From: Candidatus Heimdallarchaeota archaeon
GTDB taxonomy: Archaea > Asgardarchaeota > Heimdallarchaeia > Hodarchaeales > Hodarchaeaceae
Reading direction: 5' to 3'
NCBI GenBank assembly: GCA_020353515.1
Contig: CP070695.1
Span: 4,228,931-4,292,930, forward strand
Length of the DNA: 64,000 nucleotides
Shown in pieces: positions 1 to 64,000 of the stretch. Made by a program: the position numbers and the translations under genes. The notes beneath the pieces were generated by a model. The model was not told the DNA's origin and made no database searches. It saw only the letters and a program-made list of their open reading frames with translations. Each line of letters begins with the position of its first letter. Within the stretch, counting starts at the first letter, position 1.

Positions 1-128
1 TCATGAATGCTGAAGAGACCTCGGAAACTGGAGAAGCTCCTGACATCGGTGGTATTCCTGGATTTGAATTTTTCTTTGCTCTGCTTGCATTAAGTTTTAT
101 CTTGATGTATCTCCGAAGAAGGAATTAG
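1..128 (+). CDS. 3' end of a surface protein with PGF-CTERM-type sorting signal (5' truncated by window edge; absent from ORF track)
   Basis: Frame from position 3 reads ...EETSETGEAPDIGGIPGFEFFFALLALSFILMYLRRRN* (TAG 126-128): PGF motif, hydrophobic helix, basic tail. Confidence 0.85.
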   Translation, partial: MNAEETSETGEAPDIGGIPGFEFFFALLALSFILMYLRRRN

Positions 129-605
129 TCCACTTCTTTTCCCTCCCTTTTTTTTTATCCTCATGTTTTTTTTTTCTTGATATTCCGTTCTTGACACAAA
201 TTTGATTGAAGTATATCTCAGACCCTCAATTGACCTAAGCTGTGTTAAGAATGAACGAACATTTTCAATTTTGTCATTTATTATCAGATTTTCTAAACAC
301 TCATCTGTATCCATATGATAATGAGTTGAAAATGTTACATTGAAGTGATGTTGAACTTCAATGAATTTTTTCATCGTTTTTTGGTCATGTTGGTCATAAA
401 CAACTGATATTATTGCTGTAATCTCTGTATTACTGTCTGAAATCTTGTCAAACATTTCTTCTGATTCAAAAAAGTTTTGGAGCGCATCTCTTATCATTTG
501 AGAAGTATTTTGATATCCAAGCTCATTTCCTTTTTTTATTAATAGGTCTTTAAACCCTGACTCGCAGGAAAATGTAACTGTTTCACGTATTTGTCTTTTA
601 TTCAT
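90..605 (-). CDS. nikR: Nickel-responsive regulator, NikR family
   Basis: N-terminal ribbon-helix-helix (GYQNTSQMIRDALQNF), C-terminal ACT-like domain with QHH/HYH/CLE ligands; last gene of a CbiM/Q/O operon. Confidence 0.85.
   Translation of the reverse strand: MNKRQIRETVTFSCESGFKDLLIKKGNELGYQNTSQMIRDALQNFFESEEMFDKISDSNTEITAIISVVYDQHDQKTMKKFIEVQHHFNVTFSTHYHMDTDECLENLIINDKIENVRSFLTQLRSIEGLRYTSIKFVSRTEYQEKKNMRIKKKGGKRSGLIPSSEIHQDKT
133..156 (+). terminator. Pyrimidine tract/U-run terminator
   Basis: CTTCTTTTCCCTCCC followed by T9 directly after the stop codon at 128. Confidence 0.5.
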
Positions 606-617
606 TACTAAACCTCT

Positions 618-1358
618 TTATACTTGGAACTCCTTAGTGTAGAATTTATCAAAAGACGAGAAATCCCCAACAGTCTTACCATTTTTCAGTAACAAAATGC
701 GATCTGCTATTTGCATTAAGTCAAGATCATGGGTAATAACAATAACAGTCCTTTTTCTCTTAAAAGAACGAATAATCTCAATCAGTCTTGGTTTAGTCCA
801 CGGATCAATACCAGCTGTAGGTTCATCTAATACAATGATCCTTGGTTGCATTGCTAAAATTCCTGCAAAAGCCACCTTCTTTTTTTCACCATATGACAGA
901 TTGAATGTGATTCTGTCTTGTAAATGGGTAATTTGGACTTCTTCTAAAGCTAAGTCAACTCTTTTTCTTATTTCCTCCCAGCTAAGTTCCATATTTCTTG
1001 GTCCAAATGATATATCATCATAAACTTTCGGAAAGAATATTTGCTCGTCAGGGTTTTCAAAAACTATTCCTATTAGTTTTTGGATTTCTCTCTTATTCTT
1101 TCTTGTCATAGGTTTTCCAAAAACGATTATTTTACCGCTTTGAGGGGTAAGTAATCCAGTGAAATGCTTCATTAAAGTGGTTTTTCCTGAACCGTTTGGA
1201 CCAGAGATTATTGTTAAGTTATTAGATGCAAAATTTATGGAAATATTCTCAAGAACTAATGGTTGTTTCTTGGAATACTTAAATGATAGATCTTTAACCT
1301 CAAGAACGGTTTCATATGATGTGTTATCAATTCCTTGGATTGTTGTTAGAGTACTCAT
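618..1358 (-). CDS. cbiO: ECF transporter ATPase (CbiO/NikO)
   Basis: GPNGSGKT, ENPDEQIF, LSYGEKKK, LDEPT, ITHD; ATG at 1358 overlaps the cbiQ stop (ATGA), so preferred over 1463. Confidence 0.9.
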   Translation of the reverse strand: MSTLTTIQGIDNTSYETVLEVKDLSFKYSKKQPLVLENISINFASNNLTIISGPNGSGKTTLMKHFTGLLTPQSGKIIVFGKPMTRKNKREIQKLIGIVFENPDEQIFFPKVYDDISFGPRNMELSWEEIRKRVDLALEEVQITHLQDRITFNLSYGEKKKVAFAGILAMQPRIIVLDEPTAGIDPWTKPRLIEIIRSFKRKRTVIVITHDLDLMQIADRILLLKNGKTVGDFSSFDKFYTKEFQV

Positions 1359-2161
1359 AATATATCCCTTAAAACCCTTATAGGAGACATTTGTCCAACA
1401 TTCATTATAATTATTAAGCTTAAAATTGTAAAAATCAAAAAAATAATTCCACCTAAACTCCATGGCTGATGAGGATGAATTAATTTACCAGAGAATCCTC
1501 GAGCAGAAAGAGTAGCAGAGACATATTGTGCTCGTTTAAATGATCGTGCCAACAGACTCCCAATAATATTACTGATTATTCTCATAGATCGTAAATTCAT
1601 TCTAAGCTTTTCACCATATAACCGATTTGATCTCGCTTCAAGAATTCTCTTCAACTCTTCTTGTATAAGAAAAAAGAATCGATAGGTAAAGAACGTTAAA
1701 CTTGTCAATAAATTGGGCATTTTAAGGTCATCAAGACCATAGATAATCTCGAAAAAGGAATCTTCGGAATTGATGAGCATTAAGACAAATAGAATCATCA
1801 ATAGACTACGTAATCCTGAAAATAATGCAAAAGAGGAACTGTCGTGAGTAGTAGAGTAGAATAAACTTCTGTAAACGATAGGTGACTGACTAAACGTAAT
1901 AAATGACATTATAGTCAATGATATAATAATGGGTAAAGCAACAAGACTTTGTTTCAAAAAAGACAATCTAGGCTGAAATATCATAAAATAAAGGAAAAAT
2001 AATAAGACAATCCAGGCAAGCTGATTAATATCAACTAATAAGGAAGAAATAATTATAACGAGAAAAGTGGCAATTATTTTACTCCGTAGATCAAGTTTTT
2101 GAGAATTCATAAGATGGTTTGAAGAGTAACGAATTTTGGAATGTGATTGTGGCAAAGTCAA
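1355..2161 (-). CDS. cbiQ: ECF transporter T component (CbiQ/NikQ)
   Basis: Multi-TM protein, DLRSKI start, YRFFFLIQEE, ARSNR and SARGF coupling motifs. Confidence 0.88.
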   Translation of the reverse strand: MTLPQSHSKIRYSSNHLMNSQKLDLRSKIIATFLVIIISSLLVDINQLAWIVLLFFLYFMIFQPRLSFLKQSLVALPIIISLTIMSFITFSQSPIVYRSLFYSTTHDSSSFALFSGLRSLLMILFVLMLINSEDSFFEIIYGLDDLKMPNLLTSLTFFTYRFFFLIQEELKRILEARSNRLYGEKLRMNLRSMRIISNIIGSLLARSFKRAQYVSATLSARGFSGKLIHPHQPWSLGGIIFLIFTILSLIIIMNVGQMSPIRVLRDIL

Positions 2162-2193
2162 CCTCTCTACGATGAAAATATGTATCTAAAAGG

Positions 2194-2520
2194 TTAGGTA
2201 TTCTCCGAAGTAATTTTTCTAATTCTACGTTGTTTAACGATATAAAATAATGCAAAGAAAAGGATTACGATAATGAAAACTCCGATTAAACCAGAGATGA
2301 AGGTCGAGAGTGCCTCATTATTGAATACTTGATGAATAATTGAACCATAAGCTCCATAGTCAGTTAAAAAACCAAAATCGAAAGAAGATCCTTCAGAAGC
2401 ATTATTTTGTTCTGCAGCACTTTCAAGGCCATCAGGATTAGGATCTGCAAATGGAGTTAAAAGCAATAATACAAAAAAGATTGAAATAACTCCAATGGCT
2501 GATTTATATTTAATCTCCAC
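2194..2520 (-). CDS. PDGLE-domain Ni/Co transport accessory protein (NikN-like)
   Basis: Two TM helices flanking PFADPNPDGLE. Confidence 0.85.
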   Translation of the reverse strand: MEIKYKSAIGVISIFFVLLLLTPFADPNPDGLESAAEQNNASEGSSFDFGFLTDYGAYGSIIHQVFNNEALSTFISGLIGVFIIVILFFALFYIVKQRRIRKITSENT

Positions 2521-3211
2521 TTCTGTACCTCCTAACTCTAGGGATTTGGATCGAAGGACTTTCTAATTCAAGAAATACATTCAAGTCAATAGAATGGAAA
2601 TAAAAAATAATCAAACATGTTATCATACCCTCACCGAGACCAATCAAAATATGATAGAAAACGATTGTCGGTAATGCTATAATCAGTGGAATTGCTGCTG
2701 GACTGTTTATAATCGGGGTACCAATCTCTAATGCAGCAAAAAAAGAGGCTGTCACAACAGATAGAAAAGCTCCACAGAATATTCCACCATAATATCTGAG
2801 TTTAGCCTTTTCAGGATCCGTATTCTTAACAAATATAATTATTATAATATATCCTACAAAAACTCCAATAATACCCATATTAAAAATGTTGGGTCCTAAT
2901 GCTAAAACACCACCATCAGCAAAAAGGAGTGCCTGAATTATAAGGATAACAGTTATTATTAAAATAGCAGCCCATGGACCTACAATTGCTGCAGCTAGAA
3001 CTCCACCTAGTAGATGACCAGAGGTTCCTCCAATGATTGGGAAATTTAACATTTGAGCTGCAAAAATCGTACCCCCAAGCACGGCCATATAAGCAATTCT
3101 TGTTTCATCAACATCTCGTAGCTTCCGAATTGCGACTGCTATCGCAGCTATTGTAATAATCCAAGTAACAATAATGAAAGCAGGATCAACCCAACCGTCA
3201 GGAATATGCAT
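2510..3211 (-). CDS. cbiM: ECF Ni/Co S component (CbiM/NikM)
   Basis: N-terminal MHIPDG metal-binding motif, GTSGHLLGG, ADGGVLALGPN. Confidence 0.93.
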   Translation of the reverse strand: MHIPDGWVDPAFIIVTWIITIAAIAVAIRKLRDVDETRIAYMAVLGGTIFAAQMLNFPIIGGTSGHLLGGVLAAAIVGPWAAILIITVILIIQALLFADGGVLALGPNIFNMGIIGVFVGYIIIIIFVKNTDPEKAKLRYYGGIFCGAFLSVVTASFFAALEIGTPIINSPAAIPLIIALPTIVFYHILIGLGEGMITCLIIFYFHSIDLNVFLELESPSIQIPRVRRYRSGD

Positions 3212-3298
3212 TTATTTAACACCTGAAATATTTCAATTATTTAGAAAGAATAAAAAAGGAATTTTCTACAAAAAAACTACTAACTCCTAGAGTATATA

Positions 3299-3329
3299 TG
3301 TCTTACAGGAAGATCATTATTGTAACACA
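3299..3329. promoter_or_regulatory. Candidate NikR operator
   Basis: Imperfect inverted repeat TGTCTTACA-N13-TGTAACACA (8/9 match) immediately upstream, on the minus strand, of TATATA (3293-3298) in front of cbiM. Confidence 0.5.
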
Positions 3330-3534
3330 ATTAAAATAAACTAATAAAGATGGACTTTTGTTTTAATAGTATCAATTGATTTCACATCAATCCTCTTGGG
3401 ATTAAGTGTATTAATCACATTCAGGAGTATAACTCAGAGGAAAAGAAGAAAAAAGATAACTACAAAATGATCTAAGAACATTAAAAGCTAAAGCCTACTA
3501 GTTCTAATTAAAAACAACAATTATTCAATTCGTC

Positions 3535-4818
3535 TTGAAGGATATGAAAGTGAAATCTACTTTTACAACCACTGAAAAATATGCCAAAAACCTAGATTTG
3601 GAAGATCCGTTAGCAAAATTTCGTTCACGATTTTTTATTCCGAAAGATACAATTTACCTTGATGGAAATTCACTAGGCTTATTCCCAAGAGATGCAGAGA
3701 AATGTATTCTCAGAGTAATGAAGGAATGGAAAACATTAGGAATTCAAGGCTGGTTTGAGAGTGAACGACCATGGTGGTACTATGGTGAAAATTTAGGAGC
3801 AATAGCAGCCCCTTTGGTGGGAGCTGAACCAAATGAAGTCGTTGCTACTGGTACAACAACTATTAATCTCCACTCGCTTGTAAGTACGTTCTATCACCCC
3901 AAGGGGAAGAAAACAAAAATACTTGCTGATGAATTAGATTTCCCTACAGACATTTATGCCCTAAAAAGTCAGTTAAAGCTAAAAGGATTGAATCCAGAAG
4001 AACATTTAGTACTTGCACCATCCAACGGCCGATTTTTTGATGAGAAAAAAATCGTCGAACTTATGACTGAGGAGATCGCCCTAGTTATGCTTCCATCAGC
4101 TCTTTATCGCAGTGGTCAATTATTAGATATGGCTTATTTGACAAAAGAAGCACACACACGAGATATTCCTATTGGTTTTGATTGTTGCCATTCAGTAGGA
4201 GCTGTCCCTCACTACTTTGATGATTGGGGTGTCGATTTTGCAGTCTGGTGTAGTTACAAATACCTAAATTCTGGTCCTGGTGGTACAGCTTTTCTCTATA
4301 TCAATAAAAAACACTTCAACAAGGATCCAGGGCTTACTGGATGGTTTGGTTATGTGAAAGAGAAACAATTTGAAATGCTCCTCGACTTTGAACATGCCAA
4401 ATCAGCAGGAGGGTGGCAAATGTCTAGTTCCAACATACTATGTTCCGCACCAATTGAGGGGGCATTGGATGTAATGTTAGAGGCAGGAATAGAAAGAATC
4501 AGAGAAAAATCGATTAAGCTCACAGAATACTTAATTCATTTGACAGATCATCTGCTTGCAGAAAGTCCCTACAATTTCGAGGTAGGTACACCTCGAGACC
4601 CTGATCGAAGAACTGGACATATTGCTCTTGAACATGACGAAGCGTTTCGAATTTCTGAAGCTTTAAAAGCTAGAGGTGTAGTAACTGACTATCGTCCTCC
4701 TAATATCGTAAGAGTAGCTCCTGTTGCTTTATATAACACATATCATGAAGTCTGGAAAATTGTACAGATTCTCCAAGAAATAATAGACAACCGTGAATAT
4801 GAAAATATCTTTAAATAA
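3535..4818 (+). CDS. kynU: Kynureninase
   Basis: YLDGNSLG, DFPTD, GFDCCHSVG, WCSYKYLNSGPG (PLP lysine), GWFG, DYRPP; start may be ATG 3544. Confidence 0.93.
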   Translation: MKDMKVKSTFTTTEKYAKNLDLEDPLAKFRSRFFIPKDTIYLDGNSLGLFPRDAEKCILRVMKEWKTLGIQGWFESERPWWYYGENLGAIAAPLVGAEPNEVVATGTTTINLHSLVSTFYHPKGKKTKILADELDFPTDIYALKSQLKLKGLNPEEHLVLAPSNGRFFDEKKIVELMTEEIALVMLPSALYRSGQLLDMAYLTKEAHTRDIPIGFDCCHSVGAVPHYFDDWGVDFAVWCSYKYLNSGPGGTAFLYINKKHFNKDPGLTGWFGYVKEKQFEMLLDFEHAKSAGGWQMSSSNILCSAPIEGALDVMLEAGIERIREKSIKLTEYLIHLTDHLLAESPYNFEVGTPRDPDRRTGHIALEHDEAFRISEALKARGVVTDYRPPNIVRVAPVALYNTYHEVWKIVQILQEIIDNREYENIFK

Positions 4819-4842
4819 CCAAATAATTTTGGTGGTGGGATA

Positions 4843-5454
4843 ATGAACAATCTACTTTCACGAAAATTGCCATTTCGAATAATCTGGGAGGCTTCTACCC
4901 CAGGAGAAGTTGAATATCGAAATCTGATCCTGCGAAAAGGGCGAATGGAAACTAATCTGCATATCGCCCTTAAAGTATTAGCTTATTGTTATTTTTGGGA
5001 CAGGAATCTGACTATTGAGCCCCTCTTTCGACTTAACCGCTACAAACCTGACTTAATTGCTTGGAGAAAATCTGAGATCCCTACAAAAGAAAAACTGATT
5101 CCAGATTTATGGATTGAATGTAAAAACGTAAAACTCAAGAAATTAAGTAAATTAAGTCGCCTTCTTCCTTTTAGTGAAATTATATGGGTTAATTCAAAAC
5201 AATTACTGACTCGAACCATTAAAAGCATCCAATCCAAAAAACAAAGAGAAATATTGGCTTCTAATGTTCAGCTGATAGGAATAGAAACTTCAAAGCAAAG
5301 TTGGGAGTCTCTTGAGGATAGTATCAATGTAAAAAAGCCAGAATGGAAGATAAATAGACATTCGAATACCTCGATGGTGATAAATTTGAGAACGAGAAAT
5401 CTTGATCCAGTCACGGTAGAATTTCATGTCCTTTCTACCACTATCAAAACATAA
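4843..5454 (+). CDS. YaeQ-like PD-(D/E)XK fold protein
   Basis: LKVLAY...YKPDL...DLWIECK pattern. Confidence 0.55.
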   Translation: MNNLLSRKLPFRIIWEASTPGEVEYRNLILRKGRMETNLHIALKVLAYCYFWDRNLTIEPLFRLNRYKPDLIAWRKSEIPTKEKLIPDLWIECKNVKLKKLSKLSRLLPFSEIIWVNSKQLLTRTIKSIQSKKQREILASNVQLIGIETSKQSWESLEDSINVKKPEWKINRHSNTSMVINLRTRNLDPVTVEFHVLSTTIKT

Positions 5455-5487
5455 ATTTAGTGAATAAAACTTGGGAAAGATGATTTT

Positions 5488-6372
5488 ATGTCATCAATCC
5501 ACATTCGGTCTTTAAATAAAACAGATGCTGATTTTCTAACGTATCTTGATTCCCAAGTTAAATGGGGTTTTAGTCAAAAAATTACAGAGATATTTCTAGA
5601 ATACAGTGATTCTGCATATCTTGCAGAAGATTCTGTTACTCAACAACCCTTAGGGATAGTTTTGACCTATTATTATCCACCTTCCACAGGATGGATAGGA
5701 TTTCTAATCGTAGATGAACAGTATCAAAATAGGGGGATTGGTAGAATTTTATTCTTAAAAGCTGTAAATCAGCTATTGGAGATTGGGTGTAAGGAGATTC
5801 TTTTAGATGCCGTTCCAGACGTGGTTAATTTCTATGAGAAGTTTCATTTTTATAGATTAGAGCACTCTTTCAGGCTTAAAATACCAAAACATACCCTTCT
5901 GAGATCATTAACATCATCTCCACAGAGTATTCAATTAGAAAGTGACCACCTTCAAAAGGTCGGAGACTTTGATTCCCAGATTTTTGGAGCAGAAAGGAAT
6001 AAAATATTCCAAATCATGTTGAAAAATCCCAAAAGTGATGGAGCAGTTTTTATCCGCCAAAAAAAGGTTGAAGGTTATGGATTCATACGTTATTCTAAAA
6101 ATTCCTTTTCGATTGGCCCATTAATAGCAAATGATTCCACTCTAGCCCTTGATTTAATAAGCAGGTTAATTGAGATAGGGATACACCACTGTAAGGAATG
6201 TGAATGGATCCTCGTGGGAGTTACAGAGACATCAAATATTCCATTACAGTTCTTTCATCACTTGGGTTTTAAAGAATATAACTACTCTTTAAGGATGCGT
6301 TATGGAACAAATCAAAGAGAAATAAGTATTTCAAACTTAATATACTGCATTACTTCCCCCGCGATGGGTTAA
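5488..6372 (+). CDS. Tandem GNAT acetyltransferase (YitH-like)
   Basis: VDEQYQNRGIGR acetyl-CoA motif, FYEKFHF; second domain with FGAER and IGPLIA. Confidence 0.8.
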   Translation: MSSIHIRSLNKTDADFLTYLDSQVKWGFSQKITEIFLEYSDSAYLAEDSVTQQPLGIVLTYYYPPSTGWIGFLIVDEQYQNRGIGRILFLKAVNQLLEIGCKEILLDAVPDVVNFYEKFHFYRLEHSFRLKIPKHTLLRSLTSSPQSIQLESDHLQKVGDFDSQIFGAERNKIFQIMLKNPKSDGAVFIRQKKVEGYGFIRYSKNSFSIGPLIANDSTLALDLISRLIEIGIHHCKECEWILVGVTETSNIPLQFFHHLGFKEYNYSLRMRYGTNQREISISNLIYCITSPAMG

Positions 6373-6399
6373 CTATTCAATTTGTAAGGAGAAAAACAG

Positions 6400-6897
6400 A
6401 TGAAAAAACAGCAAGCCATTCAATTCCTAAAAGAGAACCATAGAAAATTGGAAAATATAATTAATAGATTAAAAGAGAACCAAATTACGAAAGATATTAT
6501 TTCAGGTAAGTGGACATCGAAAGATATCATCGCTCATATTTCTGCTTGGAATTCAGAACTTAAAAAAGCCATTGATAACCTCTTAAACTATGAAAAACCA
6601 TGGTTTATCAATGAAGAAGAGCTAACCGAAGCTGAATTTAATGAAAAAGAAACTCAAAAACGAAAAAATTGGACTGTAGAACAAATTTTGAGAGAGTGGC
6701 AAAGTTCATTTGAAGAATTAATACAAAGGATAGAGGATCTTTCAAACTCTGAATGGGAATACCAAACACAGTTTGAATGGACTAAAGATATGCCTGTCAC
6801 TGTAAACTCACTATTTGAATATACATACAAAGGTGAGGGACACGAAGGTGGTCATGCGAAACAAATTGAGGAGTACTACAGGAAAACAACCAAATAA
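6400..6897 (+). CDS. DinB/ClbS-DfsB family four-helix-bundle protein
   Basis: WTSKDIIAHISAW and C-terminal HEGGH. Confidence 0.75.
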   Translation: MKKQQAIQFLKENHRKLENIINRLKENQITKDIISGKWTSKDIIAHISAWNSELKKAIDNLLNYEKPWFINEEELTEAEFNEKETQKRKNWTVEQILREWQSSFEELIQRIEDLSNSEWEYQTQFEWTKDMPVTVNSLFEYTYKGEGHEGGHAKQIEEYYRKTTK

Positions 6898-6931
6898 TAT
6901 TGATAAAGGTTGATGTCGTCGAAGTAAGGTT

Positions 6932-7639
6932 TTAATCCAATTTTCCATATTTCCCTTGAAGGGGAACATACAATACTTTTTCGATTGATTTTAGTGTGAG
7001 ACTGCCATCATCTTTCTTTTCTAGCAAAATCAAGTTTTGAGAATTTCCCAGTACTTGACGGGGCGTTATTAACTTCCCTCCTTCTTTAAGTTGGTTGATT
7101 AAGGGTGGTGGAATTTCAACACAAGCGGCAGTTAAACATATTTTATCATATGGAGCATTAGGAGGATATCCGATTCCTCCATCTCCTTCGACCAAATATA
7201 AATTGGGATAATTAAACTGAGCAACACAGTTTCTAGCGTATGAAATTGTATCGTGATCTATTTCAATTGATGTAACCTGCCCCTGTATTCCCACTATCTC
7301 GGCAGCTAAGACTGCTCCATAACCTGAACCTGTACCGACTTCTAACAGATTATCTCCTGGAGATAACTTAATTGCTTCATAAAACATTGGATATGAATGA
7401 GGACATGAGATTGTCGATTTCTTTCCGGGAAGAGGAAAGGGGAGTTCTTCATAGGTATGGTCTCGATAGTTAAAGGGGACAAACACCTCTCGAGGGATTT
7501 TAAGCATTGCTTTCTCAATATTTATGGATCTAAGAAACCCAGTTTGCTTTAATGATGAAATTTTTCTTAGTCTTTCCTTTACAAAGGTTTTTTTCGTTTT
7601 TCTCGATGGTTTTGGCGGAGGGATGATCCACCCAAACAT
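6932..7639 (-). CDS. pcm: Protein-L-isoaspartate O-methyltransferase
   Basis: PREVFVP, TISCPH, LEVGTGSGY, GDGGIGYPPNAPYD, QLKEGGKL. Confidence 0.92.
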   Translation of the reverse strand: MFGWIIPPPKPSRKTKKTFVKERLRKISSLKQTGFLRSINIEKAMLKIPREVFVPFNYRDHTYEELPFPLPGKKSTISCPHSYPMFYEAIKLSPGDNLLEVGTGSGYGAVLAAEIVGIQGQVTSIEIDHDTISYARNCVAQFNYPNLYLVEGDGGIGYPPNAPYDKICLTAACVEIPPPLINQLKEGGKLITPRQVLGNSQNLILLEKKDDGSLTLKSIEKVLYVPLQGKYGKLD

Positions 7640-7792
7640 GTTACTTCATCCTTGTCGAGTTACTCAAAGAATAGATCATTGATGATGATTCACGTATGGT
7701 TGTTATATTAGTACATAGTCTTTTAACACTTTTATTCGGACTTGTTTGAACTTGTATATTTCACAATTACTTAATTCTAGGAGAATATATTC

Positions 7793-8665
7793 TTGACTTT
7801 ACACTTTGGGATAAGACCCTTTGAGTTTCAAGACTTCATTGGCATGATAGGAGAGAAAGGAAAATTAGATATATCGAGTGTCAGCTATGTAGATGTTGTA
7901 AAGGACAGTTTACAAAACAAGTTTGATCATTTTGAGGTAACTGGAGATTTAGCATATGTTTTACCTGGATTACTAAGCAAAGACGTCATCAATCAACTAA
8001 CTGAATTCAAAAATCGCAATAAACTTTCCTGTTCAGTACACCTACCCCTCTGGGCTATCGAATTATCCTCACCAAATAACCACATAAAGAATGCGTCAAT
8101 TAAATGCCTTGTGGATACAATCGAGCAAACTAGAGAGTTAGATCCAATCTGCTGGGTCATACACGCCACTGGAGCGTTGATTTCGGAGTTTTCTAGGCTA
8201 CAATTACCACATTATGCTAAGTCTTTTATGACTGGAATGTTTGCATCAACTGCCCAAAAAAGCCTTGAACAAATCATTGACCAAACCAACATTTCTCCTC
8301 GTAAACTTGCAGTTGAAAACGTTGAATTTCCTTTTAGAGAAATGGAAGAGTGTATTGAAGCTCTAGATTTAAGTGTGTGCTTTGATACTGGTCATCTCCT
8401 AGCAGGTTATTCTGGTGAATGGGAAGGTGGTGTTATAGATTTTTTTGATACTTACCATGATCGGATTGTGGAACTTCATCTTCATGATGGAAAAATCCCC
8501 AGAATCGATCATATACCTCTTGGTGAAGGAGATCTTCCTGTACAAGAAACGATTGAAACATTATTAGAAGTTAATTTTGCTGGGCCTATCGTTTTTGAAT
8601 TAGATTTAGATGAGGTAGAAAAATCAATGATGTACATCAAAGAGAATGTACCTGGAGCTCTCTAA
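7793..8665 (+). CDS. AP-endonuclease-2/xylose-isomerase-like TIM barrel, possibly cobamide-remodelling phosphodiesterase CbiR
   Basis: SVHLP, HATG, AVENV, CFDTGH, LHLHDG, DHIPLGEG, VFE metal ligands. Confidence 0.7.
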   Translation: MTLHFGIRPFEFQDFIGMIGEKGKLDISSVSYVDVVKDSLQNKFDHFEVTGDLAYVLPGLLSKDVINQLTEFKNRNKLSCSVHLPLWAIELSSPNNHIKNASIKCLVDTIEQTRELDPICWVIHATGALISEFSRLQLPHYAKSFMTGMFASTAQKSLEQIIDQTNISPRKLAVENVEFPFREMEECIEALDLSVCFDTGHLLAGYSGEWEGGVIDFFDTYHDRIVELHLHDGKIPRIDHIPLGEGDLPVQETIETLLEVNFAGPIVFELDLDEVEKSMMYIKENVPGAL

Positions 8666-8672
8666 AGGAATA

Positions 8673-9191
8673 TTAATTCTTCCTGAGCATCTCTCTTAAT
8701 TGAATTAAAGCCTCTTTTATCATTTGAAAAGATCTTTCATACGGTGGATCAAAATAGGGATCAGGTACATTATTAGAGATTCCTAAAGTGAATTCAAGTA
8801 ATAGAAAAGTGTTTTTATTAGGTATTTTTCGAATGTGAGTTTTTTCCATTACTAAAACAAGGTCTGCTTCTTGAAACATATCAGGATGATCGGAAAAATA
8901 TCGTGGTGTGAATTCAGCAATTTTCTTTTGAGGTACACCCTCCTTTACTAACATATCACGAGCTTCCATAGATATTGAGTAGTTACGATATGTTACTCCT
9001 CCTGATTCTACTCGAATTTTCTTCTTTAACTCCTTATCTTCTTTAATGAGGTGTTCGAAAAGCAGGTGAGCATATGGGCTGCGAATGATATTCCCAGAAC
9101 ATATAAAGACAATTCTAAAGTGATCTGATTCACTATATTTTTGAAGAATGTATTGTTTTTGTTCCTCTAGTCGAAGATTCAAAAAAATCAC
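8673..9191 (-). CDS. Low-molecular-weight protein tyrosine/arginine phosphatase family
   Basis: P-loop CSGNIIRS (CX5R), ADLVLVM, VPDPYF. Confidence 0.85.
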   Translation of the reverse strand: MIFLNLRLEEQKQYILQKYSESDHFRIVFICSGNIIRSPYAHLLFEHLIKEDKELKKKIRVESGGVTYRNYSISMEARDMLVKEGVPQKKIAEFTPRYFSDHPDMFQEADLVLVMEKTHIRKIPNKNTFLLLEFTLGISNNVPDPYFDPPYERSFQMIKEALIQLREMLRKN

Positions 9192-9317
9192 TAAAAAAAG
9201 CTGAATTAAAACCCTATTTTAATTCGCTTGGTTTAATTACCGAATCTATCTAGATAATATTATAAAATAGCAAAGATATAGTATACTTGACGTTTTGTTC
9301 CCCAAGAGGATCATTTC

Positions 9318-9452
9318 ATGAATGAGATCTCTAGTAATAAAAATGATTTAAATGGTGAAAAAGTAACCAAGAGACCTCATTGTAAGTATTGTGGTTTTGA
9401 ATTAACGTATATCGTAAAGTACTGTCCGAGGTGTGGAGAAGAGCTACACTAG
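9318..9452 (+). CDS. 44-aa zinc-ribbon microprotein (absent from ORF track)
   Basis: MNEISSNKNDLNGEKVTKRPHCKYCGFELTYIVKYCPRCGEELH*; CxxCG-x9-CPxCG; GAGGA upstream. Confidence 0.7.
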   Translation: MNEISSNKNDLNGEKVTKRPHCKYCGFELTYIVKYCPRCGEELH

Positions 9453-9576
9453 AATTATTACCAAAAATTCTACTCAATAAGTTTCCAGAAAAGGGAACCA
9501 AATCCCGATAGTTCTTAATTTTGGCTCAATATAAAGAAAAATAAGATAAAGTGAAGTTCACTTTCATTGAATAATT

Positions 9577-10365
9577 TTGCCAGAATCTCACTGGGATCTT
9601 GTTTTTGATTTACACGGAGTTCTAGCGGACGTTAACGCCGTTAATCTGAACTATGGAACATACTTAAAGAAAATATTGGAACCTACAGGGATAAAACGCG
9701 AAAAAATCGTTGAAATCCATGAACATGCCTTCAAAAATTGGATAACTGAGATAACAAAACTAACTAATGATTATGATGAGGATGAGAATACTAATTCAGA
9801 AGTTTTTATGAAAAAATATACCCTAGTTGACGCTAAATGGGAAAATTTCATTTTAAACACTATACCTTTTGAACATAAAATCGCTATTAAACCCCTTCTA
9901 GAGACATCATTAATAGAATACGAAGCTCTCGCGAAAGGTCCGTATCCTATCCTCTATCCTGAAGTAAAATCAGTATTAACAGAAATAGTTGAGATAGGGC
10001 ATCTACGTATGCACATAGCTTCGTCCGCTTCTTCTCGACATGTTAAAGGTGCTGTTGTTCGTCATAATTTGGAAAATTTTTTCTATAAACTAATTGGGTA
10101 CGACACTGTAAAAGCACCTAAAAAAGCAAGAAATGCAGATTATTTCACAAGAATGCTGCAAGTTATAGGTACAGTTCCAGAACGCATCATTTTTGTAGGA
10201 GATTCCATTGAGGAAGCCAATCTTACAACTCAACTTGGAATGAAGTTTGTACTGGTAAAGAGGAAGAAGGATTTTGAATCAACAGAAATTTCAAAAAACA
10301 ATTTAGAAGTAATTAATGATTTAAATGCCCTACTTCCGATTATCAATACTGTGTTGAATTCTTAA
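9577..10365 (+). CDS. HAD-superfamily hydrolase
   Basis: FDLHGVL motif I variant, LYPEV, ASSAS, FVGDS. Confidence 0.8.
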   Translation: MPESHWDLVFDLHGVLADVNAVNLNYGTYLKKILEPTGIKREKIVEIHEHAFKNWITEITKLTNDYDEDENTNSEVFMKKYTLVDAKWENFILNTIPFEHKIAIKPLLETSLIEYEALAKGPYPILYPEVKSVLTEIVEIGHLRMHIASSASSRHVKGAVVRHNLENFFYKLIGYDTVKAPKKARNADYFTRMLQVIGTVPERIIFVGDSIEEANLTTQLGMKFVLVKRKKDFESTEISKNNLEVINDLNALLPIINTVLNS

Positions 10366-10376
10366 TTGCCTATACT

Positions 10377-11705
10377 CTAAAAACTAAATAATATCCCCCA
10401 AATGGTATTTACTGTTGTATGAACTAAGGCAGCGGGGACTATTTTCTGAGTTTTCCAATAGGTCCATCCATACGCAAAGCCTGCAATACTAGCGAAGAAA
10501 ATATACCTAATGTCTTCAAAATGAGCCCAACCAAACAGAATTGAGCTCAAAACTAAGGCAGCTATAAGTGGATCCTTAGTTTTATAGATCATAATGATCG
10601 CAATCAGTCCAAGAATGATTGAAGCCACTAAATACAGTGCTTCTAAGGGAATTGACTCAACGAGAGGCCAAGCTTGACCTTCTGCATCTCCTAAAGGCTC
10701 AGCTAAGAAACCTATAATGTCTTGAAGAGGAGTAACCATTGGAATCCAACTGAAAATCTGTAATATATCGTCAATCCAAGGAGTGATAATAATCAATCCA
10801 ACCAAACCTGCGATTCCTCCATACCACCAATTGATGGAAAATGTATCCTGCTTGAACCTCTCTTCAAGGAGTCGGAAGAAAAAACCTCGGAAAAATAATT
10901 CTTCTATTAATGCTGTTCCAAGAAATATGAGGAGGAACGTTAAAATTATCTCGACGATGGATCCTGGAAACTCTTCAAAGAGAATCATAACATTCTCAAT
11001 AATCACTGCGGGGGGAGCTAAGAAATAGCTAAGCATACCTAGGGGAGCAATAATAAGTGTTAATATTCCAACAGCTAAAATAACAACCATGAGATCCTCC
11101 CTTGAAATAGTAAATGATAATCCCATATCATGATGCCGTACAAAGATTAGGGCATAAAAGAAAGCAAATAATGCCAATAATGTATCAAAAGGAAGATTCC
11201 CTAATTCTACTGTTCCTAACATAGTATCAACAACACCAAACTCTATGGGCAGCCACACCCATAATCCTGCAATCACATCAATGTATGACAATCCATTCTC
11301 AATTCGCTTATGGAATGAGATATAGAGGAAGGTTGGAGTCAATAAAAAGATAAAGCAAACCAATATCTGGAATAGGGTAACAAACGGATCAGTGGAAGTT
11401 GGAACAATGATTCTGTAAATGCTAAAAATGATAAATACAACGAGTGGGGGAAGAATACGCCGATTAGCTGTCATGAGGAGATCCCGTACTGAATCAACGA
11501 TTTGAGGGGTGAATACATACATGAAAAATCCACCAAGGAAGAGAAGGAACACCAATCCAAAGACAAGTTGTACTCCTGACGGGATAGGCTCCTCTAAGAA
11601 AAGCATAAGAAGAAGTAAAATAAGAAAACAAGTTCCTATTAGAAAGTTGGGAAATTTAAGCATATTTTTCCAGTTTTCCAGTGGTTTAATCATAATTGCT
11701 AACAC
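10377..11705 (-). CDS. CPBP/Rce1-like (type II CAAX) intramembrane glutamic protease
   Basis: EELFFRG, FGWAH, HTTVN motifs; many TM helices. Confidence 0.85.
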   Translation of the reverse strand: MLAIMIKPLENWKNMLKFPNFLIGTCFLILLLLMLFLEEPIPSGVQLVFGLVFLLFLGGFFMYVFTPQIVDSVRDLLMTANRRILPPLVVFIIFSIYRIIVPTSTDPFVTLFQILVCFIFLLTPTFLYISFHKRIENGLSYIDVIAGLWVWLPIEFGVVDTMLGTVELGNLPFDTLLALFAFFYALIFVRHHDMGLSFTISREDLMVVILAVGILTLIIAPLGMLSYFLAPPAVIIENVMILFEEFPGSIVEIILTFLLIFLGTALIEELFFRGFFFRLLEERFKQDTFSINWWYGGIAGLVGLIIITPWIDDILQIFSWIPMVTPLQDIIGFLAEPLGDAEGQAWPLVESIPLEALYLVASIILGLIAIIMIYKTKDPLIAALVLSSILFGWAHFEDIRYIFFASIAGFAYGWTYWKTQKIVPAALVHTTVNTIWGILFSF

Positions 11706-12004
11706 ACATCCTGGCTGTTGGAATATTTCTACTGCTATTAGAATTTTTACATTAATATTATTTATTTGATATCATTATCAGGAAGAAAAGGCCTTATAGA
11801 CACAAAATAACTAGTAGTCTCTCTTTTTGAAAAAAATTGAGACTATTTCAAGAACCTTCAAGAAACCTAGAAAGCTATTTTTCAAAGATTCTATAAAAGA
11901 TACCTTAAAAGAGCGGTGCTTCTTTTACTAAATACAACTTAAGAGCAATTACTAACTTACTTTGCGAAAAAAAATAAAAATTCATGATTTAAAGGAGATT
12001 TAAT

Positions 12005-15000
12005 ATGAATCGAAAAAAAGTTCAGCTTTTAGCTGTTAGTATGGCGCTTGTTGCCATGTTACTGATAAATCAATCAGGTATTACAATCGCCACATTGCAG
12101 GCACCAAAAAGGATTTTTGTAGATACACCGATAGGAGATAAATCATTCATTGAAGCTCTTGAATTAATCGCTGCAGAAGACACTGCTCTCATCGCTCAAT
12201 ACTACCAGTTAAATGGAGAAAAAACGTTCCCCCTCAACCCTACGCATGAGGCTTTCGAAGAACTCAGTCTTATGTACATCATCAGTTCCAATCAAGCAAA
12301 CTGGCGTGATTACTGGCCTAGATCAATTTGGGAATTCCGTGATGGAGCTACAATATTGCTCCAGTTTTCTCAAGGAATGGAAGACTCTCTTGCTGATGCT
12401 GAAGAGATCATTCCTGCATTGAATAGTTGGATGGGAACAACCCTAGATGTTCTGTATGGGGCTGAGATTGGGCCAGACAATAATCGGACAACAACCCTCT
12501 TTTATTGGGGATATATGTCTTCTCAGAACCACTCAGACTTTATAATAGACGAATTTTATGACGTCTTAACTCCAGGTGGATATACTGATTTCATAGAAAG
12601 AGATATAATAGCTTCAGCTCCCATTTCAGTTGTTGGAACAGGCCTTGTAAAGAATAAAACAGACGATTTTATTCCTGTTGCAGTATCAGCGTTCATCTTG
12701 GAAAACGGTGTTAGTTTAGATGGAGATATGGGTAATATGTCAATCTCATCTGCATTCGATTATTCAGGTTCCATTGTACCTGCACCCGACGCATTTTACA
12801 GCAAAATTAGCTTCCAATTACCTTACGTTGCGACTGTCTATGATTCATATCCAGAGACAGATAACCTATATCCAGAATTAGTCGGTAATTTCGATTGGAC
12901 CTTAAAAGCAGGTGAATGGATCAATGTAGCTTATGATGACATTTACGTTACTTTTTCAAAGGACGAAGAAGAAATTACCACATTCCCACAAATTACATCT
13001 GAATTATCTACAGATGTAGTAGCATTGCAATCTGTTAACAATCCACAGCTAAATTTTACAATTACAATGAAGAATACTGGAGATGAAATAGCCTATGATA
13101 CAGTGTTTGCTTGGGACCTAGGTGATGAACCAGAACCCCATTATATATCTATCTTTGATAGTGATAACTACGAATTTGATCCGACGATTAAGAAGTACTT
13201 CAATTTTACGAGTGGCTTACTTATAGACTCCCTTTCGCTTACAGAAATTGATAATCCTGATACCCCAGAAGTAGATTGGTTCAATATCAGTCGTGAAATC
13301 ACAGGTTGGTTTATAAATAAAAGTGATGGGAACAAAGTCGTCCAACCACAGACCACGTTTCTTCCTTCGATGGGGCATGCTGGGATTCATGAAGTTAATG
13401 CTTGGGCAACAATCAGTTCAGTTTATATCAATAAATCATTCTTTAACTTCAAAAAATCCAGCAATTTAGTTTCAGCGACAATCAATGATACATTTTACTT
13501 AATTGGAGAAATCGATCAGCTAAACCCAGGAGCCAGTGAGTCATTCTGGTGGAGTATTGATGATCTCCCTTCTGAAGCTGACAGCTTTATTTGGGTGGAC
13601 ATTAATAATTCTAATGGCGATGGCCAATTGTTAACTGATCCATTATATGGATCGTACTGGCAAGTCAATTGGACAGTAATTGACAATACAAGCGTTAAAA
13701 CAGAAGGAATAACAAATCTTAAGGATTATCTTGTGAAAAATGCACTTAATGAAGGTCAAGATCTACGTTTTCCCCCAATAAATCCAGAATTTATACCTGG
13801 TGTTATGTTTGTTTATGAAGATGGCGCATCAAGAGAATACTTTGGATGGTCAAATGGATTAATTATTCAATTGTACGACGATGAAGCGATTTTAAAAACC
13901 ACTGTCTCTTTAAATTCATCAATTTATGAGATGTTCGAATTTGCAGAAATCAATGTGACCATTGAAAACATTGGAGATGCACCCGCATCAGACATTAGTA
14001 TTCAAGGATTTCATGCACAATTAGGACCTGGTTGGGAATTAAAGGATTTCAAGGCCTTTTCAAATGAAACAGCACTTGGAACTATCAACCCAGGTGAGAA
14101 AGTGACTCATACTTTCATTCGAGAGATCGAAACTTTCATTGGAATACATCCTGTAGGTGTTGTTGTAGATTATACAACAGAGAAAGATGAGGACCTAGGT
14201 GGAGCATTTAACAGTACAACAATTACAAACTTGGCTTCCAACCTTTTAGTAGCTCTTGTGATGCCCAAAGATGATTCAGGAGAACCTGTTCAAGAGTATC
14301 CAACTCCAGTAGTCAATGTATCAGTTTCATGGACTGATGAAAACGGTGGTGACATAGAGAACGGAGATCTCATTGAAATTAAAACTGAAGTCAAAAATCT
14401 TGGTGATGAAGCTACTACCATCAAATTGTTCTCGTATTTCCCAACACGAATGGCCAGTATAGATATAGAAGCACAGTATTACGATGGCAAGAATTTTAAG
14501 GTTACAGATATTTCTGGGAATATTTTAACAGGTTATGATGAAGGTTTTGCGATGGATCATCCTGATTGGCCAATCACTATCGCTGCAGTTGCAGGATTAC
14601 ATCTAGCTCCAGGGGCAACAATAATTTTCTATTACAAACTCACAGTAACAGACAAGGATTCCTTAATTGTGCCTCCAGTTGCTGTAGAATACGATAGCCG
14701 ATATCCTATGACTGGAACCTCTGGGATGGAAGGCAGTGAGGAAGGAGGTGGCACTAGTTCAGCTGCTCTCAGGATGTCCCCCAATTTAGGAATCAAATCC
14801 TCCAGTCTTAAGCTCAGTGTTCAGAATAGTGAGTCAAGCGGTTCTAGTTGGACATCTTACAGTGATTCATCTCTCTTGTCAGCATACGCAGCTGTTATAA
14901 CTCCAGAACCTAGTACTACTGCTAGTGAGTCAGAGCCTCCATCATCAACATCTGGTGGTGCGAATGGCTTTACAACCCTGACAAGCTTCATAACGGAGAA

Positions 15001-15079
15001 TATGAGGCTCATGATAGTTGTATTAGCCATTCCTATCCTGGTGTTGAGCGTTCGAGAGCTCCGAAGAACAAGAAAATAG
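12005..15079 (+). CDS. Large secreted, membrane-anchored S-layer-like glycoprotein with CARDB/DUF11-like Ig domains
   Basis: Signal peptide; three recurring strand motifs (ITMKNTGDE, VTIENIGDA, TEVKNLGDE); acidic; many N-x-S/T; Ser/Gly linker; C-terminal TM followed by RRTRK. Confidence 0.7.
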   Translation: MNRKKVQLLAVSMALVAMLLINQSGITIATLQAPKRIFVDTPIGDKSFIEALELIAAEDTALIAQYYQLNGEKTFPLNPTHEAFEELSLMYIISSNQANWRDYWPRSIWEFRDGATILLQFSQGMEDSLADAEEIIPALNSWMGTTLDVLYGAEIGPDNNRTTTLFYWGYMSSQNHSDFIIDEFYDVLTPGGYTDFIERDIIASAPISVVGTGLVKNKTDDFIPVAVSAFILENGVSLDGDMGNMSISSAFDYSGSIVPAPDAFYSKISFQLPYVATVYDSYPETDNLYPELVGNFDWTLKAGEWINVAYDDIYVTFSKDEEEITTFPQITSELSTDVVALQSVNNPQLNFTITMKNTGDEIAYDTVFAWDLGDEPEPHYISIFDSDNYEFDPTIKKYFNFTSGLLIDSLSLTEIDNPDTPEVDWFNISREITGWFINKSDGNKVVQPQTTFLPSMGHAGIHEVNAWATISSVYINKSFFNFKKSSNLVSATINDTFYLIGEIDQLNPGASESFWWSIDDLPSEADSFIWVDINNSNGDGQLLTDPLYGSYWQVNWTVIDNTSVKTEGITNLKDYLVKNALNEGQDLRFPPINPEFIPGVMFVYEDGASREYFGWSNGLIIQLYDDEAILKTTVSLNSSIYEMFEFAEINVTIENIGDAPASDISIQGFHAQLGPGWELKDFKAFSNETALGTINPGEKVTHTFIREIETFIGIHPVGVVVDYTTEKDEDLGGAFNSTTITNLASNLLVALVMPKDDSGEPVQEYPTPVVNVSVSWTDENGGDIENGDLIEIKTEVKNLGDEATTIKLFSYFPTRMASIDIEAQYYDGKNFKVTDISGNILTGYDEGFAMDHPDWPITIAAVAGLHLAPGATIIFYYKLTVTDKDSLIVPPVAVEYDSRYPMTGTSGMEGSEEGGGTSSAALRMSPNLGIKSSSLKLSVQNSESSGSSWTSYSDSSLLSAYAAVITPEPSTTASESEPPSSTSGGANGFTTLTSFITENMRLMIVVLAIPILVLSVRELRRTRK

Positions 15080-15088
15080 GAAACTCTA

Positions 15089-15111
15089 TTTTCCCTCCAC
15101 TTCCTTTTTTT
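15089..15111 (+). terminator. Pyrimidine tract/U-run terminator
   Basis: TTTTCCCTCCACTTCC followed by T7, 10 bp after the stop. Confidence 0.5.
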
Positions 15112-15218
15112 ATTGTCATGTTTTAGTTTAAGATAATCTCTATTTTAAGTGATCTTTGTATTTCCACTTTGATAAAAAGCACTATTTTTAAAGGATTGAT
15201 ATTTACAACTAGATTGCG

Positions 15219-16115
15219 ATGTCAAATCACCTGGATGAGAATCTTACAGAAATATTCAAAGCACTTTCTCATCCGTTGCGACAAGACATAATTTATCTTC
15301 TTGCTGAGCGCCAAGAAATTGGCGGAATTGGCTTTACTGCTCTTCAGAATGAGTTAAATCGGGGTTCCTCTCGCAAAAAACCTGTTCAGGTTGGAACAAT
15401 CTATCATCACATTGGTCTTCTTGGTGAATTAATCAATCAAAATGATGAATCCAAAACTTGGACGCTTTCTGAGAGAGGATTATTTGCCTATAATTTATTG
15501 ACTTCAAGTCAAGATCGGAATCAATTTCTTACAAATGGTGACCTTAAACAAAGTTCTCCTCTTTTGTTAATCTGGAAAATATTGGCTCCCCCCAGCATCT
15601 TCTTCAATATCAAAAAGTCTATTACATTATTCATTGGGTGGCAAATACTTTTCTTTTTATTATTTGCATTTATTACCGCCCAAGCTGATCTAGTATTGAT
15701 TTTCCTCTTCTTTTCTGATATAAATCTGAGTAAAGATATTTTATTCAGTTTAGGGAGTATCGTGCTATCTTGGATTATTTTTACTGTTTTGGTATTGGTT
15801 CTATCAAGACAACTGCTTCCAAAGAAAACCATGTCCTTAGAAGATATTGTGACAACTGCCATCTTTTTAGGATTATCAATGTTACCACTAGGAATCTTTC
15901 CTCTTCTTGTAATGGCCAGAGTGATTGATCTAACTCAATCTTTCATCCCATTAGCATTAGCCATTCTTCTCCAACTTTGGGTGATTCTTTTTTCTGCACG
16001 TGCAATCTCAGTTCAATTTTTTGTTAGAATGGAACGGGCAGGTATTATTAGCCTTATTTCAATCTACATTATGGTCTTATTAGGAGTACTCTTATCCCCG
16101 ATCTTAGGCTTCTAG
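15219..16115 (+). CDS. ArsR-type winged-HTH fused to a Yip1-like 5-TM domain
   Basis: IFKALSHPLRQDI...GTIYHHI wHTH; membrane part with ILAPPSIFF, LGLSMLPL, QLW. Confidence 0.65.
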   Translation: MSNHLDENLTEIFKALSHPLRQDIIYLLAERQEIGGIGFTALQNELNRGSSRKKPVQVGTIYHHIGLLGELINQNDESKTWTLSERGLFAYNLLTSSQDRNQFLTNGDLKQSSPLLLIWKILAPPSIFFNIKKSITLFIGWQILFFLLFAFITAQADLVLIFLFFSDINLSKDILFSLGSIVLSWIIFTVLVLVLSRQLLPKKTMSLEDIVTTAIFLGLSMLPLGIFPLLVMARVIDLTQSFIPLALAILLQLWVILFSARAISVQFFVRMERAGIISLISIYIMVLLGVLLSPILGF

Positions 16116-16874
16116 GCTCGTAGGAAAATCTGTTATCTCAATCTTAGGTAATAAAATTTCAAATCGCGTTCCTTGGGTGTAGTCGTCCAAAACCCTATTA
16201 GAAACGCTAATCTCTCCTCCTAACTTTTTTAAAATTGTTTTAACAATATGAAGTCCCAATCCTGAGCCTCTTTTCTCTGATCTTACTCGAAAAAAACGTT
16301 TGAAGATTTTTTCTTTTTTTGAATCTGGGATTCCCTCTCCACGATCAATAACATCAATTTTCCATTGATCAGATTCCTGGATATCACTAACGATAATGTC
16401 AACCACTTTAATGGGATTTTTATCGGCTAATACTGCATTCTGTAAAAGATTGATGACACAATTATCAAGGATGGTTGTTCCTTGAACAAAACAATGCTTC
16501 TTTGGGAAAGAAGTATTAATCTTTATTTTTTCATGGGGAAACATTCCAATAATGGATGTAATAGAACGATTAACAACACCACATAAGTCAATAGGTGTAT
16601 AATCTCCATTCTGTAAATTTTTAACTTCAGATAATAATTTAACTTGGTCAAGTACCATTTGAGCTCTCAATAGGCTTTGGAACGCTGTTTGTAGAAAAAA
16701 TTGAGAATCTTCATCCTGTTCATCAATGACAGACTTCAATTCTTCTAAACAACTGTAAGTTATCATCGTTTGGCTAGGAACATCATGTGTAAGGAGATCA
16801 ATGAAGAATTCGAGATCCCTATGAGCCTCTTCTGACTGACGAAGTATATCCTGAGTTTCCTGATTCTTAACCAT
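16104..16874 (-). CDS. Histidine kinase without sensor domain
   Basis: H box LLTHDV, N box NLLQNA, DRGEGIP, FKRF, GSGLGL, GTRF. Confidence 0.85.
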   Translation of the reverse strand: MVKNQETQDILRQSEEAHRDLEFFIDLLTHDVPSQTMITYSCLEELKSVIDEQDEDSQFFLQTAFQSLLRAQMVLDQVKLLSEVKNLQNGDYTPIDLCGVVNRSITSIIGMFPHEKIKINTSFPKKHCFVQGTTILDNCVINLLQNAVLADKNPIKVVDIIVSDIQESDQWKIDVIDRGEGIPDSKKEKIFKRFFRVRSEKRGSGLGLHIVKTILKKLGGEISVSNRVLDDYTQGTRFEILLPKIEITDFPTSLEA

Positions 16875-17010
16875 TTGAAAATCACTACTGAGTTGTATTT
16901 CAACGCCATCAATGAAACCAAAAAAAATGTTTGCCCGAATTATTCTGGATTCTTAAACCAGTTGAGTAATACAATCACTCTTGTGATTTTTAATTCGGCT
17001 TTCTAAAAAA

Positions 17011-17919
17011 TTATAACTTCTCTTTTACGTTCCGATGAACAACAGAAACAGCCAGATTGTTTCCTTTTAGCTCATTTTCAACTAACCCTTCAAGGAGAGC
17101 TGAAATTCCATCTCCAGTCCAAGTATTTGTTTCATATATTTTCCTACTGGAAACACGAAATCTTCTCGCCAGATATTTGCGAATATTTGTTATTCTACTA
17201 ACATCTCGCATATTTGCAGCGATAACAAAAGGACGATCCCAAAAATTATGAACTTCTTGAAACAATTCTTGGGCCTTTCTGATCCTTTGAGCATCTGAAC
17301 TATCTACAAAAAAGATGTATCCATCAGAGTCGTTCCTAAATCTCCACCATTGCTGTTGAAAGGCATACCCAAGGTCGAAGAATTGTATTTGAGGTAAATT
17401 TCCAATGGAATCTATTCTAATAATATCTAGAAGTTGTGTTGGTTCGTAAGATTCGAAACCAGCAAGGGGACGATCTTCTTTTAAATAATTAACGAAAGTA
17501 CTTTTCCCTGAGCGATCTAATCCGAGAAGTGCAATCTTTAGCTCTGTATTTGAGTTATCAACTTCTTTCACTATTGAATTACATAAGTCTTGAAAATATT
17601 TCGTCGAGGCGAGTAACTTTGAAGTTGGGATATCCCTACTCAGATATTCTTCAAGGAGATTTAAGAACAATTCAAGGCGTTGAAAAGACGTATTAACGGA
17701 GGCTACCGAAACTAATAGTAGATCTTGAATGGTCGCGCGAAATGTTATTAATTGATTTCTAATGATTATTCCTTGAGTATGTTCCCTCTGAGTCTCTTCT
17801 CGAGCCAACTTTCCGAGTATTGGTATTAGATCATAGAACTGTTGACTATTAGCAATGGAGACAGTTGAAATTAATTCAGAATTATCTTTGTCAAAGACTT
17901 TGACTGAAAGAAGAGTCAT
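17011..17919 (-). CDS. Longin/roadblock-like domain fused to Arf-like small GTPase
   Basis: KIALLGLDRSGKST (Arf-type G1), YEPT, FFDLGY, YIFFVDSSD, ANMRD, ETNTWTGDGI; N-terminal ~120-aa alpha/beta domain. Confidence 0.8.
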   Translation of the reverse strand: MTLLSVKVFDKDNSELISTVSIANSQQFYDLIPILGKLAREETQREHTQGIIIRNQLITFRATIQDLLLVSVASVNTSFQRLELFLNLLEEYLSRDIPTSKLLASTKYFQDLCNSIVKEVDNSNTELKIALLGLDRSGKSTFVNYLKEDRPLAGFESYEPTQLLDIIRIDSIGNLPQIQFFDLGYAFQQQWWRFRNDSDGYIFFVDSSDAQRIRKAQELFQEVHNFWDRPFVIAANMRDVSRITNIRKYLARRFRVSSRKIYETNTWTGDGISALLEGLVENELKGNNLAVSVVHRNVKEKL

Positions 17920-18205
17920 TCGAGAATCACCGTACCATCGCTAACAAGTTTATCTTTGGAAAAATGTATTCTTTTATGAATTAAAAAAACGAATTTCCTT
18001 AAAAAATTCACCTGAACAATTTTTCCGGATATTCGTAATCTTAGAGAAGAAAGAAGGAAATTATTAGAAACGAGAAAAAATGACATCTTGAAAAGAAATG
18101 AGCCGACGAAAATCATAAATTGAATTCAAATTAGAAATAATCCCAGTACTGGGAGAATGTATCGTTAAAGTAATTTCAGGAAGGAAACAATAATATTTTA
18201 TATCC

Positions 18206-18349
18206 TTATTCTTCGTCTCTCTTAATCTTCTTTTCAGCTTCGTCTTTTACTTTCTTTCCAATAATTTTTCCTTTCTCAGCTGTCTTCTTACCCAGCTTTT
18301 CTGCTTCTTCCTTCTTTTTTTCAGCCTCTTTCTTGATTTTTTTAAGCAT
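18206..18349 (-). CDS. 47-aa Lys/Glu-rich helical microprotein (LEA-like; absent from ORF track)
   Basis: MLKKIKKEAEKKKEEAEKLGKKTAEKGKIIGKKVKDEAEKKIKRDEE*. Confidence 0.55.
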   Translation of the reverse strand: MLKKIKKEAEKKKEEAEKLGKKTAEKGKIIGKKVKDEAEKKIKRDEE

Positions 18350-18428
18350 TAAATTCCACATTCTATTATTTTTTTCCCCGAGAGGATTGTTTCTTTTTCA
18401 TTTTTTACCTACTTAAATAAGATTCGGT

Positions 18429-19655
18429 CTACCCCAATTGAAACAAGTTAATTATTGTTGAAAGAGTTGTTTGACAAATTTTCTTCATGAAAATGAAATC
18501 CAAAGTGTTGATTGTGTCTCCAGCAGTATGATAATAAGGATTACGGAAATTAGCGGTATCAGTTACTATAATTGCAGGAATTCCGACTCTCCAGAAAGGA
18601 GCATGATCGCTTCTCAATAAATCAGGCATTGTTTGTTTAATTCCATCGTAATCTAAAGGAACATCAAGACAAGCACAAGGTAATTTAATCAAATCATGTT
18701 GAGATGAGTTAAAAAAAGAATCTGTAAGAATTTGGGAGTTTTCATCACCAATGATTGTAATATAATTCCCTATCATTCGATCGTGATCGGTTCTATAAGT
18801 CTTGAACATATCTAAAGTAATGCCTTTTGGTAAACGTTGAGAATAGGGTTCCTTGGACGTAAAACCTATAGATTCGAGATTAATGACACCTGTGATATTC
18901 ATTTCTTTCTCGATAATGTATTTTGAATAGGCATCACTACCCAAACAAAAGCTTCTGCCAAATGGATCATCCTGAGCTGATTCACGAAATATTCGATTTT
19001 GTTCCCTGAAAAACTTAAGCTCATTGTTTGTTAATTCTACCTTCGCTTGCGCTTCAAATTTATTCCATTCATCCTCGTCAAGAAATGGTTTTGCTGGCCC
19101 TGATGAGATTATCAGTTTTTTAAATTGGTCAGCAAATTTTTTTAATGGCCAAGAAATATAACGGTAATTTTCATCAAAAACTCCACACTCGGTACCAATC
19201 TTTCTTATCGGATTTTGCAGACTAGGAGAGAATTCCTCTAGGTTAAAACTGACAAAAATGACATTTTTCTTGAAATTAATTTCCCTTAGAACACGAGCAA
19301 CTTCTAACATTACTGCTACTCCACTTGCATTATCATCGGCACCAGGAGTAGAATAAATGGTATCATAATGATTGGTTATAAAGATTGTAGGTTCGGATAG
19401 ATCCATATGGTCTTCTAAAAAGCCTTCTACATTGAAAAAATCTTCATCTATCCCCTCTACGCTGAAAAAGTGTCTATTTGTAGTAATATCGTGTTGTTGT
19501 AGCGATCTCTCAATATATTTACCAGCTTGAATTAATATATCATAAGAGTCAAGAGCATGTTTGACACCTTCAAGAGAGAGTATGTGGGTGTATAAATTAT
19601 TGATATCTACAGTTTCGATAGCATCTTTGATCATTGACAATGTAGTTAACTCCAA
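18429..19655 (-). CDS. M28 family metallopeptidase
   Basis: HYDT, PGADDNASG, FNLEE, NLESIG, SDHAPF, YYHTAGD. Confidence 0.88.
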   Translation of the reverse strand: MELTTLSMIKDAIETVDINNLYTHILSLEGVKHALDSYDILIQAGKYIERSLQQHDITTNRHFFSVEGIDEDFFNVEGFLEDHMDLSEPTIFITNHYDTIYSTPGADDNASGVAVMLEVARVLREINFKKNVIFVSFNLEEFSPSLQNPIRKIGTECGVFDENYRYISWPLKKFADQFKKLIISSGPAKPFLDEDEWNKFEAQAKVELTNNELKFFREQNRIFRESAQDDPFGRSFCLGSDAYSKYIIEKEMNITGVINLESIGFTSKEPYSQRLPKGITLDMFKTYRTDHDRMIGNYITIIGDENSQILTDSFFNSSQHDLIKLPCACLDVPLDYDGIKQTMPDLLRSDHAPFWRVGIPAIIVTDTANFRNPYYHTAGDTINTLDFIFMKKICQTTLSTIINLFQLG

Positions 19656-19803
19656 ACGTCTTTTGGTTTAGGAATCGCTTGGATTTTATATACGTTCTTG
19701 ATAGTCTTCTAATACCTATCCATTTTGCTAATCGTAATTTTAGAATGAAAGTTAATGATGTCTACATTCTTCTTGTAAGAAGTGTAGCTGATTACAAAAA
19801 ACT

Positions 19804-19843
19804 GAAAAAAAGAAAAAACAAAAAGAAAGAAGAAAAGGGGGAG
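19804..19843 (-). terminator. Pyrimidine tract/U-run terminator
   Basis: Minus strand TCTCCCCCTTTTCTTCTTTCTTTTTG... just after the acyl-CoA dehydrogenase stop. Confidence 0.5.
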
Positions 19844-19853
19844 ATTTAACGCT

Positions 19854-21140
19854 TTAAAGCATTTTAACCATAGTATTGATAGTTCGGCTGCCGATAAGAA
19901 GTTGAACGTTGCGAGTTCCGCCAACCGCTTCTGCGATCTCAGAGACTCCCTGGATAATTGGCATCTTAGTTTGGTCTGTAACACCTGTACCACCCATTGC
20001 ATGCATACATTCATATGTTAATTCATGGACAAGGTAGGCTGCATATTCTTTCATTTGAGATGCCATTGCAACAAAGGGATTCATAAACGGACTGATACCG
20101 ACGAGATCATCTCGTTTAGCATCATAAGCTTCCGCTAATTTCAACAACGCCATTGTAATTGATATAAGTCGGGAATGATATTTCGAGAGAACAGACATAC
20201 CAACCGCTTGGTGGAGTAGAATCTTTGTAGTTCCAGGTGGAGTACCAAATTGCTTCCTCACAGTTGAATAGAGCGATGCTAAAGCAAAAGCACCCCACAT
20301 TTGGCCCACATTTGTGGCAGCAATACCAATTCTTTCAGGTACAAGTCCCTCGAATAGAATATGATATCCTTCACCAGGTCCACCAGTCATATAATCATCA
20401 GGGATGAAGGCGTCTTCAAAGATTGTCTTCCCAATATGAACCTTGCTTACAGATGGAATCCTTATTCTTTCTGCTTTAAATCCTCGATCCCATTCCTTAT
20501 GAGAAACACCTTGAACCATTGTACCGCGTGGATCTTCTTCGTTAAGGACACCATAGACGGCGCACATATCCGCCTTTGGTGAATTTGTTGTGTAACATTT
20601 GATTCCATCGATAGTGTATCCACCATCAACTTTTTCTGCTTTAACAGTCATATTGACAGCATCAGAACCACGTTTGGGCTCTGTAATTCCAATACAGCCG
20701 ATTTTATTACCATCAAGTAAATCTTGAAGGTCTTTTACGAGAGTTTCTCGGTCATTGTGATGATGTGAAATAGGATTAATACAAAGAGTAGAGGCACCCA
20801 TTGCCATGTTAAATTGAGGATTAAAGATATCCATTGTCCAACAGCGGAGGAGTTCAGCTTTCATGCCTGTTTGGATATCAGAACGATGGGGGTATTCGTT
20901 ACTACGGTTAATTAGACCATGTTTACCTGCCCAGGGAAACCAATCGTAATAATCATCGTTATTATGCCCGTTGATTCTTCCAATTTTCTCTTCTTGCTCA
21001 ATACACAGGCTTTGAATTTCTTCAACATAAGCCTTATCTTCATCAGAGAGCAGCATCATCATATTGTTGTTAAATACTCCAAATTGATTTTCTAACTTCA
21101 TTATATCTAGGATTTCGTCTTCCAGAAGTTGAGTTTTCAT
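19854..21140 (-). CDS. Acyl-CoA dehydrogenase family protein
   Basis: GITEPKRGSDA, GIKCYTTN, PERIGIAA, RKQFG, HAMGGTG, GGTRNVQ. Confidence 0.88.
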   Translation of the reverse strand: MKTQLLEDEILDIMKLENQFGVFNNNMMMLLSDEDKAYVEEIQSLCIEQEEKIGRINGHNNDDYYDWFPWAGKHGLINRSNEYPHRSDIQTGMKAELLRCWTMDIFNPQFNMAMGASTLCINPISHHHNDRETLVKDLQDLLDGNKIGCIGITEPKRGSDAVNMTVKAEKVDGGYTIDGIKCYTTNSPKADMCAVYGVLNEEDPRGTMVQGVSHKEWDRGFKAERIRIPSVSKVHIGKTIFEDAFIPDDYMTGGPGEGYHILFEGLVPERIGIAATNVGQMWGAFALASLYSTVRKQFGTPPGTTKILLHQAVGMSVLSKYHSRLISITMALLKLAEAYDAKRDDLVGISPFMNPFVAMASQMKEYAAYLVHELTYECMHAMGGTGVTDQTKMPIIQGVSEIAEAVGGTRNVQLLIGSRTINTMVKML

Positions 21141-21456
21141 GATTCTTACCCTACTTGTTGTTTTTATTCTACTTGAATAGTCTTGTTCATTCTGAGCTCT
21201 TTTTCCTTTATAAGACTTAAGTCTGACATTTTAAGTACAACTCACACACAGGACACTCACACTACAATCCCGTTATCCGTTTCGGATGTTATAGTCATCA
21301 CTCTTTACAAGATATATTATTCGCGATTGCAAAAGGAGGAAATAGAGGAAGGACTAGAAGTATATCGAGTAAGATGACCATACAGCTTTAAGTAAGGAAT
21401 GAATTGCGATAATATCATATTTCTTGGGAAGTCTATCATCCTTTTATAGGTGAAAT

Positions 21457-21918
21457 GTGATTTTAACTATGAAATTGAAAAAAATGAAAGCAGACAAACA
21501 AACAGAAGCAGAAATAAAAGAAGTATTGGATAAAATGTCCGAAGATTATAAAAAGGGCAATATAGACGAAGTACTAACGTTGTTTGCCCCTGATCCCGAT
21601 GTAGTCTTAATTGGATCGGGTACTGACGAAAAGCGTATTGGGTTGGATGAAATTCGGACTCAAGTTGAACGTGATATAGCACAAACCGAGTCTCGGTCTA
21701 TGGAGCATAGAATTATATCTATTTCATCAGCGGGGTCAATATCTTGGTGTGCAACTGAATCAATCGTTCATGCTACCGTTAGTGGCCAAGAAATAACCTT
21801 TGATGGACGATCGACTGTGGTGCTAGAGAAACGTGGAGACAAATGGCTTATTGTTCAAATGCACTTCTCTACTCCACTTAGTGGTCAAGCTGAAGGCGAA
21901 TCATGGCCGACAAACTAA
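21457..21918 (+). CDS. NTF2/SnoaL-like domain protein
   Basis: FAPDPDVVLIGSG, RSTVVLEKRGDKWLIVQMHFS; true start probably ATG 21469 or 21484. Confidence 0.85.
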   Translation: MILTMKLKKMKADKQTEAEIKEVLDKMSEDYKKGNIDEVLTLFAPDPDVVLIGSGTDEKRIGLDEIRTQVERDIAQTESRSMEHRIISISSAGSISWCATESIVHATVSGQEITFDGRSTVVLEKRGDKWLIVQMHFSTPLSGQAEGESWPTN

Positions 21919-22086
21919 CTCCTTTCTTCTATCTAAGCTGGGTTTTATTACCACCTAAGAAAGATGAGAATGAAAAAGTAGAAATAACATAAAAAGAGAT
22001 AAACTCAAATAAGAGGCCGAGTGAGGAGGATGAACGAAGTCAATGCTTCAGTAGTCCCCAGATAGTGACCTGTCTGAAGGAAACGT

Positions 22087-22251
22087 ATGTCTAAAGAGAG
22101 GAGAAAACAAGTAGAGATTGGTAAGGACATGATTATGTAATTTAACCAACAATAAGACATGTTTTTACTGGGGGAGTTCATTCAAGCCTTGAAGATAAAT
22201 CGAAAGACAGTGATAGATTGGTTAAAGCTATATCCTCCTCCTGTGGAATAA
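22087..22251 (+). pseudogene. Possible decayed small HTH gene
   Basis: One frame reads MSKERRKQVEIGKDMIM*FNQQ*DMFLLGEFIQALKINRKTVIDWLKLY with two in-frame TAA. Confidence 0.3.
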
Positions 22252-22529
22252 AATCCGACTAGGATGAGGATAGGCGTCTGAATCAGAAACCATCCTCAAT
22301 TATGACGAAAATAGTAGTAGTATTAATTTTCAAGAAATGTATTAGGAAAACATGGCAGATTAATTATTGATGAATATATGAACACTTTTTCAGTGATTTC
22401 CTAAAAAATATATTTCCATTTAGACTAGAGTTACCAGTGTCAGAATAATAAATCTTAGATAACTCAAGAAAATGACCCTCTTTTACAAGTAAAAAGAACA
22501 TATACCTTGGAAAAAGGAGTTTGTAATCA

Positions 22530-24311
22530 TTGACCAGCAATTGGGATTTATCATTTTTATACAAAGGATTTGATGATCCAAAGATTGATGAAGACTTGGA
22601 TCAGGCTATTAAGATAGCTGACGAATTGGAAAAATATCACGGAAAATTAAAAGAGGGTAATCTTTCTGCAAAGGAGCTACTTAATCTTTTAGAACAAGTC
22701 GAAAAGGTTGAAACATTAGGTTCAAAGGCAGTTGCATATGGTGCCCTACTTTTTTACCAAGAAACTACTAATGAAGATCATAAGGCCCTTTATGCTAGAA
22801 TGCAACAGCGAGCGGTTGAAATTGATAACAAATTGATATGGATCACATTAGAGTTAAATGACCTTAGAAAAGAGAAGATAGAAGAATATCTCCAAGATCC
22901 GCTATTAGCAAATTATCATCACTATATCACAGTTAAGAGGCTGAAACAACCTTATTTACTCTCAGAGAAAGTAGAACAAGTTCTTTTGCAAAAAGCGCTT
23001 GTAGGTAGGGACGCATGGCTAAAATTCTTTCAGGAATTCACTGCAGCATTTGAATTCGAGGTTGAAATTGAAGGTGAAATCAAAAAACTGGCACCAGGGG
23101 AGATTTATCCTTTATTTCGTGACCCAAATCCAGAAACCCGTGAGCAAGTCTTCAAGACATATTATCAGAGGTATGCAAAAGATTCTATTGCAATATCTCA
23201 CTGTTTCAATAATATTTGGAAGAATCATGGTCAGGATGTTGATCTACGTAATTATCCTACAACAATGACTCCTGCTCATATAAGAAATCAAACAGATGAA
23301 AAAATCGTCGAAACTATGATGGAAATCATCAAGAAGAATTATTCTCTCGTACAAGATTATTATAAAGCCAAGGCTAAATTAATGGGTCAAGGAAATAAAC
23401 TTAAAGGCTCAGATCTCTATGCTCCCTTAGGAAAAGCGATCAAATATACTTGGGAGGAAGCTAAGCAAATGGTACTAGATTCTTATAATGAATTTGATTC
23501 TGAAATTGGTGAAATGGCTAGAGGGTTTTTTGATCGCAATTTAATTGATTCAGAAGTTCGAAAAACCAAGAGATTCGGTGCGTTCTGTATGGGAATAGCT
23601 CCTGGGATAGATCCAGTTCTCCATATGTCATTTGATGGAACCCCAGATGGGGTCAGTACGCTAGCACATGAAATGGGCCATGGTCTCCATGATATGTTTA
23701 GTGGACGAAAACAAACCATGTTAAACTATAATCCACCACTGGTAGCAGCAGAAACAGCATCTGTTTTCGGAGAACAGATCCTTATCGATAAAATGTTAAA
23801 AACTATGACCGACGAAGAAGCGAAATTAAGACTCCTTGCAAGTCAGATAGAGGATGCTATTATTACAATATCCCGTCAAACAATGTACGTTTTCTTTGAA
23901 AATGAATGTCATGAAAAGGGGGCAAAAGAGAACTTATCTACTCAAAAGATGTCTGATATCTGGGATAAACATGTCCAGGACGCATATGGAGATGCTGTAG
24001 AATTTTTACCAGAACAGAGCTGGAATTGGGCAACAATTCCACATTTTCTGGATCCTAGAGTTTTTTATTGTTATGCATATTCATTCGGAATGCTCTTTGT
24101 TCTGGGTCTCTATCAAAAGTACCTGGAAGAGGGAGAATCATTTATCCCCAAATATAAACAAATTCTCGAAGCCGGTGGATCACAGTTTCCTGTTGATTTA
24201 GCAAACTCTGTTGGTTTAGACCTCACATCTCCTGAATTTTGGCAGGCAGGTTTCGACTATCTTGGCAAGTTATTAAAAGAGTTTCAAAAAATTGTTGACA
24301 CACGGGTATAG
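22530..24311 (+). CDS. pepF: Oligoendopeptidase F (M3B)
   Basis: WDLSFLY start, GAFC, TLAHEMGH, AETASVF, IPHF, FYCYAY. Confidence 0.92.
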   Translation: MTSNWDLSFLYKGFDDPKIDEDLDQAIKIADELEKYHGKLKEGNLSAKELLNLLEQVEKVETLGSKAVAYGALLFYQETTNEDHKALYARMQQRAVEIDNKLIWITLELNDLRKEKIEEYLQDPLLANYHHYITVKRLKQPYLLSEKVEQVLLQKALVGRDAWLKFFQEFTAAFEFEVEIEGEIKKLAPGEIYPLFRDPNPETREQVFKTYYQRYAKDSIAISHCFNNIWKNHGQDVDLRNYPTTMTPAHIRNQTDEKIVETMMEIIKKNYSLVQDYYKAKAKLMGQGNKLKGSDLYAPLGKAIKYTWEEAKQMVLDSYNEFDSEIGEMARGFFDRNLIDSEVRKTKRFGAFCMGIAPGIDPVLHMSFDGTPDGVSTLAHEMGHGLHDMFSGRKQTMLNYNPPLVAAETASVFGEQILIDKMLKTMTDEEAKLRLLASQIEDAIITISRQTMYVFFENECHEKGAKENLSTQKMSDIWDKHVQDAYGDAVEFLPEQSWNWATIPHFLDPRVFYCYAYSFGMLFVLGLYQKYLEEGESFIPKYKQILEAGGSQFPVDLANSVGLDLTSPEFWQAGFDYLGKLLKEFQKIVDTRV

Positions 24312-24411
24312 TTCCTTGTTGAAAATGCATTAACCAGTTCAAAACCACTCTAAACAAGAATTTGGTTTATAGCGACAATTTCAATGAAGGACACTCCCGA
24401 ACATTAGTTCT

Positions 24412-25623
24412 ATGGAGATTCAATGTATGAGAGCGATTGTTAATGCGAAAATTCTTTGTCCAAATCTAGGATTCATCGAGAATGGAAGTATAATATTTGA
24501 TGAGGAAAAAATCCATGCCGTTGGAACAAATATAACCATTCCTGAAGGTACTGAAATTATCGATGTCGAAAAAAAATTTGTCTTACCAGGTTTTATTGAC
24601 GCACATACCCATCAAGGCCTTTTCGAGGGCGGAATAGGCTGGGCAGGAAGAGATGGTAATGAAATGACTGATCCAATTACTCCTCACTTAAGAGGTCTGG
24701 ACTCCTTTAATCCTGAAGAGAGATCATTAAAAGAAGTGCTAAAAGGCGGAGTCACTTGTATTAACACAGGGCCGGGTTCTGGAAATGTAATTTCTGGTCA
24801 AGCTTTTGTCATCAAACCCTTTGGAGAGAAGATAGTTGATGAGATGGTTTTATTGGCTCCCTCAGGACTTAAAGTGGCATTAGGAGAGAACCCCAAAAGA
24901 GTTCATGGTCAGGAACAGAAAAGAATGCCTCAAACAAGAATGGGGGTGGCTGGACTTTTAAGGAAAACATTCACAGATGCTAAAAATTACATTAATGAAT
25001 GGGAGACTTATGGTAAAAGATTATCCATGTCTGAATCACAAGGAAAAGCACCTCCCATACCACCAAAACACGATTTAGGAATGGAAGCCGTGGTTAAAGT
25101 AATCAAAAAAGAAATTCCCCTCCATGCTCATGCCCACCGAGCTGATGACATCGCTACCATTATCAGGATTTCTGAAGAGTTCGACATTCGACTTGTTCTT
25201 ATTCACTGCACAGAGGGGGAAAAAATCGCCCAATATATTGCCAAAAAGGGAGTACCCGCTGTGATAGGACCAACAATCTTTTGGGTGAGTAAACCAGAGA
25301 CTCGTGAACGATCTTTTAAAACTGTTGTTAGTTTAGTTAAAGCAGGAGTGAAAGTTGCGTTACAAACAGATTCATTGACTCCGATGGACTTTTTCCAGTT
25401 ATTACCAATGTTTGCATTGAAGGAAGGATTAACGCGAGAGGAAGCATTAAACAGTGTAACTAAAAATCCAGCTGAAATTTTGGGAATCTATGACCGTGTT
25501 GGGTCATTAGATGAAGGAAAAGATGCTGATATTGTGATATGGTCAGACCACCCATTCGAGTTTTATAGCAAGGTCGAAAAAGTCTTTATAAATGGAAAAG
25601 AAGTATATTCTGCTATAAATTGA
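24412..25623 (+). CDS. Amidohydrolase family protein
   Basis: PGFIDAHTH, KVALGENPK, HAHRADD, IHCTEG, GKDADIVIW. Confidence 0.9.
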   Translation: MEIQCMRAIVNAKILCPNLGFIENGSIIFDEEKIHAVGTNITIPEGTEIIDVEKKFVLPGFIDAHTHQGLFEGGIGWAGRDGNEMTDPITPHLRGLDSFNPEERSLKEVLKGGVTCINTGPGSGNVISGQAFVIKPFGEKIVDEMVLLAPSGLKVALGENPKRVHGQEQKRMPQTRMGVAGLLRKTFTDAKNYINEWETYGKRLSMSESQGKAPPIPPKHDLGMEAVVKVIKKEIPLHAHAHRADDIATIIRISEEFDIRLVLIHCTEGEKIAQYIAKKGVPAVIGPTIFWVSKPETRERSFKTVVSLVKAGVKVALQTDSLTPMDFFQLLPMFALKEGLTREEALNSVTKNPAEILGIYDRVGSLDEGKDADIVIWSDHPFEFYSKVEKVFINGKEVYSAIN

Positions 25624-25735
25624 TCGAAAAAAGTCGTCCAAGGTTAAAATCTTGCTATAGAACCAATATAAATCCCCTATAGATATCTTTTTGAGAACCA
25701 TTTTCACCTTTTTATTCGGAGGATTAAGAAATTCT

Positions 25736-28700
25736 ATGACTTCTCATGGAAGTTCTGATTTTGATATAAAATTCTCTGGCCATGTACCAATCTTGTGGAA
25801 ACGTAAGGTCAGAAATTTTATCAAAAAAGATCGACAGCAGGCTTTGGAGATTTTCCTTGAAAATTATAAAGAGGAAAAAGATCCTAAACAGATGCAGTAT
25901 GGTCTCGAACAACTACTTCCAGAAAGTCTTGATTCAGTTCTCTCTTCTTTTAAAGAATTAACTAAAGAAGAAACAGTAACCATTTTCAATCTGCTTTCAA
26001 GTCCGGAATTCCTTACTCATATTTCTTCCTTAAACCAAGAAAAACAGGAATTAATCTTAAATCAAATTTATAAAAATTGGATACCTGATCTAAAACAGGA
26101 ATCAATAGAAGAAATTCTTTCCCAAATTAATCCGACCTTGTCAACCATGTTATATAACAAAATATTGGATACTAAATTTTCTCATATAGTGGAAATTTTA
26201 CAACTATGGGGAACAGAAATTCTCCCAATTATATTGGATTCATATCTAGAAACTCCGATTGATCAGATAGAACAATTATTTAAGGATCTCGAACCTGAAA
26301 AACGGGTGGAAGTATTTCAAAGGGCTAAAGGTTTATCAAAAGAGCATCTACAGAACGTTTTCCCCTTGATGTCTCCAACAGAAGAAGAATTGGGCTTTTT
26401 ATTTACATTGAAATATTTAAGTGACAATAAATCGAGAAATCTCATTATTAATTGGCTCACTAAACATAAATTTCCTCTAGAGCTACTTCTACGGGTATAT
26501 AAACAAAATTCAACAGATGAAACTCTTTCATTCATGGTTACATATTTTGTTTCTAGTATTAAACAAAAAGTTCATCCCCCTGATGAGGTACTTTTATCCA
26601 TATTGAGTGTTTATGAGTTTCCTATCGCTCATGAAATTTTAGAATACTTAAATTCGATTAAAGAATATCAACCCCTAGAAATTCTCGTTTCTTGTCTAAG
26701 TAAGCTTCAGGGAGAGGTTTCCCAGTATTTAGAATTTTTTCAGCCTGAATTTGAGACCTACAGTTCTCAGAATATTGAATTAATATTGCAAACTTATCTT
26801 CTCAGTCCTCATAGATCACATCACCAATTATTATTACCATTTCTTCAAGATGTTGCAGCTAAAAATTGGAAAAAGGTACTTAAAGCTACATCTAAGACCG
26901 AGATCCACCTACCAGCAGCTTTGGTTTTTAACATTTTTCAAAACTGTTCTAAAAGGACAAAAAATAGTATTGGTAACTATCTCATTGAAGAATCTTTGGT
27001 AAAGCATTTTTCATTTCTCTTCAGTGATTATGATATCTTCCAATCAGCTCTAGTATATTCTAAGGAATTACCCACCAGCGTTCAAGTTTTATTGGATCCC
27101 TTTCTCAGACAACATGTATCTGAGAGTTTTAAACACATCATTCGATTAGGAAAAAAAATTACTTTTCCTCAACTTGCTTTTTCGCCAATGATGGATGAAA
27201 CTTCCTTAAAGCTTCTTCTATCTACAATAGGGAAAAATGCGGAATTAATCACTTTTTGGGAAGAGACTTTCCTTTTATGTTCAGAACATGCGTTACAAGT
27301 TGTACTGCAAAAGTATATCGCTAAAGAACGAAGGAAAAAAGATTATCTGGTTCCTCTATTGGAAAAATTGATTGATCTAGAGACACTAAAATTCTGGACA
27401 ACTTTAAAAACAATGGATTTACAAGAAATTTCCAGATTAGAACCAATATTAACTCATACATTTGAGAAAAGTATTCCTATAATTGGAGAAGTCTTACCAC
27501 GATTGCCTAAGAATCACTTAACGTTCATTATTAACAACATCCTCCCTCAATTTTCTTCATCAGGGGCTAAAATTTTATACTCTCTCTTCTCAATAAATGA
27601 TATATCAAATATCGAAGAACAAGTAATTCTCACAGTCCTAAAAACTGTTCAGCTTGACCATAAGGACTTGTTGACTATTTCATTGGTTCGATGTTCAAAA
27701 CTGATCACCAATCCAAAATACAATAGTTTATTTCCAGACTTATTAGATAAACTCTTTACACTTTATCCTACTGAATCATTAGCAATTACAGATATACATA
27801 GATTGAGTACGCTAGTACCTCCAGCAAAATCATTGTTATCATCATTATCTAAAAACGACCTTGAAGAAACCTTATCAGCATTAACGAAAACTCTTGCTTC
27901 AAATGTATTGAAAACTGTTATACACGACGGTTTCTTACATCTATCAAGGGAAGGAGAAGATTTATCACTGTTAGAGAAGCTATTATCAAATTATGAAACA
28001 GAAGAATTCTCTATTGAGGGAACAAATGCTCTTCGAGATTACCTATCTGTTATTGTTGGTAAATCAGGAAGTAGGGATTTATTGATTTTTACTACATTTC
28101 GAAATAAACCTCAAGGTCAAGTTCAATTCTTACCAAGCTTTTTTTCTCGTACATCACATAATACTCTTGAAAAAATCCTTATTGATTCACCTGTTGACCC
28201 ATTGGAAGAGAATATGCTCCGATCAATAACGAATTATTTTGAATCCAATCCTCCAGAAAACCCCGAAGAGTATTTCCTCTCACTTTATAAGAGAATGAAA
28301 GAAAAAGAGGACGTTCAACGAGCTATCTTACCGCTTTTAGGAGAATTCTGTTCTTGGCATAATCTCTCAATCCTAATGGAGCTTCAGGAAAGAGAAAAAT
28401 ACCCAAGAGAGTATCAAAAAGCCCTGATAAAATTCTCTTCAAGGTTTGACATTCAATCACCTCAAGCTCTCCAACAAATTTGGATTTCAGGCCTCAAAGA
28501 AGTATATACTCGTTTAAAAAAGCCTGGACCTCACTTCCAAAGCCAGTGTCCTCAATGTGGGAATCCTATACTTGAAAAACAAAAGAATTGTGGATTCTGT
28601 AGCCAACGACTTACTTGTATAATATGCCGAAAATCAGTTGTTCTATTACAATCTGATGAGGAGGTAGTACAATGTCCTCAATGCGCTAATTTTTTTCATC

Positions 28701-28813
28701 GACGTCATTTACAGGAAAGTGTTAAACTTCAAAAGAAATGTCCTGTTTGTAATGTTACATTACGAGAACGAGAAGTATCATCACTTCCAGCATTCACTTT
28801 CTTCTATAAATAG
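25736..28813 (+). CDS. Long alpha-helical (solenoid-like) protein with C-terminal zinc ribbon plus RING finger
   Basis: ~930 aa of Leu-rich amphipathic helices, then CPQC-x10-CGFC-x5-CIIC-x15-CPQC-x4-HRRH-x10-CPVC; ATG 25736 preceded by GGAGG. Confidence 0.75.
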   Translation: MTSHGSSDFDIKFSGHVPILWKRKVRNFIKKDRQQALEIFLENYKEEKDPKQMQYGLEQLLPESLDSVLSSFKELTKEETVTIFNLLSSPEFLTHISSLNQEKQELILNQIYKNWIPDLKQESIEEILSQINPTLSTMLYNKILDTKFSHIVEILQLWGTEILPIILDSYLETPIDQIEQLFKDLEPEKRVEVFQRAKGLSKEHLQNVFPLMSPTEEELGFLFTLKYLSDNKSRNLIINWLTKHKFPLELLLRVYKQNSTDETLSFMVTYFVSSIKQKVHPPDEVLLSILSVYEFPIAHEILEYLNSIKEYQPLEILVSCLSKLQGEVSQYLEFFQPEFETYSSQNIELILQTYLLSPHRSHHQLLLPFLQDVAAKNWKKVLKATSKTEIHLPAALVFNIFQNCSKRTKNSIGNYLIEESLVKHFSFLFSDYDIFQSALVYSKELPTSVQVLLDPFLRQHVSESFKHIIRLGKKITFPQLAFSPMMDETSLKLLLSTIGKNAELITFWEETFLLCSEHALQVVLQKYIAKERRKKDYLVPLLEKLIDLETLKFWTTLKTMDLQEISRLEPILTHTFEKSIPIIGEVLPRLPKNHLTFIINNILPQFSSSGAKILYSLFSINDISNIEEQVILTVLKTVQLDHKDLLTISLVRCSKLITNPKYNSLFPDLLDKLFTLYPTESLAITDIHRLSTLVPPAKSLLSSLSKNDLEETLSALTKTLASNVLKTVIHDGFLHLSREGEDLSLLEKLLSNYETEEFSIEGTNALRDYLSVIVGKSGSRDLLIFTTFRNKPQGQVQFLPSFFSRTSHNTLEKILIDSPVDPLEENMLRSITNYFESNPPENPEEYFLSLYKRMKEKEDVQRAILPLLGEFCSWHNLSILMELQEREKYPREYQKALIKFSSRFDIQSPQALQQIWISGLKEVYTRLKKPGPHFQSQCPQCGNPILEKQKNCGFCSQRLTCIICRKSVVLLQSDEEVVQCPQCANFFHRRHLQESVKLQKKCPVCNVTLREREVSSLPAFTFFYK

Positions 28814-28869
28814 CGATTTGATACTTCCACCATTTAAGAGGGAAATTAACTGGAATAGGAGAGAATTCC

Positions 28870-29670
28870 TCAATCCAAGGGAACATCAGGAAAGGCAACA
28901 ATCCGACACATTGATGATTCCAACTCGATTCCCCGAAGAGGGAAACACCCAATCCATGTCCGTTTATTCTTTAACAGAGGATCATCTGGAATCCATAGAT
29001 TCTCAGCATGGATCACTCCTTTCGGAAATAAATCAATATGCATTATTTGATAAAACTTATCAGGCGGAAACATCTCATCCCAGGATTTCACTTTATATTG
29101 TTCTTTTAATTTCTCCTCTGCCTCAGCAAATAACTTTGGATGCCAATCACGAATGATAGTATTCATTGGATGATCAGCGCTACCACAGTCAACGCCTATC
29201 CATTTGAATTCCATATCAATAGCCCATTGGGGAAAATCTTTGTCTGGTCCTGGATGTTTAACAAAATATCTTACCTCATCACTCTCAGGTTGATCCCAGG
29301 CATATCTTTGATATCCAGTCTTTATTAAGAGAATATCTCCTTTTCTGATATCAGCTTGTTCCATCAACATGTCAGGAGAATACAGATCGTAATCAGTTAG
29401 TAAATCCGAGAGATCTACAACCACTCCAGGTCCGCAAAACTCATCCAACTCCATTTCTCCAATAGTTCTCCCAGCTGCAAAAAAGTGAATTTCTCCATCA
29501 ATGTGGGTTCCCACATGATTGCTGGTGGTCAGTATCTGTCCATTGGCTCCTTGACCCATATGGGCTCCTGCAATTCGTTTGAAATATTGTAACTGTAGAG
29601 GAACATAACTCGGCCAAGGAGGTGTATGTATTGAAAGTCGTTGTGTCATATCTATCATTCTAAAATTCAT
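28870..29670 (-). CDS. Cyclase family protein (kynurenine formamidase-like)
   Basis: HVGTHIDG (HxGTHxD), GDILLIKTG, GVD, HAENL. Confidence 0.85.
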   Translation of the reverse strand: MNFRMIDMTQRLSIHTPPWPSYVPLQLQYFKRIAGAHMGQGANGQILTTSNHVGTHIDGEIHFFAAGRTIGEMELDEFCGPGVVVDLSDLLTDYDLYSPDMLMEQADIRKGDILLIKTGYQRYAWDQPESDEVRYFVKHPGPDKDFPQWAIDMEFKWIGVDCGSADHPMNTIIRDWHPKLFAEAEEKLKEQYKVKSWDEMFPPDKFYQIMHIDLFPKGVIHAENLWIPDDPLLKNKRTWIGCFPLRGIELESSMCRIVAFPDVPLD

Positions 29671-29821
29671 TTACATCACCAAAAGTCTTCTTTTGTAATG
29701 ATCTATTTTGATTTACTGGTAATAATATTTCCAATATGCACTATTTTAGGATATTGTTCATTTGATCGTATGAAATCTAATATATTTTCGTTAGTTCATG
29801 AACTCAAGAAACAGGAAGATT

Positions 29822-31753
29822 CTACTCAAGATTATGTAAAAGCGCTGTTAAGCGCTTAACAGAGTCGGATAATCCTCCTGAACGATTTCTTCCTAACCAT
29901 ATCTTTTTGTGCTGCTCGATTAATTTTTGTAACGTTTTGTACAATTCAGTTCTCTTTTCTTCATGGATTTCATTCAAAGGCGCTTTGATACCAATCTCTA
30001 ATCTTGTTATCCCCAAATTACAAGCAAATTTCAAAACATTCGCAGCCCAAAGGAATTCTTGCTTTACTAATTCAGTATCCTCCCTTACAATATTCGCATT
30101 GTCTATTGATTTGATTATGTGACCAATATAGTTATATGTTTCTCGGAGGCTCTCAATCGTTATATTTTCAAGTGCCATATCAGAAAACTGATGCCCTGAG
30201 AATATTAGTATTAAAAAGAGCGATGAATTATTTGGAGGATTGAACTCAACTTTAGTATATGTATTCCCTAAATCATAAGCAAGCTTTCCCATAACTCCTG
30301 CAGAATCGTGAAATACATGGACATCAAGCAAATCAGAGATTAGGTTCTTTTTTTTTAATAATTCAGCATTATTGACATTCCATGCGATTCCTGAACCAAT
30401 TAGATACCCTAAATAACTGAAAGGCAATGGTTGAAGATGGCCATGATCACCCCAATCTGTAATAAGGTAACCAACGGCATTATTCTTTATTCCATTAACC
30501 CCTGCGTTATATAAATTGGCAAATGCATTATCAGTCCGTCCAGTAATGCTATTCCAGCTGCTAGTTCCAGGACATACATAATAAGACAGGCCTGTCTTGT
30601 TCATTTCTTTGGTTAGTATGTTAAAAGGATGTGATGCTTCGTACCCCCATATTAATGGAATTAATTCCTTTGGAATTTTTTGTATTAATTCTGGGTGTTG
30701 AAAAATAATATCCGCCCAGAATTGCATTTTTTTTCCTCTTTTTTTCACTAAATCATAGATTTTGAGGAGAAACTCTAGATAGATTGTAGATTTCCCTCTT
30801 TTATTGCACGCTTCTGCTGATTGGCCTTCTCCAAGATCAAACGTTTCATCAAGGCCAACATTAAAGGTATCACTGGAAAAATGAGGTAAAAGTTGATCAT
30901 AAAGATCCTCTAGTAAATCGATAACATGTGGATCAATTGGATTGAGAGAAAAAGGTTCTTTTACCGAACTAAATGGGTGATCATATCCTTCAGGACATTC
31001 TGCAAGTCCTCGATAAGGTTCATGAGACAACCAACGATGAAAATGACCAAAACTATTTTGATTCGGAATCAATTCAATATATCGATCTTTACAAAACTCA
31101 TCTAAGGCTAAAATTTCTTCTCCCGTGAAAGGACTGGCTTCTTTCCAAACAATTTCATGACCAGAATATGCAAATGTATGTTCCATGTAAAGTTGTAACT
31201 GATTGATCTTAAAATTTGAGAGTAGATCGACTAGATTAAATATGGTTTCCATGGTTGGGACTTTATCCCTACTTACATCTAGCATCACACCACGAGATGG
31301 AAAATCAGGCCAATCAAGAATTTCCAAACAAGGCAATTCTTGTTGATTCGACAAATCTAGAATTTGAGAAAAAGTGATCAGTCCGTAAAATAAACCTTGT
31401 TTATCGTGCCCATTTATCTGGATCTCTTTCTTATTTATTGTTATGTTATAACCTTCAGGATGTTCAAGTAATTCATTAATAAAAAGATTAAAGTAAATTA
31501 CATCCATTTTTGGAAGATTTGTCTTAGAAGCAGTAATCTTTGATTTAATTCCATGTTTACGTAACCTTTTCTGCAAATACTGAGCGTGAAAAAAGATATT
31601 AGTTGATTGATTGTTAATGACGATCCAGATTTCCTCAGGTAGGGATAAAGACCCATTTTTTACGGTTAGACGCTTAGGAAAAGGAAAAAGCAATTCTAAT
31701 TTTTCATTCATCTGAAATGTCTCCATAGCTTGAGATAGAAGGAAATACTTCAA
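29822..31753 (-). CDS. GH20 beta-N-acetylhexosaminidase (cytoplasmic)
   Basis: DWPDFPSRGVMLDVSR, PNQNSFGH, NVGLDET catalytic DE, TDWGD; start may be 31726 or 31711. Confidence 0.9.
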   Translation of the reverse strand: MKYFLLSQAMETFQMNEKLELLFPFPKRLTVKNGSLSLPEEIWIVINNQSTNIFFHAQYLQKRLRKHGIKSKITASKTNLPKMDVIYFNLFINELLEHPEGYNITINKKEIQINGHDKQGLFYGLITFSQILDLSNQQELPCLEILDWPDFPSRGVMLDVSRDKVPTMETIFNLVDLLSNFKINQLQLYMEHTFAYSGHEIVWKEASPFTGEEILALDEFCKDRYIELIPNQNSFGHFHRWLSHEPYRGLAECPEGYDHPFSSVKEPFSLNPIDPHVIDLLEDLYDQLLPHFSSDTFNVGLDETFDLGEGQSAEACNKRGKSTIYLEFLLKIYDLVKKRGKKMQFWADIIFQHPELIQKIPKELIPLIWGYEASHPFNILTKEMNKTGLSYYVCPGTSSWNSITGRTDNAFANLYNAGVNGIKNNAVGYLITDWGDHGHLQPLPFSYLGYLIGSGIAWNVNNAELLKKKNLISDLLDVHVFHDSAGVMGKLAYDLGNTYTKVEFNPPNNSSLFLILIFSGHQFSDMALENITIESLRETYNYIGHIIKSIDNANIVREDTELVKQEFLWAANVLKFACNLGITRLEIGIKAPLNEIHEEKRTELYKTLQKLIEQHKKIWLGRNRSGGLSDSVKRLTALLHNLE

Positions 31754-32001
31754 AATTTCATCTATTTTTGGATGCTTTGCGTTGCAATCCTCCTTTTTCT
31801 TACCTCAATATTAAGTATGATTCCTATTAGAAAAAATAAGTTTGAAAGAAAAATTGTAATAAAAGATCTCGTGAACCCATATCTATCATACAGATCATTA
31901 GTGAAAGAGTCGTTTTTTTAAAAAAAGAAGATCATTGATGTCAAAAAAAATAAAAACCTAATAGTCTTTTTGCTAAGAAAATACCAATCACCACCTCAAG
32001 G

Positions 32002-33429
32002 ATGAATATAATGAAAAGGATTTTACATTTGACATTTTTCTTAATATTTCCAGCAATTATCATTCTCTCACAAATCGATGTCACTCACGCACAAACATTG
32101 AGCTATAATTCACCACCCAAATCCTCACTGAATGAAAAATTAACTACGATGGATTTCCATGGGTTGTGTTATGGGGCTTTTCGCTATTTAGGTCCACCAG
32201 TAGAATTTATCCGTTCAGTAAACGTAGAAGAGGATCTTGAAATATTGAAACAATTAAATGTTACAGATATCAGGACATATGGGTTGAATTATAGACAAAA
32301 CGACATCCCTATAATAGCAAACGAGAAGGGAATAAACTGCGCAACAGGAATCTGGCTAGAACCTAATACTAGCATAAATAATCACTATCTGAATGAATAT
32401 GAAATTTCTTTGGCTCTAGATGTTGCTAATATCTCTTCAGTCTTAATTGCAGGGAATGAATTCCTCCTCCGAAATTATCCTACAATTCCAGTTTCCCAAC
32501 TTATTGATTATATATCTAAAGTCCAAAATCAGACTACCACACCAGTTACCACAGCAGAACCTTGGCATATTTGGGATCAACATCCTAAGCTAGTAAATGC
32601 ATGTGATGTATTATTTGTGCACGTATATAGCTATTGGGAGGGAAAACCTTCTCCAACTTATGGGAAGATAGCAGCAGAATATACAGTAGAGAAAATTGAG
32701 TATCTTCAAAATAAATACCCATATAAAGAAATATACTTAGCAGAGGCAGGTTGGCCCTCGGGACCAAAGGAATATGATCCTGATAGATATTCAGAACCAG
32801 TCCAAAAGAAATTTTTTGATGATCTGTTTCCTATGCTTAACGAAAAAGGGATAAAAAGTTATCTTTTTGAAGCATTTGATGAAAAATGGAAAGAAAATCA
32901 GGAACCTGGAGTTGGCCCTAATTGGGGAATCTTTAGAGAGGATAGAACACCTAAACCTGCAGCAGAGGTGTTAGTGAAATATTTCGGTGGCAGTGTAGAT
33001 TGGGCACCAACGATTAATTCTCCCAAAGATAACGTTGTTATTAAAAATGAAGTCGTGAATATTTCTTGGACAATCCTTGATATTGATACTACTTCTGGAA
33101 CTTATACAGTTTATGTAAACGGGGCCATTTCAGGACAACAGGATGATATCTGGGACAATGGTACTTCAATTAACATTAATGTCGATAGTGGAACTACAGG
33201 TTCATTTAATTACACAATTGTCTTCACCGATGGTATTGCCAGTGGGCAAGATACAGTCATTGTTACTATCAATGCGCCAGCTACATCTACCTCTTCTTCT
33301 TCTACCACTACTACTAGTACTACTACTTCCGTACCATCACCAGGTTTTGATATTTTGATGTGGATCTTCTCATTGTTTGTATTTTTTGGAGTTCATCGGT
33401 TTACTTCAAAAAAGAACAGGTCTAAGTAA
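32002..33429 (+). CDS. GH17 beta-1,3-glucanase, secreted, with Ig-like domain and PGF-CTERM
   Basis: IRTYG, AGNE, VTTAEPW, AEAGWPS, FEAFDEKWK; Ser/Thr linker; PSPGFDIL-TM-basic tail. Confidence 0.88.
   Translation: MNIMKRILHLTFFLIFPAIIILSQIDVTHAQTLSYNSPPKSSLNEKLTTMDFHGLCYGAFRYLGPPVEFIRSVNVEEDLEILKQLNVTDIRTYGLNYRQNDIPIIANEKGINCATGIWLEPNTSINNHYLNEYEISLALDVANISSVLIAGNEFLLRNYPTIPVSQLIDYISKVQNQTTTPVTTAEPWHIWDQHPKLVNACDVLFVHVYSYWEGKPSPTYGKIAAEYTVEKIEYLQNKYPYKEIYLAEAGWPSGPKEYDPDRYSEPVQKKFFDDLFPMLNEKGIKSYLFEAFDEKWKENQEPGVGPNWGIFREDRTPKPAAEVLVKYFGGSVDWAPTINSPKDNVVIKNEVVNISWTILDIDTTSGTYTVYVNGAISGQQDDIWDNGTSININVDSGTTGSFNYTIVFTDGIASGQDTVIVTINAPATSTSSSSTTTTSTTTSVPSPGFDILMWIFSLFVFFGVHRFTSKKNRSK
33281..33330 (+). 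repeat. Low-complexity TCT/ACT repeat encoding Ser/Thr linker
   Basis: Encodes ATSTSSSSTTTTSTTTS before the sorting signal. Confidence 0.7.
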
Positions 33430-33432
33430 AGA

Positions 33433-34602
33433 ATGCATCCGTTATCGAAATTCTGGTTGATTATATGTTTCATTGTTATATTTTCCCAAATTAATTCCGT
33501 TATTTTTACAGAATCAACAGAAGAAAATGAGAAAAGACATCCATGGGAATTAATTTCAAGATTAGGAAAACTAATAGACTTCAAAGGATTTGGGTATAGT
33601 CCATTTCGTGATTCAGGACCAATTGGGGGAGAGCTCGCATCTGAATCCCTTGTTCGCGAGGATTTTACAATACTGAAGCAATTAAATGTAACTAATATCA
33701 GAACTTATGGTGTAGGACTGAACCAAATCATTATTCCAAAAATCGCTCATGAATATGGAATTTCTTGTGCAACAGGAGTGTGGATCGGAACAGATGATAA
33801 TGCCAATATCAAAGAAATTGAAGAAGGACTTTCAGTAGCCAATATTTCAACAATGTTAATCATTGGAAATGAGGTGTTATTTAAAGGTGATTTAACTGAT
33901 GCTGAATTAATAGATTATATTAAATATACTAAAAACCAGACATCAATTCCAGTGACAACAGCAGAGCCTTGGTATACTTGGTTAGATCATCCCAATTTAG
34001 CAAATGTAAGTGATGTACTCCTGATACATATCCATCCTTTCTGGGAATCACCAGTTTTCATTGATGAACCTTTAGGGCCAAAAATTCTTGTAAACTATAC
34101 TATATCTATATTTAACCGAGTTCAAGAAAAGTTTCCTAACAAGGAAATAATAATTGCAGAAACAGGGTGGCCAAGTGCAGGCCGACAGGATTGTAGTGAA
34201 GAGACTCAAAGACAATATTTTGAATCATTGTTCCCTTTACTTCATGAAAACAATATCAAATGTTATGCCTTTGAAGCATTTGACGAAATATGGAAAAAAG
34301 AACTGTGGCAAGGTAACCAGAGCTTTGATGTTGGACCTCACTGGGGTGTTTTTAATCTCAACCGGACTGGAAAACTCTCTATGAGGGTTTTTACTGAATG
34401 GTTTGGCGGGGAGTATAAAATTACAACAGTACTTCCCTATACAACTTCTCAAGTGAACCAAGATGCCACTAATACTTCTGATACACAGCTCAGTAGCACA
34501 ACAAAAACCAGTGTTTATCAGAGTAAAGGATTTGAGATATTTTGGGTGATTTTAGTTATTAAATCAACAATATATATTAAAAAAAGGAGAATTAAAGGGT
34601 GA
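33433..34602 (+). CDS. GH17 beta-1,3-glucanase paralog, secreted, with variant C-terminal anchor
   Basis: GYSPFR, IGNE, VTTAEPW, AETGWPS, FEAFDE; C-terminus SKGFEIFW-hydrophobic-KKRRIKG. Confidence 0.88.
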   Translation: MHPLSKFWLIICFIVIFSQINSVIFTESTEENEKRHPWELISRLGKLIDFKGFGYSPFRDSGPIGGELASESLVREDFTILKQLNVTNIRTYGVGLNQIIIPKIAHEYGISCATGVWIGTDDNANIKEIEEGLSVANISTMLIIGNEVLFKGDLTDAELIDYIKYTKNQTSIPVTTAEPWYTWLDHPNLANVSDVLLIHIHPFWESPVFIDEPLGPKILVNYTISIFNRVQEKFPNKEIIIAETGWPSAGRQDCSEETQRQYFESLFPLLHENNIKCYAFEAFDEIWKKELWQGNQSFDVGPHWGVFNLNRTGKLSMRVFTEWFGGEYKITTVLPYTTSQVNQDATNTSDTQLSSTTKTSVYQSKGFEIFWVILVIKSTIYIKKRRIKG

Positions 34603-34641
34603 ATCATTGAATGAGTAACAATGTATGTGGTTAGTAATTAG

Positions 34642-37008
34642 GTGAGTAGCTTGAATTATGGTAATTTTTCTTCAGATGGTAAAGAATATATTATCACTAG
34701 ACCCGATACACCTACTCCTTGGATAAATTATTTAAGTAATAGTAATTATTGCGCAATGATTTCTAATACTGGTGGAGGTTATAGCTTCCACGTTGATCCA
34801 AGAGATAGGAGAATACTCCGTTATAGGTATAATAATGTTCCCATGGATAGACCTGGACGATATTTATACATTCGAGACAATCACACTTCAGAATATTGGT
34901 CCCCAACATGGCAACCAGTGCTAAAAAACCTTGATGAGTATAAATGTAGACACGGATTAGGATATACAATAATAGAATCCTTATATCAAGGAATCAAAGC
35001 AAAAATAACCTATTTTGTTCCTCTAGATAACGATTTAGAAGTATGGATATTCACTTTGAAAAATACTATAACAAAGCAAAAAGAAATTAGTGTTTTTTCT
35101 TATGCAGAATTTTGTTTATGGAGAGCTTTAGGCGATCAGAATGATTTACAATATATACAAAACGTGGCATTAACAAGCTTTGCTAATAACACAATTTATT
35201 ATTCCCTCTTTGACCGTAGCACCCGCTATGCCTTTTTTTCGTCTAGTCATCAAATAAATAGCTATGATTGCGACCGTGAAGCATTTATTGGCCCCTATCA
35301 TTCTGAATCGAATCCGATACGAGTCGAAAAAGGGAAGTGCTCCAATTCACAGGCACTTGGAGGTAACCCAGTTGCAGTGACCTGTACAGATGTAATACTC
35401 GATCCTGAGGAAGAAAAGATAATTATTTATGTTCTAGGAGTCATAGATGAAAAAAATAATAGTAAAGGGTTAATCCAAAAGTATACTGACCAGAAAGAGG
35501 TAAAATTAGAACTTCAAAAGCTTAGTACATCTTGGGATGCGTATTTAGATGCTTTTAAAATAAATACACCAGATAAGAACTTTAATTTAGTGTTGAATGT
35601 ATGGAATCCCTACCAATGTAGAACTACATTTGACTGGTCGAGATATGTGTCTTTTTATGAAACAGGTATTGGGAGAGGTATGGGATTTAGGGATAGTAGC
35701 CAAGATGCAATGGCGATTGGCTATGTCTATCCAAAAAGAGTCCGCCAGCGATTATTAGACTTAGCTCAAAACCAATTTGAAGAGGGGAAAGTCTATCATG
35801 TGTTTTTTCCACTTTCAGGTAAAGGAACATTCCCTGAATACGCTAACAAAGAACGTTTATTCTTTAGTGATGACCATCTCTGGATGATTTTAGCGGTTTC
35901 AGATTATCTTAAAGAAACAGGAGACATGTCTATTTTAGATGAAAATGTCAAATTCGTTGAAGGATCTGATGGATCTCTTTATGACCATCTTAAACGGGCA
36001 ATAGAATTCACTAAAAACAATCTAGGCAATCATAAACTCCCTCTCATCGGTACTGCAGACTGGAATGACACAATGAGCCTTCCTGGGCCAAATAATGCAA
36101 GTGAAAGTGTCTGGGTAGGTATGCAGTTCCATAAAGCTCTTTTATCACTTGTAGAAATTGCTGAGAAGTACGATCATAGTAATGATGCCATATCGTACAG
36201 AAAAATCGCTCACAGCATGAAAGAACACATAAACAGTACCACATGGGACGGAGATTGGTATATAAGAGCATTCACAGATAATGGAGAACCTATTGGCAGT
36301 AAAATCTGTGATGAAGGCAAAATTTTCCTTAATACGCAAACTTGGGCTATCATTAGTGAAATTGCCCCAAAGGATCGTGCATACCATTGTATGGATGAAG
36401 TAAGGAAATTCCTGAATACAGAGTACGGATTATTGCTTTTCGATCCTCCTTATACTAAGTTTAACCCAGAATTAGGAGGAATTACTACTTTCCCGCCAAG
36501 TTTAAAGGAGAATGCGAGTATTTTTTGTCATACAAACCCATGGGCTGTTATAGCGGAATGTATGCTTGGACGGGGTGACCTCGCCTTCGAATATTGGGAA
36601 AAAATCGCTCCTACAACAAAAAATATGATGTCAAAAATACATTATACAGAACCCTATATTTATTCCCAGATGATTACTGGTAGAGATCATCCAAAATTTG
36701 GTATGGCAAAAAATTCTTGGCTCACAGGCACAGCAGCTTGGTCACTTAAAGCTGCTACTGAATGGATTCTTGGAATTAGACCTACATTTGATGCGTTGAT
36801 TGTAGATCCATGTATTCCAAAAGCATGGGAAAAATTTCAGATTATCAGATGGTTTAGGGGAGCACTTTACAATATAGAAGTTGATAACTCTAAAAGCTTA
36901 TCAAAAGGAGTAAAAGAATTGAGAGTAGATTCTAAAATCGTGGAAGACCAGTTAGTACCTATTTACAACGATAATAAAACTCATCATGTAAATGTACTTC
37001 TTGGATGA
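34642..37008 (+). CDS. GH94 glycoside phosphorylase (specificity uncertain)
   Basis: PTPWINY, GRGMGFRD, FSDDHLW, ADWND, KENASIFCH, NSWLTGTA. Confidence 0.9.
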   Translation: MSSLNYGNFSSDGKEYIITRPDTPTPWINYLSNSNYCAMISNTGGGYSFHVDPRDRRILRYRYNNVPMDRPGRYLYIRDNHTSEYWSPTWQPVLKNLDEYKCRHGLGYTIIESLYQGIKAKITYFVPLDNDLEVWIFTLKNTITKQKEISVFSYAEFCLWRALGDQNDLQYIQNVALTSFANNTIYYSLFDRSTRYAFFSSSHQINSYDCDREAFIGPYHSESNPIRVEKGKCSNSQALGGNPVAVTCTDVILDPEEEKIIIYVLGVIDEKNNSKGLIQKYTDQKEVKLELQKLSTSWDAYLDAFKINTPDKNFNLVLNVWNPYQCRTTFDWSRYVSFYETGIGRGMGFRDSSQDAMAIGYVYPKRVRQRLLDLAQNQFEEGKVYHVFFPLSGKGTFPEYANKERLFFSDDHLWMILAVSDYLKETGDMSILDENVKFVEGSDGSLYDHLKRAIEFTKNNLGNHKLPLIGTADWNDTMSLPGPNNASESVWVGMQFHKALLSLVEIAEKYDHSNDAISYRKIAHSMKEHINSTTWDGDWYIRAFTDNGEPIGSKICDEGKIFLNTQTWAIISEIAPKDRAYHCMDEVRKFLNTEYGLLLFDPPYTKFNPELGGITTFPPSLKENASIFCHTNPWAVIAECMLGRGDLAFEYWEKIAPTTKNMMSKIHYTEPYIYSQMITGRDHPKFGMAKNSWLTGTAAWSLKAATEWILGIRPTFDALIVDPCIPKAWEKFQIIRWFRGALYNIEVDNSKSLSKGVKELRVDSKIVEDQLVPIYNDNKTHHVNVLLG

Positions 37009-37047
37009 GAGTAAGAAAGAAAAAGTAAGTTTTCTATTTTTCAATCA

Positions 37048-38178
37048 TTAATACGATTTTCCGCCCCTGATAATCCAGTAAATAATTGCTAGGACCATTA
37101 CTCCAATAAATGATAAAGGTAATATGGGTATTGGCGCTATTGGAGTACCAAAAGCTAATATTTCTAACCCCTGCGTACCAAAAGCCACAAAAATAATAGA
37201 ATCATTAACATATACTTCTGAGGCCAACCCAACAATACCTGTTTCTTCATAAAATTGTCCTATTTCAATGGGAGAAGTGGGATCAGTTATATCATAGACT
37301 TCTAAACCATCAACATTATCTGCGACAAAAGCTCTATTTTCGCTCACGAAAACACTCAGTGCTAAACCACTATCATCATAAAATCCACCAATTTCAATAG
37401 GATTAGTAAGATCAGAAACATCAAGAATCTCTAAACCATCATCATGATCAGCCACGTATAAATAGGAGCCACTAAGATATAACCCTCGGGCCTTACCACC
37501 ATCAAAATGATGACCAATTCGTGTTATATTGGACAAGTTACTAAGGTCGAGGATTTCAACACCATCCTCGCCATCAGCAACAAAAGCATATGAATCATTC
37601 ACTACGATACCACTCGCACGACCCTTTTCATCATAATATTCCCCAACTTTTGTCAGATTCATTGGATCAGTAAGGTTTAAAACCTTCACACCAAATTCTC
37701 CGTCAGCAAGATACCCATAGGAACCGTCAATAAATATATCTAAAGTGTTACTCTTTTCAATTTCCTGTACGAAAGGAAATGTTTGTATTTCTTTTTCAAT
37801 ATAATGACTAATGTTGGATGGGGATCTTTGATTAGTTAAATTGATAGTTACCATTCCATCAAAGCCATTCGCTAAAAAAGCATAAGAACCATTGACATAC
37901 ACATCTTTAGGTTCTCCTGTATGAGGATTGAATTTACTAATAAGTGTACAGTTTTCTTTATTTGTCATGTTCACAATTTCTATACCTTGTTCCCCATCAA
38001 CAATATAGCCAATATCTCCACTTATATAGATTCCAAGAGCTCTTCCTCCGTCATCAAATTTTCCTATTCGCAGAATATTAAAATTCTTCTTATCTGCAGT
38101 GACAAAATGGATTTGAACCATTCCTAGAAGTAGAATCCCAATAATCAATGAAAAGTTAATTAATTTTCGTTTTTTCAC
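37048..38178 (-). CDS. LVIVD-repeat beta-propeller surface protein
   Basis: Seven repeats of YAFVADGxxGLEILD type; signal peptide; C-terminal Pro-rich segment and TM. Confidence 0.85.
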   Translation of the reverse strand: MKKRKLINFSLIIGILLLGMVQIHFVTADKKNFNILRIGKFDDGGRALGIYISGDIGYIVDGEQGIEIVNMTNKENCTLISKFNPHTGEPKDVYVNGSYAFLANGFDGMVTINLTNQRSPSNISHYIEKEIQTFPFVQEIEKSNTLDIFIDGSYGYLADGEFGVKVLNLTDPMNLTKVGEYYDEKGRASGIVVNDSYAFVADGEDGVEILDLSNLSNITRIGHHFDGGKARGLYLSGSYLYVADHDDGLEILDVSDLTNPIEIGGFYDDSGLALSVFVSENRAFVADNVDGLEVYDITDPTSPIEIGQFYEETGIVGLASEVYVNDSIIFVAFGTQGLEILAFGTPIAPIPILPLSFIGVMVLAIIYWIIRGGKSY

Positions 38179-38215
38179 ATTTAAAACGCTCTATTTTATC
38201 TTCTTGCAGTATTGA

Positions 38216-39013
38216 TTACAATTCCCATCTAGAATAAAGATCTGGAACACTTTCTAGTAAATCACGGGTATAAGAATGTTGGGGATTACCAAAAACTGAT
38301 TCAGTTAATCCTTTTTCAACAATTTCACCATCTTTCATTACACAAACCTTGCTAGAAATATATTGTGCTTGAGCAATGTCATGAGTAATAAACAACACTG
38401 AAAAATTCTCTCTCTTCCGAAGTTCTTCAATTAGGTTTAGAATCCCAGCTCGGGAGGAAGCGTCAATCATACTTGTTGGTTCATCAGCAATTAACAGGAG
38501 AGGTTTGATAATTAGGACTCTTGCCAGCAAAAATCTTTGAAGCTGTCCTCCGCTCAGTTGATGGGGATATCGTCCTAACACTTCATTAGCATTCAATCCA
38601 ATCTTTGATAGAGTTTCTATAATAATCTCTTTCTTTTCAGGGTCCGAGTAATGCCCTTCACGAAGGTTGAAAGCATTATAGAGAACACGATCAATTTTAT
38701 AAACTAAATTGAAGGAAGCATATGGATCTTGAAACACAACCTGAACCTTTTTGTAGAAGTCAGTCCTTTTTTGGATTGAGAAGATATCTTCACCTTGGAG
38801 AAGTACTCGACCACTTGTCGGATATAGCAACTTTAATATTATATTTGCGGTTGTTGATTTTCCTGATCCACTCTCTCCAACTAATGAAACAACTTCTCCC
38901 TCATTGATGGCAAACGATGCTTCTTTTACAGCAGTGACGGTTATCACATTTATTAATCCTGATACGAAGATCTTTGTCAAATTCTCAACTTGTAATAGAG
39001 GTTGATTTGTCAT
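38216..39013 (-). CDS. Opp/Dpp-type ABC ATPase (OppF-like)
   Basis: GESGSGKST, FQDPY, YPHQLSGGQ, ADEPTS. Confidence 0.92.
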   Translation of the reverse strand: MTNQPLLQVENLTKIFVSGLINVITVTAVKEASFAINEGEVVSLVGESGSGKSTTANIILKLLYPTSGRVLLQGEDIFSIQKRTDFYKKVQVVFQDPYASFNLVYKIDRVLYNAFNLREGHYSDPEKKEIIIETLSKIGLNANEVLGRYPHQLSGGQLQRFLLARVLIIKPLLLIADEPTSMIDASSRAGILNLIEELRKRENFSVLFITHDIAQAQYISSKVCVMKDGEIVEKGLTESVFGNPQHSYTRDLLESVPDLYSRWEL

Positions 39014-39025
39014 AAAAGCCCACCA

Positions 39026-40009
39026 TTATTTCTTATAAAGCCAGCATTTTACATTATGGTCTTTCTTATGTGGAGGTATGATCATTGGAGGTTCGTACTG
39101 TTTACAGTGTGTCATTGCTTCGGGACATCTCGGATGGAAACGACAACCAGAAGGAGGATTTCTTAAATCAGGTTGATTTCCAGGAATACTCTTAAGTTCC
39201 TTGGGTTTAGTACCATCAGGATTGAACGAAACAATAGATGACACAAGTCCTTCTGTATAAGGATGAAGTGGATCATTGATTATGTCATCCATTTTTCCAG
39301 TTTCAACTACAATTCCGCAATACATTATCAAGCATCGATCACATATTTGTCGTAATGACGCTATATCATGAGAAACGAATAAAATACTCTGAATAATTCC
39401 CTTCTGTTTCAAATCAAAAAGCATTTTAATCATTTGCTTTTGTGAAGTAACATCTAATGCTGAAGTGGGCTCATCAACTATCAATAAACTAGGATTCCAG
39501 AGAGTACTAATAGCTATAACTGCTCGTTGTTTCATTCCTCCCGATAATTCGTGAGGATAACGCTTTAGAGAATCTTCATCCAATCCTACACGAGTAAAAT
39601 GCTTTTTTGCAAGTTTGTATATTTCTTTTTTCGATTCTTTTTTTCCTGTACGCTCCCGTACAACATCCATTATGAAATCAATAATCCTTTTTACAGGATT
39701 CAAAGATTCCATTGATGCTTGGGGAACATATGACATGATCTTACATTTAACCTCTGTTCTTAGTAGTTCTTCATCCATCTGATAAATTTGATACTCATGT
39801 ACCTGAACTTTCCCTGACTCATAAAGTAGAAGTGGTCTTGGGGCACCGGAGATTAACTCTGCTAGTGTACTTTTCCCACATCCAGATTCACCCGCTAAGC
39901 CTAAAATTTCTCCCTCAACCATACTAAAGGTTACGCCATCAACCCCATAAACCTGGTAGGCACCTGTGTAATATCCTCTAAGATCCTCAACAATCAACAG
40001 TTCAGACAT
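39026..40009 (-). CDS. Opp/Dpp-type ABC ATPase (OppD-like)
   Basis: GESGCGKS, YPHELSGGM, HPYT, GCRFHPRC. Confidence 0.92.
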   Translation of the reverse strand: MSELLIVEDLRGYYTGAYQVYGVDGVTFSMVEGEILGLAGESGCGKSTLAELISGAPRPLLLYESGKVQVHEYQIYQMDEELLRTEVKCKIMSYVPQASMESLNPVKRIIDFIMDVVRERTGKKESKKEIYKLAKKHFTRVGLDEDSLKRYPHELSGGMKQRAVIAISTLWNPSLLIVDEPTSALDVTSQKQMIKMLFDLKQKGIIQSILFVSHDIASLRQICDRCLIMYCGIVVETGKMDDIINDPLHPYTEGLVSSIVSFNPDGTKPKELKSIPGNQPDLRNPPSGCRFHPRCPEAMTHCKQYEPPMIIPPHKKDHNVKCWLYKK

Positions 40010-40013
40010 AGTT

Positions 40014-41051
40014 TTAATGCCTCTTCAATCGTGGGTTGAAAATTTCATCAAGATTACTATGTAGTATATAGAGTATCACAAGGAATGCTGTTAGCACTAT
40101 CCCAGGGGGGAAGTATGCCCAGTACATCTCTGATCGAATGGATTCATTCTGAATTACCCAGTATAACATACTTCCTAACGTAATATACGGAGGAGAAGGA
40201 GGTCCTAATCCAAGCATACTTATACCTGCTTCTGCAACAATAGCACCACCTGTAACTATTGCAAATAGTAAACCAAGATAAGCAAACATGTTTGGGAGGA
40301 CTTCCACCGCTGCTATTCTCATATCTGACATTCCTGAGACTCGAGCCAAATCCACGAAGTCTCTTTCTCTCAGAGTCATAACTTGGGCCCTAATTGCCCG
40401 CGCAACCCAAGGCCAAGTCGTGACTGCAAGAATGACAGCAATTAAACCCAAATCTCGATCTTGAGGCCTGATAGATGCTGCTAAAATTAATAAAACTGGA
40501 TAAATAGGAAAAACAATCACAATATTGGTAATTAACATAAGGAATTCGTCGAGGATACCCCCTTTATAAGCTGCTAAGCTTCCTATAATAACAGCTACCG
40601 TTACAACAATAATACTTGTAGTAACGCCAATTAAAAGCGAGTTCTGAGTAGCATGCGCGAGCTGAGCAAAGAGATCTCTTCCATAGTCATCAGTTCCCAA
40701 AAGTAAATATTCTGAAGGAGGTCTAAATATCAATCTTGTCCCCCATTGGTCAAATTGACCTATAAAGGGATCTCCTACAATTCCAGGGAAATTAAATAGT
40801 TCAAATTTCATTTTTATGATTGGAATTTCAACAAAAGGAAAAATGAATTGAATCAATTCATTGATCAAATAGCATATCATTGGTATAAATCCCAAGAAAT
40901 CAAACAAAAAAACATCAGTTTCATAATATAAGAGACCTATTCTAAATCCAGGGAATATAAAACCGAAAATTAGGATTGAAAAAAAGACGATTATTGCTAT
41001 TGTAAAACCCTGATGCCTTCGAAGATAACCAAACACAAACTCATCCTCCAT
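40014..41051 (-). CDS. Opp-type ABC permease (OppC-like)
   Basis: LLGTDDYGRD, EAA-like loop DFVDLARVSG, LNPR-type end (FNPRLK). Confidence 0.9.
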   Translation of the reverse strand: MEDEFVFGYLRRHQGFTIAIIVFFSILIFGFIFPGFRIGLLYYETDVFLFDFLGFIPMICYLINELIQFIFPFVEIPIIKMKFELFNFPGIVGDPFIGQFDQWGTRLIFRPPSEYLLLGTDDYGRDLFAQLAHATQNSLLIGVTTSIIVVTVAVIIGSLAAYKGGILDEFLMLITNIVIVFPIYPVLLILAASIRPQDRDLGLIAVILAVTTWPWVARAIRAQVMTLRERDFVDLARVSGMSDMRIAAVEVLPNMFAYLGLLFAIVTGGAIVAEAGISMLGLGPPSPPYITLGSMLYWVIQNESIRSEMYWAYFPPGIVLTAFLVILYILHSNLDEIFNPRLKRH

Positions 41052-42132
41052 GACCAGTTTTTATTCGAGGATCTAAGAACCCATAAGTAATGTCGACAAG
41101 AAAATTGCCAACTATAACGACAACAAGGGTCACTAAAAACGTACCCACAATTAATGGATAATCTTGCACATTCACAGCATTACCAGCTAAGGCTCCAATA
41201 CCTGGCCATAGAAAAATATTCTCAACAATAATTGTCATACCTATTAATTCATTTAATCTTAAATTCAGACCTGTAAATTGAGGCAAGAAAGCGTTTCTTT
41301 GTGCATACTGTCTCATTGTTCGTGTTCGGAATCCCATTTGTTTTGCATAGAGTAAATATTCGGATTCTTTTTCGTAAAGAGTCATTGCCCGCATACCAGT
41401 TGCCCAACCTCCAGTCATGACAATGATCAATGTAAAAAAAGGTGGAGCATAATGACGTAACGTATCAATGAAAAATTCTAGAGAAAGGTCCCGACTCATA
41501 TCAGGACTGATTCCCCCAGGATGTGAGAGAAAGATATTATCTCCTATGACAAAATAGACAAAGACCATGATCCCTAACCAGTAAAATGGCGCATTAGCTG
41601 CAATTACGCTAAACAAATATGTTAGATCATTTAATCTCCCCTTTAAGAACGCAGCTCTGCCCCCAATCCAATTACCTAAAAAGAAGCTAATGAACAAAAC
41701 TGGAATTGCAAGAACCATGGAATAAATCAGGCGTGGAAGGATTATCTCAACAACAGGTGTTGGATAATAAGTATAAGATGAGCCCAAATCAAACTGAAGC
41801 ATATGTATCCAAAACTCGATAAATTGTTCATGTAAGGGCTTATCAAGGCCAAAATAGGCCACCATACGTGCTTTAATTTCAGTATATAAGGCCATTCGCT
41901 CTGGATCAGCACCTGCAGGGGGGGGACGAAGTAATCTTGTTGCTGGGTCACCAGGCATAAATCGAGGAATAGCAAAGACAAAGGTTAAGGCGATGAAAAT
42001 CACAATTAAATAAAACATTGCTTTCTTGAAAACAAATCTTGAATAAGAGTGGGTTATAATCCCTTTTAGTCTATCAAGGATATCTATATCCTCTTTTTGT
42101 CCTTCTGTCTTTTTAAGAGATTTTGTTACCAT
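41041..42132 (-). CDS. Opp-type ABC permease (OppB-like)
   Basis: PRFMPGDP, FGLDKP, DLGSS, DYPL, LDPRIK. Confidence 0.9.
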   Translation of the reverse strand: MVTKSLKKTEGQKEDIDILDRLKGIITHSYSRFVFKKAMFYLIVIFIALTFVFAIPRFMPGDPATRLLRPPPAGADPERMALYTEIKARMVAYFGLDKPLHEQFIEFWIHMLQFDLGSSYTYYPTPVVEIILPRLIYSMVLAIPVLFISFFLGNWIGGRAAFLKGRLNDLTYLFSVIAANAPFYWLGIMVFVYFVIGDNIFLSHPGGISPDMSRDLSLEFFIDTLRHYAPPFFTLIIVMTGGWATGMRAMTLYEKESEYLLYAKQMGFRTRTMRQYAQRNAFLPQFTGLNLRLNELIGMTIIVENIFLWPGIGALAGNAVNVQDYPLIVGTFLVTLVVVIVGNFLVDITYGFLDPRIKTGHGG

Positions 42133-42350
42133 TATCTACAGCTCTTTATAATCATGATCAAAAGTTCAATTATTATAATATAATTTTTTTCTTAAATTCA
42201 ATAAGCTTTTACAGTATATTAAGATAACTCCTGTTCTTAGAAATATAAATCAATAATAATTCAATATTCTAGGATTCTATCAGTAAATAAGATATTTTTT
42301 TTTATGAAAATAAGTCACACAAACCATAATGTTAAATCGTAAATTAGGAT

Positions 42351-42380
42351 TAAAAAAGAAAAAGGGGGGAGGGGGGAAGA
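42351..42380 (-). terminator. Intra-operon pyrimidine/U-run terminator after the binding-protein gene
   Basis: Minus strand TCTTCCCCCCTCCCCCCTTTTTCTTTTTTA. Confidence 0.5.
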
Positions 42381-42398
42381 ATGTTGTTGTTATTCAGC

Positions 42399-44525
42399 TT
42401 ACTTCTTTTTTCGTCTGAAATACACTGTTGTTCCTACTAGTATGATTAATACTGTTAGGAATTCAAATCCAGGTCCAGGTTCTTCTGTCTTTGTCTTTGT
42501 CTTTGTCTTTGTTGGTTCTGTTGGTTCCTTTGTTGCGGACGTTGGAGTAGTCTCTGGAACATCTTCAGCAGCAGGGATCAAATTAAGTATGTACAACAAT
42601 TGAGCCCCAATTTGTGAAGTCATCCAGGGAGCAACCACGTGTATCCAGTTGTCATCCTTGTTAGGCCATTTACGCCAGTATTTAGTGTTATATGCCATCC
42701 AATATCCATTTGGAGAGATAGGAATCGCAGGTATTACATCAGCAATTATTTCCTGCATCGCACTAGCAAGAGCCTTTTCTCCAGTGACATTTGTAGGATC
42801 AATGGTTTCCCATTCTTCATGAAGGGCTACATATTCTGGATTGTACCAAGCAGAATAATTAGTCCATTGACCTGCAGCACCAATAAACTTGCCTAATTCA
42901 CTCCAGGGACGACCATTCGGTCCAAAGCCCATCACAAAGTTCATTAGGTCAAAGTCCATAGCATTGAACTTGTTGACATATGTTCCGTACTCAATGAAGG
43001 CAGGATTACAGGAGATACCAATCTGATTTGCAAAGTAGTCGGCCAAGAGAGTTGTTTGCAACATCGAATCAGACCAACCATAGACTACCATTATTTCCCA
43101 GTCACCGAGTTTAACGTTCGTTGAACCATTGACATAACCTTCAATACCCCAGCCATCGTCATCAGTTACCTCGTCCACGATAGTAACATTTTCGTGGCCT
43201 GGCATTCCAGCAGAATCAGTTGGTACATCATTAGTGTACCATGCCCCATCTAATTTAAAGCAATTTTCGTCTAAAATCTCTTCTGATTTAGTGATGTTAA
43301 AATCGATACCATATTCTGCTTGAATCTCGGCATCGTACACATGTCTTTGTGTTGGTGATCGGTCATCAATGTACCCTTGTCGTGCTCGCTGGAGGTAACC
43401 ACTTGCTGCGACTTCTGACATATCTTCATAGTTAATAGCGTAAGCTAATGCTTCACGTAACCATTCTTGGTTAAATGGGAATCGTAGGTGATTAGGTACC
43501 AATTCAACCATACCACTTATAGGAAGGAAGTATGGTTCTTCGTTTTGGGTATAGGTCATAATATTTGGATTATCTTCTATAAGTTCCCAAATACGTGGAT
43601 AGTACCCGCCGTACCAATCGATTTCATCATTTGCGAAGGCTTGGTTCACTTGGAAGTTATTTGGATAATGAAGTTGTCCAATATACTTTGCTTTTGGTTG
43701 ATTCCAAATGTCATTTCCCCACCAGTCATCGTCTCGCATGTATACGTGCCTATCAAGGGTTTCAGAGACTTCATATGGTCGGTAGGGTCCTGAACTGACT
43801 TTCCATTTATCTGGGAAAGCTGAACCATTGGGGAAGAAGCTAGTATCAACCCAATTATTCTTGAAAGCCCAGTCAGCAGCTATAGAAACGGTATCCCAGC
43901 CTGTATCAGTGAAATCAACGCTATCATCCAAAGCTTCATTGTCGAGCCAATCGTAGATTTCCATCCAGACATGTTTTGGGCCAACAACTCTATCGCAGTT
44001 ACCAAGGAGGTGATCGAACAGCACCTTACTGTAAGCGTATGCTGGTTTTACGTGTATTTTGAGTGTGGTATCATCGACCTCCTCATATGAAGCAACTCGC
44101 TCAGCGATACTTCCTTGAGCGCCAGCAAGCAGGAAACTCCATGTGAAGATCACATCATCAACTGTGATTGGATTTCCATCTGACCATTCTGCTTCAGAAC
44201 GAAGAGTGATTGTCATTGTCGTGCTATTTGTCCATTCAAAGGTTTCTCCGATAAATCCTATCATGTCACCTGTTTCATAGTTGATATCAAACAGGGGTAA
44301 ATACATGAAGAATTCGCCCCAAGCTTTACCATCCCACCAATAGGGGTTCCAGTTGGTAGGGCCAGCCCAATAACCTGAGGACCAGACGATCTCATCACGA
44401 GGGATGGCAGCAATTCTATCTACTGAAGCCTTAGGGGGAGGAACACTGACTACACTGAGCGGTTGAATCATTAGACCTAGGAGTGTTAAAATTGCTATTG
44501 CAAGATAAATTTTCTTAGTTTTCAT
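42399..44525 (-). CDS. Family-5 solute-binding protein (oligosaccharide type) with PGF-CTERM
   Basis: WSDGNPITVDDVIFT, SGPY, REALAYAIN; Trp-rich; Thr/Lys linker; PGPGFEF-TM-RRKKK. Confidence 0.9.
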   Translation of the reverse strand: MKTKKIYLAIAILTLLGLMIQPLSVVSVPPPKASVDRIAAIPRDEIVWSSGYWAGPTNWNPYWWDGKAWGEFFMYLPLFDINYETGDMIGFIGETFEWTNSTTMTITLRSEAEWSDGNPITVDDVIFTWSFLLAGAQGSIAERVASYEEVDDTTLKIHVKPAYAYSKVLFDHLLGNCDRVVGPKHVWMEIYDWLDNEALDDSVDFTDTGWDTVSIAADWAFKNNWVDTSFFPNGSAFPDKWKVSSGPYRPYEVSETLDRHVYMRDDDWWGNDIWNQPKAKYIGQLHYPNNFQVNQAFANDEIDWYGGYYPRIWELIEDNPNIMTYTQNEEPYFLPISGMVELVPNHLRFPFNQEWLREALAYAINYEDMSEVAASGYLQRARQGYIDDRSPTQRHVYDAEIQAEYGIDFNITKSEEILDENCFKLDGAWYTNDVPTDSAGMPGHENVTIVDEVTDDDGWGIEGYVNGSTNVKLGDWEIMVVYGWSDSMLQTTLLADYFANQIGISCNPAFIEYGTYVNKFNAMDFDLMNFVMGFGPNGRPWSELGKFIGAAGQWTNYSAWYNPEYVALHEEWETIDPTNVTGEKALASAMQEIIADVIPAIPISPNGYWMAYNTKYWRKWPNKDDNWIHVVAPWMTSQIGAQLLYILNLIPAAEDVPETTPTSATKEPTEPTKTKTKTKTEEPGPGFEFLTVLIILVGTTVYFRRKKK
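42486..42512. repeat. Hexamer tandem repeat (TGTCTT)x4.5
   Basis: Encodes the TKTKTKTKT linker of the binding protein. Confidence 0.85.
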
Positions 44526-44776
44526 GTTTCATCCATCATTTATTATATTTTTAGAGGAAATGTTTCTCATAAAAATACAAGGAACTATGGCGAGATTATA
44601 GTAATTAAAAGGATATCGTCAGTTGCACCCATGTTCGACATACAGTTGGAATTCCAAATCAGTGCTTTTTAAATGAAAGTAGTTGGATTGCGCTATTTTA
44701 TTCAAAGGACGTCTTATACTGATATCAAAGGATGATTTTGATTCTAACAGTATTGGTATTGACGAAAGAAAATCTC

Positions 44777-46948
44777 CTAATGAACAAAAATACTCTTTTT
44801 TAAAAGATCATTATCTCTTGAAGACCCACCAACTAAGATCTCAAATTCACCTGGTTCAACACATTCTACACCCTCAGAATTAATCAGTGACAATGATGAT
44901 ATAGGTAAAACCAAATTAACACATTTTTCTTCTCCAGGGTGAAGATTAACACTACTAAATCCTTTTAATTCTTTGATTGGAGTAGTAACAGAGCTATATT
45001 TGTCATTTACGTATAGTTGGACAATTTCAGTTCCTTCATGATTCCCTGTGTTTTTGATATCTATAGAAACAGTCAATACCTCATGTTTTTGCAATTCAGT
45101 AGTAGAACACCTTAGATTACTATATTGAAAAGAAGTATAAGACAAACCATAACCAAAAGGAAAGAGAGGTTCAGCATCCATGTCAACATATTTTCCTCCA
45201 TGCCAACCAGGCATTTGATTGTAATAGACTGGTAATTGCCCTATATGTCTAGGAAATGATATTGTTAATTTCCCAGAAGGATTAAAATCCCCAAAGAGTA
45301 CAGCAGCAACAGCATTTCCTCCCTCATTACCAGGATTCCAGGCTTCAAGGATAGCATCTGCATTCTCCGCTATCCATGGAATTGTCAAAGGTTTTCCATT
45401 GATAAGGACAACGATCAAAGGAGTCTCTGTTCTCTTAATGGAATCCAGGAGTTTATGTTGTGCACCTGTTAGATCAAGGGAAGCACGATCTTTTCGTTCT
45501 CCATTTAAGCTATAGCTATCACCTACGACGACTATCGCCACATTAGCTTCCATTGCTGCTTGAACAGCTTTCTGAATATCCTGATCTTCAGGATTTAACA
45601 CATCACATCCTTTAACATATAATATAGAACTCGGATCTTTCACTCGCTTTTTAATCCCATCCAGAATAGTCACTGTGTTATCTTTATGCCCATCTACAAT
45701 ATCACTATCTTGTGGGGGCCAATTCAGAACTTTTCCAAATGACCAGTCACCAAGTTGGGCTATCGAATTATCCGCATTAGGACCTAAAACTGCAATCTTA
45801 CCAATATTTTCTTTCAGAGGCAGGAGATCATTATCATTCTTCAGAAGTACTAGAGATTGAAGTGCTGCTTCCAAGGCTTTCTTTTTATGCTTTAAGCATC
45901 CAATAACTTTAGAATCAGAAGTAAGTAATCCTTTTTGCTCAAAAAGGCCTAGACGGAATTTTACATTCAAAATTCGGGAACAGGCATCATCGATCACTTT
46001 TTCATCAATATGCCCCTCTTTAATCATTTTGATGATGATATTATAAAATTCAGGAGTAGACATCATCATGTCATTTCCAGCAAGAAGAGCAATTTCAGCT
46101 GCATCCGCTAAGGTCGGAGCAATATATTGCATTTCATGCAACCAATTTATATTTGCCCAGTCTGTTAGGACAAAACCTTTAAATCCCCATTCTTTTTTTA
46201 ATAAATCTTTTAATAACCATGAATTTGCAGAACAAGGTGTTCCATCTATTGAGTGATAACCTGCCATGATGGAGTCACATCCTGTATCTACTACTGCCTT
46301 AAATGGTGGTAAAAAGATGCTTCTTAATTTTCTTCTTGAAACTTCGGCTTCTGCAGAGTCCCTCCCTCCAATCGTTTCACCATAGGCCACAAAATGTTTT
46401 GGACAAGCGAGAATGCTTTCTGGGTCAGATAAACTCTTCCCCTGATACCCCCTAACCATCGCTGAAGCTAAATTTCCAATGAGAAAAGGATCCTCACCAA
46501 AAGTTTCACTAATACGACCCCAACGTGGGTCTCTTCCAATACAAAGAATAGGAGCAAAAGTCCAATGAAAACCCGTGTGGATAACCTCTCTTGCAGTGAT
46601 TCGAGCAACTTCTTCTAAAAGCTCGGGATTCCAACTACACGACATTGCTAATTGTGATGGGAAAACTGTTGCTCCATCATGGAAACAATGCCCGTGTACG
46701 GCGTCAACTCCAAAAATAAGCGGAATCCCAAGACGTGTTTCTAACGCCATTTTTTGAAGGACTTGAGTATCTTTCCACTTCACATTAAGATATGAACCTA
46801 TATTTCTCTCTTTTATCCAGATTTTTGGGTCATGACTTAGATCAAGCTGACACATCTGCCCTACTTTCTCTTCAATTGTCATTCTTGACAATAAATCTAT
46901 TGTTCTTTCAGATGCTGAAAGTGATGGATCTCTATATACTTCAGACAT
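44777..46948 (-). CDS. GH3 beta-glucosidase (cytoplasmic)
   Basis: DAVHG, RDPRWGR, KHFVAYG, LTDW nucleophile, FPFGYGLSY, C-terminal Fn3-like domain; no signal peptide. Confidence 0.93.
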   Translation of the reverse strand: MSEVYRDPSLSASERTIDLLSRMTIEEKVGQMCQLDLSHDPKIWIKERNIGSYLNVKWKDTQVLQKMALETRLGIPLIFGVDAVHGHCFHDGATVFPSQLAMSCSWNPELLEEVARITAREVIHTGFHWTFAPILCIGRDPRWGRISETFGEDPFLIGNLASAMVRGYQGKSLSDPESILACPKHFVAYGETIGGRDSAEAEVSRRKLRSIFLPPFKAVVDTGCDSIMAGYHSIDGTPCSANSWLLKDLLKKEWGFKGFVLTDWANINWLHEMQYIAPTLADAAEIALLAGNDMMMSTPEFYNIIIKMIKEGHIDEKVIDDACSRILNVKFRLGLFEQKGLLTSDSKVIGCLKHKKKALEAALQSLVLLKNDNDLLPLKENIGKIAVLGPNADNSIAQLGDWSFGKVLNWPPQDSDIVDGHKDNTVTILDGIKKRVKDPSSILYVKGCDVLNPEDQDIQKAVQAAMEANVAIVVVGDSYSLNGERKDRASLDLTGAQHKLLDSIKRTETPLIVVLINGKPLTIPWIAENADAILEAWNPGNEGGNAVAAVLFGDFNPSGKLTISFPRHIGQLPVYYNQMPGWHGGKYVDMDAEPLFPFGYGLSYTSFQYSNLRCSTTELQKHEVLTVSIDIKNTGNHEGTEIVQLYVNDKYSSVTTPIKELKGFSSVNLHPGEEKCVNLVLPISSLSLINSEGVECVEPGEFEILVGGSSRDNDLLKKSIFVH

Positions 46949-47127
46949 GGGAAAATCACTTTGTCCTATTTTTTTCTGACATTTAATAGAAAAATAAACT
47001 AATTAACTAAATTTATATTTTTTTCTTTAGGTCTATATTTTCTCATAAAAGGTAAGAAATCTAATTTGAATTAACCAAAAGACCAGTTTAAAGGGAAAAC
47101 TGATTGATACATCTAAGAGGAAGATAA

Positions 47128-49572
47128 ATGCAGTACGGATATTTTGATGATGATCAAAAAGAGTATGTCATTACTCAACCTGATACTCCACTACCATGGA
47201 TCAACTATTTAGGCTCTGAAAATTATTTTGGAATTATCTCTAATACTGCAGGGGGATATTCATTTTATCAAGACGCAAGACTAAGACGAATCACTCGGTA
47301 TCGCTACAATAATATCCCTTGGGATTTTGGTGGACGATATATCTATTTACGAGATAATAATACAAAAGAATTTTGGTCACCTTCGTGGCAACCCACGCAT
47401 CACAATCTAGAACATTTTACTTGTCGTCATGGCTTAGGGTATTCTATTATTGGTTCTACTTACAAAAAGATTGAGACAAAAACACTATATTTTGTCCCAT
47501 TGGGTGAGAACCTAGAAATATGGCAAGTTTCTGTGAAAAACCTACGTAATAAGTCAGTGAATCTGTCACTTTTTTCCTGTATAGAATTCTGTTTGTGGGA
47601 TGCTCAAGACGATTCCACTAATTTTCAACGTAATTATAATACTGGTGAAGTAGAAATTGAAAATTCTGTTATATATCATAAAACAGAATATCGTGAACGA
47701 CGTAACCATTTTTCATATTTTGCTTGCTCTGAACCTCTAGAAGGATTCGATACTAAGCGGGATGAATTCCTAGGATCCTATCGGAGTTGGGAAAAACCTA
47801 TTGTGGTTGAATCTGGCCATTCAAATAATACTGAAGCTCATGGTTGGGCAATAGTAGGATCTCATCATATTAAACTTACTCTAGAACCCAATGAAACAAA
47901 ACAAGTCATCTTTATCCTTGGTTATCATGAAAATTCACATGACCAGAAGTTTGATCCACCTGAATCACAATTTATCAACAAAAAAACGGTTAGAAAGGTC
48001 ATTGCCAAGTATTTAGTTAAGGATAATGCAGATAATGCCTTCAACAACCTTTGTGCATATTGGAGAAATTTACTAGGAAAATTCCAGGTAATTACACCAG
48101 ATATTCACACAAACAGGATGGTAAACATCTGGAATACCTACCAATGCATGGTCACCTTTAATTTGTCCAGGTCTACCTCTTTTTTTGAGTCGGGGATCGG
48201 GCGTGGGATTGGATTTCGAGATTCGAATCAAGACCTATTAGGTTTTGTACATATGGTTCCTGAAAGGGCTCGAGAGCGTATTTTGGATCTAGCCGCTACT
48301 CAGCTAAAAACAGGTGGAGCCTATCACCAATACCAACCTCTGACTAAACGAGGCAATGATGACATTGGTAGTAATTTTAATGATGACCCCCTCTGGCTAA
48401 TTTTGAGTGTAGCTTCATATATTAAGGAAACAGGCGATTTCAATATTCTTGATGAACTTGTAGTTTATGAGAATCAACCTGGAACAGAACAGAAGCTTTT
48501 AGCCCATTTAAAACGTAGTCTATTCTATACTCAAGAACGGTTAGGGCCACATAAGTTACCACTTATTGGTCGTGCAGATTGGAATGATTGTTTGAACCTG
48601 AACTGTTTTTCTGAAGAACCAAGTCAATCATTCCAGACAACAACGAACAAAGACGGAAAAACAGCAGAATCAATATTTATTGCAGGGTTGTTCATTTATG
48701 CAACAAAGGAATTCGTTGAGATCCTTAGAGAGTGTAACTTAGAGGAGGAGGTAAAAGAATGTCTTGATTGGATTGAGGAGATGGAAACAGCCGTAAGAAA
48801 GTACGGTTGGGATGGAGAATGGTTTATACGTGCTTATGACGACTTTGGGAGTAAAGTGGGGTCTCATGAATGTAAGGAAGGACAAATCTTTATCGAATCA
48901 CAGGGATTTTGCATCTTAGCTGGAATAGGGTTAAGAGATGGTAGAGCAGAGAAAGCACTTTCTTCTGTAGAGAAATTACTAGCCACTCCACATGGTATCA
49001 TGCTCCATCAGCCCGCTTATTCCCAATATTATTTGCATTTAGGGGAAATATCATCATATCCTCCAGGCTACAAAGAAAACTCCAGTATTTTCTGTCACAC
49101 AAATCCTTGGATAATGATTTCTGAGACTATGGTTGGTCATGGAGACAAAGCATATGATTATTATATGTGTATTAATCCTTCAGGTAGGGAAAATATCAGC
49201 GAAACTCATCGTTGTGAACCATATGTATATGCTCAGATGATCGCTGGACAAGACGCACCAACTTATGGAGAAGCGAAAAACTCTTGGTTAACTGGGGCTG
49301 CTGCTTGGAATTATGTCGCTATTTCAAACTGGATTCTTGGAATCCGACCTACACATACAGGATTACAGATTGCACCAGTCATTCCAAAGAACTGGCCTGG
49401 TTTTACAGCAATTCGTATCCTTCGTGGGGTGAATTATGAGATCTGTGTTGAACGTGTTGGTGAGGGGAATAAAATCAAGCTTGAAGTTGATGATCAACCA
49501 ATAGAAGGAAATATCATTCCATATTCATCAGTAAAAAAGTCAAAAGTTATCGTTAAAGCAGTAATAAGTTGA
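47128..49572 (+). CDS. GH94 cellobiose phosphorylase-like
   Basis: CLWDAQDDSTNFQRN, HKTEYRERRNH, GFRDSNQD, HQYQPLTK, DWNDCLNLNCFS..QSFQT. Confidence 0.9.
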   Translation: MQYGYFDDDQKEYVITQPDTPLPWINYLGSENYFGIISNTAGGYSFYQDARLRRITRYRYNNIPWDFGGRYIYLRDNNTKEFWSPSWQPTHHNLEHFTCRHGLGYSIIGSTYKKIETKTLYFVPLGENLEIWQVSVKNLRNKSVNLSLFSCIEFCLWDAQDDSTNFQRNYNTGEVEIENSVIYHKTEYRERRNHFSYFACSEPLEGFDTKRDEFLGSYRSWEKPIVVESGHSNNTEAHGWAIVGSHHIKLTLEPNETKQVIFILGYHENSHDQKFDPPESQFINKKTVRKVIAKYLVKDNADNAFNNLCAYWRNLLGKFQVITPDIHTNRMVNIWNTYQCMVTFNLSRSTSFFESGIGRGIGFRDSNQDLLGFVHMVPERARERILDLAATQLKTGGAYHQYQPLTKRGNDDIGSNFNDDPLWLILSVASYIKETGDFNILDELVVYENQPGTEQKLLAHLKRSLFYTQERLGPHKLPLIGRADWNDCLNLNCFSEEPSQSFQTTTNKDGKTAESIFIAGLFIYATKEFVEILRECNLEEEVKECLDWIEEMETAVRKYGWDGEWFIRAYDDFGSKVGSHECKEGQIFIESQGFCILAGIGLRDGRAEKALSSVEKLLATPHGIMLHQPAYSQYYLHLGEISSYPPGYKENSSIFCHTNPWIMISETMVGHGDKAYDYYMCINPSGRENISETHRCEPYVYAQMIAGQDAPTYGEAKNSWLTGAAAWNYVAISNWILGIRPTHTGLQIAPVIPKNWPGFTAIRILRGVNYEICVERVGEGNKIKLEVDDQPIEGNIIPYSSVKKSKVIVKAVIS

Positions 49573-49616
49573 TTATACTAGATAAAATTGATTCAATTTA
49601 CAGGAAGAATTATTTC

Positions 49617-52046
49617 ATGAAAAGAAATATAGTAATCGCTGGTGTAATTTTAACATTTGTCATTATTAGTGCCATTGGAGTGGTTTTTTTGATACTATTT
49701 CAACCTAGTTCTCCAGAAGAATTAGGACCTATTCCGAGTACTATACCTGAAGTTGCTTGGTCACGAGGGATTGGGGTTCCTTACAGTCACGTTGGGAAAC
49801 CAAAAACCAGTTATTGGATAATAGATGATAATGAATGGAATGGAGTACCCCTCGGTGGTTTAGGGGCAGGCAGCATTGGTCGTACTTATCGTGGAGATTT
49901 TGCTCGCTGGCACTTAGAAATTGGTAAACATAAATTTGAAACAATATATGCAAATCAATTTTCAGTATATATATCACAAAATGGTGACTCTGACGCACAT
50001 GTTCTATCTCCAATGAAGGCATCAGATGCAAAACTCGATTGGAATTGGGACATGCCTATTGGTGCTGGAACATATTATGGATTATTTCCTAAAGCTTGGT
50101 ATGTTTACAATTGGAAAGAATTGCCTGTGAATCTGTTACAGAAGCAATTCTCTCCTATCATTCCAGAAAATTATAAAGAGAGCAGTTACCCTGTTGGAAT
50201 ATTTGAATGGGTTGTTGATAATCCAACGAATGAGTCAGTAACTGTGGGCTTAATGTTTACATGGCAAAATCTTGTAGGAGCAATCGGTAATACTGATAAT
50301 CCGCTTATGGACAAGTATAATTACGCCTACATTTCTGAGGATAAAAATATGACGGGAATCATTCTCACTCGTGAGAAGAAAAAAGCGGAGGAAGAATGGG
50401 ATGGATCTTTCACATTATTAACACAGAATAATCCCAATTGGACTGTGAGTTATCGTTCCCGCTTTTCTGTTAGTGGAGGAGGCTCTGATGTTTGGCAAGA
50501 TTTCGCAGCAGATGGTAAATTAGACAACATCAACAATACTCTTTCTGCTGATATTTTAGAAGATATTGGTGCAGCTTTATCAGTTACAACTGAATTGGAA
50601 CCTAATGAGAAACAAACAATACCATTTATTCTCGCTTGGGACTTCCCCATCACTGAGTTTGATTGGAATAGACAATGGTATAAACGCTACACTCGATTCT
50701 TTGGTACTACTGGAAGAAATGCATGGGCTATTGCTTCCGAAGCATCAATAAACTATTCAAAATGGGAAGAAGCCATTGATACCTGGCAACAGCCAATCTT
50801 AGAAGATGAGACTCGACCTGATTGGTATAAGACAGCTCTATTCAACGAACTATACTATCTAGTAGATGGTGGTACGTTTTGGGAAAATGGCTTAGTTAGT
50901 GAAGGTCCTCTTGAAGAGGGGATAGGGCGATTTGGTTTTCTTGAATGTTTTGACTACATTATGTATAATACATTTGACGTCCTTTATTATGCCTCCTTTT
51001 CATTAATTCAGCTGTGGCCTGAGTTACAAAAACAAACAATCAGAGATTTTATTGCTGCTGTACCAATAAATGACTCGACAATTACAACAATTTGGGCTAC
51101 AGGGGAGGTTGGTCCGCGTAAAGTTCCTGGAAGTTGCCCTCATGATATTGGATACGAAGATCCCTGGTTTGTTGTTAATTCCTACCGATGGCGGGATTCC
51201 AATATGTGGAAAGATATGAATTCTAAATTTGTCTTGCAACTGTATCGCGATTATTTCTTCACCAATGATACGACACTTGTTGAAGATGGTTGGGCATCTG
51301 TTGTTATGGCCCTGGATTATTTACACAATTACGATACTGATGGAGATCATTTACCTGAAAATGAGGGAGTTCCAGATCAAACTTATGACGAATGGGAAAT
51401 GTCAGGTGAGAGTGCTTACTGTGCTGGTCTGTGGTTAGCAGCCTTGGAAGCAGCTATCGAAATGGGAATTATGATTGGAGATACAGACAACGTAAATCTG
51501 TATATAAATTGGTTAAAAGAAGGAAAATCTTCATACGAGCTTAAACTTTGGAATGGGGAGTATTATTATTATGATTCAAGCGAAGGGGTGCATTCAGACA
51601 GTATAATGGCTGATCAATTAGGTGGTCAATGGTATTGTGATGCAACAGATTTGGATCCTATTGTACCTGAAGAGAATATCTTATCGGCTTTACAAAAGAT
51701 CTACAACTATAACGTGCTTCAGTTTGCTGATGGCCAAATGGGTGCTGTTAATGGGATGCGACCTAATGGTGATATTGACAAAACTAGTGAACAATCTCAA
51801 GAAGTGTGGACAGGTACAACGTACGCCCTTGCTGCATTTATGATCCATCGTGGAATGATTGATGAAGCATGGAACACCGCCTGGGGAATATATAATGTTG
51901 TTTATAATACTAATAGTACCTACAACAAAGGATATTGGTTCCGTACTCCTGAGGCATGGGATATCACAGGGAATTACCGAGCGAGTATGTATATGAGGCC
52001 ACTAAGCATTTGGGCCATTGAACACGCTCTAGAATCCTCTGATTGA
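49617..52046 (+). CDS. GH116 beta-glucosidase/glucosylceramidase (GBA2-like) with N-terminal membrane anchor
   Basis: GVPLGGLGAGSIGR, LFNELYYL, ECFDY..YNTFDV, PHDIG, WKDMNSKF, DQTYD, YMRPLSIW; ATG 49617 followed by a TM helix. Confidence 0.9.
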   Translation: MKRNIVIAGVILTFVIISAIGVVFLILFQPSSPEELGPIPSTIPEVAWSRGIGVPYSHVGKPKTSYWIIDDNEWNGVPLGGLGAGSIGRTYRGDFARWHLEIGKHKFETIYANQFSVYISQNGDSDAHVLSPMKASDAKLDWNWDMPIGAGTYYGLFPKAWYVYNWKELPVNLLQKQFSPIIPENYKESSYPVGIFEWVVDNPTNESVTVGLMFTWQNLVGAIGNTDNPLMDKYNYAYISEDKNMTGIILTREKKKAEEEWDGSFTLLTQNNPNWTVSYRSRFSVSGGGSDVWQDFAADGKLDNINNTLSADILEDIGAALSVTTELEPNEKQTIPFILAWDFPITEFDWNRQWYKRYTRFFGTTGRNAWAIASEASINYSKWEEAIDTWQQPILEDETRPDWYKTALFNELYYLVDGGTFWENGLVSEGPLEEGIGRFGFLECFDYIMYNTFDVLYYASFSLIQLWPELQKQTIRDFIAAVPINDSTITTIWATGEVGPRKVPGSCPHDIGYEDPWFVVNSYRWRDSNMWKDMNSKFVLQLYRDYFFTNDTTLVEDGWASVVMALDYLHNYDTDGDHLPENEGVPDQTYDEWEMSGESAYCAGLWLAALEAAIEMGIMIGDTDNVNLYINWLKEGKSSYELKLWNGEYYYYDSSEGVHSDSIMADQLGGQWYCDATDLDPIVPEENILSALQKIYNYNVLQFADGQMGAVNGMRPNGDIDKTSEQSQEVWTGTTYALAAFMIHRGMIDEAWNTAWGIYNVVYNTNSTYNKGYWFRTPEAWDITGNYRASMYMRPLSIWAIEHALESSD

Positions 52047-52141
52047 CATCTTTCTTTGAAATTGACCATTTATGAACAGCTTTATTCATCACTCCATTTT
52101 TTCCCTATTAGAAGTATTAATTATATTAGAGGTGCCAAAGT

Positions 52142-52846
52142 GTGAAAAAAACTATTCTAATTACAGGAACAAACAGGGGTTTAGGTCTTGCTCTTACTAA
52201 GATATTCCTCGAAAATGGAGACACTGTTTTAGCTCTATATAGAACGCACAGTGATAGATTACAAGAATTGAAAAATAATTTCAAGGATAATATGTTCTTA
52301 TTCGAAGTAGATGTAACCAAAGAGATCGATATAAGAGATGTTTTTTCACAGATTAGAAGGATAACATCATCTATCGATATTTTGGTAAATAACGCTGCTA
52401 TTCATTTAGAAAATCATCGACCTGAACTAGAAAAAACTGATTTTGAAGCGATAGGGGAAACATTTGAAGTTAATTCAATTTCTCCCCTGAAAATAATCAA
52501 ATATGGCATTCCACTAGTTAAGAATAGTCACAATAAACTCATTGTCAATATTTCATCAGAAGCAGGCTCAATTAGCAATCAAACGTGGCGTGAAAGTGAA
52601 TATGGTTACTGTATGAGTAAAGCTGCACTAAACATGATGTCAAAATTACTCCATAATCGATTTAAGAAGGACGGTGTAAAGATATTGGCTGTTCATCCAG
52701 GATGGTTTAGTTCAGATATGGGAGGACCTGAAGCCCCAATTACTCCATTGCAAGCAGCAAATAATGTAGCAAGGACTATTCTTAAGGAATGGAAAATAGA
52801 CGATCAAATCTTTGTTGACTATGATGCTAAACTAATGGATTGGTAA
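52142..52846 (+). CDS. Short-chain dehydrogenase/reductase
   Basis: TGTNRGLG, NNAA, NISS, YCMSK, HPGW. Confidence 0.9.
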   Translation: MKKTILITGTNRGLGLALTKIFLENGDTVLALYRTHSDRLQELKNNFKDNMFLFEVDVTKEIDIRDVFSQIRRITSSIDILVNNAAIHLENHRPELEKTDFEAIGETFEVNSISPLKIIKYGIPLVKNSHNKLIVNISSEAGSISNQTWRESEYGYCMSKAALNMMSKLLHNRFKKDGVKILAVHPGWFSSDMGGPEAPITPLQAANNVARTILKEWKIDDQIFVDYDAKLMDW

Positions 52847-52878
52847 AAGGGAGGAATGTTATTTTTATAACAGGAGAA

Positions 52879-55437
52879 CTAGCAGTTCCATCCATCGATT
52901 TTAACTATCGCTTTACCTTTTAAAGCATGTTTCGGGATTATCCCCTTGATCTCAACCTTCTCTGTTGGAAATAGACTAATACAATTATCATTCCAGTAAA
53001 TAGGTGAAACATATTTCCCTGTACTACTATCAGTAATTAAAAACCGTAGAAAGAAAGCCAAATATTCTGAGATGTTTTCAACATCAACGATGATTTCATA
53101 ATGATTATCATTTTCTTTTATGTTTGAAGAATGATTTATCTTCGCTCTAGGTAGAGAAAATAACTCTCGCATATCTGCATGAGATTTTAACGGTGTATAA
53201 AACCATTCATCTTTCTCTTCAAAGATATCTTTCTTTGTTGAGAGCCAATAAGTATTTTTGATGATCATAATTGAATCATCTTTAAGTGTGAGATCGATGA
53301 AAAAAACTGAAGAGAGTCCCTCAATTCTAGGGAGATCAAAAATCTTTTTCTTATTATTTGGGTCAATATCGATCTTACTCCAAGTTTGTGAAAATTTTGT
53401 TTCAAGATCTATGTTTAACACTCTCACAGTAATAGCTAAATTCTCCTTTTTAGCAAGAGCTGAATTGATGACCCAAATTGAAGCATCATCATATGAATAT
53501 TGAACATGAAGTGGTTCACACGCCTTTTTTGAACCAAAAAAAGCACCATTAGGATTATTGTAATAATCATATAATTGCCAAATCAAACTCGGCCAGGGAC
53601 TATTTAGCATCCATCCGATAACACCTGTTGCCTTCGGGAAGTTTCTAGCATGTGCTTCATACATGGCTCGCCAACATTCATATCCCAAAACTTGCGTTGT
53701 TCTTACGAAACTTTCTATACCTTTTTGTTCACCATATCTTTCCGTAATAGCATCTTCAACTATTTTAGTTGAGCTAAAAGCTCCTAAACCAGCGTGATGA
53801 TTCCAAGCTTCACTTCCAACAACGTGTTGATCTTCTGGAAGAAATCGTTCTATGCTTTCAAGAGGAGGAATACAGGTATCTGGCCCTGTTTCTGTGTTGA
53901 AACCATAAGCAGCGCCAGGTCTTCCTTCTGAATACCAGTAAATTGGAGGGACATACGTATAAGGGCCAGTCATCTTCACTCCTGTCTCTCCTAGTAATTC
54001 AGAAGGTTGAGCTGTAGCACTAGAAATTCTAGGTAGATCATCATAAGTTTCTTTTAATACATTGAGATAAACTTCTTCAACAGGCTTAGGAGGAGGAAAA
54101 TCACTTCCATAAAACCACGCTACAAGACTGGGATGATTACGTAATCGCAGTAATTGGGAAAGCAATGATTCTTTGGCAACTTGAATGTCCCCACTTTTCC
54201 ATTTTTTCCATTTCTCCCAGTGGCTACAGCAAACCCATCCTGCTAAGACTAACATTCCTTTTTTGTCACATTCATCCCAAAAATGATCTGTCGCAAGTTT
54301 ACCCTCAAGACGCACAATGTTCATGTTAAGATTCCTAAGAAAATCAATTGAAATTTCATCTTCCAATTTGGATTGGCGTAACATCATATCAGGTGTCCAA
54401 GCAGCCCCGCGCATTAGAATGTCATGCCCATTAATGGTGAAAACGCGAGATCCATACTCATTTATAGATGTCTTAACATCTCTTATACCAAAAGTTACCT
54501 TTTTGCTATCAGAAATTTGGTTATTTACTTTAACTTGAATATCCAACTCATATAATTCTGGTGAACCTAATTGATATGGCCACCATACTCGAGGATTATT
54601 TATCCTTAGGTTTGGGAAATCTTCTGAGGATATTTCTATTATTTCTTTTTGAAAAGAAGAAAGTTTAATTTCCTTCTTAAAAGTGATATTTTCTATAGTT
54701 CCTTCTAAAACTGCATTAATAGGATCTTTTTGTGTATTGGTAAGCTCTGCACTAATCAGAACTTTTGCTTCTGTTAATGTACTTACGTTTAACTTACTTT
54801 GTATGAACACATTCTTCATCACGACTGGTCCTGTAGTATATAAGAAAATAGGTTGCCATATACCCATGTTGTCATCAGGGGGTAATGGACACCAGTCAAC
54901 AAAACTAATACCAAGATCATCAGGATTTGGAGAGAAGACTTCTAGTGCGAGAACATTTTTGCCTGAATGATTTAAGAAATGTGTTACATGAAAGTCATAT
55001 CTACGATATGTTCCTATAACATAATCAGAACCAGCAATTCGCTTTCCATTTAGCCATATATTTGCTGAATAATTAATACCATTGAATACTATCCAATATT
55101 CATTCTTTGTTTGACCCTCATCTAGTAAAAACTCTTTTCTAAACCACCATGACTTTCTATATGGACTATCTTCAGGTTTATAGCGGCTTTCGAAATTCTG
55201 TTGCTGTTGTACATCTTTTTTATAACCTGGCAAAGATTTCAGATTTAATCCAAAATACGGGTCCTTGAACTGAAATTCACCATTTATAACAAGACCATTC
55301 ACTACAGTTGACGGCACATCAACAGTATACCAATCTTCTGGATTGAAATCAGCTGTAGAAATCTTTTCACCATACTTCGATACCTTTTCCGAAGATTGCA
55401 TTTTCCATTCTTTATTCAAGGGCTTTTTATTACTCAT
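52879..55437 (-). CDS. GH2 exo-beta-D-glucosaminidase (CsxA-like), cytoplasmic
   Basis: WWPYQLG, RLEGK, RNHPS..GSD, KMTGPY, FNTETG, WMLNSPWPSLIWQLYD. Confidence 0.8.
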   Translation of the reverse strand: MSNKKPLNKEWKMQSSEKVSKYGEKISTADFNPEDWYTVDVPSTVVNGLVINGEFQFKDPYFGLNLKSLPGYKKDVQQQQNFESRYKPEDSPYRKSWWFRKEFLLDEGQTKNEYWIVFNGINYSANIWLNGKRIAGSDYVIGTYRRYDFHVTHFLNHSGKNVLALEVFSPNPDDLGISFVDWCPLPPDDNMGIWQPIFLYTTGPVVMKNVFIQSKLNVSTLTEAKVLISAELTNTQKDPINAVLEGTIENITFKKEIKLSSFQKEIIEISSEDFPNLRINNPRVWWPYQLGSPELYELDIQVKVNNQISDSKKVTFGIRDVKTSINEYGSRVFTINGHDILMRGAAWTPDMMLRQSKLEDEISIDFLRNLNMNIVRLEGKLATDHFWDECDKKGMLVLAGWVCCSHWEKWKKWKSGDIQVAKESLLSQLLRLRNHPSLVAWFYGSDFPPPKPVEEVYLNVLKETYDDLPRISSATAQPSELLGETGVKMTGPYTYVPPIYWYSEGRPGAAYGFNTETGPDTCIPPLESIERFLPEDQHVVGSEAWNHHAGLGAFSSTKIVEDAITERYGEQKGIESFVRTTQVLGYECWRAMYEAHARNFPKATGVIGWMLNSPWPSLIWQLYDYYNNPNGAFFGSKKACEPLHVQYSYDDASIWVINSALAKKENLAITVRVLNIDLETKFSQTWSKIDIDPNNKKKIFDLPRIEGLSSVFFIDLTLKDDSIMIIKNTYWLSTKKDIFEEKDEWFYTPLKSHADMRELFSLPRAKINHSSNIKENDNHYEIIVDVENISEYLAFFLRFLITDSSTGKYVSPIYWNDNCISLFPTEKVEIKGIIPKHALKGKAIVKIDGWNC

Positions 55438-55470
55438 TGTGTACTTACTCCAGAAATATTAGGCTTTCTA

Positions 55471-58400
55471 CTATAGAGAGACATCACTCACATATTGAGA
55501 AACTTGATAGATTGATCCATAGTTATATTCACCAGGAACTAAACCTGCGATCTTAAGGATATGACCAACACTTTGATTCCGCTCTTTAATGCGTTCCCAC
55601 AATGGTCGTGGGTCATATCCAGGAATTGTTAGAAAATCAACAACCTGTTGACTACTCAATCTTTGAATAGCTATTATCTTCAGATCCATTTCTTTTTCAG
55701 AAAAAGGAACGATTATATTTCCTCTTGCAACAGAGAACTCCTCCATAGTCGTCTTGTAATACCATAAGTCAACTTTTCGAATTGTAGACCTTTTTAATGC
55801 CAATTCAAAGATTTCTACAATTCTTGCTTTGAGACCATGAGGATCAGTTATTCCCCCAGGAATAAAAATTAGGTCTGGTTGCTCTTGATCTAGAATTGTA
55901 ACTAAAGGAACGATATCAACATCAGAGATCTCAACGATTTTTTCGATAGTTCTAGTTTCGTAAAAAGGTAAATTTAAGAAAACTTGATTTTCAGAGGGTA
56001 TCCCCATATATGCATGCATATCTATTGCTTCAGATTTCCTAACAAGAGTCTTTAACTCTAATAATTTCATCATATCAATGGTATTTTCTTGAATATCTTC
56101 TATAATTGATTTATCGAAAAGATTCTGTTTACAATAATCGATAACATCAGAATTTTTCACATTGATGTTACCACTAACCATATTTATTATTTTTAAGTTG
56201 TTATTATTTCTAACCAAAGTTCGTACAGTCTCAGCAATAATACCATCGTCACCAGGCCGACAAGAAATCACTAATATATTTTTATGTCTCGGTAGCTTTT
56301 CTTTGAACAATATTTTTTCATTAATCCTCTCTAATACCTCAGACGTCAGTCTAGGAACATTATAGTTAAAAAGTTGTAGAAGCTCAGAAAGGAAGTTATT
56401 GTGGAAATCTTGTAAGTCAAGTTGAGTCAACGGCTTTTTTGTTGTCAATGAGACCCAAATTATAGCCTCATCGATTTTTGTATTATCAGTTTCTGTTTTA
56501 TCGGTTTCATTCATCCAATCCATATCGAAAAATAACCAAGGATAAGACATTCGACTTAATTTAGATGCAGCACCCTCCTCTATTAGAAAAGTAGTGTTGA
56601 CATGAGTTTGTAATGCACTGGCAGGTATAAAAGGAGTAATTTTACCCTCTACAGCCTCCTTAATAATGAGTGCCTTATGTTCTCCTGAAGCTAATAGAAT
56701 TATTCTCCTTGCGTCTAATATTGTTCCTATTCCCATTGTAACTGCATAACGAGGAACCTCTTCCATACTTTGAAAAAATCGTGAATTATCTACTCGCGTT
56801 TTTTCTGCTAAACCCACTTTCCTCGTTCGAGAGAAGAAATCTGAGCCAGATTCGTTAAATCCGATGTGTCCTCCATGAATTTCTCTCTTTTCTGTATAGA
56901 AGCTCTCACCAATTCCTAAAATCTGAATATCAATACCTCCAGCCTTCTGGACCAATTGCTCAAATGATTCACAGTAAGATTCAAGATCTTTCTCTGAACA
57001 TTCCCCGTTAGGGATATGAACGTTTTTTGGATTGATATTAATCTGATTGAATAACCAATAATGCATGAAAGTATGATAGCTTTGACTATTTTCTTTTTCT
57101 AGGGGATAATATTCATCAAGATTGAAAGTCGTTACCTTAGAAAAGTCTAGATTTTCTTCTTTATGCATCCGCACTAATTCTTTATACATGCTGATAGGAG
57201 TACTTCCAGTTGCTAACCCCAAAACGGTATTAGGTTTTCTTCGGATTTGCTCAGCGACTATTTGGGCAGCTGCTTTTCCCATTTCCTGATCGTCTTTTTT
57301 AATGACTACAACTACTTTTTCGGATATTTCTCCTACTTTTTGCATCCCCATAATAGCTGCACCAATAGCACCGACAAATTTTCGTTCAGTTTCAGGAAAT
57401 CTTTCCAAAGATGATTCATATACCTGAACAGGGGTGATTTTTGGAATAAAGCGGGTTTTTAAATTGTCACGTACAGTTTCATAAAAATTATACCCGAATT
57501 TTACGATATTACTTCCAATAAGGACTTGATCAATATTTGTTAAATCAACGATTATCTTTATCGCTTTGGCAACATCATTGGCAATCTCATCCAATTTCTC
57601 CTCAGTAAGATCAGAAATGGTTGACATTTTTGCTTCAAGGCAGCCTTTATTTCCACAGCCACATACAGATGCATCAACAGTATCATCGATAATTATATGT
57701 CCTAGTTCGCCTGCAAAGTAGTTTTCACCGTGAACTATTCGATCATTTATGATGATACCTCCACCAACGCTCTCTCCAAGGGTAAGGGTAAAAAAGTCTC
57801 CATCAATCCTAGAAATTTCTTTTTCTCCTAGAGCGATGACATTAGCATCATTTTCAATAAAGGTAGGATGACCAATAGCAGTTTCTATTTCGGCTTTGAG
57901 ATTAATATCGTGGAAATCACCCATTGCTATCATTCTTCTAACAACTATTGGGCCAATTCCACCAGGGATACCAATACCAACGCTTTTAATTTTATCAGGA
58001 TTCAAAGATTCCAATAATTCTTTAATTAAGTCGATAATGCTATTGATAACAGATCTATAGCCTTCTTCTTTTTTTATGCTTCTTCCTGATCTTTTAATTA
58101 TGTTCCCATTACCATCAATGCATACTCCATTAATGGTTTTGCCCCCAACTTCAACGCCTAACCCTATTTGATTTTCAAATTGGCCTAGCTTTTTTATTTT
58201 TGAAGTTAAAGAAATTGGCTCTTCACTGTAAAAAGGGAGTGAAGTTAAAATCTGAACCCCCCCACCTAATTTTTCAAATGTAAATTTGTTTTGAAGACTA
58301 AAACTCAAAGATTTAATGAGATATGATTGAAGAGCTTTATCTTCACATTCAAGAACGATTGCTTTAGGACCGAAGATGTTAATTATATTGAAGATCTTAA

Positions 58401-58512
58401 TAGAAAGTTTTCTCAAGTCTATTTCTTTTTTAGTTTCTACATTAAATTCTACAAAATCAAATTTTGAAAGTAAAAAGGTTTGATTATTCATCAACCTTAT
58501 TGTAACGTCCAT
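55471..58512 (-). CDS. nagB: ROK domain + glucosamine-6-phosphate deaminase + degenerate PIG-L/LmbE domain fusion
   Basis: ROK: ENDAN, GELGH, CGCGNKGCLE; NagB: GLATGSTP, NLDEY, GHIGFNE, TMGIGTI; PIG-L-like: RKSEA, LPFYET, DPHG. Confidence 0.85.
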   Translation of the reverse strand: MDVTIRLMNNQTFLLSKFDFVEFNVETKKEIDLRKLSIKIFNIINIFGPKAIVLECEDKALQSYLIKSLSFSLQNKFTFEKLGGGVQILTSLPFYSEEPISLTSKIKKLGQFENQIGLGVEVGGKTINGVCIDGNGNIIKRSGRSIKKEEGYRSVINSIIDLIKELLESLNPDKIKSVGIGIPGGIGPIVVRRMIAMGDFHDINLKAEIETAIGHPTFIENDANVIALGEKEISRIDGDFFTLTLGESVGGGIIINDRIVHGENYFAGELGHIIIDDTVDASVCGCGNKGCLEAKMSTISDLTEEKLDEIANDVAKAIKIIVDLTNIDQVLIGSNIVKFGYNFYETVRDNLKTRFIPKITPVQVYESSLERFPETERKFVGAIGAAIMGMQKVGEISEKVVVVIKKDDQEMGKAAAQIVAEQIRRKPNTVLGLATGSTPISMYKELVRMHKEENLDFSKVTTFNLDEYYPLEKENSQSYHTFMHYWLFNQININPKNVHIPNGECSEKDLESYCESFEQLVQKAGGIDIQILGIGESFYTEKREIHGGHIGFNESGSDFFSRTRKVGLAEKTRVDNSRFFQSMEEVPRYAVTMGIGTILDARRIILLASGEHKALIIKEAVEGKITPFIPASALQTHVNTTFLIEEGAASKLSRMSYPWLFFDMDWMNETDKTETDNTKIDEAIIWVSLTTKKPLTQLDLQDFHNNFLSELLQLFNYNVPRLTSEVLERINEKILFKEKLPRHKNILVISCRPGDDGIIAETVRTLVRNNNNLKIINMVSGNINVKNSDVIDYCKQNLFDKSIIEDIQENTIDMMKLLELKTLVRKSEAIDMHAYMGIPSENQVFLNLPFYETRTIEKIVEISDVDIVPLVTILDQEQPDLIFIPGGITDPHGLKARIVEIFELALKRSTIRKVDLWYYKTTMEEFSVARGNIIVPFSEKEMDLKIIAIQRLSSQQVVDFLTIPGYDPRPLWERIKERNQSVGHILKIAGLVPGEYNYGSIYQVSQYVSDVSL

Positions 58513-58744
58513 TTCAAACCCATTAACATATTTTTTTCAAAGGTCAAATTATACAATTTTTAGTATTATTATTTGTTAAGTACACTTATTCTATCCAGAA
58601 AGTAAATAGACTACAAATACCATATATATATGTATCTATAATTAGTTGGTATTTTCTTACACTTCTATAAAAAGACTGGATCCGTAATACCTCTACTTAT
58701 AATAGAAGTTTTCCAGAAAGACTAAATATAATAAATTTGGTGAG

Positions 58745-59491
58745 ATGACAATATCAGAAAAGAAATTAAAAATCCCAAAAAGAAAAGGGGGAGATTTAAT
58801 CTCGATACTCTATGAAAATTCAATGGAAAATACAAAAAAGCCTCCATTGGTAATATTTTGTCATGGGTTTACAGGAAACAAGTATGAATGGGGCCGATTC
58901 CCGAAAGCTGCAAAAAAAATGAATGAAAAGGGATATAACGCTATTATCTTTGATTTTTCAGGTTCAGGAGAAAATAAAAGGGAAGCTGTTTTATTGTCGA
59001 AACAGGTTAGGGATTTGGAAGATGTGTATGATTGGGCTAAAGAACAACACTATACTGATTTTGCAATAATCGGATTAAGTTTTGGAGGATTAACAGCTCT
59101 AATTGCAAACCTTCCTGTACATGCAGTTATCTTTTGGGCCCCCGCATTCTATCTGAAACAGATCACGGATGATTCACTTTACAGTCATTTTCCGTTTAAA
59201 TTACCTTCTGCTTCTCCTCCAGAAATATTTATTGAAGAAGATTTCATTCATGAATTGAAGCAAATTAATGTTGACAAACATCTTCAGAAATTAAAAATTC
59301 CTTCATTGATTGTTCATGGAGAATTAGATAGAACTGTTAAACCAGAACTATCGAAAAAGGCACAAGGTCAAATGTCATCAAAAGTCAACAATAAGCTTCA
59401 TTTTGTTAAAAATGCAGACCATATGTTTAACGATGAACAATTAGAGGAATTTATTGCAGAAAGCATCAATTGGCTTCAAAAATATCTTTGA
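58745..59491 (+). CDS. Alpha/beta hydrolase (esterase-like)
   Basis: CHGFTG, GLSFGG nucleophile elbow, HGELD, ADH. Confidence 0.88.
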   Translation: MTISEKKLKIPKRKGGDLISILYENSMENTKKPPLVIFCHGFTGNKYEWGRFPKAAKKMNEKGYNAIIFDFSGSGENKREAVLLSKQVRDLEDVYDWAKEQHYTDFAIIGLSFGGLTALIANLPVHAVIFWAPAFYLKQITDDSLYSHFPFKLPSASPPEIFIEEDFIHELKQINVDKHLQKLKIPSLIVHGELDRTVKPELSKKAQGQMSSKVNNKLHFVKNADHMFNDEQLEEFIAESINWLQKYL

Positions 59492-59577
59492 GATTAAGAT
59501 GAAAAATCCCAGATATAATAACAAATAAAAAAAGTAATTAATTTTTCCAAATTAAGCGTGATGAGAGGAGAAGATTA

Positions 59578-60219
59578 ATGAATTCTGTTAATGTTTTAGT
59601 TATTGGAGGCTCGGATATAAAAGTTCACGATTTTTCGGAAATGGGACCCATTTTCAAAGATTTTTTAGAAGATGCTGGCTTCGTGGTAACATTAACGGAA
59701 GATCTCGTCTTTTTTTTGCCTCAAAACATCAAAAAATTTCAAGCTGTAGTGTGTTACACGACAGGAAGAGAATTAACACCAGAACAAGAACAAGGTCTCT
59801 TAAATGCTATTATAGGTTCACCTTGGGGAGAAACTGGTGAACCAAAAACATTTATTGGAGTTCATGGTGCTACCTGTTCTTTTCAAAATTCTCAAGCGTA
59901 TTTAAGAATGCTCGGGGCTAGATTCTTGACTCATCCTCCTTTGGGAGAGAAGTATAACTTTAAGGTGATTAAACCTGACCATCCTACTATGTATGGAATA
60001 TCAGATTTTTCTCTTAAAGATGAATTATACTTGATGGAGATATATCCTCCTATTGAAACTCTTGTAACATGTGATTTCAAGGATTTTCCTCGTCCTATTG
60101 TATGGGTAAAAGCATACGGTCTTGGAAAAATTTTTTACACAGCGTTAGGACATGGGGAAGAACAGATTCGGGATAAGACTTTTCAGAAAATGATCATTAA
60201 TGCACTCAATTGGACCTGA
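59578..60219 (+). CDS. ThuA-like domain protein
   Basis: GVHGA, FLTHP, DELY, GKIFYTALGH. Confidence 0.85.
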   Translation: MNSVNVLVIGGSDIKVHDFSEMGPIFKDFLEDAGFVVTLTEDLVFFLPQNIKKFQAVVCYTTGRELTPEQEQGLLNAIIGSPWGETGEPKTFIGVHGATCSFQNSQAYLRMLGARFLTHPPLGEKYNFKVIKPDHPTMYGISDFSLKDELYLMEIYPPIETLVTCDFKDFPRPIVWVKAYGLGKIFYTALGHGEEQIRDKTFQKMIINALNWT

Positions 60220-60220
60220 T

Positions 60221-60670
60221 CTAATCATGTTCAAGTAGCTCAATCATCACTTTCAGGTCTTTTAGAGAATCGATATAGGCATAGCGACCTCCTGTGTATT
60301 CACCCTTCTGAATTAAAGGTATCTCAATTTTAGCCAGTTCAAGTAATATCTTATTCATTCCATCTATGACAAACGCTATATGGTGAATTCCTTCGCCTTC
60401 CGTATCTAAATGCTCTCTCCATGTACTAGGCTTGTCATCGGGTTCAATGAGTTCAATCTCTAAGTTCTTTAATTTTATGAATGCTAATTTTGCCCTGGCA
60501 TGTGTCGGATTTCCTCTATATTCAGTCTTTGCTTTATCAAAAGGGTCTGTCCAGAACCATTGAGGCTTTTCAGTACCAAACATCTTGGAAAAAATCAGTG
60601 AGGTTTCTTCAATGTTTTTCACAATTATTCCTATTTGTACGATTACTTGATTTTCTAGTATTGCTGACAT
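60221..60670 (-). CDS. VOC/glyoxalase family (methylmalonyl-CoA epimerase-like)
   Basis: QIGIIV, IELIEP, GEGIHHIAF, IELLE. Confidence 0.85.
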   Translation of the reverse strand: MSAILENQVIVQIGIIVKNIEETSLIFSKMFGTEKPQWFWTDPFDKAKTEYRGNPTHARAKLAFIKLKNLEIELIEPDDKPSTWREHLDTEGEGIHHIAFVIDGMNKILLELAKIEIPLIQKGEYTGGRYAYIDSLKDLKVMIELLEHD

Positions 60671-61005
60671 TTATCAAATACTTCCTGCAGATTATTGATT
60701 TGAATCCATTTTATGAACAAATCTAAATCAGCTAATTCTTTCTTTTTGGGCATTTTCTGTACATTATGGTTAATGTATTGTTTAAAGGTATCTGAAGGCG
60801 TTTTAAAAGACTAATGAAATTTATACAAATGACCGAGTGATACAAGAAAATAAACTGGGACGATTTAAAAAGGATGAATGGATTACCTTTATAGTGTCAT
60901 TTTTAACATTCGACTTTCTTCTAAGACGAAAAGTAAAATTCTTTAAGAAATAGCTTTAAGCCAGTGGATTATCACCCAAATGCAGAAACATCAGAGGTGT
61001 AAATA

Positions 61006-61989
61006 ATGAGAAAGGTAGATGTGAGGTGGAAGAAGATCTTTAGTCATCCATCCATGAACTATGTTTTTAAAAAATCTGCTTTTTATTTGGTAGCAATTAT
61101 CATAGCCCTTACATTTGCTTTTTTCGTCCCGAGGTTCATGTCCTCTGCAGAAAGGAATATTTGGGTTGTTTATTTTTTTGACCTAGATAAACCGTTGGTA
61201 GAACAATATCTAATTTTTTGGTCTAATTTAATCCGACTTGATTTAGGCCCATCTTTTACTTACTATCCTATGACTGTAATAGAAGTAATGTTTTTTCCTC
61301 TTATTTACACATCACTTCTAGTAATTCCAGTATTATTCCTAAGTTTCTATGTAGGTAATTGGATTGGGGGTAGAGCTGCATACCTTAAAGGCAGATTAAA
61401 TGATTTGGTTTACTATATTTTACTCTGTGCCCGATCAGCACCGTTTTATTGGCTAGGAATTATCATATTTGTCTATTTTGTGACAGGGGACAATATCTTT
61501 CTTGCACATCCTGGCGGAATCAGTCCTGGAGTTAGTCGAGGATTTACTACAGAATTTTTCATTGATACTTTGCGTCATTATGCTCCAGCATTTCTAACAT
61601 TATTTATTGTCAACATAGGATTCTGGGCATTGGGTATGCGAGCTATGATTCTTTATGAAATGGAGACGTCTTATATTAATTATGCGAGACATTCAGGATT
61701 TAGAAATTCAACATTAAGAAAATATTCACAAAGAAACGCTATTTTACCACAGTTCACTTTGTTGAACATGAGATTGAATGAACTCGTTGGTGAGACATTG
61801 ATATTAGAAAACGTCCTCTTATGGCCTGGGATTGGTGCTCTATATTTAGATTCCATATTATCACGAGACTACCCCCTTGTAACGGGGATTACTATTGTAC
61901 TTTTAGTAATTGCTATTATTGGCAATTTTTTGATCGATGTATCATATGGATTACTAGATCCCCGTATAAGAACTGGATCTAAGACTTAA
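61006..61989 (+). CDS. Second OppB-like ABC permease, paralog of 41041-42132
   Basis: Shared segments WIGGRAAxLKGRLNDL, GDNIFLxHPGGISP, EFFIDTLRHYAP, LDPRI. Confidence 0.88.
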   Translation: MRKVDVRWKKIFSHPSMNYVFKKSAFYLVAIIIALTFAFFVPRFMSSAERNIWVVYFFDLDKPLVEQYLIFWSNLIRLDLGPSFTYYPMTVIEVMFFPLIYTSLLVIPVLFLSFYVGNWIGGRAAYLKGRLNDLVYYILLCARSAPFYWLGIIIFVYFVTGDNIFLAHPGGISPGVSRGFTTEFFIDTLRHYAPAFLTLFIVNIGFWALGMRAMILYEMETSYINYARHSGFRNSTLRKYSQRNAILPQFTLLNMRLNELVGETLILENVLLWPGIGALYLDSILSRDYPLVTGITIVLLVIAIIGNFLIDVSYGLLDPRIRTGSKT

Positions 61990-62075
61990 AAGAATTCTCT
62001 TCTCCCCACAACTTTTAAAGGGAGTTACTCTTTTTCAATAACATTGTTTCTTAGTTGTGAAAGGAGGAATATTGT

Positions 62076-63071
62076 ATGGAAAAAGGATCTGATCAAACCA
62101 TCATTGGTGATAACTTACCAAATATACCTTGGGAAAATAAACCGAAAGATTGTTTTGATGTCGTTTGGCGTTCAGAACGAAATCCTATAATTCCTAGGGA
62201 TTTAATACCTTCCTCGAATAGTATTTTCAACAGTGCTGTAGTTCCTTTTAATGGTGAATTTGCTGGAGTTTTTAGATGTGATGATAAATATCGAAATATG
62301 CGACTACATAAAGGAAAGAGTAAAGATGGTTTAAACTGGGATATCGATGATGAACCTATCTCTTTCATATGTGATAATTCAGATATTGCTACATTTGTCT
62401 ATGGATATGATCCTAGGGTCTGTTGGATAGAGGAACGATTCTATGTGACTTGGTGTAATTGGTATCATGGTCCAACTATTGGTGTTGCATATACTCATGA
62501 TTTTAAAGAATTTTATCAACTAGAAAATACTTTTTTACCTTATAATAGGAATGGTGTGTTATTTCCACGAAAAATCAATGGAAAATATGCGATGGTAAGT
62601 CGACCTAGCGATCGAGGACATACACCTTGGGGAGACATTTTCTATAGTGAGAGCCCTGATATGATTCATTGGGGTCATCATCGCCATGTTATGTCAGCTA
62701 ACTTTGGTTGGCAATCAACAAAGATCGGAGCTGGTCCTATTCCAATTGAAACCACTAAGGGTTGGCTCATGATTTACCATGGTGTGTTAACATCGTGTAA
62801 CGGATTTGTATATAGTATGGGAGCCGCCATACTCGATCTTAAGCGACCTTGGGAGGTCAAGTACCGAACAGGACCATATATTCTATCCCCGCAAAAACTT
62901 TACGAATGTGTTGGGGATGTACCGAATGTCGTATTTCCATGTGCTGCATTAACTGATGCTACAACAGGTCGTATCGCTATCTATTATGGGGCAGCGGACA
63001 CAGTTATCTGTTTAGCCTATACTCAGGTAGACGATCTTATTGAATTTACTCAAACCAATACAATAATATAA
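62076..63071 (+). CDS. GH130 beta-mannoside phosphorylase (beta-1,4-mannooligosaccharide/mannosyl-GlcNAc type)
   Basis: [42 protein letters not shown]. Confidence 0.9.
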
Positions 63072-63144
63072 CAAAGCAAAAGTCATACATGAAATTAGAG
63101 TACTTCAAAGGTACAATTTATTATTTCTTTTAAGAAGCCTGAGG

Positions 63145-64000
63145 ATGATGTCTTATCGTAAATTGTTGGTTATTAGCATTTCAATATTGCTTCTATTGAG
63201 TGGAATGATGTTTTTCTATCTTTTTAACATGATCTCTCAGCCTGTACCCCCTGAAAATAATGATACAACAACTGAACCAACAGATAAGAAACCTGAACCG
63301 ACTTTCCTGGAAGTAGAATATTCATCTTATTTTTGGGAACAATTAACCTGGTCTGATGAGTTCAATTATACTGGTTTTCCGAATGATACTAAATGGAACT
63401 TTGAGATGCGTGGACCAGGTTGGGTTAACGAAGAGGAACAGGAATATGTGAAAGATCTAAATAATTCTTTTGTAGAAAATGATACATTGATTCTAAAAGC
63501 CACTCTCAGCGATAAAATTGGTATTAAATACACATCTGCAAGAATAAATTCACGTTCACATGGTTCTTGGACCTATGGCCGATTTGAAGCTAGGGCCATT
63601 TTACCTCATGGCCGTGGACTCTGGCCTGCAATCTGGATGATGCCTCAGAGCAGCGTTTATGGCTGGTGGCCAGAAAGTGGGGAGATAGATATCATGGAAT
63701 ATGTGGGGTACAATCCTGGGGTTATTCATGGGACGATTCATTGTGAGGCTTATAATCATTTGAGAGGTACCCAGCTAGGAGGATCTACTGTTATTACTGA
63801 CTGTGAGGAACAATTTCATACTTACGCCATTGAATGGTTCCCCAATCGTCTTGATTTCTTTGTAGATGATCTAAAGTACTTTACATTTAATAAAGAAGAA
63901 AATGCTTCCTCCCATACATGGCCATTCGATCAAAACTTTTATTGGATCCTAAATATTGCGGTTGGGGGTTCTTGGGGTGGACTTTATGGAATTGATGACT
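63145..64000 (+). CDS. GH16 laminarinase-type glucanase with N-terminal membrane anchor (3' truncated; absent from ORF track)
   Basis: Open to the window end: TM helix, Pro/Thr linker, WSDEF, YTSARI, WPAIWM, WPESGEIDIME catalytic motif, WPFDQ..LNIAVGG. Confidence 0.92.
   Translation, partial: MMSYRKLLVISISILLLLSGMMFFYLFNMISQPVPPENNDTTTEPTDKKPEPTFLEVEYSSYFWEQLTWSDEFNYTGFPNDTKWNFEMRGPGWVNEEEQEYVKDLNNSFVENDTLILKATLSDKIGIKYTSARINSRSHGSWTYGRFEARAILPHGRGLWPAIWMMPQSSVYGWWPESGEIDIMEYVGYNPGVIHGTIHCEAYNHLRGTQLGGSTVITDCEEQFHTYAIEWFPNRLDFFVDDLKYFTFNKEENASSHTWPFDQNFYWILNIAVGGSWGGLYGIDD

Follow-up and report, generated by a model that had tools for sequence, protein, structure and literature searches.

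Arrangements resembling the one described here lie at the C-terminus of subunits of large eukaryotic complexes. In the GATOR2/SEACAT proteins MIOS, WDR24 and WDR59 / Sea2–4 (PDB 7UHY, 9DX0, 8ADL), which carry a WD40 propeller, a zinc finger and RING tandem stands behind an α-solenoid; in the IFT-A proteins IFT144/WDR19, IFT122 and IFT121 (PDB 8FGW, 8BBF/8BBG, 8F5O, 9A2D), which have two propellers and TPRs, a ribbon and then a RING-like finger follow the helical repeats. The order solenoid, zinc finger, RING is that of the C-terminal halves of those eukaryotic scaffolds (PMC4678705; 10.1101/2022.08.09.503213). Tails of this type mediate subunit contacts (Kaur and Subramanian 2015, PMC4678705), and those of IFT-A and GATOR2 serve mainly protein-protein contacts, not catalysis (Hesketh et al. 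2022, 10.1101/2022.08.09.503213). Listerin/Ltn1 is laid out in a comparable way, with a RING at the end of a long HEAT-like solenoid. Our literature search found no paper joining Asgard archaea with GATOR2 or WDR24.

We examined a gene within a window of 64,000 nucleotides (the whole stretch of DNA analysed) from contig CP070695.1 of a Candidatus Heimdallarchaeota archaeon. Its product is a conserved Asgard protein of Hodarchaeales type, with a helical scaffold and a C-terminal “zinc ribbon + RING finger” tail (Table 1). The gene is real, because orthologues of 1,023–1,058 aa share 30–72% identity with the 1,025-aa protein. The open reading frame originally proposed was correct, start codon included: a longer start at TTG 25691 was discarded for ATG 25736, which has the GGAGGA upstream and coincides with the Met at which the orthologue alignment starts. 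The proposed Cys/His pattern, CxxC-x10-CxxC-x5-CxxC-x15-CxxC-x4-HxxH-x10-CPxC, was likewise exact in position, running over residues 938–1005 from C938 at 28547 to C1005, which ends at 28750.

Table 1. Features of the gene and of its predicted product, in window coordinates.
Feature	Coordinates	Strand	Basis
Shine-Dalgarno-like GGAGGA, ATG 12 nt downstream	25718..25723	+	Direct sequence reading
Coding sequence (P0002), complete, 1,025 aa + stop	25736..28813	+	ORF; full-length orthologues of 1,023–1,058 aa
Predicted α-solenoid, residues 19–925, HEAT/ARM-like, without Pfam family	25790..28510	+	AlphaFold2 (AF2), Foldseek, VIA-align
Last solenoid repeats, residues 861–929, best-conserved part of scaffold	28316..28522	+	Identity to orthologues, many invariant residues
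Linker of low confidence, residues 926–937, from solenoid to zinc cassette	28511..28546	+	AF2 full-length model
C4 zinc ribbon, C938/C941/C952/C955 (CxxC-x10-CxxC), loop near-invariant	28547..28600	+	Motif and orthologue columns
RING finger, C4H2C2 variant: C961, C964, C980, C983, H988, H991, C1002, C1005	28616..28750	+	Ligands, model, profiles
Conserved 20-residue C-terminal tail, aromatic end	28751..28810	+	Column counts in orthologues

The AlphaFold2 model (mean pLDDT 84.5) contains about 57 short helices of 8–15 residues across residues 19–925 and is all-helical as far as residue 925; pLDDT per block of the solenoid is mostly 75–96, and falls below 50 for residues 928–935 of the linker in the full-length model. 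The modelled helices stack as hairpins into a superhelix, as expected of a HEAT/ARM α-solenoid, and the model and the structure searches together bear out the proposal that the helical region is a solenoid. Foldseek matched the whole model to karyopherins, CAND1 and SF3B1 with a probability of 1.0, and VIA-align placed it on CAND2 at Z 9.8 and on TOG domains at Z 8.2; these matches (karyopherins, CAND1/2, SF3B1, AP2 beta and TOG domains) are to generic HEAT/ARM folds only, at Z ≤10, which is background. The same held for every whole-model fold search (Foldseek against pdb, VIA re-alignment, VIA wide and Atlas), where generic HEAT/ARM/TOG/VHS folds were returned at Z ≤10 or TM ≤0.3. In the top-50 fold lists for the whole model there was no GATOR2, HOPS/CORVET, IFT-A or listerin chain; the ESM-Atlas shape search placed a Wdr19 cluster in its top row, at a TM of only 0.20/0.26.

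The region is a helical solenoid by structure, although comparison with itself by hhalign gave no internal sequence repeats. HEAT/ARM repeats could not be recognised in the sequence (HEAT_2 in 1 of 19 orthologues, E 0.031), no Pfam match to the solenoid recurred across these 19 orthologues, and searches of NCBIfam, PADLOC and ESM-Atlas features returned nothing for it. Sequence searches of the PDB with the whole protein and with the family profile gave RING-H2 matches for the tail and none for the solenoid. As modelled, the solenoid is a generic HEAT/ARM-like orphan without a specific structural relative. An N-terminal WD40 β-propeller is absent from the model, and an exhaustive search gave no longer, propeller-fused relative. 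The protein had been proposed to be a propeller-less protocoatomer-like scaffold or E3 ligase; the absence of the propeller held, but the searches gave no specific similarity to a protocoatomer solenoid. Conservation is uneven along the scaffold, with a mean orthologue identity of 68% over residues 861–929 versus 37–56% in the remaining solenoid.

The cassette is far better defined. Its 12 Cys/His ligands are invariant in all 29 orthologues that cover the region and in 96 cassettes of other proteins, and the eight ligands of the RING form four pairs with cross-brace spacing throughout both sets. The cassette was modelled at pLDDT 85.3, and its RING part aligns structurally with the Prp19 U-box (Z 7.4, rmsd 1.4 Å, 53 residues) and with RNF4 (Z 6.9, rmsd 1.8 Å, 58 residues). 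A zinc finger followed by a RING at the C-terminus had been expected, and the model agrees: a ribbon precedes what is predicted to be a genuine RING/U-box fold with a central helix. Nearly every orthologue has a C-terminal tail of 20 residues, with conserved positions V1014, L1017, P1018, F/Y1020, F1022 and F/Y1024. The analysis shows the architecture, the fold and the conservation of the metal ligands.

Pfam recognises these elements incompletely. The protein scores 24.0 bits against zf-RING_2 (threshold 27.3) and 23.5 bits against Prok-RING_1 (threshold 29.1), both below gathering, and its PHD, zinc-ribbon and DZR matches are also sub-threshold. Among the 96 cassettes, 92 matched zf-RING_2 and 83 Prok-RING_1 at E <0.01, and 19 matched zinc_ribbon_16. 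No dedicated Pfam family exists for the Asgard “zinc ribbon + RING” cassette; the models Prok-RING_1 (PF14446) and zf-RING_2 (PF13639) lack the preceding ribbon.

The solenoid-cassette family occurs, as a single copy, in 20 of the 21 further genomes from the same GTDB family; none of 378 other Asgard genomes has it. The same 12-ligand cassette was found at the extreme C-terminus of other Asgard proteins, with 30–43% identity to the cassette studied here, behind N-terminal partners as varied as PCI-wHTH, HEAT, TPR, an LVIVD propeller, PPC and DUF2341; a domain common to these proteins directly upstream of the cassette was searched for and none was found. In MAGs of Heimdall-, Hod-, Thor- and Odinarchaeota the annotation given to cassette proteins is “RING finger protein” or “E3 ubiquitin protein ligase”. 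The solenoid family differs from the other Asgard cassette proteins in an x15 first RING loop that is unique to it and three residues longer, in a Ser replacing Trp, and in Asn/His replacing Lys/Arg. The original prediction had cautioned that RINGs of this type are frequent in Asgard genomes, and rightly so: the cassette is established as a common Asgard module carried on many unrelated architectures. Because the cassette is promiscuous in this way, its fusion to the solenoid was probably a local invention. A cassette-profile search for longer proteins returned Asgard sequences only and no eukaryotic ones, which is weak evidence since the search was word-indexed and needed shared 5-mers. The product is most likely a soluble, single-copy, lineage-specific scaffold, made up of solenoid, short flexible linker, three-zinc cassette and aromatic tail.

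Our preferred reading, to which we give a probability of about 0.5, is that the protein is the scaffold of a RING-type ubiquitin (or ubiquitin-like) ligase. We infer that the fast-evolving solenoid would act as a platform binding substrates or partners, that the highly conserved RING would bind an E2 of the genome, recruit its E2~Ub conjugate and so confer ligase activity, and that ribbon and tail may assist E2~Ub or partner binding, or RING dimerisation. The genome has the ubiquitin system to match, with two ubiquitin-like genes and four UQ_con E2 genes over the cut-off, plus one weak match. About eight of its ORFs encode RINGs, the whole ribbon + RING cassette being present in this ORF only; the gene does not lie close to the ubiquitin/E2 clusters, which counts against this reading. 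The order ACAD, PepF, amidohydrolase, scaffold gene, cyclase is kept in close relatives only, and the synteny with PepF and amidohydrolase genes therefore says little about function. Orthologue identity is 75% in the cassette versus 37–56% in the solenoid, and the neighbouring enzymes are 70–92% identical where the scaffold protein is 32–56% identical. Such a gradient fits what might be a catalytic handle kept constant on a binding platform that adapts, and the recurrence of the cassette as the C-terminal part of numerous other scaffolds is the behaviour that would be expected of an effector module.

Four positions of classical RING E3s contact the E2 or activate E2~Ub: Ile/Val after the first Cys, a Trp in the helix, Pro after ligand 7 and Arg/Lys after ligand 8. 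Two of these are kept here, as I963 (28 Ile and 1 Val among 29 orthologues) and P1003. The Trp position is occupied by a near-invariant Ser (S995, 28/29), and the linchpin position after the last Cys by Asn or His (N1006). Of 92 other cassettes, 89 have Ile/Val, 90 have Pro, 48 have Trp, and 53 have Lys/Arg behind the last Cys. The two replacements in this family count against the ligase reading, but RNF4 also has Ser aligned at the Trp position, and so the Ser is no disqualification. By sequence, the RING part is nearest to catalytically active RING-H2 ligases: RNF4, Arkadia/RNF165 (1e-7), RNF24, RNF38 and RNF126, with cassette-profile E-values of 1.4e-9 for RNF4 and 1.3e-7 for Arkadia.

Over the whole tail the best matches lie elsewhere, in the eukaryotic scaffolds. 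The cassette profile matched WDR19/IFT144 at E 9.7e-8, spanning ribbon and RING, and two other IFT-A tails at 1.1e-5 and 4.5e-5. These matches to the IFT-A C-terminal domains, which the original prediction did not name, are stronger than those to GATOR2/SEACAT tails, where the E-values of 1.9e-5 to 2e-4 are at the noise level for Cys-rich profiles. As a control for noise, a truncated cassette profile picked up unrelated fingers (C2H2, MDM4 and PHD) with E-values from 5e-5 to 1e-3. When the profile was confined to this family, the E-value against IFT-A was 0.64. By structure, Foldseek ranked GATOR2 chain 7uhy_B first for the cassette model (E 6.3e-4, 87 columns, TM 0.50, rmsd 6.5 Å), with IFT-A chains at ranks 2, 3 and 5, and the cassette superposed on WDR24 at Z 5.8 (rmsd 5.1 Å, 74 residues). 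The reciprocal test fails, because the Pfam models of the eukaryotic tails do not recognise the family: Zf_IFT144_1st (PF23146) matched neither this protein nor any genome of its family, and zinc_ribbon_16 (PF17034) matched neither the protein nor the locus in its own genome and none of the 21 genomes of its family, while 10 of 400 Asgard genomes matched it elsewhere, below the cut-off.

We regard the likeness of the tail to eukaryotic tails as statistically marginal, near the noise of Cys-rich profiles. Of the resemblance to GATOR2/SEACAT that had been suggested, the tail gives marginal matches, which are among its best over the whole length, and the solenoid shows no specific likeness to theirs. 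As to whether the RING is kin to WDR24/Mios or to generic RINGs, Pfam grouping is commoner with zf-RING_2 and Prok-RING_1 than with zinc_ribbon_16; the best whole-tail matches are IFT-A and GATOR2. The further likeness to HOPS/CORVET was not recovered, as no Vps11, Vps18 or Vps41 RING and no HOPS/CORVET chain was among the listed sequence or fold matches. Nothing ties the gene to nutrient sensing.

The main rival reading, possible if doubtful, is a non-catalytic role in assembly: the tail would serve for oligomerisation or for docking partners as in GATOR2, IFT-A and HOPS, and the solenoid would be the structural arm of a larger complex specific to Hodarchaeales. In its favour are the best whole-cassette matches (IFT144, IFT122, MIOS, WDR24, WDR59 and SEAC tails, all mediators of subunit contacts). 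The loss of the consensus Trp and of the Lys/Arg linchpin from this family would agree with such a role, as would the near-invariant ribbon loop and C-terminal tail, which suggest a fixed partner, and the presence of the dimeric Prp19 U-box and RNF4 among the top fold matches. However, all eight RING ligands are kept together with I963 and P1003, unlike in the degenerate RINGs of IFT-A; the conserved neighbourhood shows no evident gene for a partner; and the likeness to eukaryotic tails is the marginal one just described.

A broader proposal, which we consider unlikely, is that the Asgard ribbon + RING cassette was the direct evolutionary source of the zinc finger + RING tails of IFT-A and GATOR2/SEACAT, and perhaps of HOPS/CORVET and alpha-COP, the solenoid-cassette proteins representing a pre-eukaryotic state in which the tail sat on helical scaffolds for RING-mediated assembly and ubiquitylation. 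Only the tail supports the link to the eukaryotic complexes, at marginal statistical strength, and the scaffold is a lineage-specific orphan. If the cassette were homologous to the IFT-A/GATOR2 tails, it would provide a prokaryotic point of departure for the module by which several eukaryotic coat-like complexes are held together, and a tractable archaeal protein with which to ask if tails of this kind started out as ubiquitin ligases or as parts for assembly. On present evidence the locus is most safely valued as encoding a candidate large E3 ligase in the ubiquitin system of Hodarchaeales.

It is quite improbable that the protein is a HEAT adaptor of the karyopherin/CAND1 type, with a zinc tail for binding nucleic acid, lipid or a ubiquitin-like modifier instead of an E2. 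Karyopherins and CAND1/2 are the top Foldseek matches of the whole model, the sub-threshold Pfam matches include PHD and zinc ribbons, and PHD and C2H2 fingers are also matched by the truncated cassette profile; but a TM of ≤0.2 and Z ≤10 are background for helical repeats, and by its central helix and its superposition the tail is typical of RING/U-box domains, not of PHD. Least credible of all is the strong form of the original proposal, that the protein is a true homologue, lacking the propeller, of subunits of the protocoatomer type (GATOR2/SEACAT, HOPS/CORVET, IFT-A), with solenoid and tail both descended from their ancestor. For it speak the shared domain order, the WDR19 profile match, the GATOR2 and IFT-A chains at cassette Foldseek ranks 1–3 and the low-TM Wdr19 cluster, but against it stand a solenoid whose best matches are generic HEAT folds at background Z, confinement to one GTDB family, a promiscuous cassette and eukaryotic tail HMMs that do not recognise the family.

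As a candidate ligase scaffold, the protein can be set beside several known systems. It has the overall layout of Listerin/Ltn1, whose RING was matched by the cassette profile at 8.3e-5, although Pfam gave no match to the listerin N-terminal domain or RWD at E ≤1. With RNF4, Arkadia/RNF111, RNF165, RNF24 and RNF38 (profile 1.4e-9 to 1e-5, single sequence 0.004) it has the fold in common and, like these RING-H2 ligases, carries Ile behind the first Cys and Pro behind the seventh ligand; it differs from them in the zinc ribbon ahead of the RING, in having no Arg linchpin, and in being C4H2C2 (CxxC as ligands 3–4, HxxH as 5–6) versus C3H2C3. GATOR2/SEACAT proteins share with it the zinc finger and RING tandem behind an α-solenoid, but this protein is propeller-free and its solenoid is much longer and unrelated. 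The IFT-A proteins likewise differ in their propellers; in the HMMER alignment the IFT144/WDR19 tail has a CxxC-x10-CxxC-x5-C spacing identical to that of the cassette, whereas the IFT-A RINGs are degenerate, WDR19 having lost its second Cys together with the HxxH pair, and the Asgard cassette keeps all eight ligands.

The single long plus-strand frame in this region begins, as called mechanically, at TTG 25691. That start was rejected, since GGAGGA precedes ATG 25736 and the Met encoded there forms the first column of an alignment of 19 full-length orthologues; the gene for the solenoid-RING protein (P0002) therefore occupies exactly the coordinates of the original prediction. A AATATAAAT stretch ~65 nt 5' of the ATG could, judged by its sequence, be the archaeal TATA box of the gene, which would then own a promoter inside the 112-bp gap following the amidohydrolase gene. 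The 145-aa GTG frame is probably not a gene. The surrounding gene order is mostly retained in relatives (loci L011-L014), and in these genomes the flanking enzymes are 70-92% identical, versus 32-56% for the solenoid-RING protein.

Coordinates of the solenoid-RING gene and associated features (window positions unless marked)
Feature	Position	Strand	Basis or content
Solenoid-RING gene, 1,025 aa	25736-28813	+	ATG, Shine-Dalgarno-like GGAGGA, orthologue alignment
GGAGGA	25718-25723		
AATATAAAT stretch	25665-25673		candidate TATA box
145-aa GTG ORF	28719-29156	+	overlaps RING gene 3' end and convergent cyclase gene
Ribbon / RING-half self-match	28547-28618 vs 28670-28765		hhalign self-comparison
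Gene order	19854-29670		acyl-CoA dehydrogenase, (SnoaL), M3 oligopeptidase PepF, amidohydrolase, solenoid-RING gene, convergent cyclase
Two clusters of ubiquitin-like genes, UQ_con E2 genes and small RING ORFs	G000:C1 (contig of the window's own genome) ~3,971,600-3,982,500 and 3,882,600-3,887,400		outside window

An AlphaFold2 model of the full-length protein, built on a 31-sequence alignment, had a mean pLDDT of 84.5, with ~57 short helices from residues 19 to 925 and a low-confidence linker at residues 928-935. Foldseek against the PDB matched the HEAT solenoids RanBP5, CRM1, CAND1, HEATR1, mTOR and SF3B1 at E ~5e-6 (TM ≤0.21). VIA-align of the whole model gave Z values (CAND2 9.8, neurofibromin 9.7, SF3B1 8.7, AP2 beta 8.1; without Foldseek pre-selection, TOG, VHS, MIF4G, TSC2 and Integrator pieces at ≤8.2) of a size that is background for helical repeats. 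The Foldseek and VIA-align matches listed for the whole model included no chain of GATOR2, HOPS/CORVET, IFT-A or listerin, and a Wdr19 cluster topped the Atlas shape search at a TM of just 0.20/0.26. The helical region had no match in Pfam (19 orthologues), NCBIfam, PADLOC or the Atlas feature search, and no sequence repeats upon hhalign self-comparison. On these results we take the region, as modelled, to be a real alpha-solenoid of HEAT/ARM type, and an orphan without specific tie to protocoatomer solenoids. The predicted alpha-solenoid was upheld; its suggested resemblance to GATOR2/SEACAT and HOPS/CORVET subunits found no support among the matches listed, which were generic HEAT-like ones.

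The predicted tail, CxxC-x10-CxxC-x5-CxxC-x15-CxxC-x4-HxxH-x10-CPxC, was present from C938 (base 28547) to C1005 (base 28750). Its twelve ligands were invariant in 29/29 orthologues covering the tail and in 96 cassettes (zinc ribbon plus RING finger) from unrelated proteins; the x15 loop is peculiar to the solenoid-RING family, the other cassettes being three residues shorter there. The RING part matched RING-H2 ligases including RNF165 and Arkadia at E ~0.004 as a single sequence, and fell slightly short of the Pfam cut-offs for zf-RING_2 and Prok-RING_1. When the cassette was modelled separately by AlphaFold (pLDDT 85.3), exhaustive structural alignment to the Prp19 U-box (Z 7.4, 1.4 A, 53 residues) and RNF4 (Z 6.9) confirmed, for the model, the RING fold expected beside the zinc finger. 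Orthologues also conserve the 20 residues that follow the last Cys, an aromatic tail that might, by analogy with dimeric RINGs, support dimerisation. The zinc ribbon (residues 937-960) aligned with the second RING half (residues 979-1010) at 60% probability, which may point to an ancient duplication within the protein or to CPxC knuckle chemistry common to both.

The nearest proteins (1,023-1,058 aa, 30-72% identity full-length, annotated as hypothetical or 'RING finger') came from MAGs of Hodarchaeales, Heimdall-group or Promethearchaeota. With residues 1-930 as query against 400 genomes of the phylum (among them that of the window), the helical part was single-copy in 20/21 other genomes of its GTDB family and found in 0/378 outside it. 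An exhaustive search with HMMER through 1.84 billion representatives turned up neither a longer nor a propeller-fused relative, and matches outside the family were restricted to the last ~80 residues. Conservation is strongly graded along the protein, identity to orthologues being 75% for the cassette, 68% for the last solenoid repeats and 37-56% for the remaining solenoid.

We favour, at a probability of about 0.5, the reading that this would be a large RING E3 ligase with the solenoid as an adaptable platform, because of the ubiquitin/E2 genes, the retained I963 and P1003, the graded conservation and the rate contrast with the flanking enzymes. The genome carries genes for two ubiquitin-like proteins and for four UQ_con E2s above cut-off, a further E2 match being weak. 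It also has about eight RING ORFs, and the full cassette occurs only in the solenoid-RING gene. This gene lies far from the two ubiquitin/E2 clusters, which are candidate cognate E2/ubiquitin sets. Four classical RING E3 positions engage E2~Ub: Ile/Val, Trp, Pro and Lys/Arg. All are retained in the cassette consensus (respectively 89/92, 48/92, 90/92 and 53/92 of other cassettes); the solenoid-RING family keeps I963 and P1003, with Ser in place of Trp (28/29) and Asn/His in place of Lys/Arg. RNF4, an active ligase, likewise aligns Ser at the Trp position.

The caution that such RINGs are frequent in Asgard genomes proved apt: ~140 other proteins (64-1,250 aa; named sources Thor-, Hod-, Heimdall- and Odinarchaeota) share just the cassette, nearly always C-terminal, behind N-terminal parts that include HEAT, TPR, PCI-wHTH, LVIVD propeller, PPC and DUF2341 domains. 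In P0076, P0097, P0172, P0223, P0227, P0093, P0150 and P0104 it follows an LVIVD beta-propeller, HEAT, TPR, PPC, DUF2341 or pilin-like N-terminus; P0175, P0178, P0179, P0181, P0183 and others form a separate Heimdall-group family (~690 aa) of PCI plus winged-helix domains and cassette, some annotated 'E3 ubiquitin protein ligase'. Pfam matches among the 96 cassettes were zf-RING_2 92/96, Prok-RING_1 83/96 and zinc_ribbon_16 (the GATOR2 tail model) 19/96. Clusters of alpha-solenoids spanning Asgard and eukaryotes are reported in a 2026 preprint, which counts HOPS/CORVET-like proteins and RING-type E3 ligases among them and urges caution over convergence (10.64898/2026.10.28.762692); our literature search found no paper joining Asgard with GATOR2 or WDR24. 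New here are the noise control for the cassette profile, the reciprocal Pfam tests over 400 Asgard genomes, the position-by-position check of the family against the cassette consensus, and the contrast in rate with neighbour genes.

Second to the E3 reading, and rather unlikely, is a RING-mediated assembly scaffold as in IFT-A, GATOR2 and HOPS, whose tails have roles in assembly (10.1101/2022.08.09.503213). Searched against the PDB, the profile of 96 cassettes matched catalytic RINGs, RNF4 (1.4e-9) among them, along the RING part alone; matches spanning the whole cassette were to the C-terminal ends of WDR19/IFT144 (9.7e-8), IFT-A subunits from Tetrahymena and Leishmania (1e-5 to 5e-5), MIOS (1.9e-5), and WDR24 and WDR59 (2e-4). 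Foldseek of the cassette model ranked GATOR2 chain 7uhy_B first (E 6.3e-4, 87 columns), IFT-A 2-3, IFT122B 5, WDR24 8 and SEAC 10, plain RING and U-box matches spanning just 50-60 columns. Language-model neighbours included IFT122, IFT121, WDR19 and zinc_ribbon_16 clusters, at scores under trust level. A truncated cassette profile matched C2H2 arrays, MDM4 and PHD fingers, none of them related, at 5e-5 to 1e-3, so an E of ~1e-5 lies close to the noise level for Cys-rich profiles; by profile score WDR19 alone among these eukaryotic tails appears clearly to exceed it. Kaur and Subramanian had cautioned that searches of this kind can give fortuitous matches to zinc ribbons (PMC4678705). The reciprocal test, by Pfam model, fails: zinc_ribbon_16 matched neither the protein nor its locus, 0/21 family genomes and 10/400 Asgard genomes (one attaining cut-off just through summed neighbouring segments), and Zf_IFT144_1st (the IFT144 tail model) matched 0/21 family genomes with none over cut-off. 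Against an IFT-A chain, the family's own profile reached no better than E 0.64. A true propeller-less protocoatomer homologue, the strong form of the original prediction, is very improbable: nothing specific ties the solenoid to those of protocoatomer subunits.

Homology of the cassette, as a unit, to the eukaryotic tails is plausible rather than demonstrated, at somewhat less than even odds. Propeller, solenoid and cassette were combined in none of the ~230 proteins retrieved; the cassette occurs with a propeller and, in separate proteins, with a solenoid. In eukaryotes, COPI, HOPS/CORVET, SEA/GATOR2 and IFT-A subunits have propeller, solenoid and RING-type tails in common (PMC4678705; 10.1101/2022.08.09.503213). 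WDR24 aligned over 74 residues of the cassette model (Z 5.8, exhaustive structural alignment), and in profile alignment the first RING site of WDR19 is degenerate, whereas its tail has the same CxxC-x10-CxxC-x5-C spacing and retains the CPxC pairs.

Follow-up and report, generated by a model that had tools for sequence, protein, structure and literature searches.

A predicted beta-glycan-harvesting gene cluster in the chromosome of a Hodarchaeales archaeon

The Thermotoga maritima locus TM0024-TM0032 encodes Lam16 (GH16), BglB (GH3), an Opp-family ABC transporter for cellobiose/laminarin with its binding protein TM0031, and BglR, a regulator of the ROK family, and in Pyrococcus furiosus and Thermococcus the Opp-type cellobiose/beta-glucoside transporter CbtA-F occurs with lamA/celB. 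Chitin is processed in Thermococcus kodakarensis by the ChiA-Dac-GlmA pathway (PMC6566704). The locus described here, found in a 64,000-nucleotide stretch of an Asgard archaeal genome (the window), resembles the T. maritima locus in that a GH16 laminarinase and a GH3 beta-glucosidase are encoded together with an Opp-type ABC importer (Table 1), and its family-5 solute-binding protein (SBP5) is closest in sequence to the T. maritima cellobiose/laminarin-binding proteins (PDB 2o7i and 4jsd, 162 bits). It differs in its archaeal host, in surface proteins held by Heimdall-CTERM or transmembrane anchors, in the absence of a regulator gene, and in the addition of two GH17, a GH116, two GH94 and glucosamine and mannoside branches. 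With the P. furiosus/Thermococcus systems it shares an archaeal setting, the predicted entry of beta-glucosides through an Opp-family ABC importer and, with Thermococcus, a glucosamine route that uses an exo-beta-glucosaminidase. However, this enzyme is a CsxA-type GH2 rather than a GH35, the deaminase is NagB rather than GlmD, phosphorylases replace the GH1 enzyme, no chitinase was found, and the Dac-like PIG-L domain is without catalytic residues.

Clostridial phosphorolytic systems for cellodextrins (Cbp/Cdp) and the two-GH94 modules of Anaerolineae, Thorarchaeota and Bathyarchaeia likewise pair a GH94 of cellobiose-phosphorylase type with one whose acceptor site is opened; modules of two GH94 with an Opp ABC system also have the importer adjacent, and GH130 is often a neighbour. 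Unlike a classical cellodextrin phosphorylase of ∼1000 aa, GH94a has the size of a cellobiose phosphorylase, and unlike the two-GH94 modules the present locus adds surface GH16, GH17 and GH116 enzymes and an amino-sugar operon. In co-encoding surface depolymerisation, capture, import and cytoplasmic finishing it also parallels the SusC/SusD polysaccharide-utilisation loci (PULs) of Bacteroidota and the “Gram-positive PULs”, but it has neither a SusC/SusD pair nor an outer membrane, and the usual Gram-positive definition (enzyme, transporter and regulator) covers it only in part because no regulator is linked.

Table 1. Features of the cluster, with positions in the window
Feature	Position	Strand	Remarks
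GH20, beta-N-acetylhexosaminidase-like	29822..31753	-	Cytoplasmic; Pfam GH20b + GH20; no signal peptide or transmembrane segment
Putative promoter element, copy 1 (~45 bp)	31850..31895		GH20/GH17a divergent intergenic region
GH17a, surface	32002..33429	+	Signal peptide, GH17, Ig-like region, Ser/Thr linker, PGF-type C-terminal anchor
GH17b, surface	33433..34602	+	Signal peptide, GH17 domain, C-terminal transmembrane anchor
GH94a, “short-loop” phosphorylase	34642..37008	+	Cytoplasmic; 788 aa; Asgard/Bathyarchaeia clade
LVIVD beta-propeller surface protein	37048..38178	-	Signal peptide, C-terminal transmembrane anchor
Five-gene Opp-type ABC system	38216-44525	-	Pfam
Two Opp/Dpp ATPases	38216-39013, 39026-40009	-	oligo_HPY domain
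Two Opp/Dpp permeases	40014-41051, 41041-42132	-	
SBP5, family-5 solute-binding protein	42399..44525	-	Signal peptide, Heimdall-CTERM anchor; Pfam
Putative promoter element, copy 2	44600..44650		Upstream of SBP5
GH3, exo-beta-glucosidase, BglX type	44777..46948	-	Cytoplasmic
GH94b, cellobiose phosphorylase (predicted)	47128..49572	+	1115 bits vs C. thermocellum enzyme
GH116, beta-glucosidase	49569..52046	+	N-terminal membrane anchor; 856 bits vs TxGH116
Short-chain dehydrogenase (SDR), accessory	52142..52846	+	Syntenic in G008
GH2, CsxA-type exo-beta-D-glucosaminidase	52879..55437	-	Cytoplasmic; Ig_GlcNase domain
ROK-NagB-PIG-L triple fusion	55471..58512	-	Pfam
Alpha/beta-hydrolase, accessory	58745-59491	+	Syntenic in G008
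ThuA, accessory	59578-60219	+	Syntenic in G008
VOC/glyoxalase, accessory	60221-60670	-	Syntenic in G008
Lone Opp-type permease	61006..61989	+	Paralogue of the importer's first permease
GH130_2, UhgbMP-like beta-1,4-mannoside phosphorylase	62076..63071	+	Cytoplasmic
GH16, laminarinase	63145..64000 (continues past window)	+	N-terminal signal anchor

Pfam searches placed all ten glycoside hydrolase/phosphorylase genes where the preliminary description had them, together with the amino-sugar fusion and the Opp-type importer. Its statement that the cluster runs off the window holds for GH16, which crosses the edge, but by ∼100 nt only; because the end falls so close, the whole cluster spans ∼34 kb and no more, and downstream of GH16 lies a receptor-like surface protein instead of further CAZymes. 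The accompanying claim that no obviously unrelated housekeeping genes intervene has to be qualified, since seven genes inside the locus are neither hydrolase nor importer nor amino-sugar genes, among them the LVIVD surface protein, the SDR, the alpha/beta-hydrolase, ThuA, the VOC/glyoxalase and the lone Opp permease. All of these genes are syntenic in congener G008. The clustering far exceeds chance: elsewhere in the 4.94-Mb genome the same queries returned only a few paralogues.

The closest orthologues are labelled Hodarchaeota, Hodarchaeales or Promethearchaeota, which bears out the Asgard host proposed earlier and places it in the Hodarchaeales type; the genome has 30 Heimdall-CTERM matches above cut-off, and an Arf-family GTPase is encoded upstream. 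Several of the enzymes share 62–71% identity with Chloroflexota proteins, as would be expected if the right half of the window were an assembly chimera or bacterial contamination. Against this, the 96%-complete genome is one contig, and the cluster is host-like in composition (GC 0.35–0.38; tetranucleotide distance at the 7th–88th percentile of the genome), whereas GC at bacterial cellobiose phosphorylase loci has a median of 0.555. Gene order is moreover conserved in the independently assembled congeners G008 and G011 and partially in G003 and G012, G008 has the cluster on one contig with a RING-scaffold neighbour, the binding protein bears a Heimdall-CTERM anchor, and GH94a and the NagB fusion are of Asgard type. 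We regard a chimeric or contaminated contig as effectively refuted. The cluster is accessory, the full set being present in about 5 of 21 congeners; GH94b, GH17, GH2, GH16 and orthologous GH130 are carried by the same subset and were found in none of 19 genomes from other families of the class. In one species (G015) the cluster is decaying.

Beta-glucan targeting is well supported by homology, and beta-1,3-glucan, which the preliminary description had put first, is a plausible main target given the surface GH16, GH17 and GH116, the Thermotoga-type binding protein and the cytoplasmic GH3/GH94 enzymes. GH16 has an intact EIDIME motif and matches the Rhodothermus marinus laminarinase at 252 bits; in congeners it is a stand-alone protein of 314–331 aa encoded after GH130. 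The transmembrane segment of GH116 comprises residues 15–49. The GH17 proteins are paralogues (44% identical) that retain both catalytic Glu residues, and their genes form a tightly packed operon with GH94a (intergenic gaps of 3 and 39 nt). Relatives of GH17a at ≥40% identity are confined to Hodarchaeota-type genomes, with bacterial GH17 at 30–38%. The distance of GH17 and GH20 from characterised enzymes (58 and 55 bits) counts against the glycan-harvesting interpretation.

The closest solved GH17 structure is a Rhizomucor beta-1,3-glucanosyltransferase, a fungal transglycosylase and not a hydrolase, which would fit a locus that remodels or recycles the cell's own glycans: the GH17 proteins would then be surface beta-1,3-glucanosyltransferases acting on an endogenous glucan or exopolymer, while GH20, GH130 and GH2 would recycle the cell's own N-glycans, much as GH130_2 and GH20 of gut bacteria act on N-glycan core linkages (UhgbMP, BT1033). 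We consider this very improbable, as Pfam detected neither glucan synthase nor glycosyltransferase in the locus, the high-affinity-type importer and ATP-saving phosphorylases suggest nutrition, and an accessory, locally decaying distribution would be unexpected for envelope maintenance.

Import by the Opp-type ABC system and archaeal anchoring of the surface proteins, both proposed earlier, agree with predicted topology and with the NF045529 match of SBP5 (above cut-off). The importer genes keep an identical order in G008, G011 and G012. The LVIVD gene comes last in the importer operon, and the protein that it encodes possibly binds glycans; the lone Opp permease adjoins GH130, in G008 too. 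A putative promoter element occurs in two copies, the second of which is conserved in G011 at the orthologous site, and its exact 13-base core is found genome-wide at these two sites only. With the element at just two of ∼8 cluster promoters and no transcription factor gene in the locus, co-regulation would be conjectural, a point against the glycan-harvesting interpretation.

The cytoplasmic enzymes extend the predicted substrate range. GH94b has a complete catalytic loop and retains the E649/Y653 equivalents, so by sequence it is a bona fide cellobiose phosphorylase; beta-1,4 fragments would therefore also be targeted. GH94a, in contrast to GH94b, lacks 15 residues of the catalytic loop, which in cellobiose phosphorylase closes subsites +2/+3 (PMC7471185, PMC10572201), and has Gly at the E649 position. 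Both changes are common to the whole archaeal clade, and GH94a probably acts on oligosaccharides or on a substrate other than cellobiose. The top NCBIfam match of GH3 is an exo-beta-1,3/1,6-glucosidase model, scoring under the model cut-off. GH94b points to beta-1,4-linked cellobiose, yet the locus contains no endo-1,4-glucanase, an observation that weighs against beta-glucan harvest as outlined here; the genome does encode three GH5 proteins, all outside the locus.

The glucosamine and beta-mannoside branches of the preliminary description both stand. GH2 matches CsxA over its full length (549 bits) and retains the equivalents of the key residues Glu394, Ser468-Asp469 and Glu541 (PMC6566704), with neither a signal peptide nor CBM35. 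It forms an operon with the NagB fusion, an arrangement shared by a relative with a 63%-identical fusion. The triple fusion is restricted to Asgard genomes (Hod- and Hel-type). Its NagB core is intact (TIGR00502, 280 bits, above cut-off), the ATP motifs of its ROK domain are altered, leaving the glucosamine kinase step uncertain, and two of the zinc ligands as well as the general base are gone from its PIG-L domain; Hel-type copies retain the HPDD and HxxH motifs. GH130 matches UhgbMP at 543 bits and has orthologues in G003, G008, G011 and G012. GH20 keeps the catalytic D302-E303 pair (motif GLDE), its PDB matches are weak (≤55 bits), and its orthologues in the G008 and G011 clusters are ∼71% identical. 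Chitin as a target, by contrast, is not supported: a genome-wide search gave no GH18 match, and within the window neither the cluster genes nor the amidohydrolase upstream could be recognised as NagA. Degenerate motifs in the PIG-L and ROK domains point the same way. The eukaryotic cell-wall target put forward in the preliminary description is speculative; bacteria and algae are further sources of these glycans.

The missing GH18 would also fit a generalist that scavenges the beta-linked di- and oligosaccharides other microbes set free (for instance cellodextrins, manno-oligosaccharides or pieces of the N-glycan core), with phosphorylases central and surface enzymes minor, instead of mounting a dedicated attack on beta-1,3-glucan and chitin/chitosan. 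The strict cellobiose-phosphorylase type of GH94b fits such a lifestyle, as do the recurrence of GH94 with GH130/GH1 and an Opp ABC system but no surface glucanases in Thor-/Promethearchaeota, Bathyarchaeia and Anaerolineae, and the grouping of GH20, a second GH2 and GH130 in G008, as in N-glycan core degradation. We nevertheless judge it unlikely, in view of four membrane-anchored enzymes that are beta-glucan-active by homology, the joint conservation of GH16 and GH17 with the cluster in congeners, and the tight packing of the GH17-GH17-GH94a operon. For the most part, scavenging and dedicated harvest are overlapping rather than mutually exclusive readings.

Overall, we put a probability of roughly three in four on a genuine, chromosomally integrated accessory cluster through which this Hodarchaeales archaeon would harvest beta-linked glycan fragments, with every enzymatic step and specificity assigned by homology. 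Anchored GH16 endo-laminarinase, the two GH17 enzymes and N-anchored GH116 would cut beta-1,3/mixed-linkage glucans such as laminarin into oligosaccharides, which the tethered binding protein would capture for import by the ABC transporter. In the cytoplasm, GH3, GH94b and open-site GH94a would yield glucose and glucose-1-phosphate, saving ATP. In side branches, GH2 may free glucosamine for the NagB deaminase, GH130_2 may phosphorolyse beta-1,4-mannosides (possibly Man-GlcNAc), and GH20 may remove terminal HexNAc.

By sequence relationships the cluster is mosaic: some of its genes are Asgard-wide, others Chloroflexota-like. Both GH94a and the triple fusion fall in Asgard/archaeal lineages, and the anchors on the surface proteins are those of the host lineage itself. 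Six Asgard GH94b sequences form one clade among Chloroflexota (∼70% identity) in a tree built with FastTree, and this suggests a bacterial, Chloroflexota-like origin of the gene, although the base of the tree is a polytomy. GH130 is 65–71% identical to Anaerolineae GH130 genes adjoining cellobiose phosphorylase, and the Chloroflexota link of GH116 is a single Anaerolineae neighbour gene of cellobiose phosphorylase (62% identical). Since Asgard archaea, Bathyarchaeia and Anaerolineae commonly have the core module, the novelty initially ascribed to the cluster was overstated. The locus is instead a well-made case of a known type of sugar-uptake locus, apparently assembled in part from bacterial genes.

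The nearest known counterparts of the cluster are Opp-type beta-glucan loci, those of Thermotoga and Pyrococcus, and phosphorolytic two-GH94 modules; it is an enlarged, mosaic member of this group. Pfam scans of every window ORF of at least 120 aa recovered all the families named in the preliminary description where it had placed them (GH20, two GH17, two GH94, GH3, GH116, GH2, GH130, and GH16), together with the Opp-type importer, a five-gene ABC system. The GH2 bears an exo-glucosaminidase Ig domain, and the ROK-NagB fusion is 1013 aa long. Interspersed with these genes are those for an LVIVD beta-propeller surface protein, an SDR, an alpha/beta-hydrolase, a ThuA protein, a VOC protein, and a lone Opp permease; no small ORFs were found hidden in the cluster gaps. 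Gene spacing suggests ∼8 transcription units. Atlas features of the LVIVD protein led to generic beta-propeller clusters only, giving no functional lead.

Features of the cluster and its surroundings, in window positions unless a contig or stretch is named (genes of a transcription unit in order; G000, genome under study; G003 and G015, congeners; L002 and L113, genomic stretches examined)
Feature	Coordinates	Location	Transcription unit
GH20	29822-31753(-)	cytoplasm	1
GH17a	32002-33429(+)	surface	2
GH17b	33433-34602(+)	surface	2
GH94a	34642-37008(+)	cytoplasm	2
GH3		cytoplasm	3
Binding protein (SBP5)	42399-44525(-)	surface	3
Permeases, ATPases			3
LVIVD protein		surface	3
GH94b	47128-49572(+)	cytoplasm	4
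GH116		surface	4
SDR			4
ROK-NagB-PIG-L fusion	55471-58512(-)	cytoplasm	5
GH2		cytoplasm	5
Hydrolase			6
ThuA			6
VOC			7
Permease			8
GH130		cytoplasm	8
GH16	from 63145	surface	8
Shared element, GH20/GH17a promoter	31850-31895		
Shared element, SBP5 promoter	44600-44650		
Receptor-like surface protein, distal 977 residues, directly after GH16	L002:1032-3965 (window-equivalent 64102-67035)		
895-aa paralogue of receptor-like protein, next gene downstream	L002:3969-6656		
DUF1670 protein, then 202-aa ORF	L002:6578-8529		
ArsR-type HTH protein of G003	L113:2530-3891 (G003:C53)		
Cluster remnants in G015, examples	G015:C1 854066-855859, 668221-670749, 817862-818290		
Second CAZyme-rich region	G000:C1 ∼3.65-3.70 Mb		

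The host is an Asgard archaeon, as had been proposed, and of Hodarchaeales type: for several cluster proteins, the closest orthologues in public records bear the names Hodarchaeota, Hodarchaeales, or Promethearchaeota, Heimdall-CTERM matches are present, and an Arf-family GTPase lies upstream. A chimeric or contaminated contig, a concern attached to the preliminary description, is ruled out by composition, synteny, and anchors. The genome is a single contig of 4.94 Mb, on which the window occupies G000:C1:4228931-4292930; cluster GC is 0.35–0.38 compared with 0.358 ± 0.013 for the genome, and cluster tetranucleotide distances fall within the genome's 7th–88th percentile. Among the bacterial loci with the closest cellobiose phosphorylases, median GC is 0.555. 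In the congener G008, gene order across the cluster is almost unchanged, and the contig also carries the RING-scaffold gene that adjoins the cluster here; most of the cluster is kept in G011 and part of it in G003 and G012.

The surface proteins have a signal or anchor segment at the N-terminus, and most of them end in a motif-TM-basic tail; the proteins assigned to the cytoplasm have no such segments. The archaeal anchors expected on the surface set were thus found, as Heimdall-CTERM on the binding protein and as signal/anchor segments on the enzymes. Against the Heimdall-CTERM model NF045529 (cut-off 24), the binding protein scores 29.5 to 35.6 bits, the strongest of the 32 matches listed in the genome, 30 of which exceed the cut-off. 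GH17a has a PGF tail similar to Heimdall-CTERM, but its NF045529 score is under the reporting threshold.

Homology bears out the beta-glucan leaning of the locus through the surface GH16, GH17, and GH116 enzymes, the binding protein, and GH94b. GH16 is closest to the Rhodothermus marinus laminarinase (252 bits, EIDIME intact), GH116 scores 856 bits against TxGH116, and the GH17s are distant members of their family (58 bits to a fungal glucanosyltransferase) with both catalytic glutamates kept. The top NCBIfam match of GH3 is an exo-beta-1,3/1,6-glucosidase, with a score under that model's cut-off. The binding protein is closest to the T. maritima cellobiose/laminarin-binding proteins 2o7i and 4jsd (162 bits), and peptide or chitin-oligosaccharide binders are much farther from it. 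The locus carries a predicted carbohydrate transporter, the Opp-type ABC system, which would import beta-gluco-oligosaccharides.

The two GH94 enzymes differ in their active sites. GH94b is, by homology, a predicted cellobiose phosphorylase: its match to the C. thermocellum enzyme reaches 1115 bits, and it retains the DWND-motif catalytic Asp, the full loop closing subsites +2/+3, and the Glu649/Tyr653 equivalents. The roles of this loop and of Glu649/Tyr653 in cellobiose phosphorylase have been described, and engineering studies tie the loop and E649 features to the use of longer or substituted acceptors (PMC7471185, PMC10572201). GH94a retains the catalytic Asp and both R351 and R362, the phosphate and −1 subsite arginines. 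Although it belongs to GH94, it is not of the cellobiose-phosphorylase type, as a 15-residue deletion shortens the loop that blocks subsites +2/+3 in those enzymes, E649 is replaced by Gly, and Y653 by Phe. Because the loop deletion and the Gly at E649 are linked to longer or substituted acceptors, GH94a is probably an open-site GH94; the short loop and this Gly are common to the entire archaeal GH94a clade. Neither a chitobiose nor a laminaribiose phosphorylase assignment was adopted: GH94a scores 733 bits against cellobiose phosphorylase and 574 bits against chitobiose phosphorylase, and no structure of a laminaribiose phosphorylase is among its matches. It is possible, if somewhat doubtful, that the short-loop clade has an uncharacterised specificity, for instance for beta-1,3- or mixed-linkage gluco-oligosaccharides.

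The proposed glucosamine leaning is likewise backed by homology, through the CsxA-type GH2 and the NagB core of the fusion, as is the beta-mannoside leaning through the assignment of GH130 to GH130_2. GH2 scores 549 bits against CsxA in an end-to-end alignment that stops at CsxA residue 890 of 1032. Aligned to 2vzs, it retains Glu394, Ser468-Asp469, and Glu541 (RLEG, GSDF, and ET at these positions), the last of which we take to be the nucleophile of CsxA-type GH2 enzymes. In CsxA, Glu394 binds the C2 amine and Asp469 is the acid/base (PMC6566704). Unlike CsxA, the GH2 here is a cytoplasmic variant without signal peptide or C-terminal CBM35. The NagB core of the triple fusion passes the nagB model. 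In this genus, its PIG-L domain has CRPGDD and HGLK where active homologues have PHPDDD and HGTH, its ROK motifs are altered, and a ∼40-residue segment is missing; Hel-type Asgard copies of the fusion retain the ROK and PIG-L motifs. The fusion here is a predicted intact NagB flanked by ROK and PIG-L as retained pseudo-enzyme domains, and its operon with GH2 recurs in a relative with a 63%-identical fusion. GH130 matches UhgbMP (543 bits), RaMP2 (508 bits), and TM1225 (438 bits) over its full length and is predicted to be of the GH130_2 beta-1,4-mannoside phosphorylase type.

Chitin, also put forward as a target, fared differently. GH18 has no match anywhere in the genome; no NagA was recognised in the window, where no cluster gene qualifies and the upstream amidohydrolase is not NagA; and the PIG-L motifs are lost. 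The locus thereby departs from the Thermococcales-type chitin pathway, which combines a chitinase with an active PIG-L/LmbE diacetylchitobiose deacetylase. GH20 keeps its catalytic D-E pair, and all six CE4 deacetylase matches in the genome lie far from the locus. Because GH2, NagB, and GH130_2 are present without a GH18 match in the genome or a NagA in the window, glucosamine oligomers and mannosides are plausible substrates and chitin is unsupported; a connection with eukaryotic cell walls is no more than possible.

The cluster does run off the window, as had been noted, but it ends at ∼64.1 kb, giving a total span of ∼34 kb. We examined 18 kb of sequence past the window end, in which positions 64001–64100 are N. 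This endpoint follows because the congener GH16 is a stand-alone protein (314–331 aa in three congeners), with an end 29 residues beyond the window's stopping point, and because homologues of the downstream protein, ∼1550-aa receptor-like surface proteins in congeners, have no GH16 domain. When read through the N stretch, GH16 appears 1296 aa long, which raises the alternative that, in this genome, an in-frame fusion joins the laminarinase to the distal portion of a giant receptor-like surface protein. The frame beyond the gap is open for 977 codons and is the same as that of GH16, from its first readable residue the sequence is homologous to the part beginning at residue 570 in the ∼1550-aa proteins, and 100 nt is too short for a GH16 end with stop codon plus a new start with signal peptide. 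Yet GH16 stands alone in the three congeners, a separate receptor is present in congeners, and we consider a fusion unlikely. If it were true, a beta-glucan-binding or -cleaving ectodomain would be wired directly to small-GTPase signalling.

The receptor-like protein encoded after GH16 combines an ectodomain bearing Ig-like and DUF7743 regions with a single transmembrane helix and a ∼190-aa cytoplasmic tail. As a C-terminal module, this tail is found on 154 cluster representatives, the longest of these proteins having 5809 aa, and it also occurs on congener ORFs of up to 10,069 aa. Its predicted fold is a longin domain (mean pLDDT 89), with a Lokiarchaeota Roadblock-Longin protein (8yqg) and folliculin in FLCN-FNIP2 (6ulg, 8dhb) as the closest structures; FDQxxGP and ARGG motifs are kept, and 14 of 40 tail members weakly match Pfam Folliculin. 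The protein is receptor-like, with a single membrane pass and a predicted folliculin-type longin (GAP-like) tail in the cytoplasm. Further downstream, the surface-protein genes are followed by a DUF1670 protein with a Gly-Asn/Asp repeat tail and then a 202-aa ORF.

No transcriptional regulator was found, as Pfam recognised no DNA-binding domain in any cluster ORF. The GH20/GH17a and SBP5 promoters have a ∼45-bp element in common (CTGTATG-N6-ATGGGT, then ACGA.ATC.TTTT..ATTAC), the exact 13-base core of which occurs only at these two sites in the 4.94-Mb genome; the element is kept upstream of SBP5 in G011 and is a candidate operator-plus-TATA module. An operator common to all promoters was rejected, with the element in two only and relaxed searches no better than chance. 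In G003, the gene after GH130-GH16 encodes a 453-aa protein whose N-terminus is an ArsR-type HTH; no homologue of this protein exists in the genome under study, and it may be a locus regulator that is absent here.

The cluster is of mixed ancestry. Its core module, GH94 with GH130 or GH1 and an Opp ABC system, recurs in Thorarchaeota, another Promethearchaeote, Bathyarchaeia, and Anaerolineae, so the novelty originally claimed for the locus was overstated. GH94b orthologues form one Asgard clade (support 99) among Chloroflexota sequences at ∼70% identity, GH130 is 65–71% identical to Anaerolineae genes adjoining cellobiose phosphorylase, and GH116 is 62% identical to one such gene. En-bloc transfer from Anaerolineae was rejected: bacterial loci match the cluster in pieces only (cellobiose phosphorylase, GH130, and an Opp system at 34–45% identity; one GH116), and therefore it was not transferred whole at once. 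Relatives of GH94a at 56–65% identity occur in Loki-, Thor-, Odin-, Hermod-, and Njordarchaeota and in Bathyarchaeia, the triple fusion was found in Asgard genomes only, and GH17 relatives at ≥ 40% identity come only from Hod-type genomes. An Asgard-wide phosphorylase and importer core was probably extended by genes from co-resident Chloroflexota-like sediment bacteria, and the surface proteins were given anchors typical of the host lineage.

Within the genus, the capacity is an accessory one that species have gained and lost. GH94b, GH17, GH2, GH16, and the orthologous GH130 co-occur in G003, G008, G011, and partly G012, and none of them was found in 19 genomes of the class's other families. 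In G015 (3.2 Mb, one contig), GH94b and GH3 are cut short, an in-frame TAA interrupts GH2, and GH16 is reduced to its first 130 residues, which looks like loss in progress within a smaller genome. The genome under study also has a second CAZyme-rich region, with two GH3, a GH2, a ThuA, a distant GH94-like gene, and two of the three GH5 genes in the genome.

ABC import in place of SusC/D, as initially suggested, agrees with the gene content: neither susC (TonB-dependent transporter) nor susD is in the window (Pfam, ORFs ≥ 120 aa), so that the adjacent pair of a Bacteroidota-type PUL is missing, and an Opp-type ABC system is present instead. A PUL in the Gram-positive sense comprises a surface polysaccharide-cleaving enzyme, a carbohydrate transporter, a regulator, and co-regulation in one locus. 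The cluster resembles such loci in its ABC transporter and its surface GH16, GH17a, GH17b, and GH116, predicted to cleave polysaccharides, but differs in having no transcriptional regulator gene.

No paper on this cluster was found in the literature, where Asgard CAZymes have been inferred only in general terms. Enzyme discovery could reasonably be aimed at two groups, the short-loop GH94 clade and the distant GH17 clade. Few known archaea are as closely related to eukaryotes as Hodarchaeales, whose lifestyle has been inferred almost wholly from genomes. The locus alone says nothing on eukaryogenesis; what it provides is a concrete, testable nutritional strategy, in which beta-glucan would be depolymerised at the surface, imported by an ABC system, and cleaved by ATP-saving phosphorolysis.
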